Origin: an uncultured Eubacteriales bacterium | GTDB lineage: Bacteria; Bacillota; Clostridia; Oscillospirales; CAG-272 | DNA: 64,000 nucleotides | Reading direction: 5' to 3' | Assembly (NCBI GenBank): GCA_958352145.1 | Contig: CATWNM010000007.1 | Coordinates: 5,865-69,864 of the forward strand | Shown: positions 1-64,000 of the stretch, piece by piece | Layout: every line of letters begins with the position of its first letter | How positions within the stretch are numbered: position 1 is the first letter of the stretch | The notes under the pieces: generated by a model | What the model saw: only the letters and a program-made list of their open reading frames with translations | Databases searched by the model: none | What the model was told of the DNA's origin: nothing | Translations under genes and position numbers: made by a program

Positions 1-7
1 TGCACAG

Positions 8-694
8 TCAAAATCTCTGCAGAAATACGCGGAGGATCGCATAAGAGCGCGCCGCGGCCATGGCGGCGAATTTCGGATATTCCATCTGCGCTTTCCCGTC
101 CGCGCTGTCGGAGATGGCGCGCAGCACGCCGAACGGGACTTTGTTGATATACGCGGCCTGCGCAACGGCCGCGCCTTCCATTTCGCAGGCCATCGCGCCG
201 AACGCGTGGCGGATCCATGCTTTTTTCTCCGGATCGGACAGAAATTGATCGCCTGAAGCGATCGTGCCGCGGCATGATTTTGCGCCGGTTTCGTCTGCAG
301 CTGCTACAAGTATGCGCCTAATGCGCGGATCTGCTTCAAAATAGACGGTATCGAGTCCGGAGATCATCCCCGGCGGATCACCGAGCGGGGTGGTGTCCAT
401 ATCATGCTGAACCAATCGGTCTGCAATGGCAATGTCGCCGATAGACAATTTTGTTGTGAGCGTGCCGGCCACGCCGCTGTTTAGAATGCATGCGGGCGCG
501 TAGCGTAAAATCATAGCTTCCGCACAGACGGCGGCGAATACCTTGCCGATGCCGCAGACCGCAAGCACGATCTCCTGTCCGCATAGGCGTCCACGCACAA
601 ATTCCATGCCGCTTATAGATTCGATGCCGGTGATCTGCATTTCTTTTTGAATCGCGTCGGCTTCGAGTTTCATAGCGCAAATGATTCCGATCAC
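8..694 (-). CDS. mtnN: 5'-methylthioadenosine/S-adenosylhomocysteine nucleosidase
   Basis: 228-aa ORF. N-terminus MIGIICAMKLEA and the CEMEGAAVAQ and LRAISD motifs are typical of PNP_UDP_1 family MTA/SAH nucleosidases. Confidence 0.85.
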   Translation of the reverse strand: MIGIICAMKLEADAIQKEMQITGIESISGMEFVRGRLCGQEIVLAVCGIGKVFAAVCAEAMILRYAPACILNSGVAGTLTTKLSIGDIAIADRLVQHDMDTTPLGDPPGMISGLDTVYFEADPRIRRILVAAADETGAKSCRGTIASGDQFLSDPEKKAWIRHAFGAMACEMEGAAVAQAAYINKVPFGVLRAISDSADGKAQMEYPKFAAMAAARSYAILRVFLQRF

Positions 695-762
695 TGTATT
701 TCTCCTTGATTATTTTTATTTCTATTTGTAGCTTGAGGCGCGATCACCTGCTTGTCTGAAGC

Positions 763-2508
763 CTATATGGCAAACTGCGCGTTCCAAAGTTCGGCGTAGA
801 AGCCGCCCTTTTTCAGCAGGGCATCATGGGTTCCTTGTTCGATGATGTTGCCGTCGCGCATAACAAGAATAACGTCAGCCTCGCGGATGGTAGACAGCCG
901 GTGCGCGACAATGAAGCTGGTTCGCCCCTGCATCAGTTTGGCAAACGCGTTTTGTATCCGCATTTCCGTCCGCGTGTCGATGGACGAGGTCGCCTCGTCT
1001 AAAATCAGCATCGGCGGCAGGCAAAGCATGATTCTCGTGATGCATAGAAGCTGCTTCTGACCGGCGCTGAGCGCGCCGCCGTCCTCGCCGATATAGGTGT
1101 CGTAGCCGTCCGGCAGACGCCGGATGAAGGCGTCCGCATGAGAAGCTTTTGCGGCTCTTTGCACTTCCTCGTCGGTTGCGTCGGGCTTGCCCATCACAAT
1201 ATTGTCCCGGATACTGCCTTCTTTGAGCCAAGTTTCCTGCAGCACCATGCCGAAGCTTTTTCGCAAAGAGGCGCGTGTGAGCTTTTGTACGGGGACGCCG
1301 TCTACAAGAATTTGTCCGCTTGTCGTGTCGTAGAAGCGCATCAAAAGATTAATCAGCGTTGTTTTTCCGCAGCCTGTTGGTCCGACAATCGCGATTCGCT
1401 GGCCATGCTCCGCATGGAAATGGAAGTTTTCAACCAGCTTTTTATCTGGCGTGTAGGAGAAGCAGACATTCTCAAAGCGGACGCTGCCCAAAGCGTTTTC
1501 AAGCGTTTTTGCGCCGGAGGCGTCCGGCTTTTCGGAATCGGTATCCAGAAGTTCAAAAATACGAGACGCGCAGGCCAGCGCATTTTGAAGTTCCGTAATC
1601 ACGCCGGAAATTTCATTGAACGGCTTTGTGTATTGGTTGGAATAGCGAAGAAACGTGGAAAGACTGCCCACGGTCATCGTCGCGCCCGCGCCGATACAGA
1701 AAAATCCGCCGAGCAGCGCGATGCCCAGATATACGAAGTTGTTGACCACACGTGTGGCGGGATTGGTCAGAGAAGAGAAAAAAATGGCCCGAAGCGAGCA
1801 TGTTTCCAGTTTATCGTTGATTTCATCAAATTTCCGCAGATTCTCATTCCCGTGCGAGAAAGCGACAGAAACTTTCTGATTGGTGATGCTTTCGTCGATC
1901 AGCGCGGTTTGCTCGGCCTTTGTCATGCTTTGCAGGATAAACATGGCGTGCGTCCGTTCGGCGATGAATTTGGCCACAAACAGGGACAGCGGCGTGAGCA
2001 CGACGACGAACAGCGCGATGCGCCAGTCGAGGAGCAGCATGAAAAAGAGCGTGCCGAGAATGGTCATGACGCCGGTGAAGAACTGCGTAAAGCCCATTAA
2101 AAGGCCGTCGGAAAATTGATCCACGTCCGAAATCACACGGTTGACGGTTTCGCCCGCGGGATGCGCGTCGATATACGAAAGGGGGAGCGATTGGATTTTT
2201 CGGATGGCGTCACGGCGAATATCCCGTACGATGGTGTAGGTGATGCTGTTGTTCAGAATGCTCATGATCCATTGAAGCAGCGCGGTTGCCGCGATAATCA
2301 GAGCGCCGCGCCAAAGCAGACGGCTGATCGCTTCAAAATCGATCGGGCCGCCCTCGATGCAGAGATCAATGGCGTCTCCGATCAAAATCGGGAGATAGAG
2401 CGTCATGGCTACGATAAAGATGGAGAGGATCAGGGTAAGAACCAGTTTTGGTATGCTGCTTCGCATATAACGGAGCGTTTTGCGGATCGTTTCTTTATTG
2501 CGCATCAT
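763..2508 (-). CDS. ABC exporter, fused permease/ATPase subunit (heterodimer partner B)
   Basis: 581 aa. N-terminal 6-TM exporter domain. Walker A GPTGCGKTT, signature LSAGQKQ, Walker B ILDEATS. Overlaps the upstream partner by 14 nt. Confidence 0.9.
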   Translation of the reverse strand: MMRNKETIRKTLRYMRSSIPKLVLTLILSIFIVAMTLYLPILIGDAIDLCIEGGPIDFEAISRLLWRGALIIAATALLQWIMSILNNSITYTIVRDIRRDAIRKIQSLPLSYIDAHPAGETVNRVISDVDQFSDGLLMGFTQFFTGVMTILGTLFFMLLLDWRIALFVVVLTPLSLFVAKFIAERTHAMFILQSMTKAEQTALIDESITNQKVSVAFSHGNENLRKFDEINDKLETCSLRAIFFSSLTNPATRVVNNFVYLGIALLGGFFCIGAGATMTVGSLSTFLRYSNQYTKPFNEISGVITELQNALACASRIFELLDTDSEKPDASGAKTLENALGSVRFENVCFSYTPDKKLVENFHFHAEHGQRIAIVGPTGCGKTTLINLLMRFYDTTSGQILVDGVPVQKLTRASLRKSFGMVLQETWLKEGSIRDNIVMGKPDATDEEVQRAAKASHADAFIRRLPDGYDTYIGEDGGALSAGQKQLLCITRIMLCLPPMLILDEATSSIDTRTEMRIQNAFAKLMQGRTSFIVAHRLSTIREADVILVMRDGNIIEQGTHDALLKKGGFYAELWNAQFAI

Positions 2509-4213
2509 TCATCCCTCCAAACTGCGATTCGTAGATTTCCCGGTACACTGCGCAGTGCTGCAGAAGCGCTTCGTGACGGTCGATTCCGACCGCCGTGCCG
2601 TCGTCTAGGACGATGATTTTGTCGGCGTGCATGACCGACGCGGCGCGCTGTGAAACAATAAATGTGACCGGTGCGGCCGTGCTCTGCCGTATGGCTGCGC
2701 GCAGGCGTGCGTCGGTAGCATAATCGAGCGCCGACGCGCTGTCGTCGAGGATCAGAATTTCTGGGCGGCGTACGAGCGCGCGTGCGATCGTCAAGCGCTG
2801 GCGCTGGCCGCCCGAAAGATTTTTGCCGCCTTCGGTAAGCTCGGCGTCGAGAGAACCCTTCGCTTTGATGATATCCGTCCCCTGCGCGGTCTCGATCGCG
2901 GCGAGGATCTCTTCGTCGGTCGCGTCCGCTTTGCCCCAGCGCATATTGTCCCGTATGGTGCCGTCAAAGAGCGCGGCTTTTTGCGGCACGACGCCGATTT
3001 TTGCACGCAGCGCTTCCGGCTCCCACGCGCGTACATCCAGGCCGTCTATCAATATCCGTCCGCCCGATACGTCGTAAAAACGGGGGATCAGGTTGATAAG
3101 TGAGGTTTTGCCGCTGCCGGTGCCGCCGATGATGCCGACGACTTCGCCGCGCTCGGCGGAAAAGCTGAGGTTTTGCAGAACGTCGCCGCCTGCCGGATAG
3201 TGGAACGAAACGTTGTCAAAGCGGATGAAGGGATGGCCTGATTCCCGCGGGATATCCAGCGTTTCCATAGGCTGCCCGGTTTGGAAGAATTCTTCGATAC
3301 GGCCTGCCGAAGCGACGGATTTTGTAATCGTAATGATGAAATTGGCAAATTTGATCAGTTCGATCAGGATTTGCGACATGTAGTCGTAAAGCGCCAGCAG
3401 CGCGCCCTGCGTCAGGACGCCCGCTTCCATACGGATGGCGCCCGTCCAGATAAGGGCGATGACCGCAATGTTGATGATGACGTAAGTGACCGGATTCAGC
3501 AGGACTGAAATTTTGGCCGCAAATTTTTGCAGGTGCGTGAGCGCTTCATTTTCACGGTCAAACTCGGAAATTTGCCGGTCTTCGGCGCAGAACGCACGGA
3601 TGACGCGCGCGCCGGTCAGGCTTTGCCGCGTGGATTTCAGTACGCGTTCGAGGTTCCTTTGAACTTTTTTGAAAAGCGGAACGGTGATCAGCGTGACGGC
3701 AAAAACGGCTGCAAACAAAAGCGGAACCGCTATGACGAAAATCAGCGCGCATTTTGCGTCAATCATAAAGGCGCAGATGATCGCGCCGAATACGATAAAC
3801 GGGGAGCGAAGCAAAAGGCGCAGCGTCATGTTGATTCCGGTCTGCACCTGATTGACGTCGCTTGTCATGCGCGTGATGATGTTGGATATACCAGCGCTGT
3901 CCAGATCCGGATAGGTAAAGTCCTGTACCTTTTTATACATGTCATGGCGAAGGCTTCTGGCCGCGCCGACGGCCGCTTTTGCGGAAAAATACTGTGCGGT
4001 GGCGGCGCTCAGGAAGCCGACGATACAGAACACCACCAAAATCGCGCACATAGCGGCGATATAAGGCTTATCGGCGTTTTTGATGCCGGTATCGACCAGA
4101 CGCTTGACGACAAGCGGCACCAGCAGTTCAAATGTCGCTTCGAGCATTTTGAACAGCGGCGCCAGCATCGCCTCTTTTTTATATTTTGACAGGTAGGAAA
4201 AAACGCGTTTCAA
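2495..4213 (-). CDS. ABC exporter, fused permease/ATPase subunit (heterodimer partner A)
   Basis: 572 aa. TM domain plus Walker A GGTGSGKTS, signature LSGGQRQR, Walker B LILDDSASALD. Confidence 0.9.
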   Translation of the reverse strand: MKRVFSYLSKYKKEAMLAPLFKMLEATFELLVPLVVKRLVDTGIKNADKPYIAAMCAILVVFCIVGFLSAATAQYFSAKAAVGAARSLRHDMYKKVQDFTYPDLDSAGISNIITRMTSDVNQVQTGINMTLRLLLRSPFIVFGAIICAFMIDAKCALIFVIAVPLLFAAVFAVTLITVPLFKKVQRNLERVLKSTRQSLTGARVIRAFCAEDRQISEFDRENEALTHLQKFAAKISVLLNPVTYVIINIAVIALIWTGAIRMEAGVLTQGALLALYDYMSQILIELIKFANFIITITKSVASAGRIEEFFQTGQPMETLDIPRESGHPFIRFDNVSFHYPAGGDVLQNLSFSAERGEVVGIIGGTGSGKTSLINLIPRFYDVSGGRILIDGLDVRAWEPEALRAKIGVVPQKAALFDGTIRDNMRWGKADATDEEILAAIETAQGTDIIKAKGSLDAELTEGGKNLSGGQRQRLTIARALVRRPEILILDDSASALDYATDARLRAAIRQSTAAPVTFIVSQRAASVMHADKIIVLDDGTAVGIDRHEALLQHCAVYREIYESQFGGMNDAQ

Positions 4214-4283
4214 AACCAGATTCTCCCAATAAGCAGATTTGCGTCTATTTTAGCATTTTTTAAGCGGTAAATCAACCGCTCTG

Positions 4284-4313
4284 CAAAAAAAGCCCCGGCA
4301 TTTTTGCCGGGGC
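4284..4313 (-). terminator. Rho-independent terminator downstream of the YD/M15 gene
   Basis: On the minus strand, GCCCCGGCA-AAAA-TGCCGGGGC is followed by a T7 run, about 30 nt after the stop at 4341. Confidence 0.6.
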
Positions 4314-4340
4314 CGGTATCCTGAAACGCTGAGCCGAAGA

Positions 4341-7300
4341 TCAATAATAATAGAAACCGCGGTTTTTGACTGTTTCGTACAGCGCGTACTGTCCGGCGGT
4401 GCAGTCTGCGTATTCGTAGACATAATCGTCATCCTGAATCAGCCGGCCGTATTCGTCGTATTTGTAGGTATGAGATTCAGAGGATACAAGATCGCCGTTT
4501 TCGGAATATTGTTTGACGCTGAGCAGGTTGCCGAAGATGTCATAAGCATAGATTGTCAGCGGGTCTTTTGGGCTCGTGTCTGTTCCCTCTACGCGCGCAT
4601 AGCGCGTAAGACGTCCGTGTGCGTCGTATTCTTTTTCATAAACAGCGGTTAATGTCCGCGCGTCCTGTTCGCCGAGCGCGTAGGTTGAGATACGTTCCAG
4701 CCTGCCGTCCGCTTTTGTTTCATACGCGTATTCGTACAGCGTCTCGAAAGGATCGTTTTGCGACGGCGCGTCGTACTGGCGCGCCGGTGTGCCGTCGGGA
4801 TTGTATTCGATCAGCGTGTGCAGCATAGACAAAGGAATATTGCTGATAGATTCGCTGGAACGCATGGTTCCGTCGTCATAGTAGGTATAACGCCTGATGT
4901 GCTTGGATTGCTCATGGATGGCCTCAATCAGCCGTCCCTGCATATCGTACGTATACTCTGTAATGCCGCTTGGAATACCGCCTTGGCTAATCCGCAGGAT
5001 AACCTGATCCGCATCGTTGTACTGATATGAAATACAGACATGTTCGCACTGGCAACTCGGACACCAGCTTTCCGCGCGAATCAGCCGCCCTTTTTCATCG
5101 TATTCATATTCGTACCGGTAATTCATTTCATTTTCGCCGCCGGTGAGGTTATGTATAAGCGGCCGTCCCTGTGAATCATAGGTGTGCGTGCCGGTCATCG
5201 TGGAAATCAACGGTCCATTTTGTTTGTATTCGTTCATGCGGATGCTGTCTCCGCGCGCGTCATAAAGCGCGGAATACACGACTTGATCTCCCTTATAATA
5301 CAATTCTTCAATACCGCAGTCTGCGGTGAAGCGAAATTCGGAGAGAAGACTTGGCGGGGTGGATCCGTTGGATTTATACGTCTTTGCCGGATAGCTGCAG
5401 TTTAAATCGGATGGTTCTACGCCGGGCTGCGCAACCGGTTCGTAGGCGGAGGTAATGCCGAGGTATTCCTCGAGACAAAGCCCGCTTTCCGTGACAGCGG
5501 CAGCAAGCTCTTTTCCAAGATAGCGGATGTGCCACGGCTCGTACATGTATCCGGTTTCGGCTTCTTTATCTTTCGGGTAGCGAATGATAAAGCCGTATTC
5601 GGCACAGTGTTCGGCCAGCCAGATGCCCTCCGGCGAATCGGCGAACCAGTCTTCGCAGACGTTAACGTCGATGGCCAGGCCGCTTTGATGCTCCGAGTGC
5701 CCCGGCCGCGCGGAATAACGGTCGGCGTTTTCCTGGCCGTCGCGCGCCGTATAGTTGCCGTATATCCGGCTTTGCAGTGCATAGCTGCGATAACCTGAAG
5801 CAATTTTCAGCGAAAGCCCCGCTTCGGCGGCCGCTTTTTTCATTTGGTCAAAAGCGGTTTTTGCATCGGGATGAAGCTGACCGGGGTCGTAATTTTCAGG
5901 CAGCGCATAGGTCTTGTTGACGATCAGCACGCCGTTTATGTAGGGAATACCGTTTACATATTGAATGATGGGTTTACCGTCTTCCGGAACAATATATCCG
6001 CTATCCAGCAGCGTCGGGGCGTATGTTTCTGGAATTTCAACGTCCGTCGGGACGGAAGTTTCCGGAGGATTGGTGTTTTCGGTCTGCGTTTTTCCCGGCG
6101 CAGCTTCCGGGTTCGGATCTGAGGGAAAATAATAGAATGCCGAATGCCCGAGGATCATTTCGTACAGCGCGTACTGCTCGGCGGTGCAGTCTGCATATTC
6201 GTAGATGCAGTTGTCTTTTTCCTTAATGCGTCCGTATTCGTCGTATTTGTAGGTATGGGTTTCGGAGGACACAAGCCTGCCGGTTTCGGAATATTTTTTG
6301 ACGCTGAGCAGGTTGCCGCAGGCGTCATACTCGTAAGTTATCAGAGGGTATTTTTGCCCTTTGTCCTCTCCCGCTGTCAGTTCGCAGCGGATCAGGCGGC
6401 CGTCTGCATCGTATTCTTTTTCATATACATTGTTTAACGTGCGCGTGCCGTGCTCGTCGAGCGCATAAGATGAGATGCGTTCCAGCTTGCCGTCCGCATT
6501 CGTTTCATATGCGTACTCATACAGTTTTTCAAAATAATCGCCTGACAACTCTGTTCGGTATTTGCGCGATATCGTGCCGTCGGGATTGTATTCTTTCAAA
6601 GTATGCTCGTGAACTATATAGTTTTGAATATATTCTGCCGATTTTAATGCGCCGTCTTCATAATAGGCATAACGCCAAATCGCTTGGGAATGGTTTCTTG
6701 TTTTTTCAATCAAACGTCCGCTTTCATCATAGGTATAATACACCGTATACGTGCAGAGGTCGCCGACAAAGTCGTCGCTGACTATCTGCGTCAGACGCCC
6801 CGCTTCGTCGTATATATATGCCGTAAGTATATGTTCATACCGTGTGCCCGGATTCCATTGTTCCTCTTGAATCAGCCGTCCGGCTTCGTCGTAGGTATAT
6901 TCATACCGGTCGGTTATGTCATTGATGGAGTCGTACAGGATGCGGGTCAGCGGTTTGCCGTCTTCGTTATACGTGTACGTACCGGTCGTTTCCTCAGTGA
7001 TTTTTCCGCCGCTTTTTTTCGTGCTGCGCACTCGGTCGCCGTATGCGTTGTAGCGCGTGATCGATTGCGTTTGGTTATATGAACTGTAACTGAATGTTTC
7101 TATACCGCCGTCTTCGGTAAAACGATATTCGGACAGCAGCATTTTCGAAGCGGAATTCTTTTGATATGTTCGAGCCTGGATGCTGTAACCGGGATAAGGC
7201 AAGAAATCGGCCGGCTGTATAGCATCGTCCGCGGTAACCGTGGTATCAGCCGTCGTATCGGCGAGAGGCGGTTCGGATGCCGGCGGGGTGTATGGAGGCG

Positions 7301-7376
7301 TGGTTTGAATTTCACAGGCGGAAAGTGCAGAGAAAAATAGAAAAACAGCAAAAATACAGGCAATCGGCTTTTTCAC
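4341..7376 (-). CDS. Lipoprotein with two duplicated YD-repeat modules flanking a VanY/peptidase M15B (D,D-carboxypeptidase-like) domain
   Basis: 1011 aa. Signal peptide plus lipobox (FSALSAC). About ten YxYDxxGRL-type repeats lie in each of two homologous modules (about nt 6128-7160 and 4344-5400). The central domain carries M15B zinc motifs SARPGHSEHQSGLAIDV and EPWHIRYLG. Confidence 0.8.
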   Translation of the reverse strand: MKKPIACIFAVFLFFSALSACEIQTTPPYTPPASEPPLADTTADTTVTADDAIQPADFLPYPGYSIQARTYQKNSASKMLLSEYRFTEDGGIETFSYSSYNQTQSITRYNAYGDRVRSTKKSGGKITEETTGTYTYNEDGKPLTRILYDSINDITDRYEYTYDEAGRLIQEEQWNPGTRYEHILTAYIYDEAGRLTQIVSDDFVGDLCTYTVYYTYDESGRLIEKTRNHSQAIWRYAYYEDGALKSAEYIQNYIVHEHTLKEYNPDGTISRKYRTELSGDYFEKLYEYAYETNADGKLERISSYALDEHGTRTLNNVYEKEYDADGRLIRCELTAGEDKGQKYPLITYEYDACGNLLSVKKYSETGRLVSSETHTYKYDEYGRIKEKDNCIYEYADCTAEQYALYEMILGHSAFYYFPSDPNPEAAPGKTQTENTNPPETSVPTDVEIPETYAPTLLDSGYIVPEDGKPIIQYVNGIPYINGVLIVNKTYALPENYDPGQLHPDAKTAFDQMKKAAAEAGLSLKIASGYRSYALQSRIYGNYTARDGQENADRYSARPGHSEHQSGLAIDVNVCEDWFADSPEGIWLAEHCAEYGFIIRYPKDKEAETGYMYEPWHIRYLGKELAAAVTESGLCLEEYLGITSAYEPVAQPGVEPSDLNCSYPAKTYKSNGSTPPSLLSEFRFTADCGIEELYYKGDQVVYSALYDARGDSIRMNEYKQNGPLISTMTGTHTYDSQGRPLIHNLTGGENEMNYRYEYEYDEKGRLIRAESWCPSCQCEHVCISYQYNDADQVILRISQGGIPSGITEYTYDMQGRLIEAIHEQSKHIRRYTYYDDGTMRSSESISNIPLSMLHTLIEYNPDGTPARQYDAPSQNDPFETLYEYAYETKADGRLERISTYALGEQDARTLTAVYEKEYDAHGRLTRYARVEGTDTSPKDPLTIYAYDIFGNLLSVKQYSENGDLVSSESHTYKYDEYGRLIQDDDYVYEYADCTAGQYALYETVKNRGFYYY

Positions 7377-7598
7377 GGCGCCCTCCTTGGATCAAAAAGA
7401 ATACAGTTTACTTTATAATAGCATTTTTTGTATGAAAATGCAAGCAAAAGTTTGAATGGCCGTTTCCTATATGTTTTCGAAGCTTTCATATTTCAGACAG
7501 ACGCACAGTATGTCTTATGGCCGTACTTTTTAATCAAAACATGTTCTGCGTTCTTTCGCTCACAAGATGCGTTCTTTTTTCTCTATTGATTGTCTTGA

Positions 7599-8426
7599 CT
7601 AAATGATATGATCCTCCGTTGGCGCATGGCCGAAATGTTTTGTATATGCGCGGTAAAATGTTGAGTAATCGCCAAAGCCGCTGCTCTCAAAGGCGCTTTG
7701 CATCGAGGCGCCGCCGCGGATTTTTTCTTTTGCTGCTGTCAGTCTTTTTACGGTAATGTATGTCCATGGCGCCGCGCCTGTTGCGGCTTTAAAAACACGA
7801 TTGAACTGCGATACGCTGAGAAAAAAATGTTCGGCGAGCATAGGGACCGAGATATCTTCGAGCAGATTTGTATTTACATAGATCACGATTTCTTCTGAGC
7901 GGCATTTTGGCGGCATGTATTCCGAAGCGCCTCTCTTCAGATAGGCTTTGTGCACAGCGTCCAGCATACACAGCAGACGGGTGAGGATTTTCAGCCGTTT
8001 ACCGTACTCGTCCTCCTCGCAGTAGCACATTTCATAAAACATTTTTTGCAGTGGAAAATCGCCGAATTCTGCGGATGCATACAGATTTCCGCGGCCAAGC
8101 GGTCTGTCTAAAAATGGGCGCATCAGTCTGCCCTCGGGATCAATATTCGCAAACAGGGAGAGCGGAAAGTTGATGTTATATCGCTCGTAGCTGCAGGAAG
8201 CTAGGATTTTCGGTTTGTGCGATTCGGCAGGGCGGATGAGCAGCAGATTTCCCGGCCGCAAAGGATAGCTTGTGCCCTCGACTAAATACTCTACTTTTCC
8301 CGCGAGGAAAAAATAGATCTCGCATGTCCCATGAATATGCATGGGAAACGCGGCGTCGTTTGGGGCAGCATCCATGCCGTGCTTTAAATAGATGCCGTCT
8401 TGTCTGTATTCCTGCAGAATATCCAT
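7599..8426 (-). CDS. AraC family transcriptional regulator (cupin sensor + AraC HTH)
   Basis: N-terminal cupin-like region (HIHGTCEIYFFLAGK) and C-terminal AraC-type double HTH (FNRVFKAATGAAPWTYITVKRL...FGDYSTFYRAYTKHFG). The likely start is the ATG at 8426, preceded by GGAGG. The ORF track extends to 8456. Confidence 0.85.
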   Translation of the reverse strand: MDILQEYRQDGIYLKHGMDAAPNDAAFPMHIHGTCEIYFFLAGKVEYLVEGTSYPLRPGNLLLIRPAESHKPKILASCSYERYNINFPLSLFANIDPEGRLMRPFLDRPLGRGNLYASAEFGDFPLQKMFYEMCYCEEDEYGKRLKILTRLLCMLDAVHKAYLKRGASEYMPPKCRSEEIVIYVNTNLLEDISVPMLAEHFFLSVSQFNRVFKAATGAAPWTYITVKRLTAAKEKIRGGASMQSAFESSGFGDYSTFYRAYTKHFGHAPTEDHII

Positions 8427-8568
8427 ACGTCCTCCGTGTGTATTTGTAATCTGCAACCATCATAGCATACTATGCGCGAATTTGCAATGTAAAATGCGTA
8501 AAATGGCAATTGAAATGTAAATTCGCTTACGATATACTAAAAGTAACAAGGAAAGAGGGGGGAAATTT

Positions 8569-9315
8569 ATGAGAATCGGTGCGCAGTTATTTACCGTGCG
8601 GGATTTTTGTAAAAATTTAAACGATTTTTCGGATACGCTTTCCAGAATCGCGGATATCGGGTACAAGTATGTGCAAGTCTCGGGCACCTGCGCTTATGCG
8701 CCTGCATGGTTGCAGGAGGAGCTTCGGAAAAACGGACTTTCCTGTGCTTTGACGCATATCTCCGCCAAACGTCTTTTAGAAGAGACGGAGCAAGTGATAT
8801 GCGATCATACCGTGTTTGACTGCGAATATATCGGGCTTGGACATTATTCCTTTTCACCGGCAGAAGAGAAATGCCGCGATTTTTGCAGGCAGTTTTCTCC
8901 CGTAGCGGAAAGAATTGCTCAAGGCGGAAAATATTTCATGTACCACAACCATGCGGGCGAGTTTCAAAAGATCGGCGGCAAGACGGTGCTTGCACATCTT
9001 GCTGAGGATTTTTCCGCGGATAAAATGGGCTTTACCTTAGATACTTATTGGATTCAGGTCGGCGGCGGAGATGCGGCAGACTGGATAGAAAGATTTTCAG
9101 GAAGAGTGCCCTGTATTCATCTTAAGGATTACGCCTACGGGCAGAAAATGGCGGTCGTCGGTGAGGGAAATCTGAATTTTGACCGCGTGTTTGTCAAAGC
9201 CGAGGACGCGGGCACAAAATATCTGCTTGTGGAACAGGATGACTGCGGAGGCGAGAACCCCTTTGATTGTCTGAAACGCAGCTATGACTATTTACGATCG
9301 AGAGGTTTTTCGTGA
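8569..9315 (+). CDS. Sugar phosphate isomerase/epimerase (xylose isomerase-like TIM barrel)
   Basis: 248 aa. Family-typical layout (MRIGAQLFTVRD..., HNHAGEF, HLKD). Strong RBS AAAGAGGGGGG upstream. Divergent from the AraC gene. Confidence 0.75.
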   Translation: MRIGAQLFTVRDFCKNLNDFSDTLSRIADIGYKYVQVSGTCAYAPAWLQEELRKNGLSCALTHISAKRLLEETEQVICDHTVFDCEYIGLGHYSFSPAEEKCRDFCRQFSPVAERIAQGGKYFMYHNHAGEFQKIGGKTVLAHLAEDFSADKMGFTLDTYWIQVGGGDAADWIERFSGRVPCIHLKDYAYGQKMAVVGEGNLNFDRVFVKAEDAGTKYLLVEQDDCGGENPFDCLKRSYDYLRSRGFS

Positions 9316-10139
9316 TGAGATTTGCACTGGCCGCATTTGCGGATGAGGCGGATCACAGTATAGCAAGACAAATCATCGCCCTGCGTGAAAACGGTATTTC
9401 GTATCTGGAAATTCGCGGCGTAGACGGCGAAAATGTTTCGAATATTACCTTGGCGAAAGCGAAAGAAGTGCGCGCGGAACTGGATGCAAACGGCATAGCC
9501 GTATGGTCGCTTGCTTCGCCCTATGGCAAGATCAAAATCAGTGATGATTTTGCACCGCACCTTGACGAGTTCAAGCGCGGACTGGAACTTGCGCATATTT
9601 TCGGCGCAAAGCATCTTCGTCTTTTCAGTTTTTATGTTCCCCACACAGGGGCAGACACGTATATCAATGAGGTAATGGAGCGCCTGGATTCGTTCCGCAC
9701 GGCTGCAAAGGGAAGCGGGATCATGCTCTGCCATGAAAACGAAAAAGGCATTTACGGCGATATCGCCTTCCGCTGTGCGCATATCCACCGGACATTTCCC
9801 GATATCAAAGCCGTGTTCGATCCTGCAAACTTTGTGCAGTGCGGGCAGGATACGTGTGCTGCATGGGAAGCTCTTTGCGGCTATGTGGAATACATGCATA
9901 TTAAAGATGCACTTGCGGACGGCACCGTTGTTCCTGCGGGAAAGGGCGTTGGCAATATCCCGTATCTTCTCGAACGATATCGAGGCGAGGTACTGACGCT
10001 TGAACCGCATCTGTCCGTGTTTAAAGGACTGGAAAATTTGGAAGCAGACGAACGATCCAGGATTGGAAATGATCGCTACGCTTCGAAGCGGGCGGCGTTT
10101 GACGCTGCGGCAGTGGCACTAAAGGAAATTATGAAATGA
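9315..10139 (+). CDS. Sugar phosphate isomerase/epimerase (xylose isomerase-like TIM barrel), second paralog
   Basis: 274 aa. The start ATG at 9315-9317 overlaps the upstream stop TGA at 9313-9315 by one nt, so the genes are translationally coupled. Motifs CHENEKG and HIKD. Confidence 0.75.
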   Translation: MRFALAAFADEADHSIARQIIALRENGISYLEIRGVDGENVSNITLAKAKEVRAELDANGIAVWSLASPYGKIKISDDFAPHLDEFKRGLELAHIFGAKHLRLFSFYVPHTGADTYINEVMERLDSFRTAAKGSGIMLCHENEKGIYGDIAFRCAHIHRTFPDIKAVFDPANFVQCGQDTCAAWEALCGYVEYMHIKDALADGTVVPAGKGVGNIPYLLERYRGEVLTLEPHLSVFKGLENLEADERSRIGNDRYASKRAAFDAAAVALKEIMK

Positions 10140-10152
10140 AATGGAGGCAGTC

Positions 10153-11322
10153 ATGAAAAAAATTAAACTCGGGATCATCGGAATTGGGAATATGGGCAAG
10201 GGGCACCTGCAAAATGTGATTGATGGAAAATGTCCCTCGGTCGAGGTGGCCGCCGTCTGTGATATTGACGAAAAACAACTGGAATATGCGAAGGGAAAGC
10301 TGCCGGGCGTTCTTTGTTTTACGGATGCGATCAAAATGCATGACAGCGGAGAAGTCGACGCTGTGTTGATCGCCGTACCGCACTACGACCATCCCACTTA
10401 CGCAATAGAATGTTTCAAACGCGGGATTCATGTTATGATTGAAAAACCTGCGGGCGTATACGCAAGGCAGGTGCGTGAGATGAATGAGGCTGCGGACAAA
10501 GCAAATGTAAAATTCGGCATTATGTTTAATCAGCGTACAAATCCGCTTTATGCTAAGGCACGCGAGATCGTGCAAAGCGGCGCGCTCGGTAAGCCAAAGC
10601 GCCTTGTTTGGATCGTGACAAACTGGTATCGCACGCAGGCATATTACGATTCGGGCAGTTGGCGTGCTACATGGAACGGAGAGGGCGGGGGCGTGCTGCT
10701 GAATCAGGCACCGCATAATCTTGACTTGTGGCAGTGGATTTTCGGTATGCCGAAAAAAATCCGTGCTTTTTGCAGTTTTGGAAAATATCACAATATCGAT
10801 GTCGAGGACGACGTTACGATTTACGGCGAGTATGAAAACGGCGCCTCCGCTGTTTTTATTTCCACTACGGGTGAAGTCCCCGGTACAAACCGTTTGGAAA
10901 TTTCGGGCGATCGCGGAAAAATCGTGATTGAAGGCGGGAAGTTAAAATGGTGGAAGTTGTCTGTACCCGAGCGCGAATTCTGTTTCACTGCAAAAAAGGG
11001 ATTCGCCGTGCCTGAAAAGACCTATGAGGAGTTTTCGGATGAGGTGGTAGAGGGACATCCTAAGGTACTGGAAGCATTCGCCAAGGCGATCCTTTTTGAT
11101 ACCGAGCTTATTGCCGATGGCAGAGAGGGACTGAATTCGCTCTCTATTTCCAATGCTGCGTATATATCGGCATGGACAGAAACATGGGCGGAGATCCCCA
11201 CTGACGAAGCCCTTTTTGAACAGCATCTTGCAGAGCTTTGCAGCCGAGAAACGGGCGCGAAAAAGGCGGGAGATGCCGAATCACTCGACGCCTTGCGCGA
11301 ACGTTGGAGGGTCAGATGGTGA
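10153..11322 (+). CDS. Gfo/Idh/MocA family NAD(P)-dependent oxidoreductase
   Basis: N-terminal Rossmann KLGIIGIGNMGKGH and the canonical EKP motif (MIEKPAG). GGAGG lies 5 nt before the ATG at 10153. Confidence 0.85.
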   Translation: MKKIKLGIIGIGNMGKGHLQNVIDGKCPSVEVAAVCDIDEKQLEYAKGKLPGVLCFTDAIKMHDSGEVDAVLIAVPHYDHPTYAIECFKRGIHVMIEKPAGVYARQVREMNEAADKANVKFGIMFNQRTNPLYAKAREIVQSGALGKPKRLVWIVTNWYRTQAYYDSGSWRATWNGEGGGVLLNQAPHNLDLWQWIFGMPKKIRAFCSFGKYHNIDVEDDVTIYGEYENGASAVFISTTGEVPGTNRLEISGDRGKIVIEGGKLKWWKLSVPEREFCFTAKKGFAVPEKTYEEFSDEVVEGHPKVLEAFAKAILFDTELIADGREGLNSLSISNAAYISAWTETWAEIPTDEALFEQHLAELCSRETGAKKAGDAESLDALRERWRVRW

Positions 11323-11326
11323 CGCC

Positions 11327-12163
11327 GTGAATGTATTTGCGCTGATGCTGCTTGTTGCCACGTGTTACACGTTTACCTCGCTGAGCGATAAATCTGCCAT
11401 TACCGAGGCAAAGCTTTCGGGCAATATGTTCACGTTTCTCATGTGCGCATCGATGTCCGTTTTTTTGGCAGTGAGCTTGCCTTTTCAGGAAATCTATTTT
11501 CTGCTGTCGTGGCAGGCGTTTGCGGGAATTTTATTTGTCTCGCTTTGCAAAATGCTGGAGTTTCAGATGAGTGCGCTTGTTTTGCGGCAGTTATCGGCGT
11601 TTGAATTAAAAGCGTGGCTCGGCATAACGCTGTTTGCATCGTATATTACCGATATATGCTATGGCGCACCCCTACGATTTTTAAAGCTTGCGTGCATCAC
11701 GGTAACCGTTTGCGGTCTTGCACTTGTGGCAAGATCGGGACGAGGCCGTCAGATAGAATACCGAAAGATCCTATTGCCGCTGGTACTGTATCTTGCTGCA
11801 AAGTACGGCTACGGTCTTGTGATCAAAGCTTTTACACCGTATGCATCGTCTGCCATGCTGCTTCTGCCTGCTTTTGTGCTGATTGCAATCATTCTGCTGC
11901 CTACGGTGACAATCGCGCAGCTTCGAGCCAGCCGCAGCGGCATACAAAAGGTTGTCCTTGCCCGCATCCCCAACACTGTTGGTATACTTGCGGAAAATGC
12001 GGTCATCTCTGTCAGCCTTACGAGTTATTCATTTATTCAGCCGATGGTATTGGTAGGGCTGTTATTTATCCGCCTGTTGCGAAAAGAGTGTTGTTCGGTG
12101 CCCAGTCTATTCGGCAGTATCCTCTGTATTCTTGGTTTGTTTGCCTTTCAGATCTTAGGATAA
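11327..12163 (+). CDS. Multi-pass membrane protein, DMT/EamA-like putative transporter
   Basis: About 278 aa and almost entirely hydrophobic, with roughly 9-10 segments. It is the last gene of the AraC-controlled operon. The start is uncertain (GTG 11327 or ATG 11345); the upstream part of the 11153 ORF overlaps the oxidoreductase and is not credible. Confidence 0.5.
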   Translation: MNVFALMLLVATCYTFTSLSDKSAITEAKLSGNMFTFLMCASMSVFLAVSLPFQEIYFLLSWQAFAGILFVSLCKMLEFQMSALVLRQLSAFELKAWLGITLFASYITDICYGAPLRFLKLACITVTVCGLALVARSGRGRQIEYRKILLPLVLYLAAKYGYGLVIKAFTPYASSAMLLLPAFVLIAIILLPTVTIAQLRASRSGIQKVVLARIPNTVGILAENAVISVSLTSYSFIQPMVLVGLLFIRLLRKECCSVPSLFGSILCILGLFAFQILG

Positions 12164-12164
12164 A

Positions 12165-12354
12165 TTAAAAGAAGAACCAATGAGAAGTTTTAAGCAAACA
12201 GCCTTGGAGGTGACGGAAACAAAGAAGATAAGCAAAAAAGGTAGCGGTAGCTCTATAACGGGAATTCCTATTTACAGCTTTTCGCAGATTTTTACCGATT
12301 TTTAGAGATTTTGGCACCATAAGGGCACTATTTAGAAAAATTGAGCGGCACTTT
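12165..12354 (+). repeat. Scar homologous to the 3' tail of the right-hand integrase plus its downstream arm region
   Basis: CTCTATAACGGGA, TTTACAGCTTTTC and GGCACCATAAGGGCAC occur in the same order and orientation as 38170-38255. This is a remnant of an earlier element. Confidence 0.6.
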
Positions 12355-12401
12355 GACAAAGTGAAAACCCTTGAAAACGTAGTGCTTTCAAGGGTTTGTG
12401 G
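12355..12401 (+). repeat. Left copy of the island-flanking direct repeat (att-like core with hairpin)
   Basis: GACAAAGTGAAAACCCTTGAAAACgtagtgcTTTCAAGGGTTTGTgg matches 38358-38404 except in the hairpin loop and the last bases. Confidence 0.75.
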
Positions 12402-12713
12402 TATAAGGAATATAGAAAAGATAATTTCGGCTGTTTTGCAAAAAACTTTGAATCTATAGTTTATTATTGAAGTTATATTTGATAAAAATGTGTAATTTAG
12501 ATATAAAGTCTGCTTTGCTGTTTTCGTAAACTGCTTCGTTCTTACACCGATGCTTGTTGCAGAACGAAGTAATTGCTTTGCAATAATTGTATTTTTTTCG
12601 TTTTAGAAAGCACTTCAAAAACAAAACGATTTGGGTTGAAAAATCAAAAGATTTATTATGTAATGGGCTGGTTATTGTTATTACCTCTGAACGAATTATA
12701 TCACAATCAAATT

Positions 12714-13610
12714 TTATATTCCATGCTTTGCAAAGCAAAGTCGCCTTTTCTCATATCTTTCTCCATTATCTTTTCTAATAAAAAACGGTAAAGTAACATC
12801 GGTAATCGGCAGTATGCGGTCTTGCGATTTTGTAGGGGCCATTTCGGTAATTGTGGTCGTGCCGGGTGGAACTTTGAACGGTAATTGCTCAACGACAGCA
12901 AAACGCTTGTTTTTCAAATCAATATTGCTCCAACGCAAGCCGAGAACTTCATTACGCCGTAGTCCGTAAAGACCGCTTAAAACAAATATCATTTCTCACT
13001 CATTACCTGAACCCAATGCCATAAGGTGCTGCATTTGCTCGACCGTATAGGGGGCGGGCGCTTTTGCGTCTTTGCCGAACTTCATTAGTATATCTCTTGT
13101 GGGATTTGTTTCAATATAGTGATATTTCCGTGCCGCTTCAAACGCAACGCTTAATATTCGTTGCGTATAACGGCAAGTGCTGGTTGACAATCCTTTGTCG
13201 GAAAGCCGTTTTAACATATTGTCAATCATCGCCGGCGTCAGCTTTTTCAGAGGAACATTCCCGATATATGGAACAATATGGTTTTTGATGTGGCATTTAT
13301 ATCCCGAAAAGGTGCTTGGTCGTAAATTGGCTTTGCCGTGAATCTCAACCCATTCCTCTAAATATTCCTGTACGGTCTGTTTGGCTTCGACAGCCTTAAT
13401 CGGCTCATAACTCGGATTTGTCAGTTTAACACGCATTTCCGCTTCATGGTCTAACGCTTCTTTCTTTGTCAGAAATCCTCGTTTGCCGTATGTTTTATAT
13501 CCATTAGCCGTTTTATAGCGTATAAACACATCATAAACGGTTCCGGCTCTCGCTGTACTGCCGCCGTCAGCAGTGCGCTTATTTTTTACTTGGCGTGTGG
13601 TAACAGACAT
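12714..13610 (-). pseudogene. int: Tyrosine integrase (Tn916-Int-like), disrupted and 3'-truncated
   Basis: The N-terminal arm-binding and SAM-like domains are collinear with the right-hand integrase. There is an in-frame TGA at 12996-12998 where the paralog has TGG (TEWEM vs GNE*EM). Homology ends after ITDVTLPFF, so the HxxR and Tyr catalytic half is missing. Confidence 0.85.
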
Positions 13611-13643
13611 TTAATCACCTCCTGTCCCCGCTGTGGGACAGGT

Positions 13644-13722
13644 ACAATATCGGTTGTACCAATCCCATATGGCTTTGTCTGCAAGTAAACAGCGATTCCC
13701 GTTTTGTATATACTCAAGCTAT
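13644..13722 (-). pseudogene. xis: Excisionase (Xis) 3' remnant
   Basis: The reverse complement reads LEYIQNGNR..AIWDWY, collinear with the intact xis at 36641-36877. The 5' half is absent. Confidence 0.65.
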
Positions 13723-13838
13723 CATACTTTAGTTCCTAAATATCTCCTTCTTTAAATCCCGGGAGCGGAGGAATAAGCCTCAGGCTTTCATTTTGCAGTC
13801 GAAGTACATTACATCTTCACTTTTCTTGGTTGTATTTC

Positions 13839-14708
13839 TTATGCCTTTCGTTGTGCAAGAATCCAATTCAAAATGTTTTCATCATCGAAAAGAATATTAC
13901 CGCCGCCGTGGTAGTTATAAATGCCACGGCTGTTAAAGTATTCGTTATCGGGGATTTCTACAATCAATCGTTCACTAATTTGTTCATCTGTATATCCCTT
14001 TTCACGGTAAGCCGCTTGCAGACTGCTATAAGCGGATCGTGCTTTTTCAGAACCGTAATACTCATCGTTTTCAGCCATAAAGATATATACGGCTACATCA
14101 TTTTGAACTATTGGCTCATAAGCACCGTCCCATTGAGACGCACCGTGCAGATACGCTGCATACAAATCAGGGCGCATTGATACCGCCTGCGACATTGTTT
14201 CGCCTCCTGCCGAATATCCGGCGGCGTAAACTCTTGCCGGATCGACTGCAAAATTATCTATGAAGTATTTCGTCAGTTCAATCGCTTGTCTTGCAGATGT
14301 TTCGTGCCAATCGGTAAATTGAGCAGAAACCACAATCATATCTTCTGCAAGTTCTGTCCATACCTGAAAGCCACTCCATTTCAAATTATTGCCCGAAGAA
14401 TCTTCGCCAAACCACATCATATCGTAACCCGGCATAGTCATCATCAAGGGATAAGTCTTGCTTTCGTCGTAATCCTCCGGCAAGTAATAGCTATAATGAA
14501 TCTCGCCGTCATTACCGTTCAAAATCTGTTCAGAGAAAATACCGGTTTTTTCGGATAAGTTTTCTGTTTCGCTCCGTGTTTTCGATTCGGCAGCAACAGA
14601 TTCAGGCACCTTATTACTTTCGGAATCATCTATCGGCTGATTTACCGAGCAAGCGGTAATCAAAAGTGAAATTATCAATATGGTAGATAGAACCACTTCC
14701 TTTTTCAC
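13839..14708 (-). CDS. Lipoprotein alpha/beta hydrolase (esterase)
   Basis: 289 aa. Signal peptide plus lipobox (LLITAC). Nucleophile elbow GYSAGG. Confidence 0.75.
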   Translation of the reverse strand: MKKEVVLSTILIISLLITACSVNQPIDDSESNKVPESVAAESKTRSETENLSEKTGIFSEQILNGNDGEIHYSYYLPEDYDESKTYPLMMTMPGYDMMWFGEDSSGNNLKWSGFQVWTELAEDMIVVSAQFTDWHETSARQAIELTKYFIDNFAVDPARVYAAGYSAGGETMSQAVSMRPDLYAAYLHGASQWDGAYEPIVQNDVAVYIFMAENDEYYGSEKARSAYSSLQAAYREKGYTDEQISERLIVEIPDNEYFNSRGIYNYHGGGNILFDDENILNWILAQRKA

Positions 14709-14737
14709 TTATTCCACCTCGCTTTGAAAGACTGTTG

Positions 14738-15577
14738 TTAATGCAGTTTTGTCAGCATTTCCACAACCGACGGATCGTAGTGGGAGAAAAACAGGCTTTC
14801 CTTTTCGTCCAATGCTCGGATTGCGTTCATATCGTTTTCGTCAAGTGCAAAATCAAAGACATTGAGATTTTCCGCCATACGCTCCTTATGGGTGGATTTC
14901 GGGATTACCACAACATCGCTTTGCAGGAGGAAACGGAGAGCAACCTGTGCGGCACTTTTGCCGTGCTTTTTGCCAATCTCATTCAGTACGGGATTGGAAA
15001 AGAAATCCTTTCTGCCCTCGGCGAACGGGCCCCAAGATTCGTGCTGTACGCCGTATTTTTCCATATATTCGTGGGCTGATTTCTGCTGTTGGAAAATATG
15101 CGTTTCCACCTGATTGATCGCAGGTTTTACCTCGACAAAGCTGCACAAATCCACCAATCTGTCTGGATAAAAATTGGAAACACCGATTGCCCGAATCCAG
15201 CCTTCTTTATAGGCTTCTTCCATTGCCCGGTAAGTACCGTAGTAATCATTAAAGGGCTGATGAATCAAAACAAGGTCGATATACTCGGTTTGCAGTTTGC
15301 GTAAGGATTCTTTCAGCGATTCCTTTGCTTTTTCATATCCTCCGTTTGTAATCCAAACCTTTGTGGTAATAAAGAGTTCGTTACGGGAAACGCCGCACTT
15401 GCTGATAGCATTTCCGACCGCATCTTCGTTGCCGTATGCTTGTGCCGTATCAATCGAGCGATAGCCGACGCTGATTGCGTCCAGTACGCAGCGTTCACAT
15501 TCTTCGTTTGACACCTGATATACGCCGTAGCCCAGCTTTGGCATTTTGATTCCGTTATTCAAAGTTACATACTCCAT
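14738..15577 (-). CDS. Aldo/keto reductase (2,5-diketo-D-gluconate reductase-like)
   Basis: 279 aa. MEYVTLNNGIKMPKLGYGVYQV, IDTAQAYGNE and LVLIHQP are AKR hallmarks. Confidence 0.9.
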   Translation of the reverse strand: MEYVTLNNGIKMPKLGYGVYQVSNEECERCVLDAISVGYRSIDTAQAYGNEDAVGNAISKCGVSRNELFITTKVWITNGGYEKAKESLKESLRKLQTEYIDLVLIHQPFNDYYGTYRAMEEAYKEGWIRAIGVSNFYPDRLVDLCSFVEVKPAINQVETHIFQQQKSAHEYMEKYGVQHESWGPFAEGRKDFFSNPVLNEIGKKHGKSAAQVALRFLLQSDVVVIPKSTHKERMAENLNVFDFALDENDMNAIRALDEKESLFFSHYDPSVVEMLTKLH

Positions 15578-15590
15578 AATTGATTTCTCC

Positions 15591-16346
15591 TTATTTTACA
15601 TTTTTATAATCTTCGTTTCTTACAGGCTCACACCATTCGGTATGTGTGTTTTCTCCCGGTACTTCCACCGCAAGATGAGAGAACCAACTATCCGGTGCTG
15701 CACCGTGCCAATGCTTCACGCCTGCCGGAATATTGATAACATCCCCTGCTGTCATACAAATCGGTTTCTTGCCCCATTCTTGATAGAAGCCCCTGCCGGC
15801 AACACAGACCAAAATCTGACCGCCGCCCTGATCGGCGTGGTGGATATGCCAGTTATTTCGGCACCCCGGTTCAAAGGTCACATTGAAAATACCCACCTGT
15901 TCTTGGGACACAGGGGCAAGATAACTTTGCCCCGCAAAATACTGTGCAAAGGCATCGTTCGGCTGCCCGATCGGGAACAGCATAGATTTTTCATAAGCGG
16001 TTTTTTTGTCCGCTTCGTCTGTTTCATCTTTCCAAATATCTTTTGCTAAGCAGAAAGCCGCCCACGCTTTGGGCCAGCCTGCATAAAAGGCTGCGTGCGT
16101 AATAGTTTCGGCGATTTCGCTTCTTGTGATTCCATTCGCTTTTGCCGATTCCAGATGATGAACGAAAGAGGTATCTGTAAGCCCTTGAGAAAGAAGCGCC
16201 ACTACGGTTATCAAAGAGCGTTCTTTCAGAGAGAGTTTGTCCTCTCTGCTCCATACCTGACCGAAAAGCACGTCGTCATTGAGTTCTGCAAATTTAGGCG
16301 CAAATTCTCCGAGGGCGGTTCTTCCCGCCGTTTGCTTTACTGACAT
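15591..16346 (-). CDS. Carboxymuconolactone decarboxylase-family / cupin fusion protein
   Basis: 251 aa. The N-terminal CMD-like half (LFGQVWSREDKLSLKERSLITV) is fused to a C-terminal cupin (WHIHHADQGGGQILVCVAGRG...GVKHWHGA). Confidence 0.75.
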   Translation of the reverse strand: MSVKQTAGRTALGEFAPKFAELNDDVLFGQVWSREDKLSLKERSLITVVALLSQGLTDTSFVHHLESAKANGITRSEIAETITHAAFYAGWPKAWAAFCLAKDIWKDETDEADKKTAYEKSMLFPIGQPNDAFAQYFAGQSYLAPVSQEQVGIFNVTFEPGCRNNWHIHHADQGGGQILVCVAGRGFYQEWGKKPICMTAGDVINIPAGVKHWHGAAPDSWFSHLAVEVPGENTHTEWCEPVRNEDYKNVK

Positions 16347-16380
16347 ACTGTTGCCCTCCTAACATATTGATATATCGTTA

Positions 16381-16830
16381 TCAGAGATTTTCTGATAATT
16401 TATGGGCCTCGGAACGGTTGGTTGCCATACCTGCGTATTTCATTCCGTAAAGTCCTGCAAAGCGTTTCATCGTATATTCTCCGGCGTCCAACATCCATTT
16501 TTCCGGTGCTGCGCCTTGAAAGAGGAAATAGAGCGTTCTGCCAGACAATGAACCGTTTTCTACCAACCCGTAGAAACGATCCAGCATATTTCGTACCGAG
16601 CCGCAGATGTTGTGCCAGTACAGCGGAGAGCCAATAACAATTACCTCTGCCTGTTCCATTTTCGCAATAACCTGACCGAACTGATCGTCCTCGAAATGCT
16701 GCCCGTAACTTCCGATTCTGTAATCTGTCAAATTCTGCGTTTCATATTCTTTTCCTTTCAGAAGCTCTTTTGCAAGGGCGGCGGTATTTCCGCTCTGATT
16801 CGGGCTTCCGTTGATAAATAAGATGTTCAT
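16381..16830 (-). CDS. Flavodoxin-fold NAD(P)H-dependent FMN reductase-like protein
   Basis: 149 aa. MNILFINGSPNQSGNT and IGSPLYWHN are typical of the FMN_red/flavodoxin_2 fold. Confidence 0.7.
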   Translation of the reverse strand: MNILFINGSPNQSGNTAALAKELLKGKEYETQNLTDYRIGSYGQHFEDDQFGQVIAKMEQAEVIVIGSPLYWHNICGSVRNMLDRFYGLVENGSLSGRTLYFLFQGAAPEKWMLDAGEYTMKRFAGLYGMKYAGMATNRSEAHKLSENL

Positions 16831-16851
16831 TTGTTATTCCTCCTATAAAAT

Positions 16852-17870
<1,019 letters not shown>

Positions 17871-18407
17871 CTATACATTTTTGCCCATTTCATAGGCTTC
17901 AGCCATAGCCGGGGTACCCAGTATCGTGCCTTTTTCATAGACGCCTGTGCCGTAAATAACGCCCATTTCTTTTGCACCGTTTACGCAGTCAGCATAGCCG
18001 CGGAAACAGGCAAGTGTGGTTTCCATAGACGATTTATCTTCATCGGCGGCAGTCATAATATAGTAAAACTCTTTGTTTTTCACCTCTAGCCAGCGGGCAA
18101 CCGTCCTGTCGATAACCGCTTTTAACTGTGCGTCAATGGAATAGAAATAAACAGGGCTTGCAAGCACAAGTACATCGGCGTCGATCATTGCCTGCAAAAT
18201 TTCTGCCATATCATCTTTGTAAGCGCACTCGCCGCCGTGTTCACGGCAAAAATAGCAAGCGCGGCAAGGCGTTACTTTTTTGTTTGCAACATTGATTTTG
18301 GTTACATTGTTGCCGGCTTCCTTTGCTCCACGCATAAATTCATCACAGAGTAAATCGGAGTTGCCGCCGCCCCGGGGGCTGCCGGATAAGATAAGTACAT
18401 TTTTCAT
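17871..18407 (-). CDS. Iron-sulfur flavoprotein (Isf)-like flavodoxin-fold protein
   Basis: 178 aa. MKNVLILSGSPRGGGNS plus the compact Cys motif C-x2-C-x2-C-x6-C (PCRACYFCREHGGEC). Confidence 0.7.
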   Translation of the reverse strand: MKNVLILSGSPRGGGNSDLLCDEFMRGAKEAGNNVTKINVANKKVTPCRACYFCREHGGECAYKDDMAEILQAMIDADVLVLASPVYFYSIDAQLKAVIDRTVARWLEVKNKEFYYIMTAADEDKSSMETTLACFRGYADCVNGAKEMGVIYGTGVYEKGTILGTPAMAEAYEMGKNV

Positions 18408-18427
18408 TGTTCAAATTCTCCTTGTTT

Positions 18428-19111
18428 TTAATTTTTATAACCAAGTTCGTCAAGCCACTCGTCAACGGCGCTTTCTGCCTCGGCTACATTGTTGCCCGCA
18501 TAGGTAAAGTAGTTGTCGGCTAATACGGTTGAATCCGGACAAAGTTCCTCCAGAGTAGAAATGCTGCCCGCACCCGACGAGCTGCCGTTATGCGTAAAAA
18601 ACGGAATGATTGTTTTTCCCGACAGGTCATATTCTTCGAGAAAAGACCAAACAGGCATTGGCAGATCGTACCACCAAATCGGGAAGCCAATAAAGATAAC
18701 ATCGTATTCAGCCATAGCCTCTTTATCTATGTGAGAGGAAAGGGGTGGGCGAGTACCGCTGTTAAGTTCGTCTTGCGCCCGATCAAATACATCGTCGCTT
18801 GTATAATTGACTTCGGGCGTAATTCTAAATAATTCACCGCCTGTTTTATCAGAAATCCAGTTCGCAACCTGCTGTGTATTGCCCGACCAAGAGAAATAGG
18901 CGACCAAGATATTAGAATCACCTGCCACGCTTTCTTCGGAGGCGCTGTCAGCGGGATCCTCTGTGTTGTTGTCTGTGACAGCGTTATCATTATTCATAGT
19001 GGCACCGATGTTGTCCGCAGCGTTATTGCTTTGCTGGTTGCAGGCGGACAGAGAGAGAACGCAGCCAACACATAAAACAAGCGAAATCATTGATAATAAA
19101 ATTTTCTTCAT
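18428..19111 (-). CDS. Lipoprotein-anchored flavodoxin-domain protein
   Basis: 227 aa. Signal peptide plus lipobox (LSLSAC), a low-complexity linker, then a flavodoxin domain (ILVAYFSWSGNTQQVA...IGFPIWWYD). Its ATG overlaps the upstream stop (ATGA). Confidence 0.75.
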   Translation of the reverse strand: MKKILLSMISLVLCVGCVLSLSACNQQSNNAADNIGATMNNDNAVTDNNTEDPADSASEESVAGDSNILVAYFSWSGNTQQVANWISDKTGGELFRITPEVNYTSDDVFDRAQDELNSGTRPPLSSHIDKEAMAEYDVIFIGFPIWWYDLPMPVWSFLEEYDLSGKTIIPFFTHNGSSSGAGSISTLEELCPDSTVLADNYFTYAGNNVAEAESAVDEWLDELGYKN

Positions 19112-19794
19112 AGTGCCTCCTTAAATTTTTCCTTTTGATTTTTGTCCAGCCTACTTTTCTTTTGCAACAGTTTCTTACCGTAATAGGCGAAACCTGCAAA
19201 GGTAGAGGACATAGCGATAGTTTCAAAAAAATATATTATTGCTGATTTATCGGTATCAAAAAACTTAAACTCGGTAAGGTAGAACAGTTCCTCGTAAAAG
19301 GCTCTGCCGAAAAATACATAAATGCCGTATGCCGCCAGTAAAACGACAATGATTTGACCTGCCCGCAGAAGTGACCTCCTCTGTTTGAGCTTATTCGCCA
19401 AAGGCGTGAAATGCAATCCCAAATGCAGGTTCATCAGTACAAACGTCCATGCGGTTGCGATAAGGTGAAGCATTCTGCCGAATTTTGCCCCGCCTAAATT
19501 CAGAAAGGCAAAAACTTTTCCCGAAACCAGCACTGAACTTACCATACAGCACAACATAGTGATAAGCAGCGCAATATTGATAATCGTCGATACCGTCCTT
19601 GTCGGTGCGTATTTCCCCTTGAAAAGCGTTTTATACCAACGGAAATTCAGGATATTGTGAGCGATAAACAACACAAATAATGCTATACCGATCCATTCGT
19701 GCAATCCACCCCATAGGTGTTCTTGCATAAGGGCAACAAAGATTAGGTACATAGCAATGTCAATAGTAATTTTAACAACCCGCTTGTATTGCAT
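19108..19794 (-). CDS. His-rich polytopic membrane protein (DUF4405-like, possible b-type cytochrome fold)
   Basis: 228 aa with about six hydrophobic segments. Histidines sit in or next to TM segments (EHLWGGLHEW, IAHNIL, MLHLIA, LHLGLH). The family assignment is from memory and needs an HMM check. Confidence 0.5.
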   Translation of the reverse strand: MQYKRVVKITIDIAMYLIFVALMQEHLWGGLHEWIGIALFVLFIAHNILNFRWYKTLFKGKYAPTRTVSTIINIALLITMLCCMVSSVLVSGKVFAFLNLGGAKFGRMLHLIATAWTFVLMNLHLGLHFTPLANKLKQRRSLLRAGQIIVVLLAAYGIYVFFGRAFYEELFYLTEFKFFDTDKSAIIYFFETIAMSSTFAGFAYYGKKLLQKKSRLDKNQKEKFKEAL

Positions 19795-19798
19795 TTTG

Positions 19799-20845
19799 TC
19801 ACCTCCATATTAGGCGCAGCCCATTGTAAAAGTACAGCATAGCGTAGTAGCCGGAATGATCGCCGTCAGATTCAAGGTAATATAAATTTCCCTCTGCTTC
19901 ATTATCGGCAAAACGGAAAATACCGCTGTCGCTTGCCGCCATAGTGTCAATTCCACGCTTAAAACCTGAATAAGCGAAATCGTTTGTCCCCGAAGCGGCA
20001 AAAATGAAGAAATCGTTCCAATCGTGCCCCGAACTTTGGACAATACTCTCGTAGGTTTCTACGCTTGAAGCAGGGCCTCCGCTTGACGGCATAAAATAGC
20101 GGAAGTAATCAAGGCAATATTCAAAAGTACGCCAAGTTGCCATAGAACCCATTGAAAATCCGCAGAAAGCCCGATAATCACGAGAAGCGGCAATCGCTTC
20201 GGGAGTGATGTCTTCGGCATAAGTGCTGTATTTCCCCTCCACTGCCGGAATAAGGTCGTTTATTAACTCATTGTGATAATTGTCGGTCAACCGGAGAGCA
20301 AGACCGTAGTCGCCGCTGTCCTCCGGGCTTGTATTGTTGTAGGTAGGGCAAACAACAATCATCGGCTGGATTTCGCCGTTTGCAATGCCGTGATCGAGAA
20401 TGTGTTTCATTCTTAGCGGCTCATCAGGGCTGCCAAGATAGGCATATTCGTTACTCCAACCGCCGTGCATAAGATAGAACACGGGATATTTCTTACTTTC
20501 GTCATAGCCATACGGCAGATAAACAACAGCGTGCTTCCTAAGTTTTTGGCTTTTTTCCTCGTAGGAAAAGGATTCGTAAGAATCGTAGTAAAGGTCTTGC
20601 AAAGTGCCTTGCTGCTGGGCCTCGCTCAAATAGCTGTCGGGAATTGGGGTGAGCGAAACAGGAAAACGGTTTACGGTTTCGTCTGTATCAGACGGCGTAC
20701 TATTGTATTCAGCCCCCAAACTGCCGTTTTCTGCCCCTATATCCTCGCCGCCTATCGAGGACGAAGCACACGCCGAAAGAATGAGCGATAAGGCGATGAA
20801 CATAGTCAAAATTACAATACATTTTTTCATAGCATTATTTTTCAA
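19799..20845 (-). CDS. Lipoprotein esterase (putative esterase / feruloyl- or enterochelin-esterase-like alpha/beta hydrolase)
   Basis: 348 aa. Signal peptide plus lipobox (LILSAC). YPVFYLMHGG and the nucleophile elbow GFSMGS. Confidence 0.75.
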   Translation of the reverse strand: MKNNAMKKCIVILTMFIALSLILSACASSSIGGEDIGAENGSLGAEYNSTPSDTDETVNRFPVSLTPIPDSYLSEAQQQGTLQDLYYDSYESFSYEEKSQKLRKHAVVYLPYGYDESKKYPVFYLMHGGWSNEYAYLGSPDEPLRMKHILDHGIANGEIQPMIVVCPTYNNTSPEDSGDYGLALRLTDNYHNELINDLIPAVEGKYSTYAEDITPEAIAASRDYRAFCGFSMGSMATWRTFEYCLDYFRYFMPSSGGPASSVETYESIVQSSGHDWNDFFIFAASGTNDFAYSGFKRGIDTMAASDSGIFRFADNEAEGNLYYLESDGDHSGYYAMLYFYNGLRLIWR

Positions 20846-22037
20846 GGCTTTCTACCCAAGCGATTACATCGCTTTCGTTGGTGCCGGAACGGAAACGCTC
20901 GCCCGTCTGCCAATCGCCTGTGCCTGCCATTTCTGCAAGCAGTTTGCCGCTTTCGCCAAGTCCTGAACTTGAAGATGTTGCAAAGGGAATAACGGTCTTT
21001 CCCGTAAAATCGTTTGCTTTAATGAATCCGTCAACAGGCCAAGCGGCAATGCCCCACCAAATCGGATAGCCGATGAAAACAGTGTCGTATTCGCCCCAAT
21101 TATCGACTGTGCTTTTTACAAGCGGTACATCACGCTCATTGGGATTATCGTGTTCACGCACAACACGGCTGTTATCGTCTGTCCAGTTAAGATCGGCGTC
21201 GCTGTACGGATTGGCGGGTTCAAGTTTAAATAGATCGCCGTTTGTTGCGGCTGCAATCGTTTTTGCCACATTCTCTGTGTTGCCTGTTGCGGAGTAATAG
21301 ACAACTAATGTTTTTCCTGCCTCATCGGTGGAATTTGGCGCTTCGACAACAGAAGATTCCGGCTGTGCCGCAGTTTGTTCAAAGCCAAGAGATTTCACCC
21401 AATCAATAATTTCCTGCTCTGCGTCTTGAATATCGTTACGGGAAATGGATTTACCCTCTAATACCTTGGCGTTTGGCTCCAGTTCTTTGATTGTGGAGAT
21501 TGTACCCGAAAAACCGCTGCCGCCGTGTGTGTTAAAGGGAATAATGGTCTTGCCGGAAAAATCGTATTCGTCAAAGAAAGAATAAAGGATCATCGGCATA
21601 TCGCCCCACCAATTCGGATAACCGACAAAGATATTTTCATAGGTGTCAAAATTTTCGATGGTATCTTTGATTTTCGGTCTTGCATTATTGTTCTGTTCTT
21701 CTTTTGCAAGGTCAACCAGCGTATCGTGGTCGGTAGGATAGGGCGTTTCCGGCTCAATGCGGAAAATGTCTGCATCAACGGTTTCTTCAATAACATAAGC
21801 CATATACTGCGTATTACCGAGCGTTTCACCGCCTATTACAACAGTACTGTCATCAACATTATCAGGCATGGAAAAATACACGACAAGATTTTTTTCGTTT
21901 GTATTATGCGGCGTGAATGCGCTCCCATTATTTTGCGACGGTGTATTCGTATCGCCCTGCTGATTACTGCAAGCGGCAAAAGCGAATATAAGAATAAGGC
22001 TCATAAAAACAGCGATTATTTTTTTCATAACGAACAT
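20835..22037 (-). CDS. Lipoprotein with two tandem flavodoxin domains
   Basis: 400 aa. Lipobox FAFAAC. Domain 1 has NLVVYFSMPDN...VGYPNWWGD and domain 2 has TLVVYYSATGNTENVA...IGYPIWWG. The stop overlaps the next gene by 11 nt. Confidence 0.75.
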   Translation of the reverse strand: MFVMKKIIAVFMSLILIFAFAACSNQQGDTNTPSQNNGSAFTPHNTNEKNLVVYFSMPDNVDDSTVVIGGETLGNTQYMAYVIEETVDADIFRIEPETPYPTDHDTLVDLAKEEQNNNARPKIKDTIENFDTYENIFVGYPNWWGDMPMILYSFFDEYDFSGKTIIPFNTHGGSGFSGTISTIKELEPNAKVLEGKSISRNDIQDAEQEIIDWVKSLGFEQTAAQPESSVVEAPNSTDEAGKTLVVYYSATGNTENVAKTIAAATNGDLFKLEPANPYSDADLNWTDDNSRVVREHDNPNERDVPLVKSTVDNWGEYDTVFIGYPIWWGIAAWPVDGFIKANDFTGKTVIPFATSSSSGLGESGKLLAEMAGTGDWQTGERFRSGTNESDVIAWVESLEK

Positions 22038-22054
22038 TCCTTTCTATGATGTTT

Positions 22055-23224
22055 TTAATAACATTCCTTGAAAATTTCCAAGATTTCTTCGTGCGACATT
22101 TGTTTGTAACTGCCGGGGACGATAGCTACGGTATCAGCGATTTCCTTTAAGTTTGTTTGCTCGGTTACACCGAGTTCCCGCAAGGTCGTGGGCAAACCGA
22201 TTTCTTTGATAAAATCTGCCAACGCTTCAACGCCTACAAGGGCGGTTTCTTCCTCTGTTTTGCCGTCTGCCGAAACGCCCCAAACCTCGGTTGCGAATCG
22301 TTTGAATTTCGGCAAGCCGTATTTATAAATATGGCGGTAATAAACAGGGTGCAGAACCGCAAGTCCCTCGCCGTGGTTGCAATTGGTGTATGCGCCAAGC
22401 TGGTGTTCCATTTGGTGACATTCAAAATCTGTGCGTTTGCCGAGTTTGATAATTCGGTTTTCTGCCATTGTAGCCGCCCACATCAGATTGCTTCGTGCGG
22501 TATAATCCTTCGGATTCTGAATAGCAGTACGGAGGTTGCGGATTACGCTTCGCATAAGCGCCTCGGAAATATCGTCCGATACATTGTCCTCGTTTGGCTC
22601 GCTGAAATAAATCTCCATAATGTGCGAAAGAATATCAAAACTGCCGGACGCCATTTGTTTTTTTGGCACGCTGTACGTATAGGTCGGGTCGAGCAGGGCA
22701 AATTGGGGGTTGCATTTTGGATAATCTCTGCCTGTTTTGATTTTCAAGTCCTCGTTGGTAATAACTGCGCCGCCATTGCACTCGCTGCCTGTGCCTGCCA
22801 CGGTGACAATTACGCCGAGGGGTAACGGCTCGAAATCAAAGATACCCGGTCTCGTCCAAAAATCCGCCCATACATCGCCTTCATAGCAGGCGGCAATAGA
22901 AATCGCTTTACAGCAGTCCATAACAGAGCCGCCGCCGATTCCTAAAAGCAGGCTAACTCCGTTTTCCCTTGCGAGTTTTGCACCCTCCAACAACCTTGCG
23001 TAGGTGGGGTTTGCCATAATTCCGCTAAACTCCACCACGGTTTTACCTGCGGCTTTCAAGATTCCCATTACCTCGTCATAGATACCGTTTTTCTTGATAG
23101 AGCCGCCGCCATAACAAAGCATAACCGTATCGCCGTAGGCTTTTGTCAGGCATGACAAATATTCCTTTACGCAGCCTTTGCCAAAATAAACCTTTGTAGA
23201 GTTTTCAAAAATAAAGTTGTTCAT
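22055..23224 (-). CDS. Iron-containing alcohol dehydrogenase (butanol dehydrogenase/YqhD-like)
   Basis: 389 aa. GGGSVMDCCKAI signature and conserved His cluster (HQMEHQLG...HGEGLA). Confidence 0.9.
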   Translation of the reverse strand: MNNFIFENSTKVYFGKGCVKEYLSCLTKAYGDTVMLCYGGGSIKKNGIYDEVMGILKAAGKTVVEFSGIMANPTYARLLEGAKLARENGVSLLLGIGGGSVMDCCKAISIAACYEGDVWADFWTRPGIFDFEPLPLGVIVTVAGTGSECNGGAVITNEDLKIKTGRDYPKCNPQFALLDPTYTYSVPKKQMASGSFDILSHIMEIYFSEPNEDNVSDDISEALMRSVIRNLRTAIQNPKDYTARSNLMWAATMAENRIIKLGKRTDFECHQMEHQLGAYTNCNHGEGLAVLHPVYYRHIYKYGLPKFKRFATEVWGVSADGKTEEETALVGVEALADFIKEIGLPTTLRELGVTEQTNLKEIADTVAIVPGSYKQMSHEEILEIFKECY

Positions 23225-23272
23225 TGTATCAATCCTTTCTTTGATTATTTGTGTTGATAATTTCTTCGAGCG

Positions 23273-24292
23273 TTACATTTGCGTTTCCCAAAAGTCCATA
23301 GCGTCATTTATCCACCCCACGGCAATCGTTCCCGTGCCGAGACCGAAGCCGTGTCTCAGGCCTTTGTAATGGTGAAATTCGGTCGGGATTCCAAGTGCGT
23401 TCAAATGGTCAAGCCGAGCCTCCATTGTACGCCAGTTTGCAATACCGTCGTTTTCGCCCACACAAGCATAGGTCGGCGGATCGTTCTCGCTATATTCGTT
23501 GTAACCTGTGTACTGCATAATCACTGCCCCGGCCTGCGGCAAATCTTTTTCTCCGAACGCTGCCGTGCCATAAGAACCGAGCCACGCTGCCATTCTTCCT
23601 CCTGCCGAACCGCCCCAGAGGGAATAACAATCCGTGTTTACCTCTAATTCATCAGCATTTTCAAAAATAAAGCTGATTGCTCTTGCCAAGTCCTCGCAGG
23701 CGGTCTGTGCGCCGGGGCGATAAATCAAAGCAAATGCATTGTAGCCCATTTTTGATAATTCCAAAGCATGGGGAAAACTATCGTGCATTGCGCCAACATA
23801 AGCAAATCCGCCGCCTACGTTGCATACCGCAAACCGTTCACCGGGATTTCCCTTGAAGAAAAACAAGCCTGTATCTTCCTTTGTGGGATCAGCCGCCTTT
23901 TCTTCATCGGTATAAATGTCATAGAAAATCACATGGCCGTTTTCAGCGTGGTTTTTCATATAGTTCGTAATCTCAACGGTCTTATCAGGGTCAATATTGT
24001 TGTACTAAATAAGTCCGAGTTCCCCCAATGTATCGCCGCTGTAATATCCGCTGTTTACAGGGAATATTAGTCTGCCGTAATCCCCAAAGACGGGGTTGTT
24101 CATCACATCGGATATTTTGGTGTTTACCGTATATCGTTCAGTATTGTTCTGATTCGCTTGCACAGATGTCTCTACTCCTTTGGAATCCGTGTCTGTATCG
24201 GTGTTATTCATTTTTATACAACACCCTGCAAGGAAAACGGCTATACAAATTAAAATTGCGAGGAAAGCGTTCTTTCTCAAAGCCGTCACCAA
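23273..24292 (-). pseudogene. Lipoprotein alpha/beta hydrolase interrupted by an in-frame TAG
   Basis: ORFs 24005-24292 (signal peptide plus lipobox FLAGC) and 23273-23959 share a frame. They are separated only by a TAG at 24005-24007 (GELGLI*YNNIDPDK). Catalytic elbow WGGSAGG. Confidence 0.75.
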
Positions 24293-24374
24293 CCTTTTTG
24301 TTTACAGTATAAACAAAACGAGACCTCCGCAGAAGTCTCGTTTTGTTTATCAGTTTATACCCAAAGGTTATATC

Positions 24375-25319
24375 TTATCTAATTTCCTTTATACAACGAT
24401 TTCCCTGCCCGCAGGGGTCTTTCACCGCCGCCTGCGCTGCGCTAAGAAAGCGCTTAACTAATTCTGTCGGTTGCGGTGAGTGCAATATGCCGTAGGGAAT
24501 ACAATGCTCCCATTCCACAGGAATAACTTTTAACAACGGATGTACATTTGCCCAGCCGGGAATAGCCATCAGGATATCGTTTCCATTTTCGCAGCGATTA
24601 AATATGTTTACATCATAAAAATCAAAATCTATTACATTGATTTGCGGATGGTTTTTCCAAATATCATCGCGCAGTCCGTCAACATAACGGCTCCAGCCAC
24701 GGTGCATTAAAAGCAAATTTTCACCATATAAATCCTCTATCTTTAATTTATCCTTTGAGGCAAGTCGATGATGAAAAGATACTGCACAGCAAAGCGGCTC
24801 ACAGGACAGCCTCAATCCGTCGCAATGACGAAGATGTAGCATTGTTTCATCAAATATACCGCCGATTACATCAATGTTTGTACCGAGGTTAGCTAAAATC
24901 TCCCGTGCATTTTCAGGTGTATTTTCAAACGGAACAATCTGAAATTTCATATCAGGGCAATGCTCATGCATTTTTGGCCATAACTGCATAAGCAGTTGCG
25001 CCGGCGTGGTAGCCGATGTACCGATTCGGATAATATTCGTATCCTCCTGCATTGCGTTTTTCGCCCGTGTGACGGAATCTTTACAGTATTGAATGATGTA
25101 TTTTGAATCCTGATACAGAGAGCGACCGGCTTTTGTCAAAAGTAAGCCTCTGTGAGTACGCTCAAAGAGTTTCACCTCTAACGAATCTTCCAACAAATTG
25201 ATTTGTTTTATGACAGCAGTAGGCGTAATGTAAGATTCTTCTGCGGCCTTATTAAAACTGCCGGCGTCTGCTACTCTTAAAAATGTTTCAAGTTGAGGGT
25301 TATACATCCATTTCACCAC
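24375..25319 (-). CDS. LysR family transcriptional regulator
   Basis: 314 aa. N-terminal LysR HTH (LETFLRVADAGSFNKAAEESYITPTAVIKQINLLE) plus a substrate-binding domain. First large gene of the minus-strand cluster. Confidence 0.9.
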   Translation of the reverse strand: MVKWMYNPQLETFLRVADAGSFNKAAEESYITPTAVIKQINLLEDSLEVKLFERTHRGLLLTKAGRSLYQDSKYIIQYCKDSVTRAKNAMQEDTNIIRIGTSATTPAQLLMQLWPKMHEHCPDMKFQIVPFENTPENAREILANLGTNIDVIGGIFDETMLHLRHCDGLRLSCEPLCCAVSFHHRLASKDKLKIEDLYGENLLLMHRGWSRYVDGLRDDIWKNHPQINVIDFDFYDVNIFNRCENGNDILMAIPGWANVHPLLKVIPVEWEHCIPYGILHSPQPTELVKRFLSAAQAAVKDPCGQGNRCIKEIR

Positions 25320-25509
25320 CTTTACTCCAACGCTTTTTTCGTAAATCTGTCGGTTTTTCCGCCGTTTTGGGAATCATCCAAGAACGCCCGAATTTTTGTG
25401 TTCCGTCTATTCTATTTTCTTCACATAATTTTTGAATACGCCGTTCAGAGATTTCCCATTTCTGTGCCGCCTCTTTGACTGATATGTAATCCATTTCCAT
25501 CCTCCCCAA
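25300..25509 (-). CDS. Small helix-turn-helix DNA-binding protein (excisionase/MerR-like HTH)
   Basis: 69 aa. DYISVKEAAQKWEISERRIQKLCEENRI is a typical HTH_17-like motif. Overlaps the LysR start by 20 nt. Confidence 0.65.
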   Translation of the reverse strand: MGRMEMDYISVKEAAQKWEISERRIQKLCEENRIDGTQKFGRSWMIPKTAEKPTDLRKKRWSKGGEMDV

Positions 25510-26109
25510 AGTACGCTTAACCGAACAATAACATAACTATATTTTATTCGTATATGTGTATAGTGTCAAGAGAAATATTTGAACTGGTTTTAGGGACATT
25601 TAAATTGGTGAGCGTAGACTCTCCGAATTAGGTAGCAAACAAATTTTGGGGAGATTTTGTTTTACAGTGATAAGGAAGTATTTACAACAACTTATCATCG
25701 ACGCTGACAAACAGGATTGCAAACAGAAACAGAGAGTTAATCACTTCCAAAAATGGTCGGCTCTCTGTTTTTCTATCTCCGCATTGTTACGCAGTAGAAC
25801 CCCATTTTTAAGGGAAAAGGTATAAATCCCTTACCCTTGATATTTTCGTGTCTGTAAGCCGTTTAAATCAAGGTTGTTTTGCCCTCTACTGCGTAACATT
25901 ACTATGGTAATTCATGTAGCTGTTTACACAAAACAAAACCTATGTGTACTTCCGGCTTTCGGTATTGGATTACCCTACATTGGATTTTCCAACGTTGGAT
26001 AAACCTATGTTGGAAAATCCAACGCAATTAAATAAAGATATACAAAGTAAAGATTAAATAATTACTGATTCAATCAATTACCCATTCCTTTCCGTCCCCT
26101 CAATTCTAC

Positions 26110-26525
26110 CTATTCTTTTCGTAACTGTTTTAGCGCTGCTAATTTCCAGTAATTCGTTGTACTTCTGTTTCGCCCATACTCTTTTCCAATTTGAGCATCG
26201 GTATAACCGAAGAAAAAGTACAGAAGTAAAACATTACGTCTTTGTTCGTTCAATTTCAATAGTGCTTCGGCTAACTGTTTACTTGCAACAACAATCTCTT
26301 GTCCTTTCACAACAAAAATAGTCGGTTGGTCATACTACTCGAAATAAGTATCCGTTGTGAACGCTTCAAACGACGTTTCGGATTTAAGTATTCCAGCGAT
26401 ATTTCCCGTTTCTGCTTCCGTCCGAAATCACGATAGGCAGACATTGCCGCATTGTAGAGAGCAACTCTGCAAAAAGCGGCGAAAGTGTATTTGATATGTT
26501 CCTTGTATTCTTCCGAATAAATCAT
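26110..26525 (-). pseudogene. Tn916 ORF7-like sigma-70 family protein, frameshift plus in-frame TAG
   Basis: The N-terminus MIYSEEYKEHIKYTFAAFCRVALYNA...EISLEYL and the C-terminal region-4 HTH (RRNVLLLYFFFGYTDAQIGKEYGRNRSTTNYW) are in different frames. The C-terminal frame contains TYFE*YDQ (TAG). Confidence 0.75.
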
Positions 26526-26889
26526 CCAACTCCCCCCTTTCCTCCCGGCAAGGGGGTGATAAAACAAATACCCATACAGTGGAAAACTGTACGGGCGTTT
26601 GAACAATGTGAACTGATGATGTTATCTATATGACCTGTGTGTTCACTATCATAGACAGGAATATACCTCAATGAAACAACGTTTTTTTGACAACAGGCTA
26701 TAGGGTGATTGAATAGCAAACATGGCGATGCCTCCCGATACTGCCGGACTTTTACTTTACGCAAAAATACGGCGACTTTGAATAACAATCAAAACCGCCG
26801 CTGGGCTTTTCTATTCTGTTTAGGCGTGATTATACAGCCGCCGAAACAACGTTTTTTTCATTATCCGTTGGGCGGAATGTATCAATAAG

Positions 26890-27753
26890 TTAGAGTGCTT
26901 CGTTTGGGTATTGGCTTAGAAATACCTCGTTTGCCTTTTCTAATTTGTCGTGATATTTACGATAAGACCTACTCAGTTTTTTCATTGCTGGGATAAAGAT
27001 AGTATCATATCCACTTTCGCTGTTGAGTTTCCTTAGATATTCCTGAAGTCTATACGCCGGGGAAGCCTTAAATTCATCGGATTGTTTTAGCTGCATATAC
27101 CGTTCAAGAATTTCTTTGTTCTCTGCTATATATTTTTCAGTATCAGAAATTGCGTAATTCATATTTGCAAACACCTTCTCGACAAAGGCTTCGTCAAAAT
27201 CTTTTGTGATTTCATCAAGATATTGCTGAAGATCGGGTGGAAGTGCAAAACTTACATTATCCAAAAATTCAATGACAGTTTCAAACGCCTCTTGTTGTTC
27301 ATCACTAACAATAGGCTCATTGAGATACCGGGCAAAATGCAGACTGATATATTTACCATAGTAGCCCGGAAAGACATTCAACAGTCTTTGCAAAATCGTC
27401 TGACTTTTTTCGAGGACTTCAAGTTGAGCGTTTGTATATTCCCAATCTTGTTTCTCCGCAAGCTGTTGAACTAATGCTTGCTTTGTTTCTTCCGCTTTGA
27501 TTTCAATTCTTTTTCTTTCGGAAACCTTGTACAATGCCGTTTGCCCTCCTCCGTCCAAAACTTCTTTTATGCTTTGAACCGATAAGCCTAATCTTCGGAG
27601 TATAGCAATCTTTTTTAATCTTTCAATATCAGCAGCAGAAAAATTACGATACCCATTTTCTAATGTTTTCGGCTGAACTAACTTTTGCTCAGCATAGTAT
27701 TCAATCGACTTTTTTGTTAATCTACACTTTTTGCAAACCTCGTTAATCAACAT
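26890..27753 (-). CDS. MerR family transcriptional regulator with a long C-terminal effector domain
   Basis: 287 aa. MerR HTH (LTKKSIEYYAEQKLVQPKTLENGYRNFSAADIERLKKI). Confidence 0.85.
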   Translation of the reverse strand: MLINEVCKKCRLTKKSIEYYAEQKLVQPKTLENGYRNFSAADIERLKKIAILRRLGLSVQSIKEVLDGGGQTALYKVSERKRIEIKAEETKQALVQQLAEKQDWEYTNAQLEVLEKSQTILQRLLNVFPGYYGKYISLHFARYLNEPIVSDEQQEAFETVIEFLDNVSFALPPDLQQYLDEITKDFDEAFVEKVFANMNYAISDTEKYIAENKEILERYMQLKQSDEFKASPAYRLQEYLRKLNSESGYDTIFIPAMKKLSRSYRKYHDKLEKANEVFLSQYPNEAL

Positions 27754-27992
27754 ATTTATTACCTCCGATTACATGATAAACCGTCCCCCAAGGTGGCAGT
27801 CAATAGATTTTTAAAATTTTTTTGCAACAAACTGCCCTTTTCGGTTGGATATTGAGTGGAAAAATTTTTTCAAAAAATGCGACTGAAAGTTTGGCAAATT
27901 CATAATTTCGGGGGTGTATGTAGTGAAAGGGTTTGGGACACTTCCCAACAAGCAAAAATCGCCCGCTGTCAGCAGACAGAAAACGGACGATT

Positions 27993-28187
27993 TTACGGAA
28001 AGGGTGCTCTTTTCCTATGCTTGCTACGAATGTTATCTATATTCGCAAGATAGCGGGGCGATAAGTTCATATCGTCGCTGACCTTCTTGCGAGACTCTCC
28101 TCGTTTCGTTCTTGCGTCTTTTATAGCCTTTCCAAACGCCGTAAAGTCATAAAGTGGTACGGGTCTTTTCATGGCTTTTACTTTCAT
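27993..28187 (-). pseudogene. XRE-family HTH regulator, probable 3'-truncated remnant
   Basis: 64 aa. The HTH start (FGKAIKDARTKRGESRKKVSDDMNLSPRYLANIDN) runs into unrelated sequence. Length and ending are atypical for the family. Confidence 0.45.
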
Positions 28188-28382
28188 TTGTGCTATAATA
28201 ATTCATACGCTTATATTATACAGTTCATCCTCGCTTTTGTATATGTCTGCACAATTCATAGTGTTAGCCAATATATTTCCAATTACTCGTTTTTTATTTG
28301 TTAATTTTCTGTGAAACTTCTTGACTTTTATCCGATTTCGGATTATAATATCATCCGCTTTCGGATAAAACGAGGTGGACAG

Positions 28383-28847
28383 ATGAAAGAAGTTATTCCA
28401 ACACAATTAACGGCGTTTAATAAAATCCACAAGGAAATGGATATTGTTTATCACAATTATGCCAAGGACTTTGGATTGTCCGATACTGCTTTTTGGATTT
28501 TATATTCCGTATCTGAACATAATGGCTCGTTTACACAACGGGAATTATGCAATGATTGGTCTTTTACTCCCCAAACGGTAAATTCTGCGCTTAAGGAGTT
28601 GGAGAAACGGAATATTATCACATTGGAATCTGTACCCGGTAATCGGAAAAACAAGTGGATTAAATTCACCGAGCAAGGCAAAGCCTTGGCATACCGTTCT
28701 GTCATTCCGCTCATGCAGGCAGAGTATGATTCATTTGCGGCATTGAATGAAGAAGAGCGTGAACTACTTTTGTCCACTACCCAAAAACACATTTCCATTT
28801 TGAGAAATGAAATCAACAGAATAAATAAGATGTCATCGGAGGACTGA
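28383..28847 (+). CDS. MarR family transcriptional regulator
   Basis: 154 aa from the ATG at 28383 (RBS GAGGTGG). Winged-HTH core FTQRELCNDWSFTPQTVNSALKELEKRNII. Confidence 0.8.
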   Translation: MKEVIPTQLTAFNKIHKEMDIVYHNYAKDFGLSDTAFWILYSVSEHNGSFTQRELCNDWSFTPQTVNSALKELEKRNIITLESVPGNRKNKWIKFTEQGKALAYRSVIPLMQAEYDSFAALNEEERELLLSTTQKHISILRNEINRINKMSSED

Positions 28848-28944
28848 TCATCGCAATGATTGATAGTCGAACGGAAGATGTCGGGTGCGCCCGGTTATTG
28901 TAACAGATAACCGGGATTTTTTTGCCCTGAAAGGAGGCGGTATT

Positions 28945-29417
28945 ATGCGCCATGACACCGATGTTCTGCTGAAAGCATTAAACCGTCAAACCAAGGAGGT
29001 AGATGCCATTTATTATAAAGTCGCGTCGGTATGGGGACTATCAGAAAGTGCATTTTGGATTTTATATACCATAGCAAAGTTTCCGCATGAATGCTCACAG
29101 CGCGATATATGTTCGGATTTGCCCATATTTAAAACAACGGTCAATTCTGCAATACAAAGCCTTGCCCGAAAAGGATATGTATTTTTAGAACGAGATTCGG
29201 ATTCCTTGCGTAAAAAATTATACATATGACAGAATACGGCAGACAATTTGTAAAACAACATATTGTACCGTTGCAAAAAGCAGAGCGAAAAGCATTTTTA
29301 AGAATGGACATTCAAGAGCAAGAAACGTATGTTGGCTTATCTCAAAAATATGTTTCAAATTTGCGAGAGGAAGCGGAAACATTCTTAAAATCTTATCAAA
29401 AATCTAAAACTAATTGA
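28945..29417 (+). pseudogene. MarR family regulator paralog, frameshifted
   Basis: 28945-29229 (…CSQRDICSDLPIFKTTVNSAIQSLARKGYV…RKKLYI*) and 29226-29417 (MTEYGRQFVKQHIVP…) are collinear with the intact paralog but in different frames. The shift is at an A6 run near 29212-29217. Confidence 0.65.
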
Positions 29418-29433
29418 AGAAGGAAATATCAAT

Positions 29434-30048
29434 ATGAAAATTATTACTATCAGCCGAGAATTCGGTAGCGGAGGACGAGAGCTTGGAAAGCGTTTAGCGG
29501 ATGCTCTCGGTATTCCGTGTTACGATCACGAGATCATGGAAATGGTTGCAGAAAGGCACGGCTTTGGCAAGGAGCATGTTGCGCACGTTTCCGAAAAGGA
29601 CATTCGGGTATTTTATCCGACAACGATCGCACATCGGTTGATTACTCCGCACCCGATGGCACAGCAATCCGTTAAAATTGCTGTTGCCGAGCATGAGACC
29701 ATAAAAGAGCTTGCAAATGAGGGCGACTGTGTTATCGTAGGACGGTGTTCCGATGTGATTCTGCGTGAGATGAACCCGATGAACATATTTGTTTATGCAG
29801 ATACCCCCTCCAAACTCGAACGGTGCAAGAGCAAGGCAGATGAAAACGAGCATTTTTCGGACAAAGAAATGCTGAAAAAGATGAAGCAAATCGATAAGGA
29901 ACGCGCCGCTTACCGTGCGATGTTTACAGAGTGCGCTTGGGGCAGAAAAGAATCCTATCATCTTTGTATCAATACATCAGGTAAAGAGATCAAGACATTG
30001 ATACCCGGAATTGCGGAGTATGTAAAGCTGTGGTTTAGCGTGAATTGA
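29434..30048 (+). CDS. Cytidylate kinase-like family protein (P-loop)
   Basis: 204 aa. MKIITISREFGSGGRELGKRLADALGIPCYD is the typical N-terminus of the Cytidylate_kin2 family. Confidence 0.75.
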   Translation: MKIITISREFGSGGRELGKRLADALGIPCYDHEIMEMVAERHGFGKEHVAHVSEKDIRVFYPTTIAHRLITPHPMAQQSVKIAVAEHETIKELANEGDCVIVGRCSDVILREMNPMNIFVYADTPSKLERCKSKADENEHFSDKEMLKKMKQIDKERAAYRAMFTECAWGRKESYHLCINTSGKEIKTLIPGIAEYVKLWFSVN

Positions 30049-30059
30049 GGTGGGACATC

Positions 30060-31373
30060 ATGGCAGATTCAAGAAAAAAGATCATTTTCAAAAATGTAGC
30101 GCCCGCTATTTTAGCAAATGCCTGCGTATTTCTGTTTTCAGTCGTTGACGGTATTTTTGTAGGACAAGGTGCTGGAATGGATGCCCTCGGCGCTGTCAAT
30201 ATCGCGCTTCCGTTCGTGCTGATCGTTCAGGCACTTAATGCAATGGCAAGTATCGGTGGTGTTACCATTACCGCCATTCGCTTCGGACGCGGTGATAAAG
30301 AAGGTGCACAAAATGCTTTCATGCACTCCGTAACTATCAATTTTATTGTTGGTTGCCTGGTCACGCTGATCGGGTGCGGCTTAACAGCACCCGTTTGTAA
30401 ATTGCTCGGTGCAACCGGCAATTACTTTGAACTTGCAAAGGATTATGTGTTCTGGTGGGCATTGTTTGCCGTCGCCAACTCGGTATCGTTGAACCTGCAA
30501 TCTTTCTGCCGTAACGACGGTAATCCCGGACTTGTGGCGATAACGAATGTAGTCATCACGACACTGAACATATTCCTTGACTGGCTTTTCGTATTTCCGA
30601 TGCAAATGGGTGTTGCAGGCGCGGCAATCGCAACTGGTATTTCGCAGGTCGTCGGTCTTTGCGTAATCCTGACTCACTTCATTTTCAAAAAAGGTGAGCT
30701 TCGCATTCGAAAATATAAACCGCAGGGCAAGCTGTTCCGCAAAATTGTTCTGCGCGGACTTCCGGAAGCAATTGCACAGTTTTCCACGCCCGTTACTACA
30801 TTCTGTATGAATCAAACGCTGATGGCAACCTACGGTGACATCGGTATCAATGCGTTCTCTATTATTTCCTATCTGTCGTCCTTTACGATGTCAATATTCT
30901 TCGGAGCATCGGAAGGTATGCAGCCATTGTTCGGTCAGGCGTATGGCGCAAAGCGGGATGATGACCTTAAACATTACTATCGCTCAGGACAGATCATCAG
31001 CATTGTCGGTAGTGCAATCTGCGTGGCAATTTATGTAATCTTTCCTCACGCGCTCTGCAAACTGTTCGATGCGGATGATATAACCATTGATTTTACATGC
31101 ATACATATGTGGGAATACTGTTGGGGTTTTATTATCGGCAGTATTAATACTATGATTTCAGCGTACTTCTATTCCACCAAGCGTTCCACACAGGCAATCG
31201 TGCTCAACACCGTGCGAAGCCTGATTATGAACAGCCTTGTTATCACATTTATACCGATGATCTTCGGCAAATTGATCGTATGGCATACCTTCGGTATCTT
31301 TGAGGTGCTTGTGCTGATCGCTGCAATCATCATCAAAAAGTATTCCGAACGAAAAGGTATTATTTACAAATAA
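30060..31373 (+). CDS. MATE family efflux transporter
   Basis: 437 aa and 12-TM-like. N-terminus ...ILANACVFLFSVVDGIFVGQGAGMDALGAVNIALP is typical of MatE. Confidence 0.85.
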   Translation: MADSRKKIIFKNVAPAILANACVFLFSVVDGIFVGQGAGMDALGAVNIALPFVLIVQALNAMASIGGVTITAIRFGRGDKEGAQNAFMHSVTINFIVGCLVTLIGCGLTAPVCKLLGATGNYFELAKDYVFWWALFAVANSVSLNLQSFCRNDGNPGLVAITNVVITTLNIFLDWLFVFPMQMGVAGAAIATGISQVVGLCVILTHFIFKKGELRIRKYKPQGKLFRKIVLRGLPEAIAQFSTPVTTFCMNQTLMATYGDIGINAFSIISYLSSFTMSIFFGASEGMQPLFGQAYGAKRDDDLKHYYRSGQIISIVGSAICVAIYVIFPHALCKLFDADDITIDFTCIHMWEYCWGFIIGSINTMISAYFYSTKRSTQAIVLNTVRSLIMNSLVITFIPMIFGKLIVWHTFGIFEVLVLIAAIIIKKYSERKGIIYK

Positions 31374-31521
31374 ATATATTGTGGTCATCGGAGGACTTTC
31401 CGTCGTAACGGAAAAGTCGATAAGATGCCGGGTGCGCTCGGTTTAAATGATAAGTCTGTAAAAAAGACTTGCATGCAAAGTCAAGCGCATTTTTATGTTA
31501 ATTTATAACTGGAGGCATTAT

Positions 31522-33258
31522 ATGAAAATTATTTTACGATTTTTGAAGCCGCATTGGAAATTGTGTGTCATCACTGTTTTATTGGCTTTTTTTGATGTTG
31601 TCGGAGCGCTGATTATCCCGACTTATGCTGCAGAGATGCTCAACCGAGGCACAATGCTAAATGCTGACTTCTCTATGCTTTTGAACACTTGTATCAAGAT
31701 GGTAGTCGCCGCCGCTATATCCGGCATAGCAATGCTTATAGGTTCGTATGTATGCGCTGACTTGACGTCAAAAGTTGGTGCGGATATGAGAAATGCGCTT
31801 TATAAAAAATCAATGAGCTTGTCTGTCGCAGATTTCCGAAACTTTGGTACTGCTTCGGTTACTACAAGAACCGTATCGGACATTACCAACATTCAGTTTG
31901 CGCTTGGCAGCTGTTTTCAGATGTTATTTCCCGTTCCGATTATTTTCGTGGTATCCCTTATCCTTGCTTTCCGTATGGATTGGCTGATGGGATTGATACT
32001 ACTTGCCGTTTTGATCGTCATTACGGCTGTTTGTGCGATCATTATGCGTTCCACTTCTCCGATGTTCCGCAAACTTCACAAGAAGTTGGACAGAATGAGT
32101 AAGGTTCTTCTTGAAAATATCACGGGTGTGCGCGTTATTCGCGCTTTTAACAAAGAAACTCACGAGGAACAGCGTTTGGATAATGAATTTCAAAGTTATG
32201 CTAAAACCGCAATTAAGGTAAATAAGCGTTTCGCAATTCTTGACAGTATATCTTTTTGCGCTATCAATATATTCGTCATTATTGTTTATCTTTTAAGCGG
32301 CTCCCGTATAACAGCAGGTTACTTTGAAATCGGCGATATTACGGCTATTATCGAGTATGCCATGCTTTCGTTGTTCTTCTTAATGATGGCGCAGGTGGTG
32401 ATTCTGACCTTACCTCGCGCTTTGGAATGTTGCAACCGTATCGGTGAAATTCTCGATTTCTCGCCTACCATTGCCGATAAAACCGATAAGCGCGTACAAG
32501 AAGTGAGTAACAAAAATGTTTTGTCCTTCAAAGATGTTTCCTTCCGTTTTGCCGATGCGGATGAATATACCTTGAAAAACTTGAATTTTGATTGCCGTCG
32601 CGGTGAAACAACTGCTATTATCGGGGGTACGGGTAGCGGTAAATCTACGGTTGCTTCACTTATGATGCGTTTTAACGAGGTTACGGAAGGCAAGGTGCTT
32701 TTGAATGGGGTGGATATTCGTGAAATTCCGCAAAGTCAGCTCCGTGATCATTTATCCTTTGTTCAGCAAAGAGCATGGCTGTTTTCGGGGACGATTGCGG
32801 AAAACCTGCGATACGGCAACCCTGAAGCAACCGAGGAAGATCTGTGGCACGCTTTGGAGGTCGCACAGGCAAAGGATTTCGTTGAAGCTCTCCCCGATAA
32901 ATTACATTCTTTTGTAGCGCAAGGTGGCACAAACTTTTCGGGCGGACAGAAACAGCGGCTTTCTATTGCGCGGGCATTGGTAAAGAAACCTGAGCTTTAT
33001 ATTTTTGACGATAGCTTTTCGGCACTTGACTTCAAGACTGATGCAGCTCTCCGCAAGGCATTGATCCCCGAAACAAAGAATGCGGCAGTAGTCATTATAG
33101 CACAGCGTATCAGTACCATTCTTCATGCAGACCGCATTATCGTTTTACATGAGGGTGAACCCGTAGGTATGGGTAAACATGAGAAATTGCTTGGAAACTG
33201 TTCTGTATATAAAGAAATCTATGAGTCGCAGACCAAGGAGGCAAGCGAAAATGAGTGA
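31522..33258 (+). CDS. ABC exporter, fused permease/ATPase subunit
   Basis: GGAGG lies 6 nt before the ATG at 31522. Walker A GGTGSGKST, signature FSGGQKQR, Walker B IFDDSFSALD. Confidence 0.9.
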   Translation: MKIILRFLKPHWKLCVITVLLAFFDVVGALIIPTYAAEMLNRGTMLNADFSMLLNTCIKMVVAAAISGIAMLIGSYVCADLTSKVGADMRNALYKKSMSLSVADFRNFGTASVTTRTVSDITNIQFALGSCFQMLFPVPIIFVVSLILAFRMDWLMGLILLAVLIVITAVCAIIMRSTSPMFRKLHKKLDRMSKVLLENITGVRVIRAFNKETHEEQRLDNEFQSYAKTAIKVNKRFAILDSISFCAINIFVIIVYLLSGSRITAGYFEIGDITAIIEYAMLSLFFLMMAQVVILTLPRALECCNRIGEILDFSPTIADKTDKRVQEVSNKNVLSFKDVSFRFADADEYTLKNLNFDCRRGETTAIIGGTGSGKSTVASLMMRFNEVTEGKVLLNGVDIREIPQSQLRDHLSFVQQRAWLFSGTIAENLRYGNPEATEEDLWHALEVAQAKDFVEALPDKLHSFVAQGGTNFSGGQKQRLSIARALVKKPELYIFDDSFSALDFKTDAALRKALIPETKNAAVVIIAQRISTILHADRIIVLHEGEPVGMGKHEKLLGNCSVYKEIYESQTKEASENE

Positions 33259-35056
33259 GAAAAAGAATGTGAAGTTCGATAAAGAAGTTCCCGAAAACGT
33301 AGGTAAAACCGCCAAGCGTTTATTCGGTCAATTTAAAAATCAACGAGGACGTTTAACCATTGTCGGTATCTGTATTGTTTTTTATGTGCTTCTCAATACA
33401 TACACGCCCTATTATAGTGCGGGAGTTATTGACCATCTTTTGTCAAACATTCGAAATTGTGCGGAAACCGGTTCAAAGTTTTCAATTGAGCGGGAGACTC
33501 TTGGTATTGAAATGCTTTCACTTTGCGTGATGTATGCTTTGACGGCTGTGTTTTATCATTTCCAAGGTTATTTGATGGCAAATGTGGCTGAAAATTTGAT
33601 ACTTACGTTAAGAAAGCAGATCAGTAACAAACTGAACAAATTGCCCTTGCGTTTTTTTGACGGAAACAAACCCGGTGAAATCTTAAGTCGCGTAACGAGT
33701 GACCTTGATAAAGTATCTGAAACCTTGCAGACCGGTCTGTTGAAGCTGATAACCTCGATAGGAACGCTTATAGGCGCATTAGCGTTTATGTTCTATTACA
33801 GTTGGATTTTGACACTTATGTTCCTCGCATTTACCATTATTAGCCTTCTTGTTACAAAACTGATTTCAAAGAAAAATCTTGAATGTTCTGCGGCTCGCCA
33901 AGAAGGACTCGCATATCTTACGGGTATTGCGGAGGAATATTATACGGGACGTGATGTGATCCGCGCGTATAACCATGAAAAAGAGAGTATCAAAACAGTA
34001 AATGAAGCGGTTGACGAACTCCGTGCTGCAACCAAGAAAACGGATTTCTTGCTAAACTGCGTCAACCCTTTGATTCGCTTCCTTTCCCGTTTGTCGCAGG
34101 CGGCAATTATGCTCCTTGCTTGTTATTGGATGATTGAAGGCAAAATGACGATCGGTATTGTGCAGGCATTCTTCCAATACATCAATATGGCGGCAGAGCC
34201 GTTGACCGAAACCTCTTATATGATCAACTCCTTGCAGGCGGCTCTTGCTTCTGCGGAGCGTACCTTCAATTTCCTTGATGCAGAGGAAGAAGTAAAAGAC
34301 ACAACCACTCCCGTGAAGCTTGAAAACGCAAAGGGAGAAATCGCCTTTAACAATATCAGCTTTGGTTATACGTCCGATAAAATTTTGATGAAGAACATAA
34401 ATTTCATTGCCAAGCCCGGACAAAAAATTGCTGTTGTCGGCTCTACGGGTGCAGGTAAAACAACGCTGATCAATCTACTCATGCGATTTTATGAGGTCAA
34501 CGGCGGTCAGATCACCATCGACGGTATTCCTACCACCGACTTGACAAGAAAAGACCTTCGCCACAATTTCGGCATGGTTTTGCAGGATACATGGCTTTTC
34601 GGCGGTACGGTTGCTGAAAACATTGCTTACGGTAAACCCGATGCCACAATGGAAGAAATCAAAGCGGCGGCAAAAGCGGCAAAGGTTGATTACTTTATCC
34701 GTACAATGCCGCAAGGCTATGAAACCATACTTGATAACGAGGCAGGTAATCTTTCTGTCGGACAACGACAACTTATTACGATCGCCCGTGTATTCCTTTG
34801 CAATCCTCCCGTTATTATCTTGGACGAGGCAACGTCAAGCGTTGATACCCGTACCGAAGTCGAGATCGGCAAAGCAATGAAAAAGCTCATGAGTGGCAGA
34901 ACAAGTTTTGTTATCGCACACCGTTTGTCCACAATTCGTGATGCAGACATAATTCTGTTCATGGAAAATGGCAATATAATCGAACAAGGTAACCATAAAC
35001 AGTTGCTTGAAAAGAAAGGTGCATACTCTGCGCTGTATTACAGCCAGTTTGCGTAA
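33251..35056 (+). CDS. ABC exporter, fused permease/ATPase subunit (partner)
   Basis: The start ATG at 33251 overlaps the upstream stop (ATGAGTGA). Walker A GSTGAGKTT, signature LSVGQRQ, Walker B ILDEATSSVD. Confidence 0.9.
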   Translation: MSEKKNVKFDKEVPENVGKTAKRLFGQFKNQRGRLTIVGICIVFYVLLNTYTPYYSAGVIDHLLSNIRNCAETGSKFSIERETLGIEMLSLCVMYALTAVFYHFQGYLMANVAENLILTLRKQISNKLNKLPLRFFDGNKPGEILSRVTSDLDKVSETLQTGLLKLITSIGTLIGALAFMFYYSWILTLMFLAFTIISLLVTKLISKKNLECSAARQEGLAYLTGIAEEYYTGRDVIRAYNHEKESIKTVNEAVDELRAATKKTDFLLNCVNPLIRFLSRLSQAAIMLLACYWMIEGKMTIGIVQAFFQYINMAAEPLTETSYMINSLQAALASAERTFNFLDAEEEVKDTTTPVKLENAKGEIAFNNISFGYTSDKILMKNINFIAKPGQKIAVVGSTGAGKTTLINLLMRFYEVNGGQITIDGIPTTDLTRKDLRHNFGMVLQDTWLFGGTVAENIAYGKPDATMEEIKAAAKAAKVDYFIRTMPQGYETILDNEAGNLSVGQRQLITIARVFLCNPPVIILDEATSSVDTRTEVEIGKAMKKLMSGRTSFVIAHRLSTIRDADIILFMENGNIIEQGNHKQLLEKKGAYSALYYSQFA

Positions 35057-35140
35057 AGCGATTTACGCGCCTATTGTAATGAAAACACATTCAATATGAC
35101 GCAAAACCGTTTTATGTAATAGTTACTGTTCAAATTGAAA

Positions 35141-35176
35141 AACGGCGGTTTTGCAAATACAAAGCCGCCGTTTTTC
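35141..35176 (+). terminator. Rho-independent terminator after the efflux operon
   Basis: AACGGCGGTTTT-loop-AAAGCCGCCGTT followed by TTTTT. Confidence 0.65.
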
Positions 35177-35513
35177 GACGACTTAAAGACCACACACGGC
35201 GGTATCTAATGGAGGTACGCCGTGTTAATTTTTTTCAATACTCACCCGCCTAATATCCTACGGTCAAAAAAGCTATCACCCGCCGTCGGGATATTACGGC
35301 TATGAGTATGAACTCACAAATTATCTAACACTGCTTACAATTCTTTTTGCGCTCGTTCGCGTCTTGCGAACGGGCGCATTTTGTCTTTTTCAAAAATTTT
35401 TTCAAAAAAATCACCGTTTTTATTTGGCAGTTTTCAAAATGCGGTGGTGTGGGTAACGAAAGGGGAAATCAGCCTATCACCCGCTTTCGCGGTTGCGAAA
35501 AGAGGTAAACACC

Positions 35514-35962
35514 TTGAATGAACCAACTCGCACCCAGTTTCAAGTACGCTGTGCTTTTAACGGCTTTTGCAAAAAGGCGTTGAAGTGCGAAGCGAGCAAT
35601 GCACACAGAGATATGAAACGCTATCAAAAACACTTTGTCAGCTTTTCCGATCTGACGCCCGAGAAGAAAATCAGCTTTACACGGTTGACGATCAACCCTA
35701 CGGCGAAGATCACGACAATTCTTTTCGTGTGGGCGGTAAAAGAATCACGCCCGAACTGCTAGCCGAAGCTCTCCGTACATTGCCCGAAGAAAAGCGCAAT
35801 GCTGTTATGCTGTACTACTTCCACGATATGTGCGACGCGGATATTGCCAAGCTCTATAACATTCTGAGAAGTACGGTACAGTACAGACGGACAAGCTCTT
35901 TGGAACCCCTAAAACAATTTTTGGAGGAACGTGCAAATGATGATGAAACAGACGAATGGTAA
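35514..35962 (+). pseudogene. Tn916 ORF7-like sigma-70 family protein, frameshifted
   Basis: The N-terminal frame (…AFNGFCKKALKCEASNAHRDMKRYQKHFVSFSDLTPE) and the C-terminal frame (NQLYTVDDQPY…LPEEKRNAVMLYYFHDMCDADIAKLYNILRSTVQYRR) switch near 35661-35675 in an A-rich run. Confidence 0.75.
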
Positions 35963-36197
35963 TATCAGCGATCACGACGAGCGCGGTTTATTGCTTTATC
36001 CCGTCATTGTAGCCGCGACAAAGGGCGCCCCCGAAGCAATAAAAATTGTAATACAGCATTATGAGGGGTATATCGCTTCTTTATCCGCCCGTAAGCTCCG
36101 CGACGAACGCGGCAATACATATTACGGCATTGACGAGGACATACGCGATAGACTACGTTCAAGGCTTATGCGAGCCATTCTTGATTTTGAGGTTTGA
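35931..36197 (+). CDS. Tn916 ORF8-like helix-turn-helix protein
   Basis: 88 aa. YPVIVAATKGAPEAIKIVIQHYEGYIASLSARKL matches the conjugative-transposon HTH_16-type family as I remember it. Overlaps the sigma gene end. Confidence 0.65.
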   Translation: MQMMMKQTNGNISDHDERGLLLYPVIVAATKGAPEAIKIVIQHYEGYIASLSARKLRDERGNTYYGIDEDIRDRLRSRLMRAILDFEV

Positions 36198-36640
36198 TTA
36201 AAACGTGCGCTTGCGCCCACCCCTTTCCGTAAGCGTACAAAATCCTACCTCTCACGTTCCTTGACAAAGAAAGCGACGCAAGATAACGGCGACGCAGTAT
36301 AGGGCAAATCGGATACGTTCTTTTTGCCCCGAGCCGAGCGACGGGTGCGTCGCGGGAACGAGCGAGAAACACAGCGTCGTAAAACGAATATAGCAGTTTG
36401 TGGGCGACGACAAGCAGAAAGGATAATGATACTCCCTTATAGCCACAGTTCGAGCGTGATTCCGGTGGCCTCGCAAATTCGCAGAATTTGCGGGGTGGAA
36501 ATAGCGTCGCAAACGATGGGGAGGTTGCCAAAGAGAGCAAGGGTGAAACTCCCGTGGAGCTATGCTAATAGCCGTCCGATTAAAGCCCCTTTTTCGTATT
36601 CAAAACTTTTTAGCCAAAATTAACGAAAGGGGGTTATCCT

Positions 36641-36877
36641 ATGGCAAAAAAAGAAACTACAAGCCAAGCCGCCCCGATGTTACCTATGCTAAAAACCGTA
36701 GAGCAAATGAGCAAGGTTAGCGGCATTGGTGAAAACAAGCTCCGTGAGCTTATGGATAGCGGCGAGCTTGAATATATCCAAAACGGAAACCGCCGATTGA
36801 TAGCCGATTCTGCAATATGGGATTGGTACCATAGAGCAAAGACGGCGGCAAAATCCCCGGCTACACAAGGGGGTTAA
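36641..36877 (+). CDS. xis: Excisionase (Tn916 Xis-like DNA-binding protein)
   Basis: 78 aa. LKTVEQMSKVSGIGENKLRELMDSGELEYIQNGNRRLI. RBS AAAGGGGG. Lies immediately upstream of int. Confidence 0.8.
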   Translation: MAKKETTSQAAPMLPMLKTVEQMSKVSGIGENKLRELMDSGELEYIQNGNRRLIADSAIWDWYHRAKTAAKSPATQGG

Positions 36878-36880
36878 GCT

Positions 36881-38183
36881 ATGGCGGTATTATTAAGACA
36901 AGTATAAAATAAACGTGATAGTAACGGTGTTCTGACGGGTAAGCCAGGCACCGTTTACGACGTTAATATCAAATATAATTCGCCCGAAGGCAAAATGACC
37001 TATTCCCAAAAGGGCTTTGCAACCAAAAAGGAAGCTACACAGCACGAAGCTGAAATGAAAACCAAGCTCGCAAATCCCGTCTATACGCCCGTTGCTTCCT
37101 CACAAGGCAAGCAGACGGTCAAGGAGTATATGGAGGAATGGGTAAGAGATACACGGAAAAGCAAACTTGCGCCCAAGCACGTTTGCAAGCTACAAGGGCT
37201 ATATAAAAAACCACATTGTGCCGAACATCGGACACGTTCAACTCAATCAGCTTTCGCCCGCTATGCTTGACAATATGTTTCAAAAAATGTTCGATAGCGG
37301 ATTGTCAAACAGTAGCGTCAGATATGCTCAAAGAATTATGAGCGTCGCATAGGAACACGCAAGGAAGTATCACTACATAGAACACAATGCCGCCCGTGAT
37401 GTTATCACGAAATTTGGCAAGCAAGGCAAGACACCCGACCCGTACACCATAGGACAAATGCAAGATTTTATGGGCAAGGTTATCGGTACGGAATGGGAAA
37501 TGCTCGTTATGCTTGCGGGTATGTATGGCTTGCGTATGAGTGAAATTCTCGGCTTGCGTTGGCAAAATGTAGATTTGGAAAAAGGCACGTTCGGCGTTGT
37601 CGAGCAATTACCGTTTAATCTCCCCGCAGGGACAAAAGAGATTGCGGAAATGGCACCGACAAAATCCAACGATAGAATATTGCCGATCACCGATCTGACG
37701 CGCCCATATTTTGAGCAAGCGAAAAATCTGCAAGAAAGGAGGAAGGAGCTTACAGCCGCCGCAGGGACACCGTACTATGACAATGACCTTGTGATCTCAA
37801 AGCCCGACGGCACACCTTATCGGCGCGACGTTGTTTCAAACAATTTCGGTCAGCTTGTACGGCACCTTGAAATGCCGCATATTCGTTTTCACGATTTGCG
37901 GCATACGGCGGCAACCAATATGCACCAACTCACGGGCGACTTTTATACTGTCGGTGAGATTTTGGGGCATACGTTGAAAGGTATCGGAATGTCGCTTGGT
38001 ATCTCAACCAACCTTGAAGCAGTAACGGCACAGTACGTTGACGTGCGTCTTGAACGTAAAAAATCCGTCCTTGACGTTTACCACAAGGGCACTACACCCG
38101 CCGAAAGGCGACGGAGAAAAGAAGCAAGGCGACAGCGGCAAGGAAGAAAAGCCAAAGAAAAAAGTAGTGATATAGAGCTATAA
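36881..38183 (+). pseudogene. int: Tyrosine integrase (Tn916-Int-like) with three lesions
   Basis: Collinear with the left integrase and retains RxxxR..HDLRHT..GH..Y-region motifs. It has a TAA at about 36905 (RQV*NKR vs RQVKNKR), a frameshift near 37165 and a TAG at 37350-37352 (SVA*EHA vs SVAFEAA). Confidence 0.85.
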
Positions 38184-38238
38184 CGGGAACATCTCTTTAC
38201 AGCTTTTCACTACTTTTTATAGGTTTTTAAGACATTCG

Positions 38239-38352
38239 GGCACCATAAGGGCACCACAGTATTCATTTTTGATGAATAAACTGAATAGAGCAAAACACCG
38301 AGGTCACCACAAATTAGGGCACCAATGGCACCATTCACAAAAAGCGGGCACC
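38239..38352 (+). repeat. Cluster of GGCACC(A) direct repeats (candidate integrase arm-type sites)
   Basis: Exact GGCACC at 38239, 38250, 38318, 38327 and 38347, plus GTCACC at 38303, between the int stop and the core repeat. Confidence 0.5.
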
Positions 38353-38357
38353 ACCAA

Positions 38358-38404
38358 GACAAAGTGAAAACCCTTGAAAACATAATGTTTTCAAGGGTTT
38401 GTTG
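38358..38404 (+). repeat. Right copy of the island-flanking direct repeat, overlapping the tRNA-Ser 3' end and its terminator hairpin
   Basis: GACAAAGTGAAAACCCTTGAAAACataatgtTTTCAAGGGTTTGTtg. The hairpin AAACCCTTGAAAAC/GTTTTCAAGGGTTT lies directly 3' of the tRNA on the minus strand. Confidence 0.75.
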
Positions 38405-38491
38405 GCGGAGAGGGCGGGATTCGAACCCGCGTGCGATTGCTCGCAAACTGATTTCGAGTCAGCCCCGTTATGACCACTTCGATACCTCTCC
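38403..38491 (-). tRNA. tRNA-Ser: tRNA-Ser (anticodon CGA), class II with long variable arm, CCA encoded
   Basis: The reverse complement is GGAGAGGTATCGAAGTGGTCATAACGGGGCTGACTCGAAATCAGTTTGCGAGCAATCGCACGCGGGTTCGAATCCCGCCCTCTCCGCCA. It has a 7-bp acceptor stem, a T-arm GCGGG-TTCGAAT-CCCGC, an anticodon loop CT-CGA-AA and a variable arm of about 17 nt. Confidence 0.88.
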
Positions 38492-38635
38492 ATATAAGCC
38501 TGTTTGCATTTGAGAAACGGATACCGCACCGTCGTTTTTCTTTTTAAGCAGCATTCTGCCGTAATGAAGCGCGGCGCATTTACGTCGCCTATTATAGCAC
38601 ATCTCCAAAACAAATGCAAGAATTTTTTTTAAAAA

Positions 38636-38658
38636 GTCAAGGCCTGTTTGGCCTTGAC
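38636..38658 (-). terminator. Hairpin terminator directly after trkH
   Basis: GTCAAGGCC-aaacag-GGCCTTGAC followed by a T-rich tract on the minus strand. Confidence 0.55.
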
Positions 38659-38659
38659 T

Positions 38660-40138
38660 TTAAATACTCGCTTCGGCGGATTTTTTTTGTGCGAAGCCCG
38701 ATTTTCGCCAAATGGCCGGATGGAAGAGCAGTAGCATCGGAAACAGTTCCAACCGTCCCGCAAGCATATCGAAGATCAGCACATATTTGGAAAAACAACT
38801 GAAAAAGCCGTAATTTTGCGAGGGGCCGACCAAGGACAGTCCGGGGCCGATATTATTGATGGTCGCGGCAACTGCGGTAAAGCTGGTCGTTGTATCATGG
38901 CCGTCTACGGATATAAGCAGCGTGGAGACGGCGAAGATAAAAATATACGCGACTAGGAACGCGCTGGTTGTATGAACAATGTCGCTGCTGACAATTTTTT
39001 TCTCCAGCCGAATTTTGGTTATGCTGTTGGGATATAGGTACCGCCGGAGTTCTTCGCGGGCGCGCTTGGCAAGGATGATGATTCGGGAGACTTTCAATCC
39101 GCCGCCGGTACTGCCGGCACAGGCGCCGATAAACATCAGCAGCACGAGGATTGTTTGGGAAAGCACCGGCCAGCGGGCAAAATCGCAGGTGGCAAAGCCG
39201 GTCGTCGTCATAATCGAGGAAACCTGAAATGCAGCGTGCCGGAGTGATGCTTCTATGTTTTCTCCCGGAATATACGTGTTCCAAAAAATGATGCCGCTCG
39301 CCGCCGCAAGAATGATAAAGTACGTTCGGAGTTCTTCGCTGCGCAGCGCCTGCTTCCATTTTTTAATCAGGAGCAAAAAGTATATATTGAAGTTGACGCC
39401 GAACAGCGCCATAAAAATCGCGACTACCCATTGAAGATACGGCGAATACTCAGCCATACTGCTGTTGCGGATGCCAAATCCGCCGGTACCCGCGGTGCCG
39501 AACGTGGTTGTGACCGCATCAAAAGCGGGCATACCGCCCGCCAGTAGAAAGAAAAATTCCAAAATAGACAGGAATATATATAGCATATACAGGATCAGTG
39601 CGGTATAGCGGGTTTTGGGAACCAGCTTTCCGACTGCGGGGCCGGGACTTTCGGCGCGCATCAAGTGCATTTGGGATCCGCCTGCGAGCGGGAGAACGGC
39701 GAGTAAAAATACGAGAACGCCCATACCGCCGATCCAATGTGTAAAGCTGCGCCAGAACAGGCTGCAGTGCGACAGAGCCTCGACGTCGGACAGGATGCTC
39801 GCGCCGGTCGTCGTAAAACCGGAGACGGTTTCGAAAAGCGCGTCGGTAAAAGCGGGAATTTCGCGGTTAATTATAAACGGCAGACAGCCGAAGATACTGA
39901 GCGCAATCCAAGAAAGCGCAACGGCGACAAAGCCTTCTTTCAGGTAAAAAACCATGTTTTTAGGCCGTCGCAGAATCGCCGGTACCCCTGCCGCCGCGCA
40001 GATCAGCGCGGTGGTCAGAAAGGCATATGCCGCGCATTCGCGATAGAATAAGCCGACCGCGAAAGGGAGCAGCATAAATATGGCTTCCATATTCAAAACC
40101 CAGCCAAGAATATAGACGATTATACGAAAATTCATCAT
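38660..40138 (-). CDS. trkH: TrkH/KtrB-family potassium uptake membrane subunit
   Basis: 492 aa, polytopic, with repeated pore-loop motifs (SGFTTTGASIL, TTGFAT, GTAGTGGFG, GSTGGGLK). Confidence 0.9.
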   Translation of the reverse strand: MMNFRIIVYILGWVLNMEAIFMLLPFAVGLFYRECAAYAFLTTALICAAAGVPAILRRPKNMVFYLKEGFVAVALSWIALSIFGCLPFIINREIPAFTDALFETVSGFTTTGASILSDVEALSHCSLFWRSFTHWIGGMGVLVFLLAVLPLAGGSQMHLMRAESPGPAVGKLVPKTRYTALILYMLYIFLSILEFFFLLAGGMPAFDAVTTTFGTAGTGGFGIRNSSMAEYSPYLQWVVAIFMALFGVNFNIYFLLLIKKWKQALRSEELRTYFIILAAASGIIFWNTYIPGENIEASLRHAAFQVSSIMTTTGFATCDFARWPVLSQTILVLLMFIGACAGSTGGGLKVSRIIILAKRAREELRRYLYPNSITKIRLEKKIVSSDIVHTTSAFLVAYIFIFAVSTLLISVDGHDTTTSFTAVAATINNIGPGLSLVGPSQNYGFFSCFSKYVLIFDMLAGRLELFPMLLLFHPAIWRKSGFAQKKSAEASI

Positions 40139-40144
40139 AATGCC

Positions 40145-41542
40145 TCAGGCGAGAATATCGCCAATCTCATGAAATCCGCTGTGTTTGGTGACGACGATGA
40201 CCGTATCGCCGGGAAGAATGCAGTCGTGCCCGCTGGGGATGATAATTTTGCCGCGCCGGTTGATGCAGGCGACCAAGAGATCTCGTTTTAAAGGAAGTGC
40301 CATAATCGGCTGATTGGCCACAGGCGCGTCCTCCGTGATCCGGAACTCGATAGCTTCGGCGCGGTTATCGAAAATATGGTACAGCGTTTCAATATTGCTG
40401 CCGAGCGAATTTTGCCGGGCGCGCGCATAGGCGATGATCGACTCTGAGGTGATGTACCTCGGATAGACTACGCTGTCCATATCCAGTCCGGCGATCACGT
40501 CGTGAAAATTGGTTCTGTTGATTTTGGTGATGACCTTGGCGTCCGTTGTTTTTTTGGCGTACAGCGTGAGCAGAATGTTTTCTTCGTCGATATTGGTGAT
40601 CGGGACGAAAGATTCGGTTTGTGCAAGTCCCGACTGCATAAGCAGGCTTTCGTCCGTGCCGTCGCCGCAGATAATCAGCGCGCGGTCGAGCAGAGACGCA
40701 AGTTCCAAGCAGCGCTCGGAGCGCTGTTCGATAATTTTGACCTCGATCCCGGTGTCCAAAAGCTGCTTGGCCAAATAATAGGAGATTTTGCCGCCGCCCA
40801 CGATCATGGTGTTGGAGACTTTCCGCGTTTCGATGGCGGCTTTTTTAAAGAATTTTTGCGCGTTTTGCGCCGTGGCGATAAAGGAAACGATGTCGCTTTC
40901 CTGAAACACGAACGCGCCGTTCGGGATTGTAAGCTGTCCCTCTCGCTCGACGGCGCAGATCAGAAGGCCATTTGAAAAAATTTCCTGCAGATCCATGATC
41001 GCCTTTCCGCAGAGGATGTTTTTTTCTGGAATCTTGAATTGGATCAGTTCGGCGTGACCTCTGGCAAAGGAATTGATACTGATTGCGCCGGGCAGGCGAA
41101 GCAGTCTCGCAATTTCGTTTGCGGCTTCCAGTTCCGGATTGATAATCATGGAAAGGCCGAGTTTTTCCCGTATGTAGCCGAGTTCGTCGCTGTAATCAGG
41201 CGTGCGGACGCGCGCGATCGAAGCGCAGTTCCCGACTTTTTTCGCCATGGTGCAGCAGAGCAGATTCAATTCGTCGCTGTCTGTGACGGCGATAATCAGA
41301 TCGGCGCTTTCAATGCCGGCTTCCATCTGTACGCTGTAGCTCGAGCCGTTGCCCACGATGCCCATTACGTCGTAGGTGCTCGAAATTCGATTGACAATTT
41401 CCGCATTTTTGTCAATGACGGTGATATGATGGCCTTCTTTGCTGAGCCGCTCCGTGATGGTTGTGCCGACATTGCCGCCGCCGACGACAATGATATTCAA
41501 GGTGCGCTTTTCGGCTTTGCTTAGTTTATCAAGTATGGACAT
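40145..41542 (-). CDS. trkA: Trk system potassium uptake protein TrkA (two RCK units)
   Basis: 465 aa. Two Rossmann motifs (IIVVGGGNVGTT and MIVGGGKISYYL), each followed by an RCK_C-like segment. Confidence 0.9.
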   Translation of the reverse strand: MSILDKLSKAEKRTLNIIVVGGGNVGTTITERLSKEGHHITVIDKNAEIVNRISSTYDVMGIVGNGSSYSVQMEAGIESADLIIAVTDSDELNLLCCTMAKKVGNCASIARVRTPDYSDELGYIREKLGLSMIINPELEAANEIARLLRLPGAISINSFARGHAELIQFKIPEKNILCGKAIMDLQEIFSNGLLICAVEREGQLTIPNGAFVFQESDIVSFIATAQNAQKFFKKAAIETRKVSNTMIVGGGKISYYLAKQLLDTGIEVKIIEQRSERCLELASLLDRALIICGDGTDESLLMQSGLAQTESFVPITNIDEENILLTLYAKKTTDAKVITKINRTNFHDVIAGLDMDSVVYPRYITSESIIAYARARQNSLGSNIETLYHIFDNRAEAIEFRITEDAPVANQPIMALPLKRDLLVACINRRGKIIIPSGHDCILPGDTVIVVTKHSGFHEIGDILA

Positions 41543-42404
41543 TTTGCTTCTTCACTTCCTCTTTTTCAAAGACGCAGACGACCATTTTTACAAACAATTC
41601 TCGAAGACCGGGGACTTTCGCGGGCGCGCGCAGGATATTTCGCAGCGGAATCTGCCGGTAATATGCAGGGCGGATGCCCATTTCGGACAGAATTTTATGA
41701 AAACGCCGGATCGTCATATGATTGATGTAAGAGAAATATTCGGTTCCGTCTTCGCGCGGTGAGATGCGGAACGCAATCCGGGCGTCGCCGTCCGGAACCT
41801 GTTTTGCAAGTTCTTTGTATGCCTCGACCAAAACCGGTTCGGAGAAAAAGAGATGCACCCACGGAATGTAAATCAGATCGCTCAGATGCGCGCCGAACGG
41901 ATGGTTATATGGGGGAAAGTTGACAAACAGCCGTCCGCCTGGACGCAGGATGCGCATGGTTTCGGCCAGCACTGCTTCCGGCTTTGCGACGTGTTCCATC
42001 GCGTCGTTCATGATAATTGTATCGACGCTGCCGTCGGCAAAGGGAAGCGCCGCGGCGTCGGCGCAGACAAATCGGAATTTATCGGTCAGGCCGAGCTTTT
42101 TCGCCAAGGCGTCCGCTTCGGCGCGGTATTTTTCGAGGATCTCCACGCCGATGACCTCTTTTGCGCCGCGCGAGGCGTAATACAGTGATTTCCCGCCTGC
42201 GCCGCAGCCGATATCCACGACGGTCTTGCCGGCGAACATTTCCGCCTCCGTATACCGTTCCAAATAAAATTTGATGGTTTGTGCACCCTTTTCATACTGC
42301 CACATGGCGTAGGATTTTACACCGTCGTTTTGCAGATTCAAAGGATGTACGGGCGGTTTGAAAAAACGATTGCACCAGAGGAGAAATCGGGTTCTTTTTT
42401 TCAT
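41529..42404 (-). CDS. Class I SAM-dependent methyltransferase
   Basis: 291 aa. SAM motif I VVDIGCGAGG and post-I/II motifs (VIGVEI, DTIIMNDAMEHV). Confidence 0.8.
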   Translation of the reverse strand: MKKRTRFLLWCNRFFKPPVHPLNLQNDGVKSYAMWQYEKGAQTIKFYLERYTEAEMFAGKTVVDIGCGAGGKSLYYASRGAKEVIGVEILEKYRAEADALAKKLGLTDKFRFVCADAAALPFADGSVDTIIMNDAMEHVAKPEAVLAETMRILRPGGRLFVNFPPYNHPFGAHLSDLIYIPWVHLFFSEPVLVEAYKELAKQVPDGDARIAFRISPREDGTEYFSYINHMTIRRFHKILSEMGIRPAYYRQIPLRNILRAPAKVPGLRELFVKMVVCVFEKEEVKKQNVHT

Positions 42405-42405
42405 G

Positions 42406-43581
42406 TTATTTTATCCTTACAAGTGTGCTTAGTCCTTCGGCCAGCGCGCTGCAGAGCGCGTCCGCTTCGTCTGTGGTATTTTCATGCGATAGGCTGACGC
42501 GGATCGTGCAGTCGGCTTCGCGGCTGCTTTTTCCAAAAGAGGTCAGCGAGCGGCTGATTTTTTTGGTGTGCGAGGAGCAGGCGGAACCGCTGGAAACGCA
42601 GATATGCTTTCCGGAAAGAAAATTCAGCATGGTTTCGCTTTTGATGTCCGGCAGCGTCAGACTGAGGATGTGGGGCGCGGCGCATTTGGGTTCATTGATC
42701 CAAATTTCCTGGAGTGCCGGCGTATTCTTCAGACACTGACAGATATGATTTCGGATCGTTTCCATGCGGATGCGGTTTTCATCAAAATGCAGGGCGCCGG
42801 TTTGCGCCGCCGCTCCGAAGCCGGCGATGCCCGGCATATTTTCGGTACCGGCCCGAAGGCCGTTTTCCTGCTGTCCTCCATGGATTATGGGGCAGATTGC
42901 GCGGCGTTTCAGCGCTTCGGCGGAAATATAGAGCGCTGCTGCGCCTTTGGGGCCGTGGATTTTATGCGCGCTCACCGTAATCAGATCCGCGCCGAGGCTT
43001 GCCGGGGAAAATTTAATTTTTAAAAAGCCCTGTACGGCGTCGCAATGACAGAGAATATCCGGCCGAAACGCTTTTGCTGCGGCAAACATCCGCTCTACCG
43101 GGTAGACCGCGCCGGTTTCATTATTGACCAGCATAGAGGAAATCAAAACCGTATCTTCAGTCAGCGCAGCGCTGAGTTCGTCAAAGCGAATTTCGCCGCC
43201 CGTGGTGGACAGGCGTACGACGTCGGCGCCAAGCGTTTCCAGATACGCGGCTGAGGCTTCGATTGAGGCGTGTTCGCCTTCGGTTAGGATGACCCGCGGC
43301 CGTCCGCGCCTTTTTTTTGCGGTATAGCTGCCGATGAGCGCGAGGTTATTCGCCTCGCTACCGCTGCCGCAGAATACGAGACACCGGCTGTCTGGCGGCG
43401 CGCCCAGCGCAGAAAGCACTTCGGTGCGCGCCCGGTTCAGGACTTTTTCGGCGCGCAGTCCGGCGGCGTGCAAGGACGACGGATTGGCAAACGCCTCTTC
43501 CATAACTTCGCGGACGGCGGCTTTGGCTTCTTCGCAGGGCGCCGTTGTGGCGCTGTTGTCGAAGTAAATCTCGCTGTTCAT
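42406..43581 (-). CDS. Cysteine desulfurase (NifS/IscS-like class V aminotransferase)
   Basis: 391 aa. IYFDNSATT, PLP-lysine motif SAHKIHGPKG and active-site Cys loop SSGSACSS. Confidence 0.88.
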   Translation of the reverse strand: MNSEIYFDNSATTAPCEEAKAAVREVMEEAFANPSSLHAAGLRAEKVLNRARTEVLSALGAPPDSRCLVFCGSGSEANNLALIGSYTAKKRRGRPRVILTEGEHASIEASAAYLETLGADVVRLSTTGGEIRFDELSAALTEDTVLISSMLVNNETGAVYPVERMFAAAKAFRPDILCHCDAVQGFLKIKFSPASLGADLITVSAHKIHGPKGAAALYISAEALKRRAICPIIHGGQQENGLRAGTENMPGIAGFGAAAQTGALHFDENRIRMETIRNHICQCLKNTPALQEIWINEPKCAAPHILSLTLPDIKSETMLNFLSGKHICVSSGSACSSHTKKISRSLTSFGKSSREADCTIRVSLSHENTTDEADALCSALAEGLSTLVRIK

Positions 43582-44111
43582 GCGATGAAGCGGAAAGCGC
43601 CGACCGCTGCCTGCACGTCTTCGATATGCCGCTCGAAATTATCCGCGGAGGAAGTATAGGTCAGCACATAAGCAAACCCGTTTTTTAGGCATATGACCTG
43701 GAGAAAGCTGTAATTTGTGCCGCCAAAGGAAGCCGAGTACTCATACTGCATCGCGTTGTTTCCGTCGAGCAAAAGATTGGATGAAGCCACATTCTGCATA
43801 TCGCCGAAGACGTCTGCAAAAGTTTTTTCATAGGTTTTAAAATACGTTTCCGCATCCGGTATGGATGCATCCACGCCGTATACGTTGACCGTCAGGCTGG
43901 AGGGATCGGCTATGGAGTGATAGGCGCTGGTAACGCCGGTAGAAAGGTCAACGACCCAACTTTCCGGTACGAACAGGCAGTAATCCACGACCGCTGTGTC
44001 CGAGGCGAGTTTCATGCCGACCGGCGCTTCAAATTCCTCGGTTTTGCCGCAGGCGGCAAGCATTGCAAAGAGGATCGCGCCGGTCAGACAAAGAGATAAA
44101 AATTTTTTCAT
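43578..44111 (-). CDS. Lipoprotein of unknown function
   Basis: 177 aa. Signal peptide plus lipobox (MLAAC). No recognisable catalytic motif. Confidence 0.6.
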   Translation of the reverse strand: MKKFLSLCLTGAILFAMLAACGKTEEFEAPVGMKLASDTAVVDYCLFVPESWVVDLSTGVTSAYHSIADPSSLTVNVYGVDASIPDAETYFKTYEKTFADVFGDMQNVASSNLLLDGNNAMQYEYSASFGGTNYSFLQVICLKNGFAYVLTYTSSADNFERHIEDVQAAVGAFRFIA

Positions 44112-44120
44112 ATGTAAACC

Positions 44121-45386
44121 TCACGTTTTAAATTTAAGAAGTTCTGCGGCGGCGGAAAGCACACCGATTTTGCCGCTCTCATAGGTCAGACCGCCCTGCA
44201 TATAGACGGTATAGGGCGGACGGAGAGGGCCGTCTGCCGAAAGCTCGATGGAAGAGCCGCCGGTAAACGCGCCGGCCGCCATGATTACGGGGTCGGAATA
44301 GCCGGGCATATCCCAAGGCTCAGGCGAGACGAATGCGTCCACGGGGGAACCGGCTTGGAGGCCGCGGCAGAACGCGACCAGCTTGTCCGGTGCGCCGAGC
44401 TTGATTGTCTGAATGATGTCATAGCGCCGCTCGTTCCATCGCGGAGAAGCTTCATAGTCGAGCTTTTCAAAAATGTACGCGGCAAAGTGCGCGGTTTTGA
44501 GCGCCTGCGCAACGGTATGCGGGGCGTAGAACAGACCGCGGAACATATTTTTCGTCTGACCGAGCGTCGCGCCGATTTCAAGGCCGACGCCGACGGCCGT
44601 CAGACGGTATCCGGCAAGCTCGACTGCCCGCTGTGTCCCCGCGATATAGCCGCCCGATTCCGCCATGCCGCCGCCTGGATTTTTAATCAGCGAGCCGATG
44701 ATCATGTCCGCGCCGGCGGCCGCCGGTTCGGTTGTTTCCACAAATTCTCCGTAGCAGTTGTCTACGACGATGTAAGCGTCGGACACGGAACGGATCAGCC
44801 GGCAGGCTTCCCCGATCTCCGCTGTGGAAAGTGTTGGCCGGTTCAGGTAGCCTTTGGAGCGCTGGATAAAAACCACTTTGATCTTTTCGCCGTTTTTGAG
44901 CAGGTTTTCCCGTATTGCAGGAAGATCGAGCTTGTCGTCTTTCAGATCGGTCTGCATATAGGTGACGCCAAAGTCGCGCAGTGAGCCGCGTCCCTCGGCA
45001 CCCGCGGTGCCGATCACTTCATCCAGCGTGTCATAGGGCTTGTCCGCAATTGAGTACAGAATGTCGCCGGGGCGGAGCAGGGCGTACAGCCCGATGGCAA
45101 GCGCGTGCGTGCCGCTGGCGATGCTGTGGCGGACAAAGGCGGCCTTGGCACCCATGACATCGGCGTAAATTTTATCCAGCGTGTCCCGGCCTTTGTCGTC
45201 ATAACCGTATCCGGTGCTCGGCGCAAACATCGCTTCGCTTACGCGGTAGCGGCGGAAGGCGTCCAGGATTCTCTGTGTGTTTTGTTCGGAAACCGCGTCG
45301 ATCTCCGAAAAAATTTCAGTCAGCGCGGTTCCGGCTTCCTTTGCCAGTTGTAAAAGCTTTGTTTCCACTTTAAATTCCTTCTTCAA
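44121..45386 (-). CDS. Aluminium-resistance/YnbB-like PLP-dependent (Met gamma-lyase family) protein
   Basis: 421 aa. The N-terminus ...QRILDAFRRYRVSEAMFAPSTGYGYDDKGRDTLDKIYA is characteristic of this family. Confidence 0.75.
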   Translation of the reverse strand: MKKEFKVETKLLQLAKEAGTALTEIFSEIDAVSEQNTQRILDAFRRYRVSEAMFAPSTGYGYDDKGRDTLDKIYADVMGAKAAFVRHSIASGTHALAIGLYALLRPGDILYSIADKPYDTLDEVIGTAGAEGRGSLRDFGVTYMQTDLKDDKLDLPAIRENLLKNGEKIKVVFIQRSKGYLNRPTLSTAEIGEACRLIRSVSDAYIVVDNCYGEFVETTEPAAAGADMIIGSLIKNPGGGMAESGGYIAGTQRAVELAGYRLTAVGVGLEIGATLGQTKNMFRGLFYAPHTVAQALKTAHFAAYIFEKLDYEASPRWNERRYDIIQTIKLGAPDKLVAFCRGLQAGSPVDAFVSPEPWDMPGYSDPVIMAAGAFTGGSSIELSADGPLRPPYTVYMQGGLTYESGKIGVLSAAAELLKFKT

Positions 45387-46359
45387 TCAGTTTGAGGGCG
45401 AGCGCCTCGCAGGCACGCGCATCGTCCAGATCCGCGATTTCGTTTATGGTTTGCGTATAGCGCGCGGGAATAGTCAGCGCGGCGGCGGCGCATCCTGCGC
45501 GCGCGCTTTGAATAGCGGCCGCATCCGTACTTTTGGACGCGGAGACGATGGGCTGCACGGGAATTTTTTCAAGCTTTGCGAGTGTAAGCAGCCGGTTGGA
45601 AAGCTGCATATCGCATAAAGTCTGGGCGTCTTTTATCAGAATAGCCGCACCGCCGCCAAGACAGGGGGACGCGTCTTTCCCGGCGGCATCCCCAGCGGGA
45701 GACAGGTCAAAGACGAGCGCAAGATCCGGCTCGACGGTAAAAGCGGCGGTTTTCGCACCGCGGTGTCCCGCTTCTGCCTGCGTGGTAAAAACAAAATATA
45801 TGTCGTCTTGGGGCGGCGGGAGTTTTTTCGCGATGTCGAGCAGAATTGCGCAGCTGATCCTGCAAAGCGGCTGCCCGCCGATCCTTGTATGGCTGAGGCG
45901 GCAGAGCGACGGCGAAAATGCAAAACGTTCCCCCACCTGAACGCGGCGCATTGCGGCGCGGCGGTCTTTTGCACCGATATCAATATACATGCAGTCGGGC
46001 GCGTATTCTTTTAGCTCCGTATGTCCGGCGGGCGCCAGCACGCCGCGCACACCGCGTTCGGATTGTACGCAGGCGAAAGCCGCGGCAGTCAGATCCATGT
46101 TCCCAATTTTGCCGAAGCGGAGCAGGCCGCATTCTTCAATATAGGTTACGATCAGACCGGCCGTGTCGGTGTGCGCCGCGAGCATGATTTTTTTGGGGGC
46201 GGCGCTGTTGCCATGGCGGACGGCGATCAGGTTTCCGAGCGCGTCGGTATGCATTTCGTCGGCAAATGGGGACAAGCTTTTTTCTATTTCACGGCGCAGC
46301 GCCTGCTCGCCGCCGGATACGGCGGCGTGCGCGGTCAATTGTTTCAGGATTTGATACAT
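45370..46359 (-). CDS. M42 family metallopeptidase (glutamyl aminopeptidase/TET-like), paralog 3
   Basis: 329 aa. AVSGGEQALRREI...LAAHTDTAGLIV is the M42 pattern. Confidence 0.85.
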   Translation of the reverse strand: MYQILKQLTAHAAVSGGEQALRREIEKSLSPFADEMHTDALGNLIAVRHGNSAAPKKIMLAAHTDTAGLIVTYIEECGLLRFGKIGNMDLTAAAFACVQSERGVRGVLAPAGHTELKEYAPDCMYIDIGAKDRRAAMRRVQVGERFAFSPSLCRLSHTRIGGQPLCRISCAILLDIAKKLPPPQDDIYFVFTTQAEAGHRGAKTAAFTVEPDLALVFDLSPAGDAAGKDASPCLGGGAAILIKDAQTLCDMQLSNRLLTLAKLEKIPVQPIVSASKSTDAAAIQSARAGCAAAALTIPARYTQTINEIADLDDARACEALALKLIEEGI

Positions 46360-47432
46360 AGCGTCTCCTCGGATTTGAAATGATCTAGATTCTCCAGAAC
46401 GGCCAGCAGCAATGCGCGCATGGAGAAGTAGTCCTCTCGGTCAATTACGCAGGCAGGCGAATGCAGGTACCGGGTCGGCGCTGAAAGCGCCATCGTGCGG
46501 ACACCCGCGCCGCTTCTCTGAATATGCCCCGCGTCGTTGCCGCCCGAAACGTATTGCTTGATTTGAAACGGGATGCCCGCATGCTTTGCCGTCTCTATGG
46601 CAAAGCCGGTCAGCGCGCGGTCGTAAATCGTGCTGCGGTCCAGAAGCGAGATCACGCCGCCCTGACCCAAAGCGGCGACTCGTTTTGCGGGCGGCACTTC
46701 GGCAATGTCGGCGACCGCCGTGGTCTCCAGCACCACGGCAAGCTGGGGCTCGATGCGCTTCGCCGCGGTTTTTGCGCCGGACAGGCCGGTTTCCTCGCGC
46801 ACGCTGAAGCAAAAATAGAGATCGTAAGCGCCGCGTTGCGGCGCGGCATACAGCTTTCGCATGGTTTCAATCATCAGCGCGCAGCCCAGCCGGTCGTCGA
46901 TCGCTTTGCCTTTGACGAGCCTATCTGCTTCGCCGAACGCTGTAAATTCCGAGTCGAACACAGCAATGTCGCCGACGCCGCACAATGCTTGTGCTTCTTC
47001 GCGGCTGTGCGCGCCGATGGAAATATACATGTTCTCTTTTTTCGCGTAGGCTTCCCGTTCTTCTGCGCTTTGGAGGTGGATCGGCTTTGAAAGGATCACG
47101 CCGGACAGGGAAGGCGCGTTTTCGCGCAGGATCTGAACCCGCTTGCCGCAGAGCACCGCATCGTCGATCCCGCCGAGCGCGCCGAATTTCAAAAAGCCGC
47201 TGGGCGTGATATCCGTAATCATAAAGCCGACTTCGTCCATATGTGCGCTGAGCATGACGCGTCCGCGCCCGCTGCCGCGGATGACCGCGGTCAGGCTGCC
47301 GAGCACATCGCAGGAATAGGTGTCGCAGCAATCCTTGATTTCTTGTTCGATCGCGTTGCGCACCGCGTCCTCAAAGCCGGACGGCCCGTCGGCTGCGCAC
47401 AGCGCACGCAGCAGTTCGATTCCTTCATACAT
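46344..47432 (-). CDS. M42 family metallopeptidase, paralog 2
   Basis: 362 aa. GPSGFEDAVRNAI...LSAHMDEVGFMIT...DDRLGC. Confidence 0.88.
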   Translation of the reverse strand: MYEGIELLRALCAADGPSGFEDAVRNAIEQEIKDCCDTYSCDVLGSLTAVIRGSGRGRVMLSAHMDEVGFMITDITPSGFLKFGALGGIDDAVLCGKRVQILRENAPSLSGVILSKPIHLQSAEEREAYAKKENMYISIGAHSREEAQALCGVGDIAVFDSEFTAFGEADRLVKGKAIDDRLGCALMIETMRKLYAAPQRGAYDLYFCFSVREETGLSGAKTAAKRIEPQLAVVLETTAVADIAEVPPAKRVAALGQGGVISLLDRSTIYDRALTGFAIETAKHAGIPFQIKQYVSGGNDAGHIQRSGAGVRTMALSAPTRYLHSPACVIDREDYFSMRALLLAVLENLDHFKSEETLCIKS

Positions 47433-48474
47433 GGGCGTATACCTCGCTCAGCTTTTCGGACGCGTACAGCGCCGAAAGCAGCTTTGCCGCGGCCAGAATA
47501 TCGTCGGTGCAGGCGGTCTCGGCGGCGGTGTGCATGTTTAAAATCGGTATGCTGATGGTGGCGGTCGGTATCCCGCCGTGTGTGAGCGTCAAAAGGTCGG
47601 AGTTTGTGCCCGTGCGCTCGGGTTCCGCCGTTTTGCAAAGCGGAATGCCCGCCTGTTTTGCAAGCGCATAAATATGCGCGGCAAGCGCGCGTTGGTTTGC
47701 GGCCGTAACCGAGAGCATCAGTCCCTCGCCGAGGGCGGGGGTGTGCGCGGGCAGTTCCGGGCAGTCGGGCGCTCGGGCAAAGCCGGTGTCGAGAATCAAG
47801 GCAAGATCGGGACGGATGCCGTATGCCGCAGTAAATGCGCCTGCGCCGCCCAGTTCTTCCCGCGCGGACAGGCAGAGGTAGAGATCAAAGCAAAGCGACA
47901 GATCTGAAACTGCAGCCGAAAAGAGCGCCGCGGCGCAGGACGCTTTGTTGTCCAGCCCTTTGCTGCATACGCAGTTTCCCGAAAGCTTTGTGAATCGCGG
48001 CGCATAGCCGACCGGCGAACCGACGCGGATCAGCGTTTCGAGTGTTTTTTGATCGTAGCCCGTATCAATCAAGAGTTCGCCGATTTTGGGCGCTTTGCCG
48101 CGGTCTGCCGCGCTCTTTAAGTGCGGTGGCGTGGAGGCGACGACGCCGAAAACCGGTTTTTTGCCGTATATGATTACATCGCCCGCCTGCATGGCTTTTG
48201 CGTCGAGTCCTCCGAGATTGGCCGCGCGCAGGAAGCCGTCCGGCAAAATTTCGCTCACCAGCATGCCGACTTCGTCAAAATGCGCGTCTACCATCAGCTT
48301 CGGCGCATTCGGGCGCGCGCTGCGGCGGACAAAGATCAGGCTGCCGAGCGGCGTTTCAAATTGTTCGTCGAAATATGCGCCAAACGTATCAAAAAGCGTT
48401 TTTTTAGCCGTATATTCGCTGCCGGACACGCTCATTTGGGTACACAGCAGCCGGAGCAGTTCTTGAATTTCCAT
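47425..48474 (-). CDS. M42 family metallopeptidase, paralog 1
   Basis: 349 aa. SVSGSEYTAKK...VDAHFDEVGMLVS...LDNKASC. Confidence 0.85.
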   Translation of the reverse strand: MEIQELLRLLCTQMSVSGSEYTAKKTLFDTFGAYFDEQFETPLGSLIFVRRSARPNAPKLMVDAHFDEVGMLVSEILPDGFLRAANLGGLDAKAMQAGDVIIYGKKPVFGVVASTPPHLKSAADRGKAPKIGELLIDTGYDQKTLETLIRVGSPVGYAPRFTKLSGNCVCSKGLDNKASCAAALFSAAVSDLSLCFDLYLCLSAREELGGAGAFTAAYGIRPDLALILDTGFARAPDCPELPAHTPALGEGLMLSVTAANQRALAAHIYALAKQAGIPLCKTAEPERTGTNSDLLTLTHGGIPTATISIPILNMHTAAETACTDDILAAAKLLSALYASEKLSEVYAHV

Positions 48475-48477
48475 GTT

Positions 48478-49878
48478 TTAATCCTGAAAGGCATTTACGA
48501 TTTCTTTGAATTTTTGGCCGCGCGCCTCAAAGTTGCAAAAGGCGTCGAACGAGGTGCAGGCGGGGGAGAGCAGAACGGTGTCCCCCGGGGCGGCCAAAGT
48601 GCGCGCCGCCTGCACTGCGTTTGTAAAATCTTCTTCTATCAGTATGGGAAGTTTGCCGGGTTTATATTCGGGTGCGTTCTGTACGGCGGCCAGAATCTGA
48701 TCTTTTGCCTCGCCGGTCAGAATCAGCGCTTTGGCGCGCCGCAGAATTTCGGATGCAAGGCTATCGAACGGGACGTGTTTGTCGCGGCCGCCGCAGATCA
48801 AAATCGGCTTTTGCGGATAGGCGCCGAGCGCCGCCATCGTGCGTGAGGGAGAAGAGTCAATAGAAGAGTTATAGTATTTTACGCCGCCGCATTCCCGCAC
48901 GAATTCGTTGCGGTGCTCTACGCCGCCAAAGCTTTTGGCAAGCGCAGTCACATCCTCGTGGCCGGCGTATCCGAGCGTTAGACCGATCGCGCACATATAG
49001 TTTGCTATGTTGAAGTGACCGGGCAAACGAATGTCAGCGCAGCGCAAGAATGGCTCGCCATTGACTGTGATCACGCCGTTCGAATCGCAGATCATCGCTT
49101 TTGCAGAGCGTTCGGAAGACGTTGGTTCCAAAGAAAATACGATTTCCTCAGCGCCGGTTTTGCCGATCTGCGCCGCAGTAAGCGCGTTGTCGGCGTTGAG
49201 CACTACGCGCTTTGTGCCGTGTTTATATACGTTCAGTTTCGCTTCTGTGTATTCCGCCATGTCCGTATGCCAGTTCAGGTGATTTGGCGTGATGTTGGTA
49301 ATCGCTGCGGCAAACGCCGATTTTTGCATGGTCATCAGCTGGAAGCTGGACAGTTCCACCACGGCAAAGTCCTGTTCGGTCATCTCTTCAACGTGCGGAA
49401 GCAGCGGCGCGCCGATGTTGCCGCCGACATAGACCTTTCTGCCACGTCCCTCTCTTGCGGCTGCTGCCTCTAACATCTTATAGGTCAGCGTGGTCGTGGT
49501 GGTTTTACCGTCCGAGCCGGTAACGGCAAAGATTTTTGCGGGACAAAGCTCGAAAAACAGTTCCATTTCGGAAGAGAGGCGCGCGCCGTTTTTTACGGCG
49601 GCCACGATTTCCGGCAGATCCGGGCGGATGCCGGGCGACCGGAAGAGAATATCGCCGTCAAGGCTGTCGAGGTAGCGCGCGCCGCAGACGAACTGCACGC
49701 CGCGCGCGGCGTATTGAGCAAAAGGTTCTTTTGAGGGATCTATATCGCGCAGGTCGCGTGCTGTGACGCGCGCGCCGTGACGCAGCAGATAGTCGATTAG
49801 GGGCAGGTTGGAGACGCCGAGGCCGAGAACGGTGCAGCGTTTCCCGAAAACGTCGTAGGACAAAATCAAAGACCTCAT
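48478..49878 (-). CDS. murD: UDP-N-acetylmuramoyl-L-alanine--D-glutamate ligase
   Basis: 466 aa. VLGLGVSN Rossmann-like N-terminus, P-loop VTGSDGKTTTT and Mur ligase C-terminal domain. Confidence 0.9.
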   Translation of the reverse strand: MRSLILSYDVFGKRCTVLGLGVSNLPLIDYLLRHGARVTARDLRDIDPSKEPFAQYAARGVQFVCGARYLDSLDGDILFRSPGIRPDLPEIVAAVKNGARLSSEMELFFELCPAKIFAVTGSDGKTTTTTLTYKMLEAAAAREGRGRKVYVGGNIGAPLLPHVEEMTEQDFAVVELSSFQLMTMQKSAFAAAITNITPNHLNWHTDMAEYTEAKLNVYKHGTKRVVLNADNALTAAQIGKTGAEEIVFSLEPTSSERSAKAMICDSNGVITVNGEPFLRCADIRLPGHFNIANYMCAIGLTLGYAGHEDVTALAKSFGGVEHRNEFVRECGGVKYYNSSIDSSPSRTMAALGAYPQKPILICGGRDKHVPFDSLASEILRRAKALILTGEAKDQILAAVQNAPEYKPGKLPILIEEDFTNAVQAARTLAAPGDTVLLSPACTSFDAFCNFEARGQKFKEIVNAFQD

Positions 49879-49947
49879 TTCTGCGTAAAAATGCTATACA
49901 AAATCATTATATTATTTTACGCGGTCAAAAGCAATACAAAACGGCAA

Positions 49948-49976
49948 AAAAGACCGGCGGCATTTGCCGCCGGTCC
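49948..49976 (-). terminator. Rho-independent terminator of rnpB
   Basis: On the minus strand, GGACCGGCGGCAAATGCCGCCGGTC is followed by T6. Confidence 0.7.
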
Positions 49977-49977
49977 T

Positions 49978-50360
49978 GCAACGCGGGGTTGTAAGCCGAG
50001 TTCTGTTGACGAAAAATCGTCCCGCAGTCATCTATCTTTGCAGGCCGTTGCCGGCCTGCTCGGGTATAAAAATACCGCTGCCACCTGGGAAAATGTGCCG
50101 GGCAGGCACTGCCTTTCGGCATTTCCCATACGGTGTTGCTTCGGATAGGGTTTACAGTTGCACACAGTTGCCTGTCGTGCCGGTGAGCTCTTACCTCGCC
50201 TTTCCATCCTTACCGCTTGCGCGGCGGTCTATTTCTGTTGCACTTTCCCTAAGGTCGCCCTCGGCGGACGTTATCCGTTATCCTGCCCTGTGAAGCTCGG
50301 ACTTTCCTCGCGATAATACCTTTCGGCGACATATCGCGCGACTGCGCCGCCCGGTTGCGC
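49978..50360 (-). ncRNA. rnpB: RNase P RNA (bacterial; probably type A, as usual for Clostridia)
   Basis: The reverse complement contains the universal motifs GAGGAAAGTCCGAGC (50288-50302) and ACAGAACTCGGCTTACA (49991-50007). P1 pairing GCAAC-CGGG / CCCCG-CGTTGC defines the ends to within about 5 nt. Confidence 0.88.
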
Positions 50361-50407
50361 TGTCATTATAAACGTTTTTCCCGGCTTTGTCAAGGCTATG
50401 GACGCTT

Positions 50408-51229
50408 TTATCCGGCGTTTTGCTTTTTGGAAGCTCTGCCAACCGCAAATAAAGCGGCCGCCGCGATTGCGGCGCAGGCGGTAACGGCGGCGACGGCGAT
50501 CCAGTTTGCGGAAGCGATCTGCGTGATGTCGAATTCGCCGGTCTCTGCATTTTGCAGCTTGGAAAAGATTGCGGCGACGTCGAAGATCAGCGCGCCCGTG
50601 CAGGCAAGCCCCGCAAGGATCGTCCAGACGCTGCGCCGGGCGGCGACGGTCTCTGTCCGGGCCGTACGAACCGGCAGATCGGCGTGAAAGTCAATCATGG
50701 AGCCTATGTAGACCGAGACCAGAACCATGATGAGCGTTTCCGGCAGCATATAGGTCGCATTGTAGATAAAGGAGTAGATCAGCGCCGCCTTGGTCGGAAT
50801 GGAGATACCCGCCCATACGGTGGCGCCGGACAGAACATGGCAGGCGTATCGGAGCAGGCAGACGAGCAGGGAGCCTGCCGCCAGCGCTGAAGACTGGTTT
50901 TTGATACGGCCGCGGAATATGCCGCCAAGCCCGGTGACCGCATAGGCAATCACGTAATCGAGCAGGATCACGGCGACGATGCTCTGCCATGTGGTGACAT
51001 AGGAGAGGGAGGAGAGTCCGGTCAGCTGTTGGATGATGCCGTAGACAAGTCCGGCGGCGCAGCCCCAGCGCAGTCCGAAACGGTAAGAGAGGATCACGAT
51101 GGGAAACATGGATGCGATCGTAATAGAACCGCCATAAGGCAGATCTACCAGCTTGATCAGGCTGAGGATCGTGGCGAGCGCGATCAGAATCGCACTCTCT
51201 ACAAGCGCGCGTGTTTTGGTGTTTTTCAT
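50408..51229 (-). CDS. thiT: Thiamine ECF-transporter S component ThiT with C-terminal extension
   Basis: Start MKNTKTRALVESAILIALATILSLIKLVDLPYGGSITIASMFPI is a ThiT hallmark. It is preceded by a TPP riboswitch. About 273 aa, with two extra predicted TM helices at the C-terminus. Confidence 0.8.
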   Translation of the reverse strand: MKNTKTRALVESAILIALATILSLIKLVDLPYGGSITIASMFPIVILSYRFGLRWGCAAGLVYGIIQQLTGLSSLSYVTTWQSIVAVILLDYVIAYAVTGLGGIFRGRIKNQSSALAAGSLLVCLLRYACHVLSGATVWAGISIPTKAALIYSFIYNATYMLPETLIMVLVSVYIGSMIDFHADLPVRTARTETVAARRSVWTILAGLACTGALIFDVAAIFSKLQNAETGEFDITQIASANWIAVAAVTACAAIAAAALFAVGRASKKQNAG

Positions 51230-51299
51230 GGAAAAAACCTCCGTAAAATAAATTCCGCACAGACATATGTCCGTGCGGAAATACATTACGGGTGTAAAT

Positions 51300-51382
51300 A
51301 TATCTCCCTACGACGGCATTATCCGTATCAGGTAAAGGGTTCGAACTTGCGTTCATCTCAGCCGTTTCCAGCACCCCCGACA
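51300..51382 (-). promoter_or_regulatory. TPP (THI-box) riboswitch, with terminator-type expression platform at about 51251-51283
   Basis: The reverse complement is GGGGTGCTGGAAACGGCTGAGATGAACGCAAGTTCGAACCCTTTACCTGATACGGATAATGCCGTCGTAGGGA. It contains the CTGAGA, ACCTGAT, GGATAATGCC and GTAGGGA boxes. The hairpin TTCCGCACGGACATATGTCTGTGCGGAA plus a T-run follows. Confidence 0.88.
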
Positions 51383-51434
51383 TATTCTGTTTGGTCGGCT
51401 TGATTATAGGACAAACTTCGCGCTTTGTCAATAG

Positions 51435-52091
51435 TTAGCCGATATTTTTCGCAATTTCATAAATTTCGGCCGGTGTGGACGCGATGGCTTCCGCGCCGTT
51501 TTGCAGAAGAATTTCCGGACTCTTGTAGCCGTAGCCGGCGCCGATGGGATGCATGCCCGCGTTTTTACCGGTCTGCATGTCGATGTGCGAGTCGCCGACA
51601 AAACAGATTTCCCCGCAGGAAAGGCCGAAAATTTCGGCAATTTTGAGCGCTGCCGCCGGGTCGGGCTTTAGCGGTTCGTTTTGCACGCCCCATATCGGAT
51701 CAAAAACGCCCTTGCCGAAAATCTGCTCGACGAGAAGCACGGCGGCGCGGTGCGCCTTGTTGGTCAGTACGGCGGTTTTGCAGCCGTCTCGTTTCATTTG
51801 CAGGATGGTTTCCGGCATGCCGGGAAAGGCGGTCTTTGTGTTCATGTACTCGTCTTCATAATCGGAAATATAGTATTTTGTGGCTTCGTCGATCGTTTCC
51901 TTGTCGGTTCCTTCGGGGAACGTGCGGAGCACAAAATTTCGCGGCCCGTCGTTGATGCCGCGCAGAACTTCTTTTCGTCCGATGGGATCGAGCCCGAACC
52001 GCGCGCGGGTCCGGTTCATGGCGCGGTTGAGTTCGGGCAGCGTGTCGGCCAGCGTGCCGTCCAGGTCAAATATAAATCCTTTAATGCGCAT
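51435..52091 (-). CDS. HAD family hydrolase (phosphoglycolate phosphatase-like)
   Basis: Start MRIKGFIFDLDGTLADT (DxDGT motif I), LTNK (motif II) and VGDSHIDMQTG (motif IV). Confidence 0.85.
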   Translation of the reverse strand: MRIKGFIFDLDGTLADTLPELNRAMNRTRARFGLDPIGRKEVLRGINDGPRNFVLRTFPEGTDKETIDEATKYYISDYEDEYMNTKTAFPGMPETILQMKRDGCKTAVLTNKAHRAAVLLVEQIFGKGVFDPIWGVQNEPLKPDPAAALKIAEIFGLSCGEICFVGDSHIDMQTGKNAGMHPIGAGYGYKSPEILLQNGAEAIASTPAEIYEIAKNIG

Positions 52092-52381
52092 AGGAGTCCT
52101 CCAAGTTTTCTGCGCGTCTGCACGCAGCACGGTATCCGAAAACAGTATACCATAGTTTATTTCAATTTATTATAGTGCGGCGCCGGCGTCCTGTCAAGAA
52201 ACCGCCTTTTTTTCGGCACCTTGACATAAATCTTTCGCTTCGTGGCAAAAATTTTGGCGGATAGTCCATTTTCATTTCAAAGCGTATGTGCTATAATAAT
52301 AAAGTTATCGACATGGAATTTTAGAACGTTCGAACGCAGGAAACGGCGCTTTGCGCCTGATTGAATAGAGGTAGAAACAAA

Positions 52382-54211
52382 GTGGTAAGAGAAGATTTGA
52401 GAAACATTGCGATCATTGCGCATGTTGACCACGGCAAGACCACGCTCGTGGACGAGATGCTCCGGCAGGGCGGTATTTACCGGGAAAATCAGGCGATGAC
52501 CGAGCGCGTTATGGACTCGGGCGATCTCGAACGGGAGCGGGGAATCACCATTCTCGCGAAAAATACGGCGGTGCATTACAACGGCGTCAAGATCAACATC
52601 GTCGATACGCCGGGGCACGCGGATTTTGGCGGCGAGGTCGAACGCATTTTGAAAATGGTGAACGGCGTTTTGCTGTTGGTAGACGCGGCAGAGGGGCCTA
52701 TGCCGCAGACCCGGTTCGTGCTGGAGCGCGCGCTGCAGTTGAACCACCGCGTCATCGTCGTCATCAACAAGATCGACAAGCCGGACGCGCGCATAGCGGA
52801 AGTGCAGGACGAGATTCTCGAGCTTTTCTTCGAATTGAACGCGAATGACGAACAATTGGACAGCCCTATGGTATTTTGTTCGGGCAGAGCCGGTACGGCG
52901 TCGCTCGACCCGGAAATTCCGGGCACGGATTTGCGCCCGCTGTTCGATAAGATTTTGGAGTATATGCCGGCCCCGTCCGGGGATGAGGATGGGGAATTGC
53001 AGATGCTGGTTTCTTCGATCGATTACAACGATTATGTCGGCCGCATCGGTATCGGCCGGATCGAGCGGGGCGTGATCCGGCAGAATCAGGAGATCATGAT
53101 CTCCAATTTCCACAGCAAGGACGCGCCGCGGCGTGCGAAAGTGGTCAGCGTCTATCAGATCGATGGTTTGACCCGCGTTCCGGTCGAAACGGCGAAAGTG
53201 GGCGATATCATTTGCTTTTGCGGCGCGGAAAATATCAATATCGGCGACACGGTGACGTCGCTTTCCTGCGTTGAACCTTTGGAGTTTGTCAAGGTCAGCG
53301 AGCCGACGATGGAAATGACGTTTTCGGTCAACGACAGCCCGTTTGCGGGCAAAGATGGCAAATATGTGACTTCCCGCCATCTGCGTGAGCGCCTGTACCG
53401 CGAGCTTTTGAAGGACGTGTCTCTTCGCGTCAGCGATGGGGAGACGACGGAGAGCTTCAAGGTGGCAGGACGCGGGGAAATGCATCTTTCCATTTTGATC
53501 GAGACTATGCGCCGGGAGGGATATGAACTGGCGTGCAGTACGCCGCATGTGCTGTACCGGGAGATCGACGGCGTAAAATGCGAGCCGGTGGAGCGCGTCA
53601 TCATCGACTGTCCGGACGCCTATAACGGCGCGGTCATGGAGAAGCTCGGTTCCCGCAAAGGCGAGCTTGTCGCCATGGAGCCGCGCGGCAGCCGCACGAG
53701 ACTGGAATATCTTGTGCCCTCGCGCTGCCTTTTCGGCTATCGCAGCGAGTTTCTCACAGACACGCACGGCGAGGGGATTCTCAATACGATTTTTGACAGC
53801 TATCAGCCGTATCGCGGCGAAGTGACTGTGCGTTTTACCGGTTCGCTGGTCGCAAGCGAAGCGGGCGAGTCCACTTCTTACGGCGTGTTCAACGCGCAGG
53901 ACCGCGGCCAGATGTTTATCGGCGCGCAGTGCCCCGTATATGAGGGAATGATCGTCGGTTCTTCTCCGAAGCAGGGGGACATCGTTGTGAATGTGTGCAA
54001 AAAGAAACATCTTACGGCGATCCGCAGTTCGGGCGCGGATGAAGCGCTTCGGCTGGTCACGCCGAAAATCATGAGTCTTGAGGAAGCGATCGAATATATC
54101 GCCGACGACGAATTGATTGAAGTCACGCCGAAAAACGTCCGTTTGCGCAAACGTATTTTGAATACCGAACTGCGCCTCAAAGAAGAGGCCAAGCTCAAAA
54201 AGCAGCAGTAA
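52382..54211 (+). CDS. typA: Translational GTPase TypA/BipA
   Basis: IRNIAIIAHVDHGKTTL, DTPGHADFGGE and NKID G-motifs, with an EF-G-like domain order. The start is either GTG 52382 or TTG 52361. Confidence 0.92.
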   Translation: MVREDLRNIAIIAHVDHGKTTLVDEMLRQGGIYRENQAMTERVMDSGDLERERGITILAKNTAVHYNGVKINIVDTPGHADFGGEVERILKMVNGVLLLVDAAEGPMPQTRFVLERALQLNHRVIVVINKIDKPDARIAEVQDEILELFFELNANDEQLDSPMVFCSGRAGTASLDPEIPGTDLRPLFDKILEYMPAPSGDEDGELQMLVSSIDYNDYVGRIGIGRIERGVIRQNQEIMISNFHSKDAPRRAKVVSVYQIDGLTRVPVETAKVGDIICFCGAENINIGDTVTSLSCVEPLEFVKVSEPTMEMTFSVNDSPFAGKDGKYVTSRHLRERLYRELLKDVSLRVSDGETTESFKVAGRGEMHLSILIETMRREGYELACSTPHVLYREIDGVKCEPVERVIIDCPDAYNGAVMEKLGSRKGELVAMEPRGSRTRLEYLVPSRCLFGYRSEFLTDTHGEGILNTIFDSYQPYRGEVTVRFTGSLVASEAGESTSYGVFNAQDRGQMFIGAQCPVYEGMIVGSSPKQGDIVVNVCKKKHLTAIRSSGADEALRLVTPKIMSLEEAIEYIADDELIEVTPKNVRLRKRILNTELRLKEEAKLKKQQ

Positions 54212-54384
54212 TATGCGCCTTTCGAAAAACTCTGTTTTTCGAAAGAAAAGACCGGTTCACTCGCGTCTTCGTGCCGCTTACGCGGCACTCGCGCAGCCAC
54301 AAGGTGTAAAAAAGCTGGCAAAGCCGGCTTTTTTACGAAACTTTATACGATTTTGTTTGTGGGAATATTTTTTTGACACACTAA

Positions 54385-54421
54385 GGCCGTCTGAAAACAA
54401 AGTTTTCAGACGGCCTGTTTT
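54385..54421 (+). terminator. Hairpin terminator between typA and azlD
   Basis: GGCCGTCTGAAAAC-aaa-GTTTTCAGACGGCC followed by TGTTTTA. Confidence 0.6.
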
Positions 54422-54425
54422 ATGG

Positions 54426-54743
54426 TTAGAACAGCAGCATACCCGCTTCCACTAAAAATACGGCGGCGCACGCGCCGGTCGCCACAGTCAAAAGCGCTTT
54501 GCCGCGATAGGCCAGAACAAGCGCGGCGGCAAGACCGGCGGCGGCTGACCAGATGCTGTTGGTCGCATAGAGGATCGCGGGGAACGTCATCGCCGCCAGC
54601 ACCGTGTACGGCACGTAGTACAGAAAAGCGAAAAGAAAGCGGTTTTGTATCCGGCGCTTGACCAGAACGAACGGAACGGCGCGGATCAGATATGTAACGC
54701 CGGACATGACCAAGAGATAAGGAAGAAACGCAGAAAGCTCCAT
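54426..54743 (-). CDS. azlD: Branched-chain amino acid exporter small subunit AzlD
   Basis: 105 aa and hydrophobic. MELSAFLPYLLVMSGVTYLIRAVPF is typical of AzlD. Lies directly after azlC. Confidence 0.8.
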   Translation of the reverse strand: MELSAFLPYLLVMSGVTYLIRAVPFVLVKRRIQNRFLFAFLYYVPYTVLAAMTFPAILYATNSIWSAAAGLAAALVLAYRGKALLTVATGACAAVFLVEAGMLLF

Positions 54744-55454
54744 TCAGTTTTCCTCCTTTACGGGAAAAAGCAGCGCGGCGGCGGCCGACGCGGCGACGGC
54801 GCAGATAATCATGGCAAAGCCGCCGGATACTTTGGACAAAAAAGGCGTATAGCGGAAAAGAACGCTGAGCGCGACGGCCAAACCGACGGCTGCCAGCACA
54901 TGCTTGTCCTCTTTGGCTTTTGGCGTGACGATCGCGATAAACATCCCGTACAGCGCGACGCCCAGCGCGCCGGTGACGATCGCCGGCAAAATGCTGCCGA
55001 GTACCGCGCCGCAGAGCGTGCCCGCTGACCAGCCGGCAATCGGAAGGAGCGCAAGCCCTGCAAAGTAGGCGGGCTCGATTTTTTGCGGATTGCCGATGGC
55101 GACGGCGAAAATTTCATCGGTTATGGCAAAGCCGAGCAGCCACCGCCATCCGCTGTGAAAATTTTTGCTTAGCTTTTGGGAAAGCGCGATGCTCATCAGT
55201 GCATACCGCGCGTTGACGACCAACTGCGTCAGCGCCATTTCGATTAGGGTGCCCGAAGCGGTTATGACCGAAAGTCCGGCAAATTGGCCTGCGGAAGTCA
55301 GATTGGTTACGGAAATCAGCATCGCTTCCAAAAGTGTACATCCGCTTTGAGACGCCAATACGCCGAATGCGAGCGAAACGGAAAAATAACCGAGTCCGAC
55401 CGGCAGTCCGCCGCGCAGTCCCGATTTGAAACTCATAAAACATGCCTCCAACAA
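54744..55454 (-). CDS. azlC: AzlC family branched-chain amino acid exporter subunit
   Basis: 236 aa. GLGYFSVSLAFGVLA...TNLTSAGQFAG is typical of AzlC. An alternative start lies at 55436. Confidence 0.85.
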   Translation of the reverse strand: MLEACFMSFKSGLRGGLPVGLGYFSVSLAFGVLASQSGCTLLEAMLISVTNLTSAGQFAGLSVITASGTLIEMALTQLVVNARYALMSIALSQKLSKNFHSGWRWLLGFAITDEIFAVAIGNPQKIEPAYFAGLALLPIAGWSAGTLCGAVLGSILPAIVTGALGVALYGMFIAIVTPKAKEDKHVLAAVGLAVALSVLFRYTPFLSKVSGGFAMIICAVAASAAAALLFPVKEEN

Positions 55455-55483
55455 AAATGGTATCGCACAGTTGCGCTTTGGCT

Positions 55484-55512
55484 ATTATACGACAAAATTG
55501 AGCGTTGTGCAA
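55484..55512 (-). promoter_or_regulatory. Candidate sigma-A promoter for azlCD
   Basis: On the minus strand, TTGCAC, a 17-nt spacer and TATAAT lie about 30-50 nt upstream of the azlC start. Confidence 0.5.
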
Positions 55513-55868
55513 TGGGGAATTTTAAAAATATGGCGGCGGATGGCGCTTTGCGGCGATGCGGTCAAAAAAAGAGGGCGTGTGCCCTCTGAGCTTGTCAAAA
55601 AACCAAAGGTTTTTGACAAAAAAGGCTTGGTTCGCTCGCGCCGCGCGCCGCAAAAGCGGCACTTGCCAAGCCGTAAGGTGCATACAGAGCGGCGCATGTC
55701 CGCTCTGTATGCCTTTTTTATTGAATTTGTTATGTGAGATGAAAAAGATGGTCATTGCGGACTGTTTGCATATTTGTGCATATTTGTTTTTTTACGCAGG
55801 CTCATTGGTTGAAGTGAATGTGAGAATTAAATATCATAAAGCACCACATGCTGTATAAGAAAATCAAG

Positions 55869-56051
55869 TTAGTTCTTTGTGGACTCTATTTTAATTTCTC
55901 CATGTTCTTGCTCGTAACTTGAAATGTATATTTTGCAAAGATGCTCAAGCAAATTACTTACACTTCTTGTTTCTTTCTTTGAAATATAACGCAATTTTTC
56001 TAAATATTCATTTTGAAGATGAAATGTAAAAGGTGTTTTGTTCGTCGGCAT
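55869..56051 (-). CDS. Ribbon-helix-helix (Arc/CopG-like) DNA-binding protein, copy 1
   Basis: 60 aa. The N-terminal beta-strand-like TPFTFHL is followed by two short helices (EYLEKLRYISKKETRSVSNLLEHLCKIY). The RHH call comes from this pattern only. Confidence 0.55.
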   Translation of the reverse strand: MPTNKTPFTFHLQNEYLEKLRYISKKETRSVSNLLEHLCKIYISSYEQEHGEIKIESTKN

Positions 56052-56214
56052 ATAGCTTTTTCCTCAGTGAACAGATAAAAACAATAGTTTACTATAGATT
56101 ACCAAAATTAAATCCATTTTTATACACCAACGGTAAAACAACAGTTATTGAATAATGACATATTTTTTACATTTTTTTTGATGAATCATTTGTTTGAGGG
56201 AGTAAAATGTTACT

Positions 56215-56391
56215 TTATTGATTATTAATTTCTATTTTTCCATGTGCTTGTTCGTATTCTTTTATATAGGATTTGCACAGATGTTCCAGTAAATTACTTA
56301 CGCTTCTCGTTTCCTGTTTTGAAATATAACGTAGTTTTTCCAAATATTCATCTTCCAGATGAAATGTAAAAGGAGTTTTATTTGTTGGCAT
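56215..56391 (-). CDS. Ribbon-helix-helix protein, copy 2 (tandem paralog; below the 60-aa ORF-track cutoff)
   Basis: My hand translation gives MPTNKTPFTFHLEDEYLEKLRYISKQETRSVSNLLEHLCKSYIKEYEQAHGKIEINNQ (58 aa). It differs from copy 1 at roughly ten positions. Confidence 0.55.
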   Translation of the reverse strand: MPTNKTPFTFHLEDEYLEKLRYISKQETRSVSNLLEHLCKSYIKEYEQAHGKIEINNQ

Positions 56392-56566
56392 ATAGATATA
56401 TCCTTTCCTTACGGTATAATAACGGTTGCATATATATATTATCAGAAATAAATAATTTAATATACGCCAACGGTTATGATATTATGGTTAAACAGTTGCA
56501 TAACAGTTTAATTTATGATAGAATTATTTTTAAATATATGGTAAAAAGTGAAAGGATAACATTTGT

Positions 56567-57214
56567 ATGTTAAAAGATATTCCATACAGCGTAATAAAAA
56601 AGGACAAGCGTGCATATGAGATTATGCTGCTTCGAGAGCAATCCGGCTATACATATACAAAAATAGCCGAAAAATTTAACATATCGGTCTCGGAGGCAGG
56701 GCAACAATACCATTTCCTAAAACAGAAACAGATGCGTTTATATATCCGTCATGTTGCGGTAGTGCTGGGGCATGAAGATCTTTCTCAAGTCAGAAAAGTT
56801 TTTGACGACGCATATGAATGCTATGTGGATGAGATGTACCTTTGCGCATATTTAGAAAAGAAATACGGAGATATTTTGACTGAATATCGAGAAGGCGAAC
56901 CGGGGATGCCGGAACAATGGATTCGAAGTCTGCCGCCGTTTAAGACTGCAATGCGTAAAAAAACAGTTTCCCGCATCGTAGAAATGCGGGAAACCAAACA
57001 CATGGGGTATTCGGCAATTGCAAAAGAATTTTGTATAACGCCGGCAAAAGCCAGGCATACATACGAATGGTTTTATTATGAACAGAGCTTAAAAATTATT
57101 GAAGCCTTGCAGGAAAAAGCGAAAAGCCCTGAAGAAAAAGAAGCAATATGGAGAAATTACTATAAGGGAAATTTGTCCTACAAAAAGCGCTATGAATTGC
57201 TGACGAAAAAATAA
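56567..57214 (+). CDS. Protein with two internally repeated HTH (sigma-70 region 4-like) modules, function unknown
   Basis: 215 aa. Repeat 1 is AYEIMLLREQSGYTYTKIAEKFNISVSEAGQQYHF. Repeat 2 is VSRIVEMRETKHMGYSAIAKEFCITPAKARHTYEW. Confidence 0.55.
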   Translation: MLKDIPYSVIKKDKRAYEIMLLREQSGYTYTKIAEKFNISVSEAGQQYHFLKQKQMRLYIRHVAVVLGHEDLSQVRKVFDDAYECYVDEMYLCAYLEKKYGDILTEYREGEPGMPEQWIRSLPPFKTAMRKKTVSRIVEMRETKHMGYSAIAKEFCITPAKARHTYEWFYYEQSLKIIEALQEKAKSPEEKEAIWRNYYKGNLSYKKRYELLTKK

Positions 57215-57253
57215 ATGCATGATCCTATAAAAGATATAGACAATGGGATACAT

Positions 57254-57502
57254 TTACCACTGAACAGCATTTTCCGGAATGCATTCAGAAATCGGCGAGT
57301 GAAGTTCATCAACGATTTTATCTTTCAAACCGGGAATCGAATACAGATATATGGTTCCTATTAAGCCGTTATAATCTTCTTCACTGAGAATTACTGCATT
57401 CCCGTCTTTGGTGCTGATATTTACAGGTTCCTTGTATTTTATCGTCTGCTTCAGTATATTGGAAATGTTTTTACGAAAATTTGTGATATTGGTATAGTAC
57501 AT
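57254..57502 (-). CDS. Phd/YefM-family type II antitoxin, no adjacent toxin gene
   Basis: 82 aa. The N-terminus TNITNFRKNISNILKQTIKYKEPVNISTKDGNAVILSEEDYNGL matches the Phd/YefM fold pattern. Confidence 0.7.
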   Translation of the reverse strand: MYYTNITNFRKNISNILKQTIKYKEPVNISTKDGNAVILSEEDYNGLIGTIYLYSIPGLKDKIVDELHSPISECIPENAVQW

Positions 57503-57545
57503 TTTGTGTTATCTCCTTGTGTACATTATAGAATACACTGTGGAT

Positions 57546-58724
57546 TCAGTGCGGAATGGGCGCAAAGCTGTCGTCGATGGTGATGACGCAGAAAAAGGAC
57601 GGGTCCCGCTCGCGTGCCAGCGCCATGATTCTTTTGCACAGTTCTGTTTTGCTTATGGAAAGATTCTGCGGCGCTACGCAGTCGAAGATCAGATTTGTAT
57701 GCGTTGGGCCGCGAACTACCCGCAAATCATGGATCGACAGCGCTGGGTCGATGCTTTTGACCGCATCGGACAGCCATGTGCGCAGGTCGTTGATTTCCGG
57801 GTCGGCTGTGACAATCGGATCCATATGGATAACCAGATGCAGGCCGAGTTCGTTTCGTATGTCCCGCTCAATGTTGTCGATGACGTCATGGCTGGCAATG
57901 ACATTGGCCTCGGCTGCGACTTCTACGTGTACGCTGGCAAACTGACATCCGGGACCGTAGTCATGTACGATCAGATCGTGCGTGCCGAGCACGCCCGGAT
58001 AACGCATGATTTTTTGCCGGATTTGTTCTACGAATTCGGGTTTCGGCGGCTTTCCCAGAATTGGATCGAGCGTTTCCCGGATCAGGCCGAATCCGCTGTA
58101 AAGGATGAATACGGCGACCGCCACGCCCATATAACCGTCTAGTTCCCATTTCGTGAAGTGGGAGATCAGCGCAGCGACCAGCACGGCCGTTGTGGAAATC
58201 GCGTCATTGCGGCTGTCCGCGGCGGTTGCGCTCAGGGTTTGGGAATCAATTCTTTTCCCCAGATTCCGGTTGAACAGCGCCATCCACAGCTTGATTAAAA
58301 TCGAAGCGGCCAGCACGGCTGCGACCGGAAAGCTGAATTCTACAGGCGCCGGATGCAATATTTTTTCAATGCTGCCCTTTAAGAGTTCAACGCCGATCAG
58401 CAAGACGAGGACGGAGACCATCAGACCGGACAGATATTCGTAGCGCGCATGTCCGTAGGGATGATCTGCGTCGGCTGGCTTTTCGGCCATTTTGAAGCCG
58501 ATGAGGCTGATGACGCTTGAAGATGCGTCGGAAAGGTTGTTGATAGCGTCCGCTGTGACGGATACGCTGCCGGAAAGCGTTCCGACGGCAAGTTTGCCGC
58601 AAAACAGCAGCAGATTGCATAAAATGCCGGTCAGGCCGGAAAGTCTGCCGAAAGCTGCGCGCACGGCCGGTTTTTCGGTATGCGTGTAATCTTTGACAAA
58701 CAGGCGGATCAGTAGATTGGTCAT
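57546..58724 (-). CDS. Cation diffusion facilitator (CDF) family metal transporter
   Basis: Start MTNLLIRLF at 58724. TM motifs AINNLSDA, HPYGHARYEYLSG and DSRNDAIST, plus a C-terminal cytoplasmic domain. The upstream 83 codons of the ORF-track entry are not credible. Confidence 0.88.
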   Translation of the reverse strand: MTNLLIRLFVKDYTHTEKPAVRAAFGRLSGLTGILCNLLLFCGKLAVGTLSGSVSVTADAINNLSDASSSVISLIGFKMAEKPADADHPYGHARYEYLSGLMVSVLVLLIGVELLKGSIEKILHPAPVEFSFPVAAVLAASILIKLWMALFNRNLGKRIDSQTLSATAADSRNDAISTTAVLVAALISHFTKWELDGYMGVAVAVFILYSGFGLIRETLDPILGKPPKPEFVEQIRQKIMRYPGVLGTHDLIVHDYGPGCQFASVHVEVAAEANVIASHDVIDNIERDIRNELGLHLVIHMDPIVTADPEINDLRTWLSDAVKSIDPALSIHDLRVVRGPTHTNLIFDCVAPQNLSISKTELCKRIMALARERDPSFFCVITIDDSFAPIPH

Positions 58725-58821
58725 AGAAGCACTCCTTTGCATCTTTTTGGCGGCGCAGGCCGGTTTTGCGCAGCGCGCGGTCTTTGCCTTTAGAAAAATC
58801 CGCCGGTAAGGCGGATTTTTT

Positions 58822-60525
58822 CTAAAGGCGTTCGTCTTTGACGATTTTATTTCTTTTGATTTTATTTGTAGTCGTTTTTTCAAACTCGGCGTCGCGCACT
58901 TTGACTTTGGCGATGTGTTTATAGTGCGGGAGCGGTTCTGTCGCTTTCGCAATGTCCGCACGGATACGCTCAACCGGGTTTTCGATCCCTAGTTCCGCAA
59001 TTTTTTCTTCGGAAAGGAAAACCTCAGCGCAGAGCGAATCTTCCAGGCCGTGTTCATTTTTCAGCGCGTAGACGACAGCTTCGGCGACGTAGGGAATCGC
59101 GGCGATATAGTTTTCGATTTCCTCAGGAAATACGTTTTTGCCGTTTGTGAGGACGATCAAATTCTTTTTGCGTCCAGTGATATACAATTGCCCGTGTTCG
59201 TTCATCCGGCCGTAATCGCCGGTATAGAACCAGCCGTCCCGCAGGCATTCGGCGGTCAGCTTTGGCTGCTTGTAGTAACCGAGCATGACGACGTCGCCCT
59301 TTACGCAGATTTCACCGTCGCCGTCCGGCGTGACGTTTTCAAATTTGATCTGGCAGCAGGGAAGCGGAATGCCTACGGTGTGCCAGTCGTTGAACGCGTC
59401 GTGATTTGCGCTGACAAGCGGTGAGCATTCGGTAATGCCGTAGCCGTTAATCAAAGAGATGCCGATGCCGTCGAAAAATTCGCCGAGTTCCGGCCGCAGG
59501 GGAGACCCGCCGCAGACAATTTTTCGCAGATTGCCGCCGAAAGCTTTGTGTACGGAGGCAAAAAGCGTCTTTCGCAAATCTATGCCGGCCCGGCGCAGTT
59601 TGTTGCTGATGCGGATCATTTTGAACAGCGTTTGTTCCTTGCCGTTTTGACGCGCGTTGGTCAGAATTTTCTTGTAGAAGACTTCGACGAATGCGGGCAC
59701 AAGGTAAACATAGTCCGGTTTGTATTCCTGTAGGTTTTTCAGGACCATTTTCAAACTTTCGTTGATGCAGATCGTCGCGTGTTTGTGCAGGGAGACAAGG
59801 AGACCGGAGACCGCCTCATAGGTATGATTGTAGGGGAGCACGGAGAGCGACCGGCGATAGACGGTGGAAACCTGCAATCCGTAGTATACGCTGGAAACAA
59901 GATTGTGTTCGCTCAGCATGACGCCTTTTTGCATGCCGGTTGTACCCGAGGTATAGACCAGCATTTTGAGGGCGTTCGGGTCGCTGGTCATGGAGGCGTA
60001 CCGTTCGTCCCCGTCTGCATACAATTTGGCGCCTTTGGCTTTCAGCGCTTCAAAGCTGAGAAAATTGCCCAGATCTTCTTCGCGGTCTATGCCGACAAAG
60101 TATTTGACCTGCGGCATTTTTGCGGCGTTTTCCATTAGGTCGCTTTCATAGCGCTTCGTATAAAAGACAACTTCGCTGTCGCTGTCGTTTACAATGTTCT
60201 GGATATCGCAGAAAGGCAGTTCCTTGTCGATTGGGACATACACGCCGCTCGATTTCAAAACCGTCAGGTATACCACGATCCAGGAATAGGAATTTTCGCC
60301 CAGCATCGCGATATGCCGGTCTCCAAAGCCGAGGTCGGTGAGCGCCGTGCCAAGCGCCATCGTATCGGCATAAAAATCGCGGTAGGAAATCTCTGCGATC
60401 TTGCCGTCCTTTCGAAATTTAAACGCGGTTTGATCGCCGGCGGCTTTGATCGCCATCTCCAGCATTTCTTTGATGGATTCGAATTTTTCTACTTTGTAAT
60501 ACTCGTAGGGCAGTTTATCTGTCAT
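58822..60525 (-). CDS. AMP-dependent long-chain acyl-CoA synthetase
   Basis: 567 aa. AMP-binding motif LVYTSGTTGMQKGVMLSEHN, then GYGITE, YTGDYG and GRKKNLI. Confidence 0.88.
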   Translation of the reverse strand: MTDKLPYEYYKVEKFESIKEMLEMAIKAAGDQTAFKFRKDGKIAEISYRDFYADTMALGTALTDLGFGDRHIAMLGENSYSWIVVYLTVLKSSGVYVPIDKELPFCDIQNIVNDSDSEVVFYTKRYESDLMENAAKMPQVKYFVGIDREEDLGNFLSFEALKAKGAKLYADGDERYASMTSDPNALKMLVYTSGTTGMQKGVMLSEHNLVSSVYYGLQVSTVYRRSLSVLPYNHTYEAVSGLLVSLHKHATICINESLKMVLKNLQEYKPDYVYLVPAFVEVFYKKILTNARQNGKEQTLFKMIRISNKLRRAGIDLRKTLFASVHKAFGGNLRKIVCGGSPLRPELGEFFDGIGISLINGYGITECSPLVSANHDAFNDWHTVGIPLPCCQIKFENVTPDGDGEICVKGDVVMLGYYKQPKLTAECLRDGWFYTGDYGRMNEHGQLYITGRKKNLIVLTNGKNVFPEEIENYIAAIPYVAEAVVYALKNEHGLEDSLCAEVFLSEEKIAELGIENPVERIRADIAKATEPLPHYKHIAKVKVRDAEFEKTTTNKIKRNKIVKDERL

Positions 60526-60633
60526 AGTATGCCTCCAGTATTTTATATCTTTATAATTTTAGCACAATATTGCCAAAAAGGCAAGTGATTTTTTCGTTCA
60601 ATATTCATTGAATTCATTCTGCGAAGTTTAATC

Positions 60634-60662
60634 TTGTAAAGAAACGCAGTATATGATAAAAT
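60634..60662 (+). promoter_or_regulatory. Candidate promoter of the sulfatase operon
   Basis: TTGTAA, a 17-nt spacer and TAAAAT lie about 40 nt upstream of the RBS GGGGGAG and the ATG at 60704. Confidence 0.4.
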
Positions 60663-60703
60663 TTGCATTGGGAAAGTTTTAAACATAAGGGGGAGAAAGA
60701 GAA

Positions 60704-62266
60704 ATGCGACCGAATATCGTGATTGTAATGACGGACCAGCAGCGCGCTGATTTGCGGGCAGGGGTGGGATATCCGCTCGATACGATGCCTTTTTTGGACC
60801 GGTGGGCCGGAGAGGGAATCGATTTTCGCCGCGCGTATACCCCAAATCCCTGCTGCGTGCCGGCGCGCGTCAGCATGTTTACGGGGCGGTATCCGTCCTG
60901 CCATGCCGTGCGGACAAATCACAATGTGTCCGACGCGCTGTACGGAGAGGATCTTTTGGACGTGCTGAAGCGCTGCGGCTACAGAACGGCGCTCTGCGGT
61001 AAAAATCATACCTACCGTAAACCGGAGGATTTTGATTTTCAGGAGCGGACAGGGCATCTCGGAGGAAAACCGGGACCGGACAGCAGTGAAGACGACATTG
61101 CATTCGCTGATTTTTTAAATCGCATCAAGCATACGGAGACGCATGAACCGTCGCCTGGCGGCGTCTGTGTGCAGCATCCCTATAAAAATGTGAGTTCGGC
61201 GCTGAAATTTATAGATCAGGACCGCGGCGGCGCTCCCTTTTTTCTCTGGCTCTCGTTTGCCGAACCGCATAATCCCTATCAGGTTCCGGAACCGTATTTT
61301 GACATGTTCCCGCCCGAGTCTCTGCCGAAAACCACGGGAACCGTGGCGGATTTGCCTGCGAAGGGGCCGTTCTTTGAATGGGAACGCGCCGGTTGGGAGA
61401 CGGCTATGGGCGAGGACACCGACAGACGGATCCTGCGTGCGCGGTCGAATTATCACGGCATGCTTCGTCTGATCGACGATCAGTTCAAACGGTTTATCGA
61501 GGGACTGGAGGCGCGCGGGCTTCGGGAAAACACGGTTGTGGTATTTCTTTCGGATCATGGAGATTTTGTCGGAGAATATGGCTTGATCCGCAAGGGCGTC
61601 GGACTTCCGGAGGTGCTTACCCGCATTACGATGGCATGGCAGGGTCCCGGATTTTCACGCGCGGTCGTCAATGACAGCGCCTGTGTGAATTTAGTGGATA
61701 TTTTGCCGACGGTCTGTGATTTGATTGGCGCGGAAATTCCGTTTGGCTCTCAGGGGCGCAGCCTGCTTCCGCTTCTGCGCGGGGAAGCGTGCCCGCCCGG
61801 CGAATTTGACGTCGCCTATTCCGAATTTGGCTACGGCGGATTGTACTGGAATGACCGCGATCATCTGAAGCCCACGGATGACCGTACGCTTTCCGAAGAT
61901 AAAAAGACGTTCGTCTGCATGGGGTCATGGACGCAATCCGGACAGACGCGCATGGTTCGCAAGGGCGACTATAAAATTCAGATTGACATGATGGGAACGG
62001 GTTACTTATATAATTTGAAAGAGGATCCGGCGGAGCTCCGCAATCTCTGGGACGAACCGGATTATCTCCAGATCAAAGCGGATATGCTGGCCTGCCTTGC
62101 GGCGGCGGCGCTTCGCGCCGCTGATCCGATTCCCGCGCCGCATAACCGGTACCGCACAAAGCTGCATCCAAAGGGGTATTGGTTCGATGAAACGTATGTG
62201 GCGGAAGATCCGGGTGTGCGCATGGAACCGCTTGCTGCTTTTGCCGCGCACGGTAGCAAGGATTGA
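60704..62266 (+). CDS. Cys-type sulfatase, no signal peptide
   Basis: 520 aa. PNIVIVMTDQQR and the formylglycine motif C-V-P-A-R in NPCCVPARVSMFTGR. The N-terminus lacks a hydrophobic leader. Confidence 0.88.
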   Translation: MRPNIVIVMTDQQRADLRAGVGYPLDTMPFLDRWAGEGIDFRRAYTPNPCCVPARVSMFTGRYPSCHAVRTNHNVSDALYGEDLLDVLKRCGYRTALCGKNHTYRKPEDFDFQERTGHLGGKPGPDSSEDDIAFADFLNRIKHTETHEPSPGGVCVQHPYKNVSSALKFIDQDRGGAPFFLWLSFAEPHNPYQVPEPYFDMFPPESLPKTTGTVADLPAKGPFFEWERAGWETAMGEDTDRRILRARSNYHGMLRLIDDQFKRFIEGLEARGLRENTVVVFLSDHGDFVGEYGLIRKGVGLPEVLTRITMAWQGPGFSRAVVNDSACVNLVDILPTVCDLIGAEIPFGSQGRSLLPLLRGEACPPGEFDVAYSEFGYGGLYWNDRDHLKPTDDRTLSEDKKTFVCMGSWTQSGQTRMVRKGDYKIQIDMMGTGYLYNLKEDPAELRNLWDEPDYLQIKADMLACLAAAALRAADPIPAPHNRYRTKLHPKGYWFDETYVAEDPGVRMEPLAAFAAHGSKD

Positions 62267-62300
62267 CGCGCCAGAAAGTATTTATGTGTGAGGAATATTT

Positions 62301-63413
62301 ATGCCGCCTTTGAGTATGATGATTAAGCCTGCCTCGTCCGCTTGTGATTTGCGGTGCAGGTATTGCTTTTATGCGGATGTAACGTCCCGCCGGGAACAGG
62401 CGTGCCGGGGCATGATGACGCCGCAGACGATGCGTGCGCTCGTCCGTCGCGCGTTTATTTATGCGGACGACACGGTTACGTTTGCTTTTCAGGGCGGCGA
62501 GCCGACGCTTGCGGGCGCAGAATTTTTTCAGGCGTTTTTGCATCTGGTTTCGGAGTATAATGTGCGCGGACTTCCTGTTTCCTATGCGCTGCAGACGAAT
62601 GGGTGTCATTTATCGGACGCGCTGTGCGCGCTGTTTGCAAAGCATCATTTTTTGCTGGGTGTCTCCTTGGACGGCGACCGGGAAACGCATGACGCTGCGC
62701 GCGTTGACGCAGAGGGGAAAGGCAGTTATGACCGCGTGCTTTCTGGGATCGCTATGCTGAAAAAATATAAAGTTGATTTTAATATTCTTTGTGTGGTCAC
62801 TGCGCGGACAGCTGAACATACGGAACAAGTATGGAAAGCGCTTGCCCCGTATGAGCATCTGCAGTTTATACCCTGTATAGATGAGTTTGGCGGCGAGCGG
62901 GGCAGTTTTTCGCTGGAAGCCGAGGCATATGGGCGCTTCCTGATCGAGAGTTTTGATCTCTATGAAGCGGCGTTTTACACGGGTCATGCCGTAAGTGAAC
63001 GGCGTTTTGACAATTATATCGGGATGCTGCTTGGCTGCATGCCTGAACACTGTGGCATGGCAGGCAGATGCGGACTGTATTTTTTGGTCGAGGCGGATGG
63101 CAGCGTGTATCCGTGCGACTTTTATGCGCTGGATGAATGGCGGCTTGGGAATGTCAATGAAACCTCGCTTGCGCGTATCGCCAATACCTCCAAAGCTTTG
63201 GCGTTTCGGGAAGCGTCTCTGACGCTTCCCGAAACGTGCGGCGCCTGTAAATGGCGCGCCCTCTGCCGCGGCGGCTGTCGGCGCGACAGGGAGCCCGTGC
63301 TGGACGGCAAGCCCGGAGAAAATCGTTTCTGCGAGAGCTATCGGATGTTTTTTGAAAAGCGGTTTGACCGCATGGCCTTACTGGCGGAGAGGATTCGAAG
63401 GCAGAGTCTATGA
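62301..63413 (+). CDS. Anaerobic sulfatase-maturating enzyme (radical SAM/SPASM)
   Basis: 370 aa. CX3CX2C (CDLRCRYC) near the N-terminus and a C-terminal Cys-rich SPASM region (CGACKWRALCRGGC). Confidence 0.88.
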   Translation: MPPLSMMIKPASSACDLRCRYCFYADVTSRREQACRGMMTPQTMRALVRRAFIYADDTVTFAFQGGEPTLAGAEFFQAFLHLVSEYNVRGLPVSYALQTNGCHLSDALCALFAKHHFLLGVSLDGDRETHDAARVDAEGKGSYDRVLSGIAMLKKYKVDFNILCVVTARTAEHTEQVWKALAPYEHLQFIPCIDEFGGERGSFSLEAEAYGRFLIESFDLYEAAFYTGHAVSERRFDNYIGMLLGCMPEHCGMAGRCGLYFLVEADGSVYPCDFYALDEWRLGNVNETSLARIANTSKALAFREASLTLPETCGACKWRALCRGGCRRDREPVLDGKPGENRFCESYRMFFEKRFDRMALLAERIRRQSL

Positions 63414-64000
63414 TTTGGATTTGTATACTGGTTTGTCTTTGCAGCACGCTGCTCGGCGCAGTCAGCGGGATCGGCGGCGGCGTGATTATCAAGCCTGTGC
63501 TGGATGCGGCTCTGCCGCTGGGTATGGCAAAGGTCAGTCTGATCTCTTCTTTCGCCGTATTTTGCATGTCTCTGTTCAGCGTGGCGAGACATTACCTAAA
63601 GCGGGTAAAGCGTGATCCCGAGGCGTTTAGGCTGAACTATGCCGTTCCGCTGGCGATAGGCGGCGCATTTGGCGGCGCGTTTGGGAAAATGATATTTGCC
63701 CGCGTTTCGGATCAATTTGCATCGGATGGGGACATGGTCAAATGCGTGCAGAACGGCGTTTTGTTTGTCCTTATGGCCGCGGTGCTGGTATGCGGTTTTT
63801 TCAGACGGGAGTCGGAGAAGAGCGATTCGGCGCGCAGCGCGGCAGGCGGTCTGCCAATCGGCTTTATATTGGGAATCGCCGCCGCATTTTTAGGAATTGG
63901 CGGCGGCCCTTTGAATATGCTGGCGCTGACCGTGTATTATCGTATGCCGTATAAAAAAGCCGCTCTGTATTCGCTGTTCATCATTCTTTGTTCGCAGGGC
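63410..64000 (+). CDS. TauE/SafE (TSUP) family anion exporter, 3'-partial at the window edge
   Basis: ATGA overlap with the anSME stop. My hand translation gives MIWICILVCLCSTLLGAVSGIGGGVIIKPVLD...LGIGGGPLNM, with two GIGGG motifs typical of TSUP. It is not in the ORF track because no stop lies within the window. Confidence 0.7.
   Translation, partial: MIWICILVCLCSTLLGAVSGIGGGVIIKPVLDAALPLGMAKVSLISSFAVFCMSLFSVARHYLKRVKRDPEAFRLNYAVPLAIGGAFGGAFGKMIFARVSDQFASDGDMVKCVQNGVLFVLMAAVLVCGFFRRESEKSDSARSAAGGLPIGFILGIAAAFLGIGGGPLNMLALTVYYRMPYKKAALYSLFIILCSQG

Follow-up and report, generated by a model that had tools for sequence, protein, structure and literature searches.

A composite island of decayed elements beside a tRNA-Ser(CGA) gene in an uncultured member of the Oscillospirales

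ICEs, IMEs and decayed elements are known to form composite tandems at a single att site, as in the ICESt1/ICESt3-type CIME composites and the IME_Sag2603_tRNAlys composite (PMC5704250). The island described here, which lies in a 64,000-nucleotide stretch of DNA (the window), resembles both in its site-specific insertion, decay of residents, newcomer at the att site by the target gene, and chimeric internal junctions. It is a composite island of an ordinary, already known kind, with related elements side by side at one target and the newcomers nearest the target gene; the integrity of its layers (A, L and R) rises toward the tRNA, from scar A through L to R. Unlike the CIME composites of the ICESt1/ICESt3 type, its older layers lack att cores and integrases, and two of its layers have opposite polarity. 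CIMEs retain attL and attR, whereas the left side here has no tRNA-derived core and the island no third core copy; since both att cores and integrases have been lost from the older layers, these are not CIMEs. A search for distal arm sites recovered no GGCACC between 20880 and 36947.

The preliminary description had assigned the island to Tn916-type modules. The regulation and recombination module of Tn916 comprises sig7/orf7, sig8/orf8, xis and int (bioRxiv 10.64898/2026.10.01.756105), and the layout is matched here by a sigma region 4 protein and a small HTH partner directly upstream of xis-int, reading to the element end. By domain and position, the Sigma70_r4 and HTH_16 ORFs at 35567-36197 upstream of xis are an orf7/orf8-like pair, and the sigma/HTH_16 block is common to about 25 of 80 relatives. 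The rest of the assignment does not hold. The integrase carries Arm-DNA-bind_4 (PF14657) along with PF14659, PF22022 and PF00589, whereas PF02920, the N-terminal domain of the Tn916 integrase, was not found in it. It is also specific for tRNA-Ser (50 of 74 relatives lie beside such a gene), in contrast to the loose choice of AT-rich targets of the Tn916 family. Among 15 intact sigma-module relatives, nine ORFs match the MobA/VirD2 relaxase family PF03432, and Rep_trans (MOBT) is not in their 25 most frequent families. The window contains no Tn916-family transfer genes (Rep_trans relaxase, FtsK-type coupling protein, conjugation genes). A mobilizable element with a tyrosine integrase and a tRNA-Ser target is also known in NBU2 of Bacteroides, an IME that integrates at the 3' end of a tRNA-Ser gene (PMC5704250); likened by target and integrase type alone, it belongs to another phylum and uses another sublocation in the tRNA.

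Anatomy of the island

The genome carrying the island is 2.16 Mb in size. GC content is 43.6% inside the island and 51.0% and 53.1% in its flanks, which bears out the earlier remark that the interval between the repeats is richer in AT than both flanks. The reported absence of relaxase, coupling ATPase and type IV secretion genes was likewise borne out by a domain search of the island ORFs, none of which has a relaxase, coupling protein or T4SS domain. No intact int paralog or trans-acting helper integrase was found elsewhere in the same genome. A paralogous segment is present on contig C1. The features are as follows (strand given where assigned).

11273-12163, plus strand: chromosomal left flank, membrane-protein gene, not truncated
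12208-12401, plus strand: scar A, with the final ~18 codons of an R-type int, then a remnant of the P' arm, a terminator hairpin and GG
12402-12776: filler U, with a fragment of a widespread segment at 12486-12776
12777-13717, minus strand: L-type recombination remnant, with int codons 1-280 and the C-terminal half of xis
13839-25319, minus strand: cargo operon of element L, with a LysR regulator at its head
25300-26606, minus strand: stretch attributed to neither element, with a small HTH ORF, non-coding DNA and a broken sigma gene
26890-35056: cargo of element R, with MerR, two MarR, a cytidylate-kinase-like protein, a MATE pump and two ABC exporter halves
35177-38402, plus strand: R-type recombination module, made up of the following seven features
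35567-35962, plus strand: sigma region 4
35931-36197, plus strand: HTH_16
36423-36557: pemK RNA motif
36641-36877, plus strand: xis
36881-38183, plus strand: int pseudogene
38239-38352: P' arm with five GGCACC sites
38358-38402: terminator hairpin
38403-38491, minus strand: tRNA-Ser(CGA), the target gene, with its anticodon loop at about 38451-38466

The left-flank gene had been called DMT-like; it does encode a membrane protein, and it has no Pfam match. Its homology to two genomes of the same genus (G014 and G006) reaches the stop codon. The 47-nt imperfect direct repeat noted at the two ends of the island is present at 12355-12401 and 38358-38404 (42 of 45 positions identical, hairpin-forming), and its right copy overlaps the 3' end of the tRNA at 38403. 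There are exactly two copies in the whole genome. Leftward of the repeat, 12220-12328 matches 38139-38254 at 75% identity, and 12313-12399 matches 38318-38402 at 80%, so that the proposed comparison of the scar with the right arm returned two blocks. A six-way alignment places 12208-12262 collinear with the C-terminal ~18 codons of int in intact relatives, ending ...KKSSDIEL*. The segment 12165-12354 had been read as the tail and arm of a right-type integrase left by an earlier occupant; this stands from 12208 onward and fails for 12165-12207, which has no detectable homology to any sequence examined. The arm remnant of scar A retains three sites, one GGCACC and two GGCACT, and lacks 77 nt internally; the hairpin of the scar (12355-12399) has the loop GTAGTG, the consensus of intact relatives. 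The GG at 12400-12401 corresponds to the CCA end of a tRNA and is the only tRNA remnant on the left; the homology breaks off precisely where the tRNA has its 3' end.

In filler U, the segment at 12486-12776 includes the 5' portion of a gene for a member of the 23S rRNA intervening-sequence protein family (PF05635). It has 75-79% nucleotide matches in 23 other genomes from several families of the order, and the PF05635 domain was found in the matching ORFs. Filler U has no arm sites and no match to any integrase locus, and it stands where the 3' third of int, the L-type arm and a displaced tRNA half belong. The adjoining remnant agrees with the earlier reading of the left end as a partial xis and an int in the opposite direction. 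It is 84% identical at the nucleotide level and 92% at the amino acid level to the intact L130 element, and its int, with Arm-DNA-bind_4, SAM_3 and Int_M domains, is a pseudogene with an in-frame stop at 12993-12995 that ends at codon ~280. The L cargo encodes a BD-FAE hydrolase (split), Fe-ADH, flavodoxin-like proteins, an esterase, DUF4405, FMN reductases, aldo/keto reductases (one split), a CMD-cupin and an S9-type hydrolase. In another species (L150) this cargo occurs alone with an L-type int, in the order cargo operon, S9 hydrolase, sigma, xis and L-clade int. Positions 10993-12815 of L150 are missing from the window, which amounts to a clean 1.8-kb deletion at window position 13717 and agrees with the earlier view that deletions followed insertion.

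The middle region had been described as the meeting point of two back-to-back modules, with the sigma gene of the left one at 26.1-26.5 kb. A sigma region 4 ORF is indeed present at 26110-26310, within a broken gene (26110-26606), and its assignment to the left int is not upheld; the left recombination remnant is confined to 12777-13717, which does not support a back-to-back arrangement of two modules. The remainder of this stretch consists of a small excisionase-family HTH ORF (25300-25509) and a non-coding stretch of 600 nt that includes a conserved 52-nt motif at 25786-25837. In five intact relatives the motif recurs 80-1300 nt past the 3' end of a 445-451-aa ORF, likened to the tallied relaxase matches by size alone. 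The small HTH ORF was considered as the missing N-terminal half of the left xis and has no similarity to xis. TGTTATC, considered as an L-type arm site that would mark the boundary between L and R, occurs twice in the window and was too weak a signal. No att remnant that would place this boundary was found between 25.3 and 28.3 kb.

On the right, the MerR gene of the R cargo is on the minus strand. The reported order of sigma, HTH, xis and int toward the tRNA was recovered, and the tRNA-Ser(cga) lies 220 nt past the int stop, beyond the five arm sites and the hairpin, as in relatives. The right int is also a pseudogene, with a 1-nt insertion, two nonsense codons and a +1/-1 pair in its tail. 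The R module, with arm and hairpin (window 35177-38497), is 93-94% identical in nucleotide sequence to L069, L070, L072 and L094. The same arm and hairpin stand beside int in five other genomes (L068 and these four, which are in different hosts), counted as intact-int genomes; L069, L070 and L072 have an open 433-aa int that reaches ...KKSSDIEL*, the L094 copy, however, stops after 397 aa. These comparisons indicate that the 47-nt repeat is an element-borne terminator at the int-proximal end and not a target duplication.

Target and polarity of the integrase family

Integrases that cross over in the anticodon loop reportedly form one of the sublocation classes of tRNA-gene integrases of Williams 2002. 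The 74 relatives were those whose flank spans 600 nt or more; in the 50 with a tRNA-Ser gene beside int (39 cga and 11 gga), this gene lies on the opposite strand 217-541 nt past the int match, mostly about 300 nt. Displaced tRNA 3' halves in L100, G041, G042 and G044 end at TTTCGAG, and the crossover of the family is thereby placed in the anticodon loop of tRNA-Ser, as in other integrases of this class. The window itself contains no displaced tRNA half, only the CCA end in scar A, and the points at which A, L and R crossed over in situ would be those seen in relatives. Other strains diverge from the window inside the same tRNA (L022 at 38459, L027 and L028 at 38461, L168 at 38451), and several assemblies end at 38457-38466, within the anticodon loop. 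Judged from these breakpoints, the loop is a live insertion point in other strains, where a displaced 3' half reaching to the anticodon loop is likewise seen at this tRNA. The L028 insert begins almost identically to the distal end of the G041 element, and no direct repeats were found to flank the intact L029 element. Unlike other anticodon-loop integrases, members of this family appear to supply a complete replacement tRNA-Ser gene, leaving an orphan 5' half as well.

The two int genes belong to different clades. The left int groups with L130 (92% amino acid identity), L132, L139, L142, L108 and L124 (support 100/98). In five of these six a co-directional displaced 3' half lies 263-456 nt past int and is followed by the host terminator; L124 is without any tRNA fragment, and none of the six is convergent. 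All members of the right int clade (support 100/100) are convergent with the tRNA. In both clades orientation was scored by a T-arm motif, which mislabels a few loci (L106, L146). The opposite polarity of L and R goes back to their different integrase clades, and the proposed inversion of the left module is not supported by this pattern.

The left junction is identical in all metagenome contigs read, and all 23 contigs read with the exact left-flank protein run on into the island. The composite is identical across the sampled strains of the species, every one of which carries the island; in a few strains 22.4 kb are deleted, or the tRNA contains a fourth element. No empty site turned up in this species or its sister species; the search covered 40 relatives and the contigs with the exact flank proteins. 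For such a comparison the divergence of the sister species is too great, and one (G012) has its own island.

Order of arrival and alternative explanations

We consider it probable (roughly 0.7) that three elements, now dead and inherited vertically, are stacked in the interval, and that their integrases, all of one family, recombined in the tRNA-Ser anticodon loop. The earlier proposal of serial insertion at one tRNA is retained in this form, with A, L and R stacked at the family's target. A newcomer would enter the functional tRNA and displace older layers from it, so that the sequence from the left flank to the tRNA would give the order of arrival. Scar A, probably the oldest layer, would be what is left (~195 nt, with int tail, arm and its own terminator hairpin) of an R-type element. 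Element L, with its sister-clade int reading in the direction of the tRNA, would have come second and brought the LysR-controlled reductase/flavodoxin/hydrolase operon. Element R, another R-type element with efflux and regulator genes, would have come third; it now provides the terminator of the tRNA. At least four later deletions or replacements would then have trimmed the stack: L would have lost 1.8 kb, from its last cargo gene to mid-xis; filler U would have taken the place of the L arm, the displaced tRNA half and the int sequence after codon ~280 (the 3' third); both distal ends would have gone, and any transfer genes with them; and 77 nt would have dropped out of the scar A arm. The island had been thought immobilised, and we agree: both int genes are pseudogenes and no attachment core or crossover site is left on the left side, so it cannot excise. 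The anatomy, the target and polarity of the family, the lesions in the pseudogenes and the strain comparisons are direct observations; which element came when, and exactly what was deleted, is our reconstruction.

The preliminary description favored tandem insertion with the 47-nt hairpin as att core, followed by inversion of the left element and deletions. In favor of this explanation, the repeat is restricted to two places, the homology of the left copy gives out no more than 2 nt from the 3' end of the tRNA, and the two int genes are mutually inverted. We regard it as unlikely, since hairpin and arm go with the element in hosts other than this one, the crossover in relatives lies in the anticodon loop and not in the hairpin, and opposite polarity is a property of the int clades; moreover, the left block is not bounded by inverted repeats and there is no third copy of the core. 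Arrival of the whole block, or of L and R together, as a ready composite that then decayed in place seems about equally improbable. Composite tandems can move as one unit (PMC5704250), and the uniformity of the composite among strains would fit a single transfer. Against it, L094, which has an R-like module, shares 28099-28285 and then 35177 onward with the window, and intact R-like relatives have in common with it only 28099-28285 and 35177-38497; the L cargo with its L-type int stands alone in L150; and the position and polarity of L beside the hairpin-CCA of scar A are those predicted for insertion in situ.

It is very improbable that the LysR-flavodoxin block is ancestral chromosome downstream of tRNA-Ser and that the int fragments alone are foreign. 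Both G012 and L130 do have a collinear LysR-flavodoxin-CMD block directly past the tRNA-Ser terminator. However, the genes of the window block have 25-61% amino acid identity to their G012 counterparts, the block is low in GC in both species, and its place in the window, like that in L150, is upstream of xis-int rather than past a terminator. In addition, the same operon is found between TnpV and NikA-like genes in L154 and is followed by a NikA-like gene in L152.

Implications for annotation and for reading tRNA-Ser stacks

Under the preferred reading of a dead stack of three elements, these 26 kb should be annotated as fixed, non-mobile cargo (a redox/hydrolase operon and efflux genes) and not as an active conjugative element. 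Annotators should also be aware that a terminal direct repeat of this kind may be mistaken for an att core. We offer tentatively, at somewhat less than even odds, a more general model in which sister integrase clades share the tRNA-Ser anticodon-loop core with opposite polarity and their elements bring a full replacement tRNA-Ser gene with its own promoter and terminator; such a locus would record its invasions in chronological order, as layers stacked head to head and as rows of orphan 5' halves of the tRNA. The tRNA-Ser integrase family is widespread in Clostridia, and its clade-specific polarity, together with the replacement tRNAs that its elements apparently bring, gives a guide to the order in which the layers of such stacks arrived.

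Island composition and the repeat at its ends

Three layers are distinguished in the island: scar A (12208-12401), element L (left int remnant and LysR/flavodoxin cargo operon), and element R (efflux/regulator cargo and right recombination module). Related loci or contigs are numbered with L and related genomes with G. Features in the window are as follows.

12402-12776, filler U, left of the left int fragment
25300-25509, small HTH ORF
26110-26606, broken sigma gene
36423-36557, plus strand, pemK RNA motif (RF02913; Rfam, 40.5 bits against a gathering score of 34.8)
36881-38183, right int, a pseudogene relative to the intact 433-aa gene of L070
38403-38491, minus strand, tRNA-Ser(cga), the sole tRNA called by ARAGORN

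The GC content of the island is 43.6%, compared with 51.0% and 53.1% in its flanks and 51.0% genome-wide, in agreement with the AT-richness noticed in the preliminary description. The gene order given there is upheld by Pfam, as is the reported absence of relaxase, coupling ATPase, and T4SS genes: no relaxase, coupling-protein, or T4SS domain was found in any island ORF. In the left flank, an RHS-repeat/VanY lipoprotein gene (about 4341-7376) is strain-polymorphic (L048, L051, L059, and L060), with called products of 1011 aa, 738 aa, or 529 plus 444 aa.

The direct repeat at the island ends (12355-12401 and 38358-38404) is borne out, with 42/45 positions identical. It folds as a hairpin and occurs just twice in the 2.16-Mb assembly (whole-assembly BLAST). 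Homology extends leftward at 75% identity (12220-12328 versus 38139-38254), and a second stretch matches at 80% (12313-12399 versus 38318-38402). The left block (12208-12401) is collinear with the int-proximal ends of relatives from the last ~18 int codons through arm and hairpin, has a 77-nt internal deletion relative to them, and diverges from them exactly at the tRNA 3' end. It is thus what remains, ~195 nt, of the end of an earlier element of this type; a scar of an earlier occupant had been proposed here. The repeat itself had been taken for an att duplication. However, the same arm and hairpin accompany the element in L069, L070, L072, and L094, loci from different organisms that match window 35177-38497 at 93% to 94% nucleotide identity, arm and hairpin included. 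Their hairpin loop, GTAGTG, is that of the window's left copy, while the right copy has ATAATG. The 47-nt repeat thus reflects shared descent of two element ends, not target duplication.

Crossover site and integrase orientation

In a scan of species-representative genomes, intact relatives turned up at 80 loci spread over Clostridia, 74 of them with enough flank. A tRNA-Ser lies on the opposite strand in 50 of these 74 (39 cga, 11 gga), 217 to 541 nt, mostly about 300 nt, past the int match. At the far junctions of L100 and of the genomes behind L082, L079, and L099, a displaced tRNA 3' half comes after the host terminator and stops at the anticodon loop (TTTCGAG), where the element starts. 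These junctions show the integrase family crossing over in the tRNA-Ser anticodon loop, and by extension from these relatives A, L, and R would have done the same. The distal arm in G044 contains three GGCACCA sites, and the same motif fills the right arm of the window. Many relatives have orphan tRNA-Ser 5' halves, up to three consecutive, immediately 5' of a complete tRNA-Ser(cga) (G034:C12:7112-7912; L030 11515-11642; L070 8503-8566; L130 3630-3677; L168 2330-2620).

The opposite directions of the two integrases had been attributed to inversion after serial insertion, but they match the layouts of their respective clades in a maximum-likelihood tree. L130, L132, L139, L142, L108, and L124 group with the left int (100/98 support); the layout is co-directional in five of these six and convergent in none, whereas every member of the right int clade (100/100) is convergent. 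Of the intact relatives, L130 is closest to the left int (92% amino acid identity); its order is full tRNA-Ser (+), element, xis, int (+), arm, displaced 3' half (+), host terminator. From this polarity, a minus-strand int is predicted for an L-clade element in a minus-strand tRNA, reading toward the displaced half and terminator of the earlier layer. The order in the window (hairpin, CCA remnant, then leftward-reading int) fits this expectation, and inversion need not be assumed.

Layers, losses, and integrase decay

Homology to L130 is confined to 12777-13717. The window's cargo operon is also present, at 85% to 88% nucleotide identity, on L150, a contig that derives from a different species; behind it come a short Cys-rich ORF, a gene for sigma, xis, and an int of the L clade (91% nucleotide identity). 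The L150 interval 10993-12815 is absent from the window, where the edges of the gap join at 13717, so that cargo operon and left int are parts of one element with a clean 1.8-kb deletion between them. The BD-FAE hydrolase gene (23273-24300), split in the window, is intact (312-335 aa) in some strains; the aldo/keto reductase gene (16852-17722) is split in strains whose contigs were read and intact (333 aa) in L150. A sister species has a low-GC LysR-flavodoxin-CMD-DUF4405 block behind its tRNA-Ser terminator (L055; G012:C11:2900-11000). It is collinear, at 68% to 75% nucleotide identity, with L130 11400-18600, after the displaced tRNA half, and could represent an earlier island of this kind that has no integrase. 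Filler U is unrelated to any integrase locus compared. Its segment 12486-12776 has matches of 75% to 79% nucleotide identity in 23 further genomes from the order and takes in the beginning of a gene of the 23S rRNA intervening-sequence protein family (PF05635); conservation of these ~290 nt across several families of the order (L157-L161) suggests a small mobile unit.

L094 has 28099-28285 and then 35177 onward in common with the window. R thus extends to the MerR-MarR intergenic region or beyond, and its cargo cassette has been swapped. Neither GGCACC sites nor tRNA fragments occur in 20880-36947, so that the R distal end and the L tRNA-proximal end have been lost. A second low-GC patch of the source genome (contig C1:112389-115153) is 72% to 87% identical to 25654-28043, the broken sigma and MerR-MarR intergenic regions. 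A 52-nt motif (25786-25837), within a 600-nt non-coding stretch, recurs at 75% to 94% identity in L079, L082, L084, L089, and L144, there 80 to 1300 nt past the 3' end of a minus-strand ORF whose 445-451 aa correspond in size to the relaxase matches; oriT or another cis site is a candidate role for the motif. The pemK motif sits between HTH_16 and xis, where it overlaps a 99-aa ORF (36324-36623) with no Pfam match, which may instead be a structured leader of xis-int.

Against the L070 gene (95.3% nucleotide identity), the right int shows one extra nucleotide near codon 130 as well as two nonsense codons, and its tail contains a +1/-1 frameshift pair. The gene is open at 433 aa in L069, L070, and L072; the L094 copy ends after 397 aa. 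A stop interrupts the left int at 12993-12995, and its homology ends after codon ~280, so that the catalytic C-terminus is missing. A tblastn search of the genome with an intact relative found no further gene of this family. Both integrases are, to judge from these lesions, dead.

Ancestry and persistence at the tRNA

Nine ORFs matched the MobA/VirD2 relaxase family (PF03432) in a set of 15 relatives that combine the sigma-HTH_16-xis-int block with a long flank upstream; ArdC, YodL, and LPD26 proteins are also found among relatives with this block. The ancestors were ICEs or IMEs, not Tn916 proper. The earlier label of Tn916-type modules holds for the layout, as the domain content and position of the sigma/HTH_16 pair, which precedes xis-int, are like those of Tn916 sig7-sig8, but fails on integrase domain, target choice, and relaxase type.

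Population look-ups by exact protein (left chromosomal flank gene, left int fragment, MerR, right int fragment, and TrkH) showed identical junctions in every contig read. No empty site was found among relatives or contigs with exact flank proteins. In one contig and one similar place, 13049 is fused to 35475 via 2-nt microhomology, a deletion of 22.4 kb. Other elements are inserted in the anticodon loop at 38459 (L022) and 38461 (L027/L028), and several assemblies stop at 38457-38466. The L022 element (2172-11895; ERR14979762) has TnpV, HTH_36/DUF6017, and NikA-like genes; a type I restriction-modification system is also encoded, along with HamA (Hachiman-type). In L168, the chromosomal 5' half is orphaned at 38451 and a different complete tRNA-Ser(cga) appears about 150 nt later, which shows how an incoming element would supply a complete, different tRNA-Ser.

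The island follows the accretion model of integration, decay, and renewed integration beside a target gene (PMC5704250). Its older layers differ from CIMEs in that their att cores are lost. The structure is an ordinary, fixed, decayed composite island, an example of an already known kind. The start of the L028 insert is almost identical to the distal end of the G041 element, so that the integrase family is still arriving at this tRNA.

Follow-up and report, generated by a model that had tools for sequence, protein, structure and literature searches.

Proteins of the DUF4405 family have been described in gene clusters with apbE, an extracytosolic flavinylated Flavodoxin_4 protein and a flavin transporter, and a member of the family has been purified as a heme-b cytochrome (Huang et al. 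2024, PMC11334425); the cytochrome-b relationship of DUF4405 had been predicted earlier (PMC5898192). The stretch of DNA analyzed here, 64 kb in length, derived from an uncultured gut Clostridia bacterium and referred to as the window, carries the same pairing in a different setting. A previous sequence-only reading had proposed an electron conduit across the membrane that would supply FMN proteins lipid-anchored on its outer face, possibly tied to co-encoded secreted esterases and corresponding to no characterised system. The last statement is wrong for the core, as the DUF4405/Flavodoxin_4 pairing is already present in PMC11334425. The reading favored here, to which a probability of about 0.6 is given, is that of a LysR-headed accessory cluster located on a 26-kb tRNA-Ser island, whose core is a DUF4405/exported Flavodoxin_4 trans-membrane electron-transfer module holding its FMN non-covalently.

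The cluster spans positions 13839-25509 and contains 14 co-directional genes, all on the minus strand (Table 1), rather than the 13 counted previously; two of them are pseudogenes. The reading frames are tightly spaced, with intergenic distances of -20 to 148 nt, and the 3' end of the DUF4405 gene shares 4 nt with the start of the 227-aa flavodoxin gene. All the Pfam families predicted beforehand for the products were recovered, DUF4405 for the membrane protein included. The five lipobox-bearing products announced earlier (LITAC, LSAC, LSAC, FAAC and LAGC), among them the flavodoxin proteins, were found again by pattern reading of the translations. Upstream of each lipobox, an N-terminus containing K/R leads into 12-16 hydrophobic residues; downstream of most of them the sequence is polar and of low complexity, rich in Ser, Asn, Gly, Asp and Thr. 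By the same reading, no twin-arginine motif is present in these five leaders and no hydrophobic leader in the other products of the cluster.

Table 1. Genes, signals and island boundaries in and around the cluster (window positions)
Feature	Position	Strand	Evidence or remark
HTH_17 small DNA-binding protein, 69 aa	25300-25509	-	PF12728, 30.7 bits; overlaps LysR start by 20 nt
LysR-type transcriptional regulator, 314 aa	24375-25319	-	HTH_1 70 bits + LysR_substrate 40.8 bits
BD-FAE alpha/beta hydrolase lipoprotein, LAGC, pseudogene	23273-24292	-	Pfam BD-FAE + Abhydrolase_3 on C-terminal 228 aa
Cytoplasmic iron-containing alcohol dehydrogenase / aldehyde reductase, YqhD-like, 389 aa	22055-23224	-	Fe-ADH + ADH_Fe_C
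Double-Flavodoxin_4 lipoprotein, 400 aa, FAAC	20835-22037	-	PF12682, 229 bits, 2 stretches
Esterase lipoprotein PF00756, LSAC	19799-20845	-	Esterase 40.7 bits
DUF4405 six-helix membrane protein, 228 aa	19108-19794	-	PF14358, 43.1 bits vs cut-off 26.7
Flavodoxin_4 lipoprotein, 227 aa, LSAC	18428-19111	-	PF12682, 103.6 bits
Cytoplasmic FMN_red flavoprotein, Isf-like, 178 aa	17871-18407	-	FMN_red 77.6 bits
Aldo/keto reductase pseudogene	about 16852-17846	-	Aldo_ket_red; two frameshifts
Cytoplasmic FMN_red flavoprotein, 149 aa	16381-16830	-	FMN_red 61 bits
CMD (carboxymuconolactone-decarboxylase) + cupin fusion, 251 aa	15591-16346	-	CMD 73.3 bits + Cupin_2 32.2 bits
Cytoplasmic aldo/keto reductase, DkgA-like, 279 aa	14738-15577	-	Aldo_ket_red 179 bits
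Peptidase_S9-like alpha/beta hydrolase lipoprotein, ITAC	13839-14708	-	Peptidase_S9 36.1 bits
Sigma-70-like promoter match TTGACA-17-TAAAAT	25541-25569	-	Upstream of HTH_17/LysR pair; 11/12 hexamer matches
Hairpin, 19-bp arms, 4-nt loop	24308-24349	-	Between LysR stop and first structural gene
Broken tyrosine integrase, N-terminal 204 aa + C-terminal 92-aa fragment	12714-13610	-	Flanks cluster
Left copy, imperfect direct repeat bounding 26-kb low-GC island	12248-12399	.	Families D2-D4, 77-87% identical to 38173-38402
Right direct-repeat copy	38173-38402	.	Directly abuts tRNA-Ser(CGA)
tRNA-Ser(CGA)	38403-38491
Truncated integrase	37458-38183

The island stands out by its GC content, 0.38-0.47 inside as against 0.50-0.60 outside. 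The N-terminal piece of its broken integrase matches Arm-DNA-bind_4, Phage_int_SAM_3 and Phage_int_M, the Phage_integrase match on the fragment staying under its cut-off. The promoter-like sequence is the best one on the minus strand between positions 12000 and 28500 and is a match to the consensus only, the total of such sites in the searched region being not above shuffle expectation. An HTH_17 gene also precedes LysR in another species (L019). The putative terminator- or attenuator-like hairpin folds as RNA at -28.1 kcal/mol (z = -8.7), a value attained by 0 of 200 shuffles.

Parts of the cluster differ between strains. The LAGC hydrolase is interrupted at 24005-24007 by a single nonsense codon (TGG->TAG, one G->A change relative to the intact 335-aa allele of L004); among the metagenome copies it is intact (335 aa) in L003-L005 and split in L001, L006 and L009. 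The broken aldo/keto reductase (AKR) noticed earlier does carry two frameshifts, since the tblastn match of the intact 335-aa ortholog of L017 spreads over three reading frames, and this break is common to all metagenome copies. The upstream half of the cluster is replaced by a recombinase element in some strains; together with the two pseudogenes, such replacement points to selection being relaxed in parts of the cluster.

The DUF4405 protein is predicted to be a di-heme cytochrome b. Its residues His32, His46, His110 and His124, located in TM helices 2 and 4 with a spacing of 14 residues, are invariant in 19 homologs with identities down to 38%, and some homologs also match the cytochrome-b561 family PF01292. 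It is not a transporter. The earlier label "His-rich" was overstated for a protein of 228 aa with 6 His, 4 of them invariant in TM helices. On the basis of the positive-inside rule, the pair His32/His110 would lie towards the outer face of the membrane and His46/His124 towards the inner one. The AlphaFold2 model displays six long helices at a mean pLDDT of 83. No solved relative was retrieved by Foldseek against the PDB or by profile search of PDB sequences, so that the cytochrome assignment is based on Pfam, conservation and a single paper.

The conservation of the cluster was examined in 80 species-level loci whose DUF4405 proteins are 37-82% identical; these are the loci closest to the window rather than a random sample of the family, at least 551 genomes having been matched in the DUF4405 search. 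Flavodoxin_4 is found within 6 kb of DUF4405 in 73 loci, so that synteny outside the source genome is very strongly conserved, and a lipobox or TM anchor is borne by 98 of the 139 Flavodoxin_4 reading frames. The other families are less constant: AKR in 39 loci, FMN_red in 34, CMD or cupin in 32, LysR (within 6 kb of DUF4405) in 30 and Fe-ADH in 12. In 44 of the 80 loci there is a gene of cytosolic flavin-reductase type (FMN_red, Flavin_Reduct or Flavodoxin_5-Fer4) at a distance of 6 kb or less. Alpha/beta hydrolases accompany the core in just 18, mostly among the closest relatives of the window, which leaves the proposed link between conduit and secreted esterases weak. DUF4405 and exported Flavodoxin_4 thus form a conserved core, the other genes varying between loci. 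Colinear clusters of 10-13 genes occur in three other species, without the island genes of the window, and identical copies on at least 23 metagenome contigs.

The three Flavodoxin_4 domains of the cluster, two in the 400-aa protein and one in the 227-aa protein, retain the P-loop, P-x-W and SGK motifs. In an NCBIfam search, the 400-aa protein matches PRK06934 over residues 45-218 and PRK07116 over residues 241-399. Its domain 2, whose P-loop is the canonical SATGNT, resembles the Flavodoxin_4-family structures 4ICI, 4J8P and 3KLB (E 5.5e-37 to 4.4e-29); the 227-aa protein has the canonical P-loop SWSGNT and matches 3KLB (E 5.9e-24), in which FMN is bound non-covalently (PMC11334425). Could the window nevertheless encode the same ApbE-dependent flavinylated system as that of Huang et al. 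2024, with ApbE elsewhere in the genome and flavodoxins modified at a non-canonical site? No ApbE is encoded in the 64-kb window, which covers part of the genome. ApbE is common in Rnf-bearing Clostridia, and it does lie within 10 kb of the core in 6, though only 6, of the 80 related loci. Domain 1 of the 400-aa protein shares 51-52% identity with the DTV[AS]GAS-bearing domains of L055 and L084 and retains a Ser aligned with their putative flavinylated residue, but its 16-residue beta1-alpha1 insert is devoid of the motif, a 4-residue deletion having taken out exactly TV[AS]G. The [S/T]GA[S/T] motif is likewise absent from the two other domains and from every other protein of the cluster. The insert type of the window (MPDNVD.S..V / VPD..DNSYVE) is shared by 17 loci, none with ApbE nearby, motif-like inserts being concentrated in ApbE loci. 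A late Gly/Ser-rich loop of the 227-aa protein reads SGAS in its orthologs, but SGAG in the window, and is not the beta1-alpha1 (phosphate-binding) loop that houses the published insertion (PMC11334425). Flavinylation by a distant ApbE is consequently regarded as quite unlikely and, as no sign of covalent attachment is seen, the FMN of the window flavodoxins is probably held non-covalently.

The accompanying enzymes raise another explanation, namely an island-borne, co-regulated set of independent enzymes for the detoxification of electrophiles, quinones and aldehydes, similar in logic to the MhqR/YodB regulons of B. subtilis or to yqhD-dkgA of E. coli, with DUF4405 and the flavodoxins acting separately and no trans-membrane coupling. 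The Fe-ADH and AKR do resemble the aldehyde reductases YqhD and DkgA: the former has as best NCBIfam match the alcohol dehydrogenase PRK15138 (249 bits, under the 645-bit cut-off) and the 279-aa AKR matches the DkgA model (258 bits, under the 425-bit cut-off). The island location, the pseudogenes, the half-cluster replacement between strains and the presence of every accompanying family except Flavodoxin_4 in at most half of the 80 loci also fit such a set. Still, this account is unlikely: in 63 of the 80 loci, DUF4405 and exported Flavodoxin_4 are immediate neighbors with the same orientation, far above what a loose co-regulated set would give, with a gap of at most 30 nt in 50 of 65 adjacent pairs, and a read-through fusion of both proteins exists (P0129). 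Moreover, an exported flavodoxin would have no obvious extracellular source of electrons if the membrane conduit were removed. That the lipoproteins capture or scavenge flavins rather than carry electrons, DUF4405 having an unrelated role, appears very improbable. Free flavins are present in the gut, the Flavodoxin_4 fold binds FMN tightly and exported non-covalent flavoproteins would need external flavin; but no ECF/RibU-type flavin transporter occurs in the cluster or in the neighbor families that recur, the conserved partner is of cytochrome type and has four invariant heme-ligand His, and the fusions of exported Flavodoxin_4 to catalytic-type domains in related loci, such as FGE-sulfatase and cyclophilin-like domains, suit a module that donates electrons better than a protein that binds flavin.

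Under the favored electron-transfer reading, the DUF4405 protein and the lipid-anchored flavodoxins probably pass electrons across the membrane. This part of the earlier conduit proposal withstood the three checks bearing on it, of export signals, of the membrane protein and of synteny; its esterase link and its novelty are not supported. Reducing equivalents would originate from the co-encoded cytoplasmic flavoproteins, the 178-aa and 149-aa FMN_red proteins, and may proceed through the inner heme (His46/His124) and the outer heme (His32/His110) of DUF4405 to the FMN of the Sec-exported surface flavodoxins (three FMN domains), and from there to an extracellular acceptor or partner enzyme. We infer the heme and FMN occupancy, donor, acceptor and direction of flow of the window module, binding being extrapolated. 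Heme and quinone synthesis are both missing in many Clostridia. The 178-aa protein is a candidate cytoplasmic donor: the C-x2-C-x2-C-x6-C of its translation is a compact Isf-type cysteine motif, and over its N-terminal 100 aa the protein is similar to the flavone reductase FLR (PDB 7D38; PMC7862272). The remaining genes, for the three lipoprotein alpha/beta hydrolases, the YqhD-like Fe-ADH, the DkgA-like AKR and the CMD-cupin fusion, would form a variable co-regulated set that cleaves esters on the outside and reduces reactive carbonyls or quinones in the cytoplasm. The PF00756 esterase has a weak match (44.5 bits, far under the cut-off) to a xylanase/feruloyl esterase model, in its feruloyl-esterase half.

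Compared with known systems, the cluster differs from the PplA/Eet machinery of Listeria, as stated previously, no FMN_bind, ApbE/FmnB, Ndh2 or EetA/B family being present in it. The DUF4405-Flavodoxin_4 pairing itself has been known since 2024; the apbE-linked clusters (PMC11334425) employ covalent flavin, whereas the window copy combines the lack of ApbE and of the flavinylation motif with a 4-residue deletion at the motif site, and thus differs by the lack of signs of covalent attachment. In its logic, the path proposed for the window is comparable to Fre -> MsrQ -> MsrP.

The minus-strand open reading frames between positions 13839 and 25509 are tightly packed, with intergenic gaps of -20 to 148 nt. 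Every protein family proposed for this region in the sequence-only reading was borne out by a Pfam scan of the ORFs, and the gene count is corrected from 13 to 14.

Gene products of the cluster, in order of transcription
Product	Position	Strand	Evidence
HTH_17 protein	25300-25509	-	Pfam
LysR-type regulator	24375-25319	-	N-terminal HTH_1 (70 bits) and LysR_substrate (40.8 bits)
BD-FAE-type alpha/beta hydrolase, interrupted	23273-24292	-	Pfam
Fe-ADH	22055-23224	-	Pfam
400-aa protein with two Flavodoxin_4 domains	20835-22037	-	Pfam PF12682
PF00756 esterase	19799-20845	-	Pfam
DUF4405 membrane protein	19108-19794	-	PF14358, 43.1 bits (gathering score 26.7)
227-aa Flavodoxin_4 protein	18428-19111	-	Pfam PF12682
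178-aa FMN_red	17871-18407	-	Pfam, 77.6 bits
Aldo/keto reductase (AKR), pseudogene	16852-17846	-	Pfam
Second FMN_red	16381-16830	-	Pfam
CMD and Cupin_2 fusion	15591-16346	-	Pfam
Second AKR	14738-15577	-	Pfam
Peptidase_S9-like hydrolase	13839-14708	-	Pfam

The membrane protein is a member of the PF14358 family. It had been called His-rich, a description that overstates 6 histidines among 228 residues. Its AlphaFold2 model (mean pLDDT 83) displays six long helices at residues 2-22, 31-49, 64-90, 103-127, 140-163 and 185-227. In a comparison of 19 homologs with identities down to 38%, H32, H46, H110 and H124 were found to be invariant and H128 nearly so. The invariant pairs are carried by helices 2 and 4 and lie 14 residues apart on each, a spacing classical for two stacked b hemes. 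If the topology follows the positive-inside rule, the outer ends of these helices would be close to H32 and H110 and their inner ends to H46 and H124. A precomputed match to PF01292 (cytochrome b561 type) exists for some of the DUF4405 homologs, and a relationship of the family to cytochromes b had been predicted in earlier literature (PMC5898192). The window protein itself has no Pfam match to the MsrQ family; Foldseek comparison of its model to the PDB gave no match at E <= 0.001 and a profile search of the PDB sequences returned zero matches. A DUF4405 protein from Oscillospiraceae was purified by Huang et al. (2024, mSystems; PMC11334425) and displayed heme-b spectra; the same authors describe six transmembrane helices with four central histidines, in an arrangement likened to that of the MsrQ-like and PepSY-like cytochromes. 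As heme-binding DUF4405 and Flavodoxin_4 are both treated in that paper, the core that had been presented as lacking any characterised counterpart is already published. The claim of novelty is only partly justified. A literature search found no publication on the whole gene combination, and a broader search gave only PMC11334425.

Export was evaluated by pattern reading of the translations, the criterion being a basic N-terminal region, a hydrophobic core and a lipobox of the form [LVI][ASTVI][GAS]C. The five lipobox leaders noted previously are present (LITAC, LSAC, LSAC, FAAC, LAGC), and by this pattern the corresponding products are predicted substrates of signal peptidase II. A polar low-complexity tract, rich in Ser, Asn, Gly, Asp and Thr, follows most of the five lipoboxes. 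None of these leaders contains a twin-arginine motif, and inspection of the translations of the remaining cluster products revealed no leader peptide. Two of the predicted lipoproteins, with lipoboxes FAAC and LSAC, account for all three Flavodoxin_4 domains of the cluster.

Flavodoxin_4 proteins that carry covalent flavin have been described in clusters combining apbE and DUF4405, which often encode a flavin transporter as well; the attachment site is an [S/T]GA[S/T]-like motif on a beta1-alpha1 insertion, and flavinylation of such flavodoxins was shown experimentally (PMC11334425). The [ST]GA[ST] motif is absent from every protein of the present cluster. Short canonical P-loops with no beta1-alpha1 insertion are found in the 227-aa protein (SWSGNT) and in the second domain of the 400-aa protein (SATGNT). 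Domain 1 of the 400-aa protein does possess a 16-residue insert at this position, MPDNVDDSTVVIGGETL, from which the motif is missing. Compared to the DTV[AS]GAS domains of two related loci (L055 and L084), domain 1 is 51-52% identical and has exactly four residues deleted (TV[AS]G), retaining a Ser where the putative flavinylated Ser of these domains aligns. The MPDNVDDSTVVIGGETL type of insert occurs in 17 related loci with ApbE nearby in none of them, and motif-like inserts (DTV[AS]GASR, VDASTSAS, EGNASAS) are concentrated in ApbE loci. A late Gly/Ser-rich loop reads SGAG in the window 227-aa protein and SGAS in its orthologs; the latter is regarded as probably coincidental because this loop is distinct from the beta1-alpha1 loop of the published flavinylated insertion (PMC11334425). 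Neither the Pfam scans of the window ORFs (PF02424) nor a phmmer search of all window ORFs of at least 60 aa with the ApbE of locus L082 (nothing at E <= 10) revealed an ApbE in the 64 kb. Domain 2 and the 227-aa protein can be aligned along their full domain length with the crystallised flavodoxins 3KLB, 4ICI and 4J8P, at E values of 5.5e-37 to 5.9e-24. The FMN of 3KLB, from Bacteroides fragilis, is non-covalent (PMC11334425). The window module is an ApbE-less, motif-less, LysR-headed and island-borne version of the DUF4405/extracytosolic Flavodoxin_4 pair.

With each species represented by one genome, scanning retrieved at least 551 genomes with a relative. The best 80 loci, with DUF4405 proteins 37-82% identical to that of the window, were analysed; they are its nearest relatives and do not sample the family at random. 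Clostridia predominate among their hosts, which further comprise a few Erysipelotrichaceae, Mollicutes, one Paenibacillus and a bin of Muribaculaceae. Flavodoxin_4 is encoded at most 6 kb from DUF4405 in 73/80 loci and adjoins it on the same strand in 63/80. It lies directly upstream of DUF4405 in 49 loci and directly downstream in 16. The gap does not exceed 30 nt in 50 of the 65 adjacent pairs, and in the window the DUF4405 and 227-aa flavodoxin genes overlap by 4 nt. Among the 139 Flavodoxin_4 ORFs of the related loci, 87 display the lipobox pattern and 98 a lipobox or an N-terminal anchor, as scored by a crude detector that undercounts leaders (LTLAAC and LSLTAC, for example, are missed and several ORFs are truncated). 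The core is strongly conserved, and the electron conduit proposed in the sequence-only reading is supported. In one 452-aa ORF, P0129, found on 2 contigs, DUF4405 is continued without a stop by the lipoprotein flavodoxin, either as a possible natural fusion or possibly through loss of a stop codon. Another protein, P0099, has the appearance of a chimera of the two genes formed by internal deletion.

All companions other than Flavodoxin_4 vary among the 80 loci, the usual ones being sensors of the LysR or MerR type, reductases that depend on NAD(P)H, and exported enzymes. Within 6 kb of DUF4405, a LysR, MerR or TetR regulator is encoded in 48/80 loci (LysR in 30/80), a cytosolic flavin reductase of the FMN_red, Flavin_Reduct or Flavodoxin_5-Fer4 type in 44/80, an AKR in 39/80, CMD or cupin in 32/80, RibD_C in 13/80 and Fe-ADH in 12/80. 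Cyclophilin-like PF18050 proteins, mostly with export signals, are found within the same distance in 22/80 loci and DUF362 in 16/80, with a lipobox in 10 of the 16 DUF362 ORFs. Any alpha/beta hydrolase, mostly a lipoprotein, occurs in 18/80, and the coupling to secreted esterases that had been envisaged is weak. ApbE is encoded within 6 kb in 5/80 loci and within 10 kb in 6/80, leaving 74/80 with none over the latter distance. Exported Flavodoxin_4 domains fused to FGE-sulfatase-type or cyclophilin-like (PF18050) domains were observed in three related loci (L013, 7470-8909; L054, 8524-9972 and 6774-7781; L082, 7177-9225). AKRs with a lipobox or an N-terminal anchor adjoin the DUF4405/flavodoxin pair in two (L011, 5985-7139; L013, 10545-11507); from their leaders these AKRs are predicted to be extracellular, in surroundings where no NAD(P)H would be anticipated.

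A colinear cluster of 10-13 genes is present in three other species (L017, L018 and L019, with DUF4405 77-82% identical), none of which carries the island genes of the window. The cluster is part of a 26-kb low-GC island (GC content 0.38-0.47, compared to 0.50-0.60 in the flanks) bounded by imperfect direct repeats (12248-12399 and 38173-38402, 77-87% identical). The right repeat abuts tRNA-Ser(CGA) at 38403-38491, where the island ends, and tyrosine integrase genes, one broken (12714-13610) and one truncated (37458-38183), are also present. The remaining island genes encode MerR, sigma-70 region-4 fragments, MarR, a cytidylate-kinase-like protein, MatE and two ABC exporters. The best named relatives of the TypA protein are from 'Clostridia bacterium' entries (92% identity), which places the host in the Clostridia. 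At least 23 metagenome contigs encode the exact DUF4405 protein of the window, and the chromosomal flank is the same in every one of them. In two of these contigs (L002 and L008, approximately 3740-8488 in locus coordinates), the part from LysR through the double flavodoxin gene is replaced by three consecutive tyrosine-recombinase genes, DUF6262 and a PemK toxin, and the esterase-DUF4405-flavodoxin part is left without its regulator. Elsewhere in the window, a second low-GC patch (0.385-0.40) extends over approximately 55000-58000 between the AzlC and cation-efflux genes; it includes a small sigma-70 region-4/HTH gene (56567-57214) and may be another insertion. Other features recorded outside the island are a 1011-aa protein with RHS repeats and a VanY D-Ala-D-Ala carboxypeptidase domain (4341-7376), three consecutive paralogous M42 glutamyl-aminopeptidase genes (45370-48474), and a sulfatase gene preceding a radical-SAM/SPASM gene (60704-63413), arranged as in sulfatase and anaerobic maturase pairs.

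Two genes of the cluster are disrupted. The gene of the alpha/beta hydrolase with the LAGC leader is cut in the window by a single TGG to TAG change at 24005-24007. This nonsense change is a strain polymorphism, since other metagenome copies from the same strain background retain the full 335-aa gene; it is intact in loci L003-L005 and split in L001, L006 and L009. A frameshift or a sequencing error was rejected as the cause because the same single G to A nonsense change is common to several independent metagenome contigs. The break reported in one of the two AKR genes is real and consists of two frameshifts when the gene is compared with its L017 ortholog, which is intact and encodes 335 aa; it is found in all ten metagenome copies. 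The best NCBIfam matches of the Fe-ADH and of the unbroken AKR are the YqhD-type ADH and DkgA, with scores so far below the equivalog cut-offs that neither protein is an ortholog of these enzymes, and the cluster esterases weakly resemble feruloyl-esterase-type families. An Isf protein is defined by an FMN_red or flavodoxin-like fold with a compact C-x2-C-x2-C-x4-7-C motif. The 178-aa FMN_red, whose gene starts 20 nt after the flavodoxin gene, displays C-x2-C-x2-C-x6-C (CRACYFCREHGGEC in the translation) and fits this definition as a putative iron-sulfur flavoprotein. Its residues 4-101, including the cysteine motif region, align with the gut flavone reductase FLR (PDB 7D38; PMC7862272) at E 4.2e-11. 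Assignment as a flavone reductase was rejected, as only the N-terminal half aligns with the 310-aa FLR. A hairpin with near-perfect 19-bp arms (24308-24349, -28.1 kcal/mol, z = -8.7) separates the LysR stop codon from the first structural gene; with approximately 15-25 nt left up to the start codon, a separate promoter does not fit there. A good promoter match is located upstream of HTH_17 (25541-25569), and together the two elements suggest putative read-through control.

In the best-supported reading, DUF4405 would act as a di-heme wire through the membrane and the tethered flavodoxins as its extracytoplasmic partners. Electrons would be provided by one of the adjacent cytoplasmic flavoproteins, the Isf-like 178-aa FMN_red being a candidate, and could be delivered to quinones, free flavins, iron or exported partner enzymes. 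Flow in the inward direction instead is possible. The association of Fe-ADH and AKR with esterases and a LysR regulator suggests a possible response to esters, carbonyls or quinones of dietary origin. In a wider formulation, most DUF4405/exported Flavodoxin_4 modules of gut Clostridia, that of the window among them, would operate with neither ApbE nor covalent flavin. They would constitute a heme-to-flavin trans-membrane reductase, widespread in that at least 551 species genomes have it and switched on by LysR- or MerR-type sensors, that reduces diet-derived extracellular electrophiles (such as quinones or hydroxycinnamates freed by the co-encoded lipoprotein esterases) or powers exported partner enzymes. 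We regard this formulation as tentative and give it roughly one chance in four. If it is true, extracellular detoxification or respiration would have a new route, and the idea that flavoproteins outside the cytosol must be covalently linked to their flavin to retain it would be contradicted. The DUF4405/Flavodoxin_4 pairing was previously described in the context of apbE clusters only; among the 80 closest loci the pairing is almost universal, and ApbE (6/80) and the flavinylation motif are the exceptions. Should the flavodoxins function without covalent flavin, FMN loading and retention outside the membrane of a monoderm anaerobe would become testable, as would the surface substrates of abundant gut Clostridia. 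The compact and well conserved gene set of the window, with DUF4405, three flavodoxin domains and an Isf-like donor candidate, is suited to such experiments.

The window core shares with the published clusters (PMC11334425) the pairing of PF14358 with extracytosolic PF12682, Firmicutes/Clostridia hosts, six transmembrane helices with four conserved central histidines and a presumed electron transfer across the cytoplasmic membrane. It differs from them by the absence of apbE, of [S/T]GA[S/T] and of a flavin transporter gene, and by being embedded among LysR, AKR, FMN_red, CMD-cupin, Fe-ADH and lipoprotein esterase genes. The ApbE-linked loci of our own scan (L054, L055, L070, L075, L082 and L092), whose DUF4405 proteins are 37-41% identical to that of the window, served as stand-ins for the characterised DUF4405 and flavinylated flavodoxins in this comparison. 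The 3KLB, 4ICI and 4J8P chains display the same short S-x-[ST]-G-x-T P-loop but are single domains of 159-171 aa. Both window proteins have in addition a lipoprotein signal and a long tether of low complexity, and one of them has a second flavodoxin domain. Flavin-based extracellular electron transfer in Listeria (Ndh2, EetA/B, PplA, FmnB, DmkA/B) also involves a Gram-positive host and a surface FMN lipoprotein reduced across the membrane. The distinction drawn earlier from the PplA/Eet machinery is upheld: the Pfam scan of the 14 cluster genes gave no FMN_bind lipoprotein, ApbE/FmnB, Ndh2 or EetA/B, and the conduit is a predicted heme protein, in contrast to the quinone-dependent EetA/B route. 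The YqhC-yqhD-dkgA system of E. coli and the MhqR/YodB systems of B. subtilis are regulons for aldehyde and quinone detoxification. They have in common with the window a dedicated regulator, NAD(P)H-dependent Fe-ADH/AKR, flavin reductases and a carboxylesterase but are not known to include a membrane cytochrome or exported flavodoxins. In the MsrQ-MsrP system of E. coli, the cytosolic flavin reductase Fre reduces a di-heme b membrane protein that in turn reduces an extracytoplasmic redox protein. The logic of the window module would be parallel to that of Fre, MsrQ and MsrP, with a putative donor and with a flavodoxin as the extracytoplasmic partner where E. coli employs a molybdoenzyme.

Follow-up and report, generated by a model that had tools for sequence, protein, structure and literature searches.

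The cassette described here, from gut Clostridia, is a variant of an outward electron relay known since 2024 that lacks the flavinylation motif. Within the 64-kb stretch of DNA that was analysed (the window), a gene for a DUF4405 membrane protein is flanked on both sides by genes for Flavodoxin_4 lipoproteins. We consider it likely that the DUF4405 protein, as a di-heme cytochrome, relays electrons outward to these surface flavodoxins. The core consists of four genes:

20835..22037 (-): tandem Flavodoxin_4 lipoprotein (two PF12682 stretches, E 1.7e-68; lipobox FAAC)
19799..20845 (-): CE1 feruloyl-esterase-like lipoprotein (PF00756 Esterase; lipobox LSAC)
19108..19794 (-): DUF4405 membrane protein, 228 aa (PF14358, 43.1 bits)
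18428..19111 (-): single-domain Flavodoxin_4 lipoprotein, 227 aa (PF12682, E 9e-30; lipobox LSAC)

Layout of the cassette

The sequence-only reading had described four tightly coupled genes, and all four were confirmed as intact ORFs lying back to back on the minus strand. Two of its junctions were also as given when read from the sequence: the DUF4405 ATG comes 4 nt after the esterase TGA, and the DUF4405 TGA overlaps the ATG of the next flavodoxin gene as ATGA at 19111-19108. GGAGGTG lies upstream of the former ATG and AAGGAGG upstream of the latter. The 11-nt overlap reported between the tandem flavodoxin and esterase genes holds with a TTG start at 20845 only; it is lost with the other candidate starts, ATG 20830 and ATG 20803. 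We prefer ATG 20830, which is 4 nt past the tandem-flavodoxin TAA and yields a conventional signal peptide (MKKCIVILTMFIALSLILSAC). The public gene calls for the esterase use the third ATG, 31 nt downstream. For the tandem flavodoxin, a start at 22028 (MKK...), giving 397 aa and matching the public calls, is more likely. Operons commonly show short gaps and ATGA overlaps, and neither is remarkable in itself. What goes beyond chance is the adjacency of DUF4405 and flavodoxin genes recurring across genomes, rather than the gaps and overlaps.

The tandem flavodoxin, the esterase (from either TTG or ATG 20830), the 227-aa flavodoxin and the BD-FAE fragment listed below each matched a signal and lipobox-cysteine pattern (a Gram-positive pattern of the G+LPPv2 type). 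No twin-arginine (RR) motif was present in any of the four. By similarity, the 19799..20845 product is CE1 feruloyl-esterase-like. It aligned over about 280 residues with the feruloyl esterase domain of C. thermocellum XynY (1GKK/6FJ4; E 3e-50), its GFSMGS with GFSMGG and its C-terminal-side DH with TH, so that the nucleophile motif and the His region are retained.

The rest of the cassette is as follows:

25300..25509 (-): small HTH_17/excisionase-family DNA-binding protein (TIGR01764, E 1e-5; HTH_17 in public calls)
24375..25319 (-): LysR-type regulator, head of the cassette (PF00126 and PF03466)
23273..24292 (-): BD-FAE-type α/β-hydrolase lipoprotein, interrupted (PF20434; lipobox LAGC)
22055..23224 (-): iron-containing alcohol dehydrogenase, upstream within the cassette (PF00465 and PF25137)
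17871..18407 (-): cytosolic FMN_red-family flavoprotein with a CX2CX2CX6C motif (PF03358, E 1e-21)
16855..17846 (-): aldo/keto reductase pseudogene (PF00248; two frameshifts, one stop)
16381..16830 (-): second cytosolic FMN_red-family flavoprotein (PF03358, E 1.3e-16)
15591..16346 (-): carboxymuconolactone-decarboxylase (AhpD-like) and cupin fusion (PF02627 and PF07883)
14738..15577 (-): aldo/keto reductase (PF00248, E 1.3e-52)
13839..14708 (-): α/β-hydrolase (S9/PHB-depolymerase-like) with a lipoprotein-like N-terminus (PF00326; NCBIfam esterase_phb, weak)

The best promoter-like site in a promoter scan was at 25569-25541, upstream of the 25300..25509 gene. DNA homology with locus L011 extended over 13717-25671, and 13839..14708 is the final gene of the common block. 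When the intact L011 protein was used in tblastn, the interrupted hydrolase showed a single in-frame stop (W96*) with the match staying in the same frame, and the match of the 335-aa L011 aldo/keto reductase to 16855..17846 was spread over three frames. Two accessory cassette genes are pseudogenes here, an observation that we counted against the outward relay. The position of the alcohol dehydrogenase gene is conserved in L001-L004, L011-L013 and L095. The 17871..18407 flavoprotein matched 7D38 (E 4e-11) and has no signal peptide; its homologues occur in 39 of 80 DUF4405 loci, and it is a candidate cytoplasmic electron donor.

Histidines of the DUF4405 membrane protein

The match to PF14358 covered residues 71-129 (43.1 bits, with the cut-off at 26.7; E 6.2e-11), and 54 of 55 homologues also matched this family. 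In the AF2 model (pLDDT 87.4, pTM 0.85), DSSP assigned six helices (2-22, 31-49, 64-90, 103-127, 140-163 and 185-227), five of which were recovered as hydropathy segments, with helix 185-227 below the threshold. Loops 50-66 and 128-139 and the C-tail are rich in K/R, which suggests a topology with both the N- and the C-terminus inside.

The sequence-only reading had listed six histidines reminiscent of bis-His heme ligation. Their conservation had been set beforehand as a test, and the outcome was favourable for most of them: H32, H46, H110 and H124 were invariant in 133 of 133 diverse DUF4405 representatives (26-55% identity) and 98-99% conserved among 94 close homologues, and H128 was 94-95% conserved. 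H26 was not conserved (22/133). The expectation that the histidines lie in helices rather than loops was borne out for the four invariant ones, which sit within predicted helices 31-49 and 103-127 (helices 2 and 4) at two membrane depths in the model. Their spacing of 14 and 14 residues on two helices is the classic di-heme pattern. We predict a di-heme b cytochrome in which H32 would pair with H110 on the outer side and H46 with H124 on the inner side. The heme idea was right in kind, though already published, since a PF14358 member (the Oscillospiraceae protein MBD5117352.1, modelled with six transmembrane helices and four central conserved His) has been purified with heme b (Huang, Méheust, Barquera & Light, mSystems 2024; PMC11334425).

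Neither fold nor profile comparison gave a direct link to solved cytochromes. The best Foldseek match in the PDB had an E of 0.9, which is not significant, and 7ABW was absent among the matches; a profile search of PDB sequences found no significant relative; and hhalign with E. coli CybB gave 0.6% probability. Matches to PF01292 (23 of 55 homologues, best E 3.7e-5) and PF01794 (20 of 55) were weak, and the query itself scored 11.8 bits with PF01292, below the 30.1 cut-off (E 0.21).

Flavodoxin partners and the attachment of FMN

Of 80 species genomes, 73 had a Flavodoxin_4 gene within 7 kb of DUF4405 and 58 had one directly adjoining it on the same strand, and the stop-start overlap of the two genes was kept down to 47% identity. 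Natural fusions in several lineages join DUF4405, through a seventh transmembrane helix, to Flavodoxin_4 or FMN_bind, and the flavin domain then comes to lie across the membrane from the cytoplasmic C-tail. This adjacency and these fusions argue for a physical or functional pair of DUF4405 and flavodoxin. The stoichiometric complex of all four products that had been proposed is partly supported, as regards this probable pairing. CE1 esterase genes were found near DUF4405 in just 7 of the 80 loci, and an α/β-hydrolase of any kind in 20. The esterase thus joins DUF4405 only occasionally, and its connection with the redox module may be coincidental. Further fusions are of flavodoxin with hydrolase (L019) and of DUF4405 with esterase (P0232).

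Two flavodoxin domains in tandem in one lipoprotein had been seen correctly: PF12682 matched in two stretches, and the NCBIfam models PRK06934 (residues 45-218) and PRK07116 (241-399) were both above cut-off. Domain 2, a Flavodoxin_4 of the canonical short-loop kind, matched 4ICI (E 5.5e-37), and the 227-aa flavodoxin matched 3KLB (E 6e-24), a Flavodoxin_4 that binds FMN non-covalently. FMN-site motifs are kept in the flavodoxins, which are strongly similar to the Flavodoxin_4 structures 3KLB, 4ICI and 4J8P. Domain 1 carries a 17-residue β1-α1 insertion (MPDNVDDSTVVIGGETL; class C) without a flavinylation motif; the insertion is absent from domain 2 and from the 227-aa flavodoxin. Neither [ST]G[AS][ST] in any of the three exported proteins nor [S/T]GA[S/T] in the three flavodoxin domains was found. 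FMN is therefore presumably held non-covalently in the cassette flavodoxins.

Could this instead be an ordinary flavinylation-associated system, in which an ApbE whose gene lies in another part of the genome attaches FMN covalently, for example at a Ser of the domain-1 insertion? The insertion sits where flavinylated Flavodoxin_4 bears its Ser, the aligned Ser is kept (VDDS versus AGAS), and the clade of domain 1 and the one with the canonical motif are sisters. Compared with the sister clade (DTV[AS]GAS), however, four residues including GA are gone, and the xxGA portion was missing in 16 of 16 members of the domain-1 clade. The two insertion-free domains resemble the non-covalent 3KLB. ApbE (PF02424) had no match among about 50 ORFs of the window, including every predicted gene of at least 150 aa, and was absent from 77 of 80 DUF4405 loci (nearby in three; Pfam-confirmed in L083). 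This absence from the window says little, because ApbE commonly acts in trans and was nearby in only one of the 7-8 loci with a canonical DTV[AS]GAS flavodoxin. With the motif missing throughout the exported proteins, we regard covalent attachment as unlikely.

Proposed electron flow and relation to known systems

In the outward relay that we favour, the DUF4405 protein would span the membrane with six helices, its N- and C-termini both on the cytoplasmic side. The outer-face heme would be held by H32 (helix 2) and H110 (helix 4), and the inner-face heme, about 21 Å further in (14 residues on from the first along either helix), by H46 and H124. Electrons would enter from the cytoplasm, the likeliest donor being the FMN_red-family flavoprotein whose gene lies 20 nt downstream of 18428..19111, with quinol as a possible alternative. 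They would traverse the membrane via the two hemes and pass to three FMN-binding Flavodoxin_4 domains on two lipoproteins tethered at the outer face, and the reduced flavodoxins would pass them to some extracellular acceptor. Judging by the feruloyl-esterase-like lipoproteins, aldo/keto reductases, Fe-ADH, AhpD-like/cupin protein and LysR regulator encoded alongside, the cassette may serve at the cell surface to process or detoxify phenolic esters from plants, quinones, or other electrophiles or oxidants. Several points were counted against the outward relay. The window has no heme genes, and heme synthesis is missing in many gut Clostridia; the cassette has no flavin exporter, and flavodoxins exported by Sec would need to pick up their FMN extracellularly. 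The lack of a significant relative in the Foldseek, profile and CybB comparisons and the scarcity of CE1 esterase (7 of 80 loci) were weighed in the same direction.

The flow might also be inward, with the flavodoxins oxidising an extracellular reductant, or DUF4405 might be a quinol dehydrogenase rather than the partner of a cytosolic flavoprotein. Di-heme b proteins of similar type (NarI, FdnI, CybB) often trade electrons with quinones, and the highly conserved loop at the cytoplasmic face (N50, W53, G60, Y62, R66) together with H128 could serve as a quinone-binding site. A gene for a cytosolic flavin reductase was near DUF4405 in only 44 of 80 loci. Against this, quinones are lacking in many Clostridia. 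The cytosolic enzymes co-encoded here are reductases, and published DUF4405 relatives have been read as outward electron conduits (PMC11334425), which leaves inward or quinol-fed flow quite unlikely in our judgement. It is very unlikely that there is no dedicated complex and that these genes are just neighbours in a LysR-controlled stress/detoxification mix, with histidines that bind metal or a DUF4405 protein that is an anchor or sensor: neighbourhoods are indeed heterogeneous (AKR, CMD/cupin, Fe-ADH, hydrolases, Cyclophil_like2, DUF362), the esterase family differs between loci or is often missing, and solved heme proteins include no detectable relative, but a DUF4405 protein has bound heme b experimentally (PMC11334425), and the spacing of the invariant histidines, the fusions to flavodoxin or FMN_bind domains and the flavodoxin adjacency in 58 of 80 loci all speak against it.

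The outward relay recalls several known systems. The PF01292 family (E. coli CybB, PDB 5OC0) is di-heme with four His on transmembrane helices, as predicted for the DUF4405 protein; CybB has four helices against six in DUF4405. MsrQ, a heme b membrane protein of the FRD family, is paired with the cytosolic flavin reductase Fre and the periplasmic MsrP, and the order of cytosolic flavoprotein, membrane cytochrome b and extracytoplasmic redox partner is as proposed here. It belongs to another Pfam family (the PF01794 relationship was not significant for the DUF4405 query), and its molybdoenzyme partner is absent here, where the acceptor would be flavodoxin. In the flavin-based extracellular electron transfer of Listeria (Ndh2, EetA/B, PplA, FmnB), also Gram-positive, an FMN-carrying surface lipoprotein is fed electrons from the membrane, but the FMN_bind domains of PplA are flavinylated by an ApbE-type enzyme and are fed by quinone without a cytochrome. 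The esterase shares the GFSMG nucleophile motif and the His region with Xyn10B/XynY of Clostridium thermocellum (1GKK, 6FJ4); here it is a lipoprotein on its own, with no xylanase, dockerin or CBM modules attached, inside a redox cassette.

The closest system is that of Huang et al., in which the DUF4405 family was tied to ApbE and flavinylated Flavodoxin_4 by gene co-localisation (PMC11334425). Both combine PF14358 with PF12682, six transmembrane helices with four conserved His, and extracytosolic flavodoxins with a flavodoxin gene adjoining the cytochrome gene, and both are from Firmicutes/Clostridia. In contrast to that system, the present cassette and window have no apbE or flavin transporter, and the three flavodoxin domains lack [S/T]GA[S/T]. 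In one flavodoxin here, an insertion-type domain lacking the motif is joined in tandem to a short-loop domain; the gene of this flavodoxin is separated from the cytochrome gene by that of a CE1 esterase lipoprotein, and the cassette adds AKR, Fe-ADH, CMD-cupin and FMN_red genes.

Organization and genomic setting of the cassette

The genes analyzed here belong to a co-directional cassette on the minus strand, running from 25509 to 13839.

Genes of the cassette, in order, with coordinates for those discussed individually
1: minus strand, small HTH_17/excisionase-family protein
2: minus strand, LysR regulator
3: 23276-24292, minus strand, BD-FAE-type α/β-hydrolase lipoprotein
4: minus strand, iron-containing alcohol dehydrogenase
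5: 20835-22037, minus strand, tandem Flavodoxin_4 lipoprotein
6: 19799-20845, minus strand, esterase lipoprotein
7: 19108-19794, minus strand, DUF4405 membrane protein
8: 18428-19111, minus strand, Flavodoxin_4 lipoprotein
9: 17871-18407, minus strand, cytosolic FMN_red protein, 178 aa
10: 16855-17846, minus strand, aldo/keto reductase
11: minus strand, second FMN_red protein
12: minus strand, CMD-cupin protein
13: minus strand, second aldo/keto reductase
14: minus strand, further hydrolase with a lipoprotein-like N-terminus

The four core genes (tandem flavodoxin, esterase, DUF4405 and flavodoxin) were all intact, and the core module proposed in the sequence-only reading was confirmed with minor corrections. 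Two of the tight junctions it described were seen by direct reading of the sequence. A gap of 4 nt separates the esterase TGA from the DUF4405 ATG, with GGAGGTG upstream; the DUF4405 TGA shares the sequence ATGA with the flavodoxin ATG, with AAGGAGG upstream. The claimed 11-nt overlap between the tandem-flavodoxin and esterase genes exists only if the esterase starts with TTG at 20845, and is lost if it starts with ATG at 20830. The latter start lies 4 nt past the tandem-flavodoxin stop and yields a textbook lipoprotein signal; the public gene calls use a third ATG. Such packing is real and in itself unremarkable, as it is normal for operons.

All three soluble core proteins (the two flavodoxin lipoproteins and the esterase) matched the Gram-positive lipobox pattern, and none carried a twin-arginine motif. 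A promoter and terminator scan gave a single good promoter-like site, at 25569-25541, with counts no higher than in shuffled sequence. A 58-nt palindromic region (25965-26022; 35-nt overlapping arms, 83% complementary) sits between this putative promoter and small sigma-70-region-4-like genes.

The BD-FAE-type hydrolase gene carries one in-frame stop (W96*). It is whole (335 aa) in L098, a public metagenome contig with an identical DUF4405, and split in another metagenome contig, L095. The aldo/keto reductase gene at 16855-17846 has two frameshifts and one stop when compared to the 335-aa protein of L011, a contig from an uncultured Clostridiales genome. It was called as a split gene likewise in four of four metagenome contigs examined.

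A 12-kb block (13717-25671) showed 90% DNA identity to L011. The identical DUF4405 protein was found in 116 blocks of a public assembly collection (metagenome data), and those of its contigs that were examined had the same neighbours. In L096, a public contig, the cassette half from LysR to the tandem flavodoxin is replaced by three tandem tyrosine recombinase genes and a DUF6262 gene (3740-8488), with the esterase, DUF4405 and the genes downstream retained.

The cassette lies within a lower-GC region of about 26 kb (GC 0.38-0.47 versus 0.50-0.60), flanked on both sides by imperfect direct repeats some 150 nt long (12248-12399 and 38173-38402, 77-87% identity), the right copy of which abuts tRNA-Ser(CGA) at 38403-38491. 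Tyrosine-integrase fragments face outwards at its ends (12996-13610, minus strand; 37458-38183, plus strand), one comprising just the N-terminal arm-binding/SAM-like part, the other just the catalytic part. Just inside them is a 65-nt inverted repeat (13656-13720 and 36765-36829). The region resembles an integrated island, or islands in tandem, with the flavodoxin/DUF4405 cassette inside.

Elsewhere, the window encodes a 1011-aa protein with RHS repeats and a VanY D-Ala-D-Ala carboxypeptidase domain (4341-7376, minus strand), and three M42 glutamyl-aminopeptidase paralogues in succession (45370-48474, minus strand). A sulfatase gene is followed by one for a radical SAM/SPASM protein (60704-63413, plus strand), as is usual for a sulfatase and its anaerobic maturase. 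Long ORFs of 577 and 616 aa overlap on opposite strands (52277-54010, minus; 52361-54211, plus); the product of the former had no Pfam match.

Histidines and predicted structure of the DUF4405 protein

The 228-aa membrane protein matched Pfam DUF4405 (PF14358) above the gathering score. DUF4405 genes have been found beside apbE in Firmicutes and Proteobacteria, and the family has been modelled as six transmembrane helices with four central, highly conserved histidines (Huang, Méheust, Barquera & Light, mSystems 2024, PMC11334425). In the same work, an Oscillospiraceae DUF4405 protein was purified and shown to have heme b spectra, and DUF4405 clusters were found often to encode flavinylated Flavodoxin_4 proteins. 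A literature search with PF12682, PF14358 and extracytosolic flavodoxin gave no other relevant paper. The bis-His heme ligation suggested from the sequence, on the model of b-type cytochromes, was therefore right in kind and had been established at family level before. For the window protein, a predicted heme-binding role is supported but not new.

The sequence-only reading had named conservation of the histidines and their position relative to the helices as tests, and both agree with this role. H32, H46, H110 and H124 were 98-99% conserved among 94 close full-length homologues. When 1.84 billion cluster representatives were scanned with HMMER, 5148 relatives were obtained, and the four residues were invariant in 133 of 133 full-length representatives with 26-55% identity to the query. 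H128 was kept in 125 of these 133. H26, also listed in the sequence-only reading, was kept in only 22 and thus is not conserved.

A confident AlphaFold2 model (pLDDT 87.4, pTM 0.85; built on 55 homologues) placed the four residues within helices: H32 and H46 in helix 31-49, H110 and H124 in helix 103-127. The spacing is 14 residues in both pairs, so that the two histidines of a helix would lie on one face, about 21 Å apart along its axis. This spacing is typical of di-heme b cytochromes. Lysine and arginine are enriched in the N-terminus, loops 50-66 and 128-139 and the C-tail, suggesting an N-in/C-in topology; this would put H32 and H110 close to the outer face and H46 and H124 close to the inner one.

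A search of the model against the PDB with Foldseek gave no significant match on which a fold could be assigned; the best E was 0.9, and cytochrome b561 4O6Y scored E 6. A profile of the 55 homologues gave only a chance hit against PDB sequences (E 0.53). Comparison of the profile with E. coli CybB (sequence checked against 5OC0) by hhalign gave 0.6% probability. Weak Pfam matches to Ni_hydr_CYTB in 23 of the 55 homologues (best E 3.7e-5) and to Ferric_reduct in 20 hint at a wider cytochrome clan.

Flavin binding by the exported flavodoxins

The second domain of the tandem lipoprotein and the 227-aa flavodoxin are short-loop Flavodoxin_4 domains near 4ICI, 4J8P and 3KLB (E 5.5e-37 to 6e-24), the last of which has non-covalent FMN (PMC11334425). 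The GNT, PxWW and PFxTxG[GS]S segments are kept in all three flavodoxin domains. In domain 1 of the tandem lipoprotein, 17 residues are inserted between β1 and α1, where the flavinylated serine of Flavodoxin_4 has been placed (PMC11334425). All insertion-bearing domains of the related loci (L001-L090) were sorted into four classes.

Classes of the β1-α1 insertion
Class A: VMETDGVDTV[A/S]GASRV…, canonical ApbE motif
Class B: …DVDAV[A/S/T]SPSV…
Class C: MPDNVD[D/N]STVVI[D/G]GETL, the type of window domain 1
Class D: cytosolic-looking RADENY type

When compared to class A, domain 1 lacks four residues, including GA, and keeps the aligned serine. The 16 class C domains were monophyletic and sister to class A in a comparison of core columns, with a mean identity of 54% to class A versus about 40% to the other classes.

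The motif [ST]G[AS][ST] was found nowhere in the three exported core proteins. This is the main argument that FMN would be bound non-covalently in this cassette. The SGAS in homologues of the 227-aa flavodoxin, which has SGAG instead, was rejected as a flavinylation site, as it sits in the Gly/Ser-rich FMN loop after β4 and not in the β1-α1 insertion. No ApbE was found among about 50 ORFs of the window (every predicted gene of at least 150 aa). Class A loci had ApbE within 7 kb in only one case, which suggests that it often acts in trans; its absence from the window is therefore weak evidence.

In gut Firmicutes, electron transfer outside the cytosol is considered to depend on covalently flavinylated proteins, which keep the flavin from being lost outside the cell. 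The window cassette and many relatives have exported flavodoxins without the attachment motif beside the same cytochrome. If these work, covalent attachment is not obligatory. Exported flavodoxins of this kind are common, and together they would amount to a large reservoir of redox proteins at the cell surface.

Gene linkage, partner enzymes and a possible electron path

With each species represented by a single genome, a scan detected DUF4405 relatives in 525 genomes, from which the best 80 loci were kept. Nearly all of these loci are labelled as coming from gut isolates or MAGs of the class Clostridia (Lachnospiraceae, Oscillospirales, Christensenellales and similar), with single Anaeroplasmataceae, Erysipelotrichaceae, Bacilli and Muribaculaceae records.

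Genes near DUF4405 in the best 80 loci
Flavodoxin_4-like gene within 7 kb: 73
Flavodoxin_4-like gene directly adjacent, same strand: 58 (46 upstream, 14 downstream)
LysR, MerR or TetR regulator: 46
Cytosolic flavin reductase: 44 (FMN_red type 39, Flavin_Reduct 17)
Aldo/keto reductase: 38
CMD/cupin: 30
Any α/β-hydrolase: 20
CE1 esterase: 7
ApbE: 3

The DUF4405/flavodoxin stop/start overlap also occurs in homologues at 79%, 52% and 48% identity. Among the cluster representatives, natural fusions join DUF4405 through a seventh transmembrane helix to Flavodoxin_4 (six proteins), and through a transmembrane helix to FGE-sulfatase plus Flavodoxin_4 or to FMN_bind with DAVSGAT. The extra helix is expected if the flavin domain is outside and the DUF4405 C-terminus inside. 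One representative ORF combines DUF4405, Cyclophil_like2, a CE1 esterase and a hydrolase, and a flavodoxin-BD-FAE hydrolase fusion occurs in L019, a related locus. These linkages support the cytochrome and surface flavodoxin as a functional pair; the support for a link to secreted hydrolases is weaker. The stoichiometric four-protein complex suggested in the sequence-only reading is only partly supported, linkage and fusions favouring its DUF4405-flavodoxin part.

Other architectures recur at related loci. FGE-sulfatase (SUMF1-like)-Flavodoxin_4 fusion lipoproteins lie beside DUF4405 in L032 (8532-10040), L038, L045, L074, L079, L080, L088 and L007; in one case, P0230, the fusion is joined to DUF4405 itself. 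L021, L023, L024 and L028 encode exported proteins of 520-660 aa with one or two Flavodoxin_4 domains and a repeat region that by eye resembles BspA-type leucine-rich repeats. Secreted or anchored Cyclophil_like2 proteins (23 of 80 GTDB loci), DUF362 lipoproteins (14) and an ArsP_1-type permease (8) are further neighbours (for example, L050 8111-8653, L064 7711-8772 and L090 7623-8171).

The esterase is clearly homologous to the CE1 feruloyl esterase domain of XynY from C. thermocellum (E 3e-50), with both the GFSMG nucleophile motif and the His region aligned. Lipoprotein-type N-termini were also seen in two further hydrolases of the cassette, one being of the BD-FAE (feruloyl/acetyl-xylan esterase) type. 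Past the core, at a distance of 20 nt downstream, lies the gene for the 178-aa FMN_red protein. This protein contains a CX2CX2CX6C motif, which resembles the compact Cys motif of iron-sulfur flavoproteins. Its N-terminal 100 residues, including the CxxCxxC…C motif, match 7D38, the structure of a gut flavone reductase (PDB name Cd1; E 4e-11). Assignment as a flavone reductase was rejected, as only this part matches and the C-terminal substrate-binding tail is absent.

In the path we propose, cytoplasmic electrons would pass from the FMN_red flavoprotein (or quinol) to an inner heme at H46/H124, then to an outer heme at H32/H110, on to FMN in the three domains of the tethered flavodoxins, and finally to an extracellular acceptor. 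Dietary polyphenol processing is a possible function, to judge from the association with feruloyl esterases, aldo/keto reductases and an FMN_red protein that is a distant relative of flavone reductase. It is speculation that the accessory genes serve chemistry on plant phenolic esters, quinones, or other electrophiles or oxidants.

A joint reading, to which we assign a low probability, is that gut Clostridia have a widespread ApbE-independent surface redox module, in which a DUF4405 di-heme cytochrome wires a cytosolic FMN_red-type flavoprotein to exported flavodoxins with non-covalent FMN. The motif-less insertion clade would represent covalent flavinylation lost or not yet arisen. In the cassette, the module and feruloyl-esterase lipoproteins would together reduce plant-derived phenolics or quinones outside the cell.

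The window cassette is a variant of the published DUF4405 system (PMC11334425). The two share the same cytochrome and the same flavodoxin family. In contrast to the published system, the cassette has neither the flavinylation motif nor a local ApbE, and it adds a tandem flavodoxin and a feruloyl-esterase-like partner.
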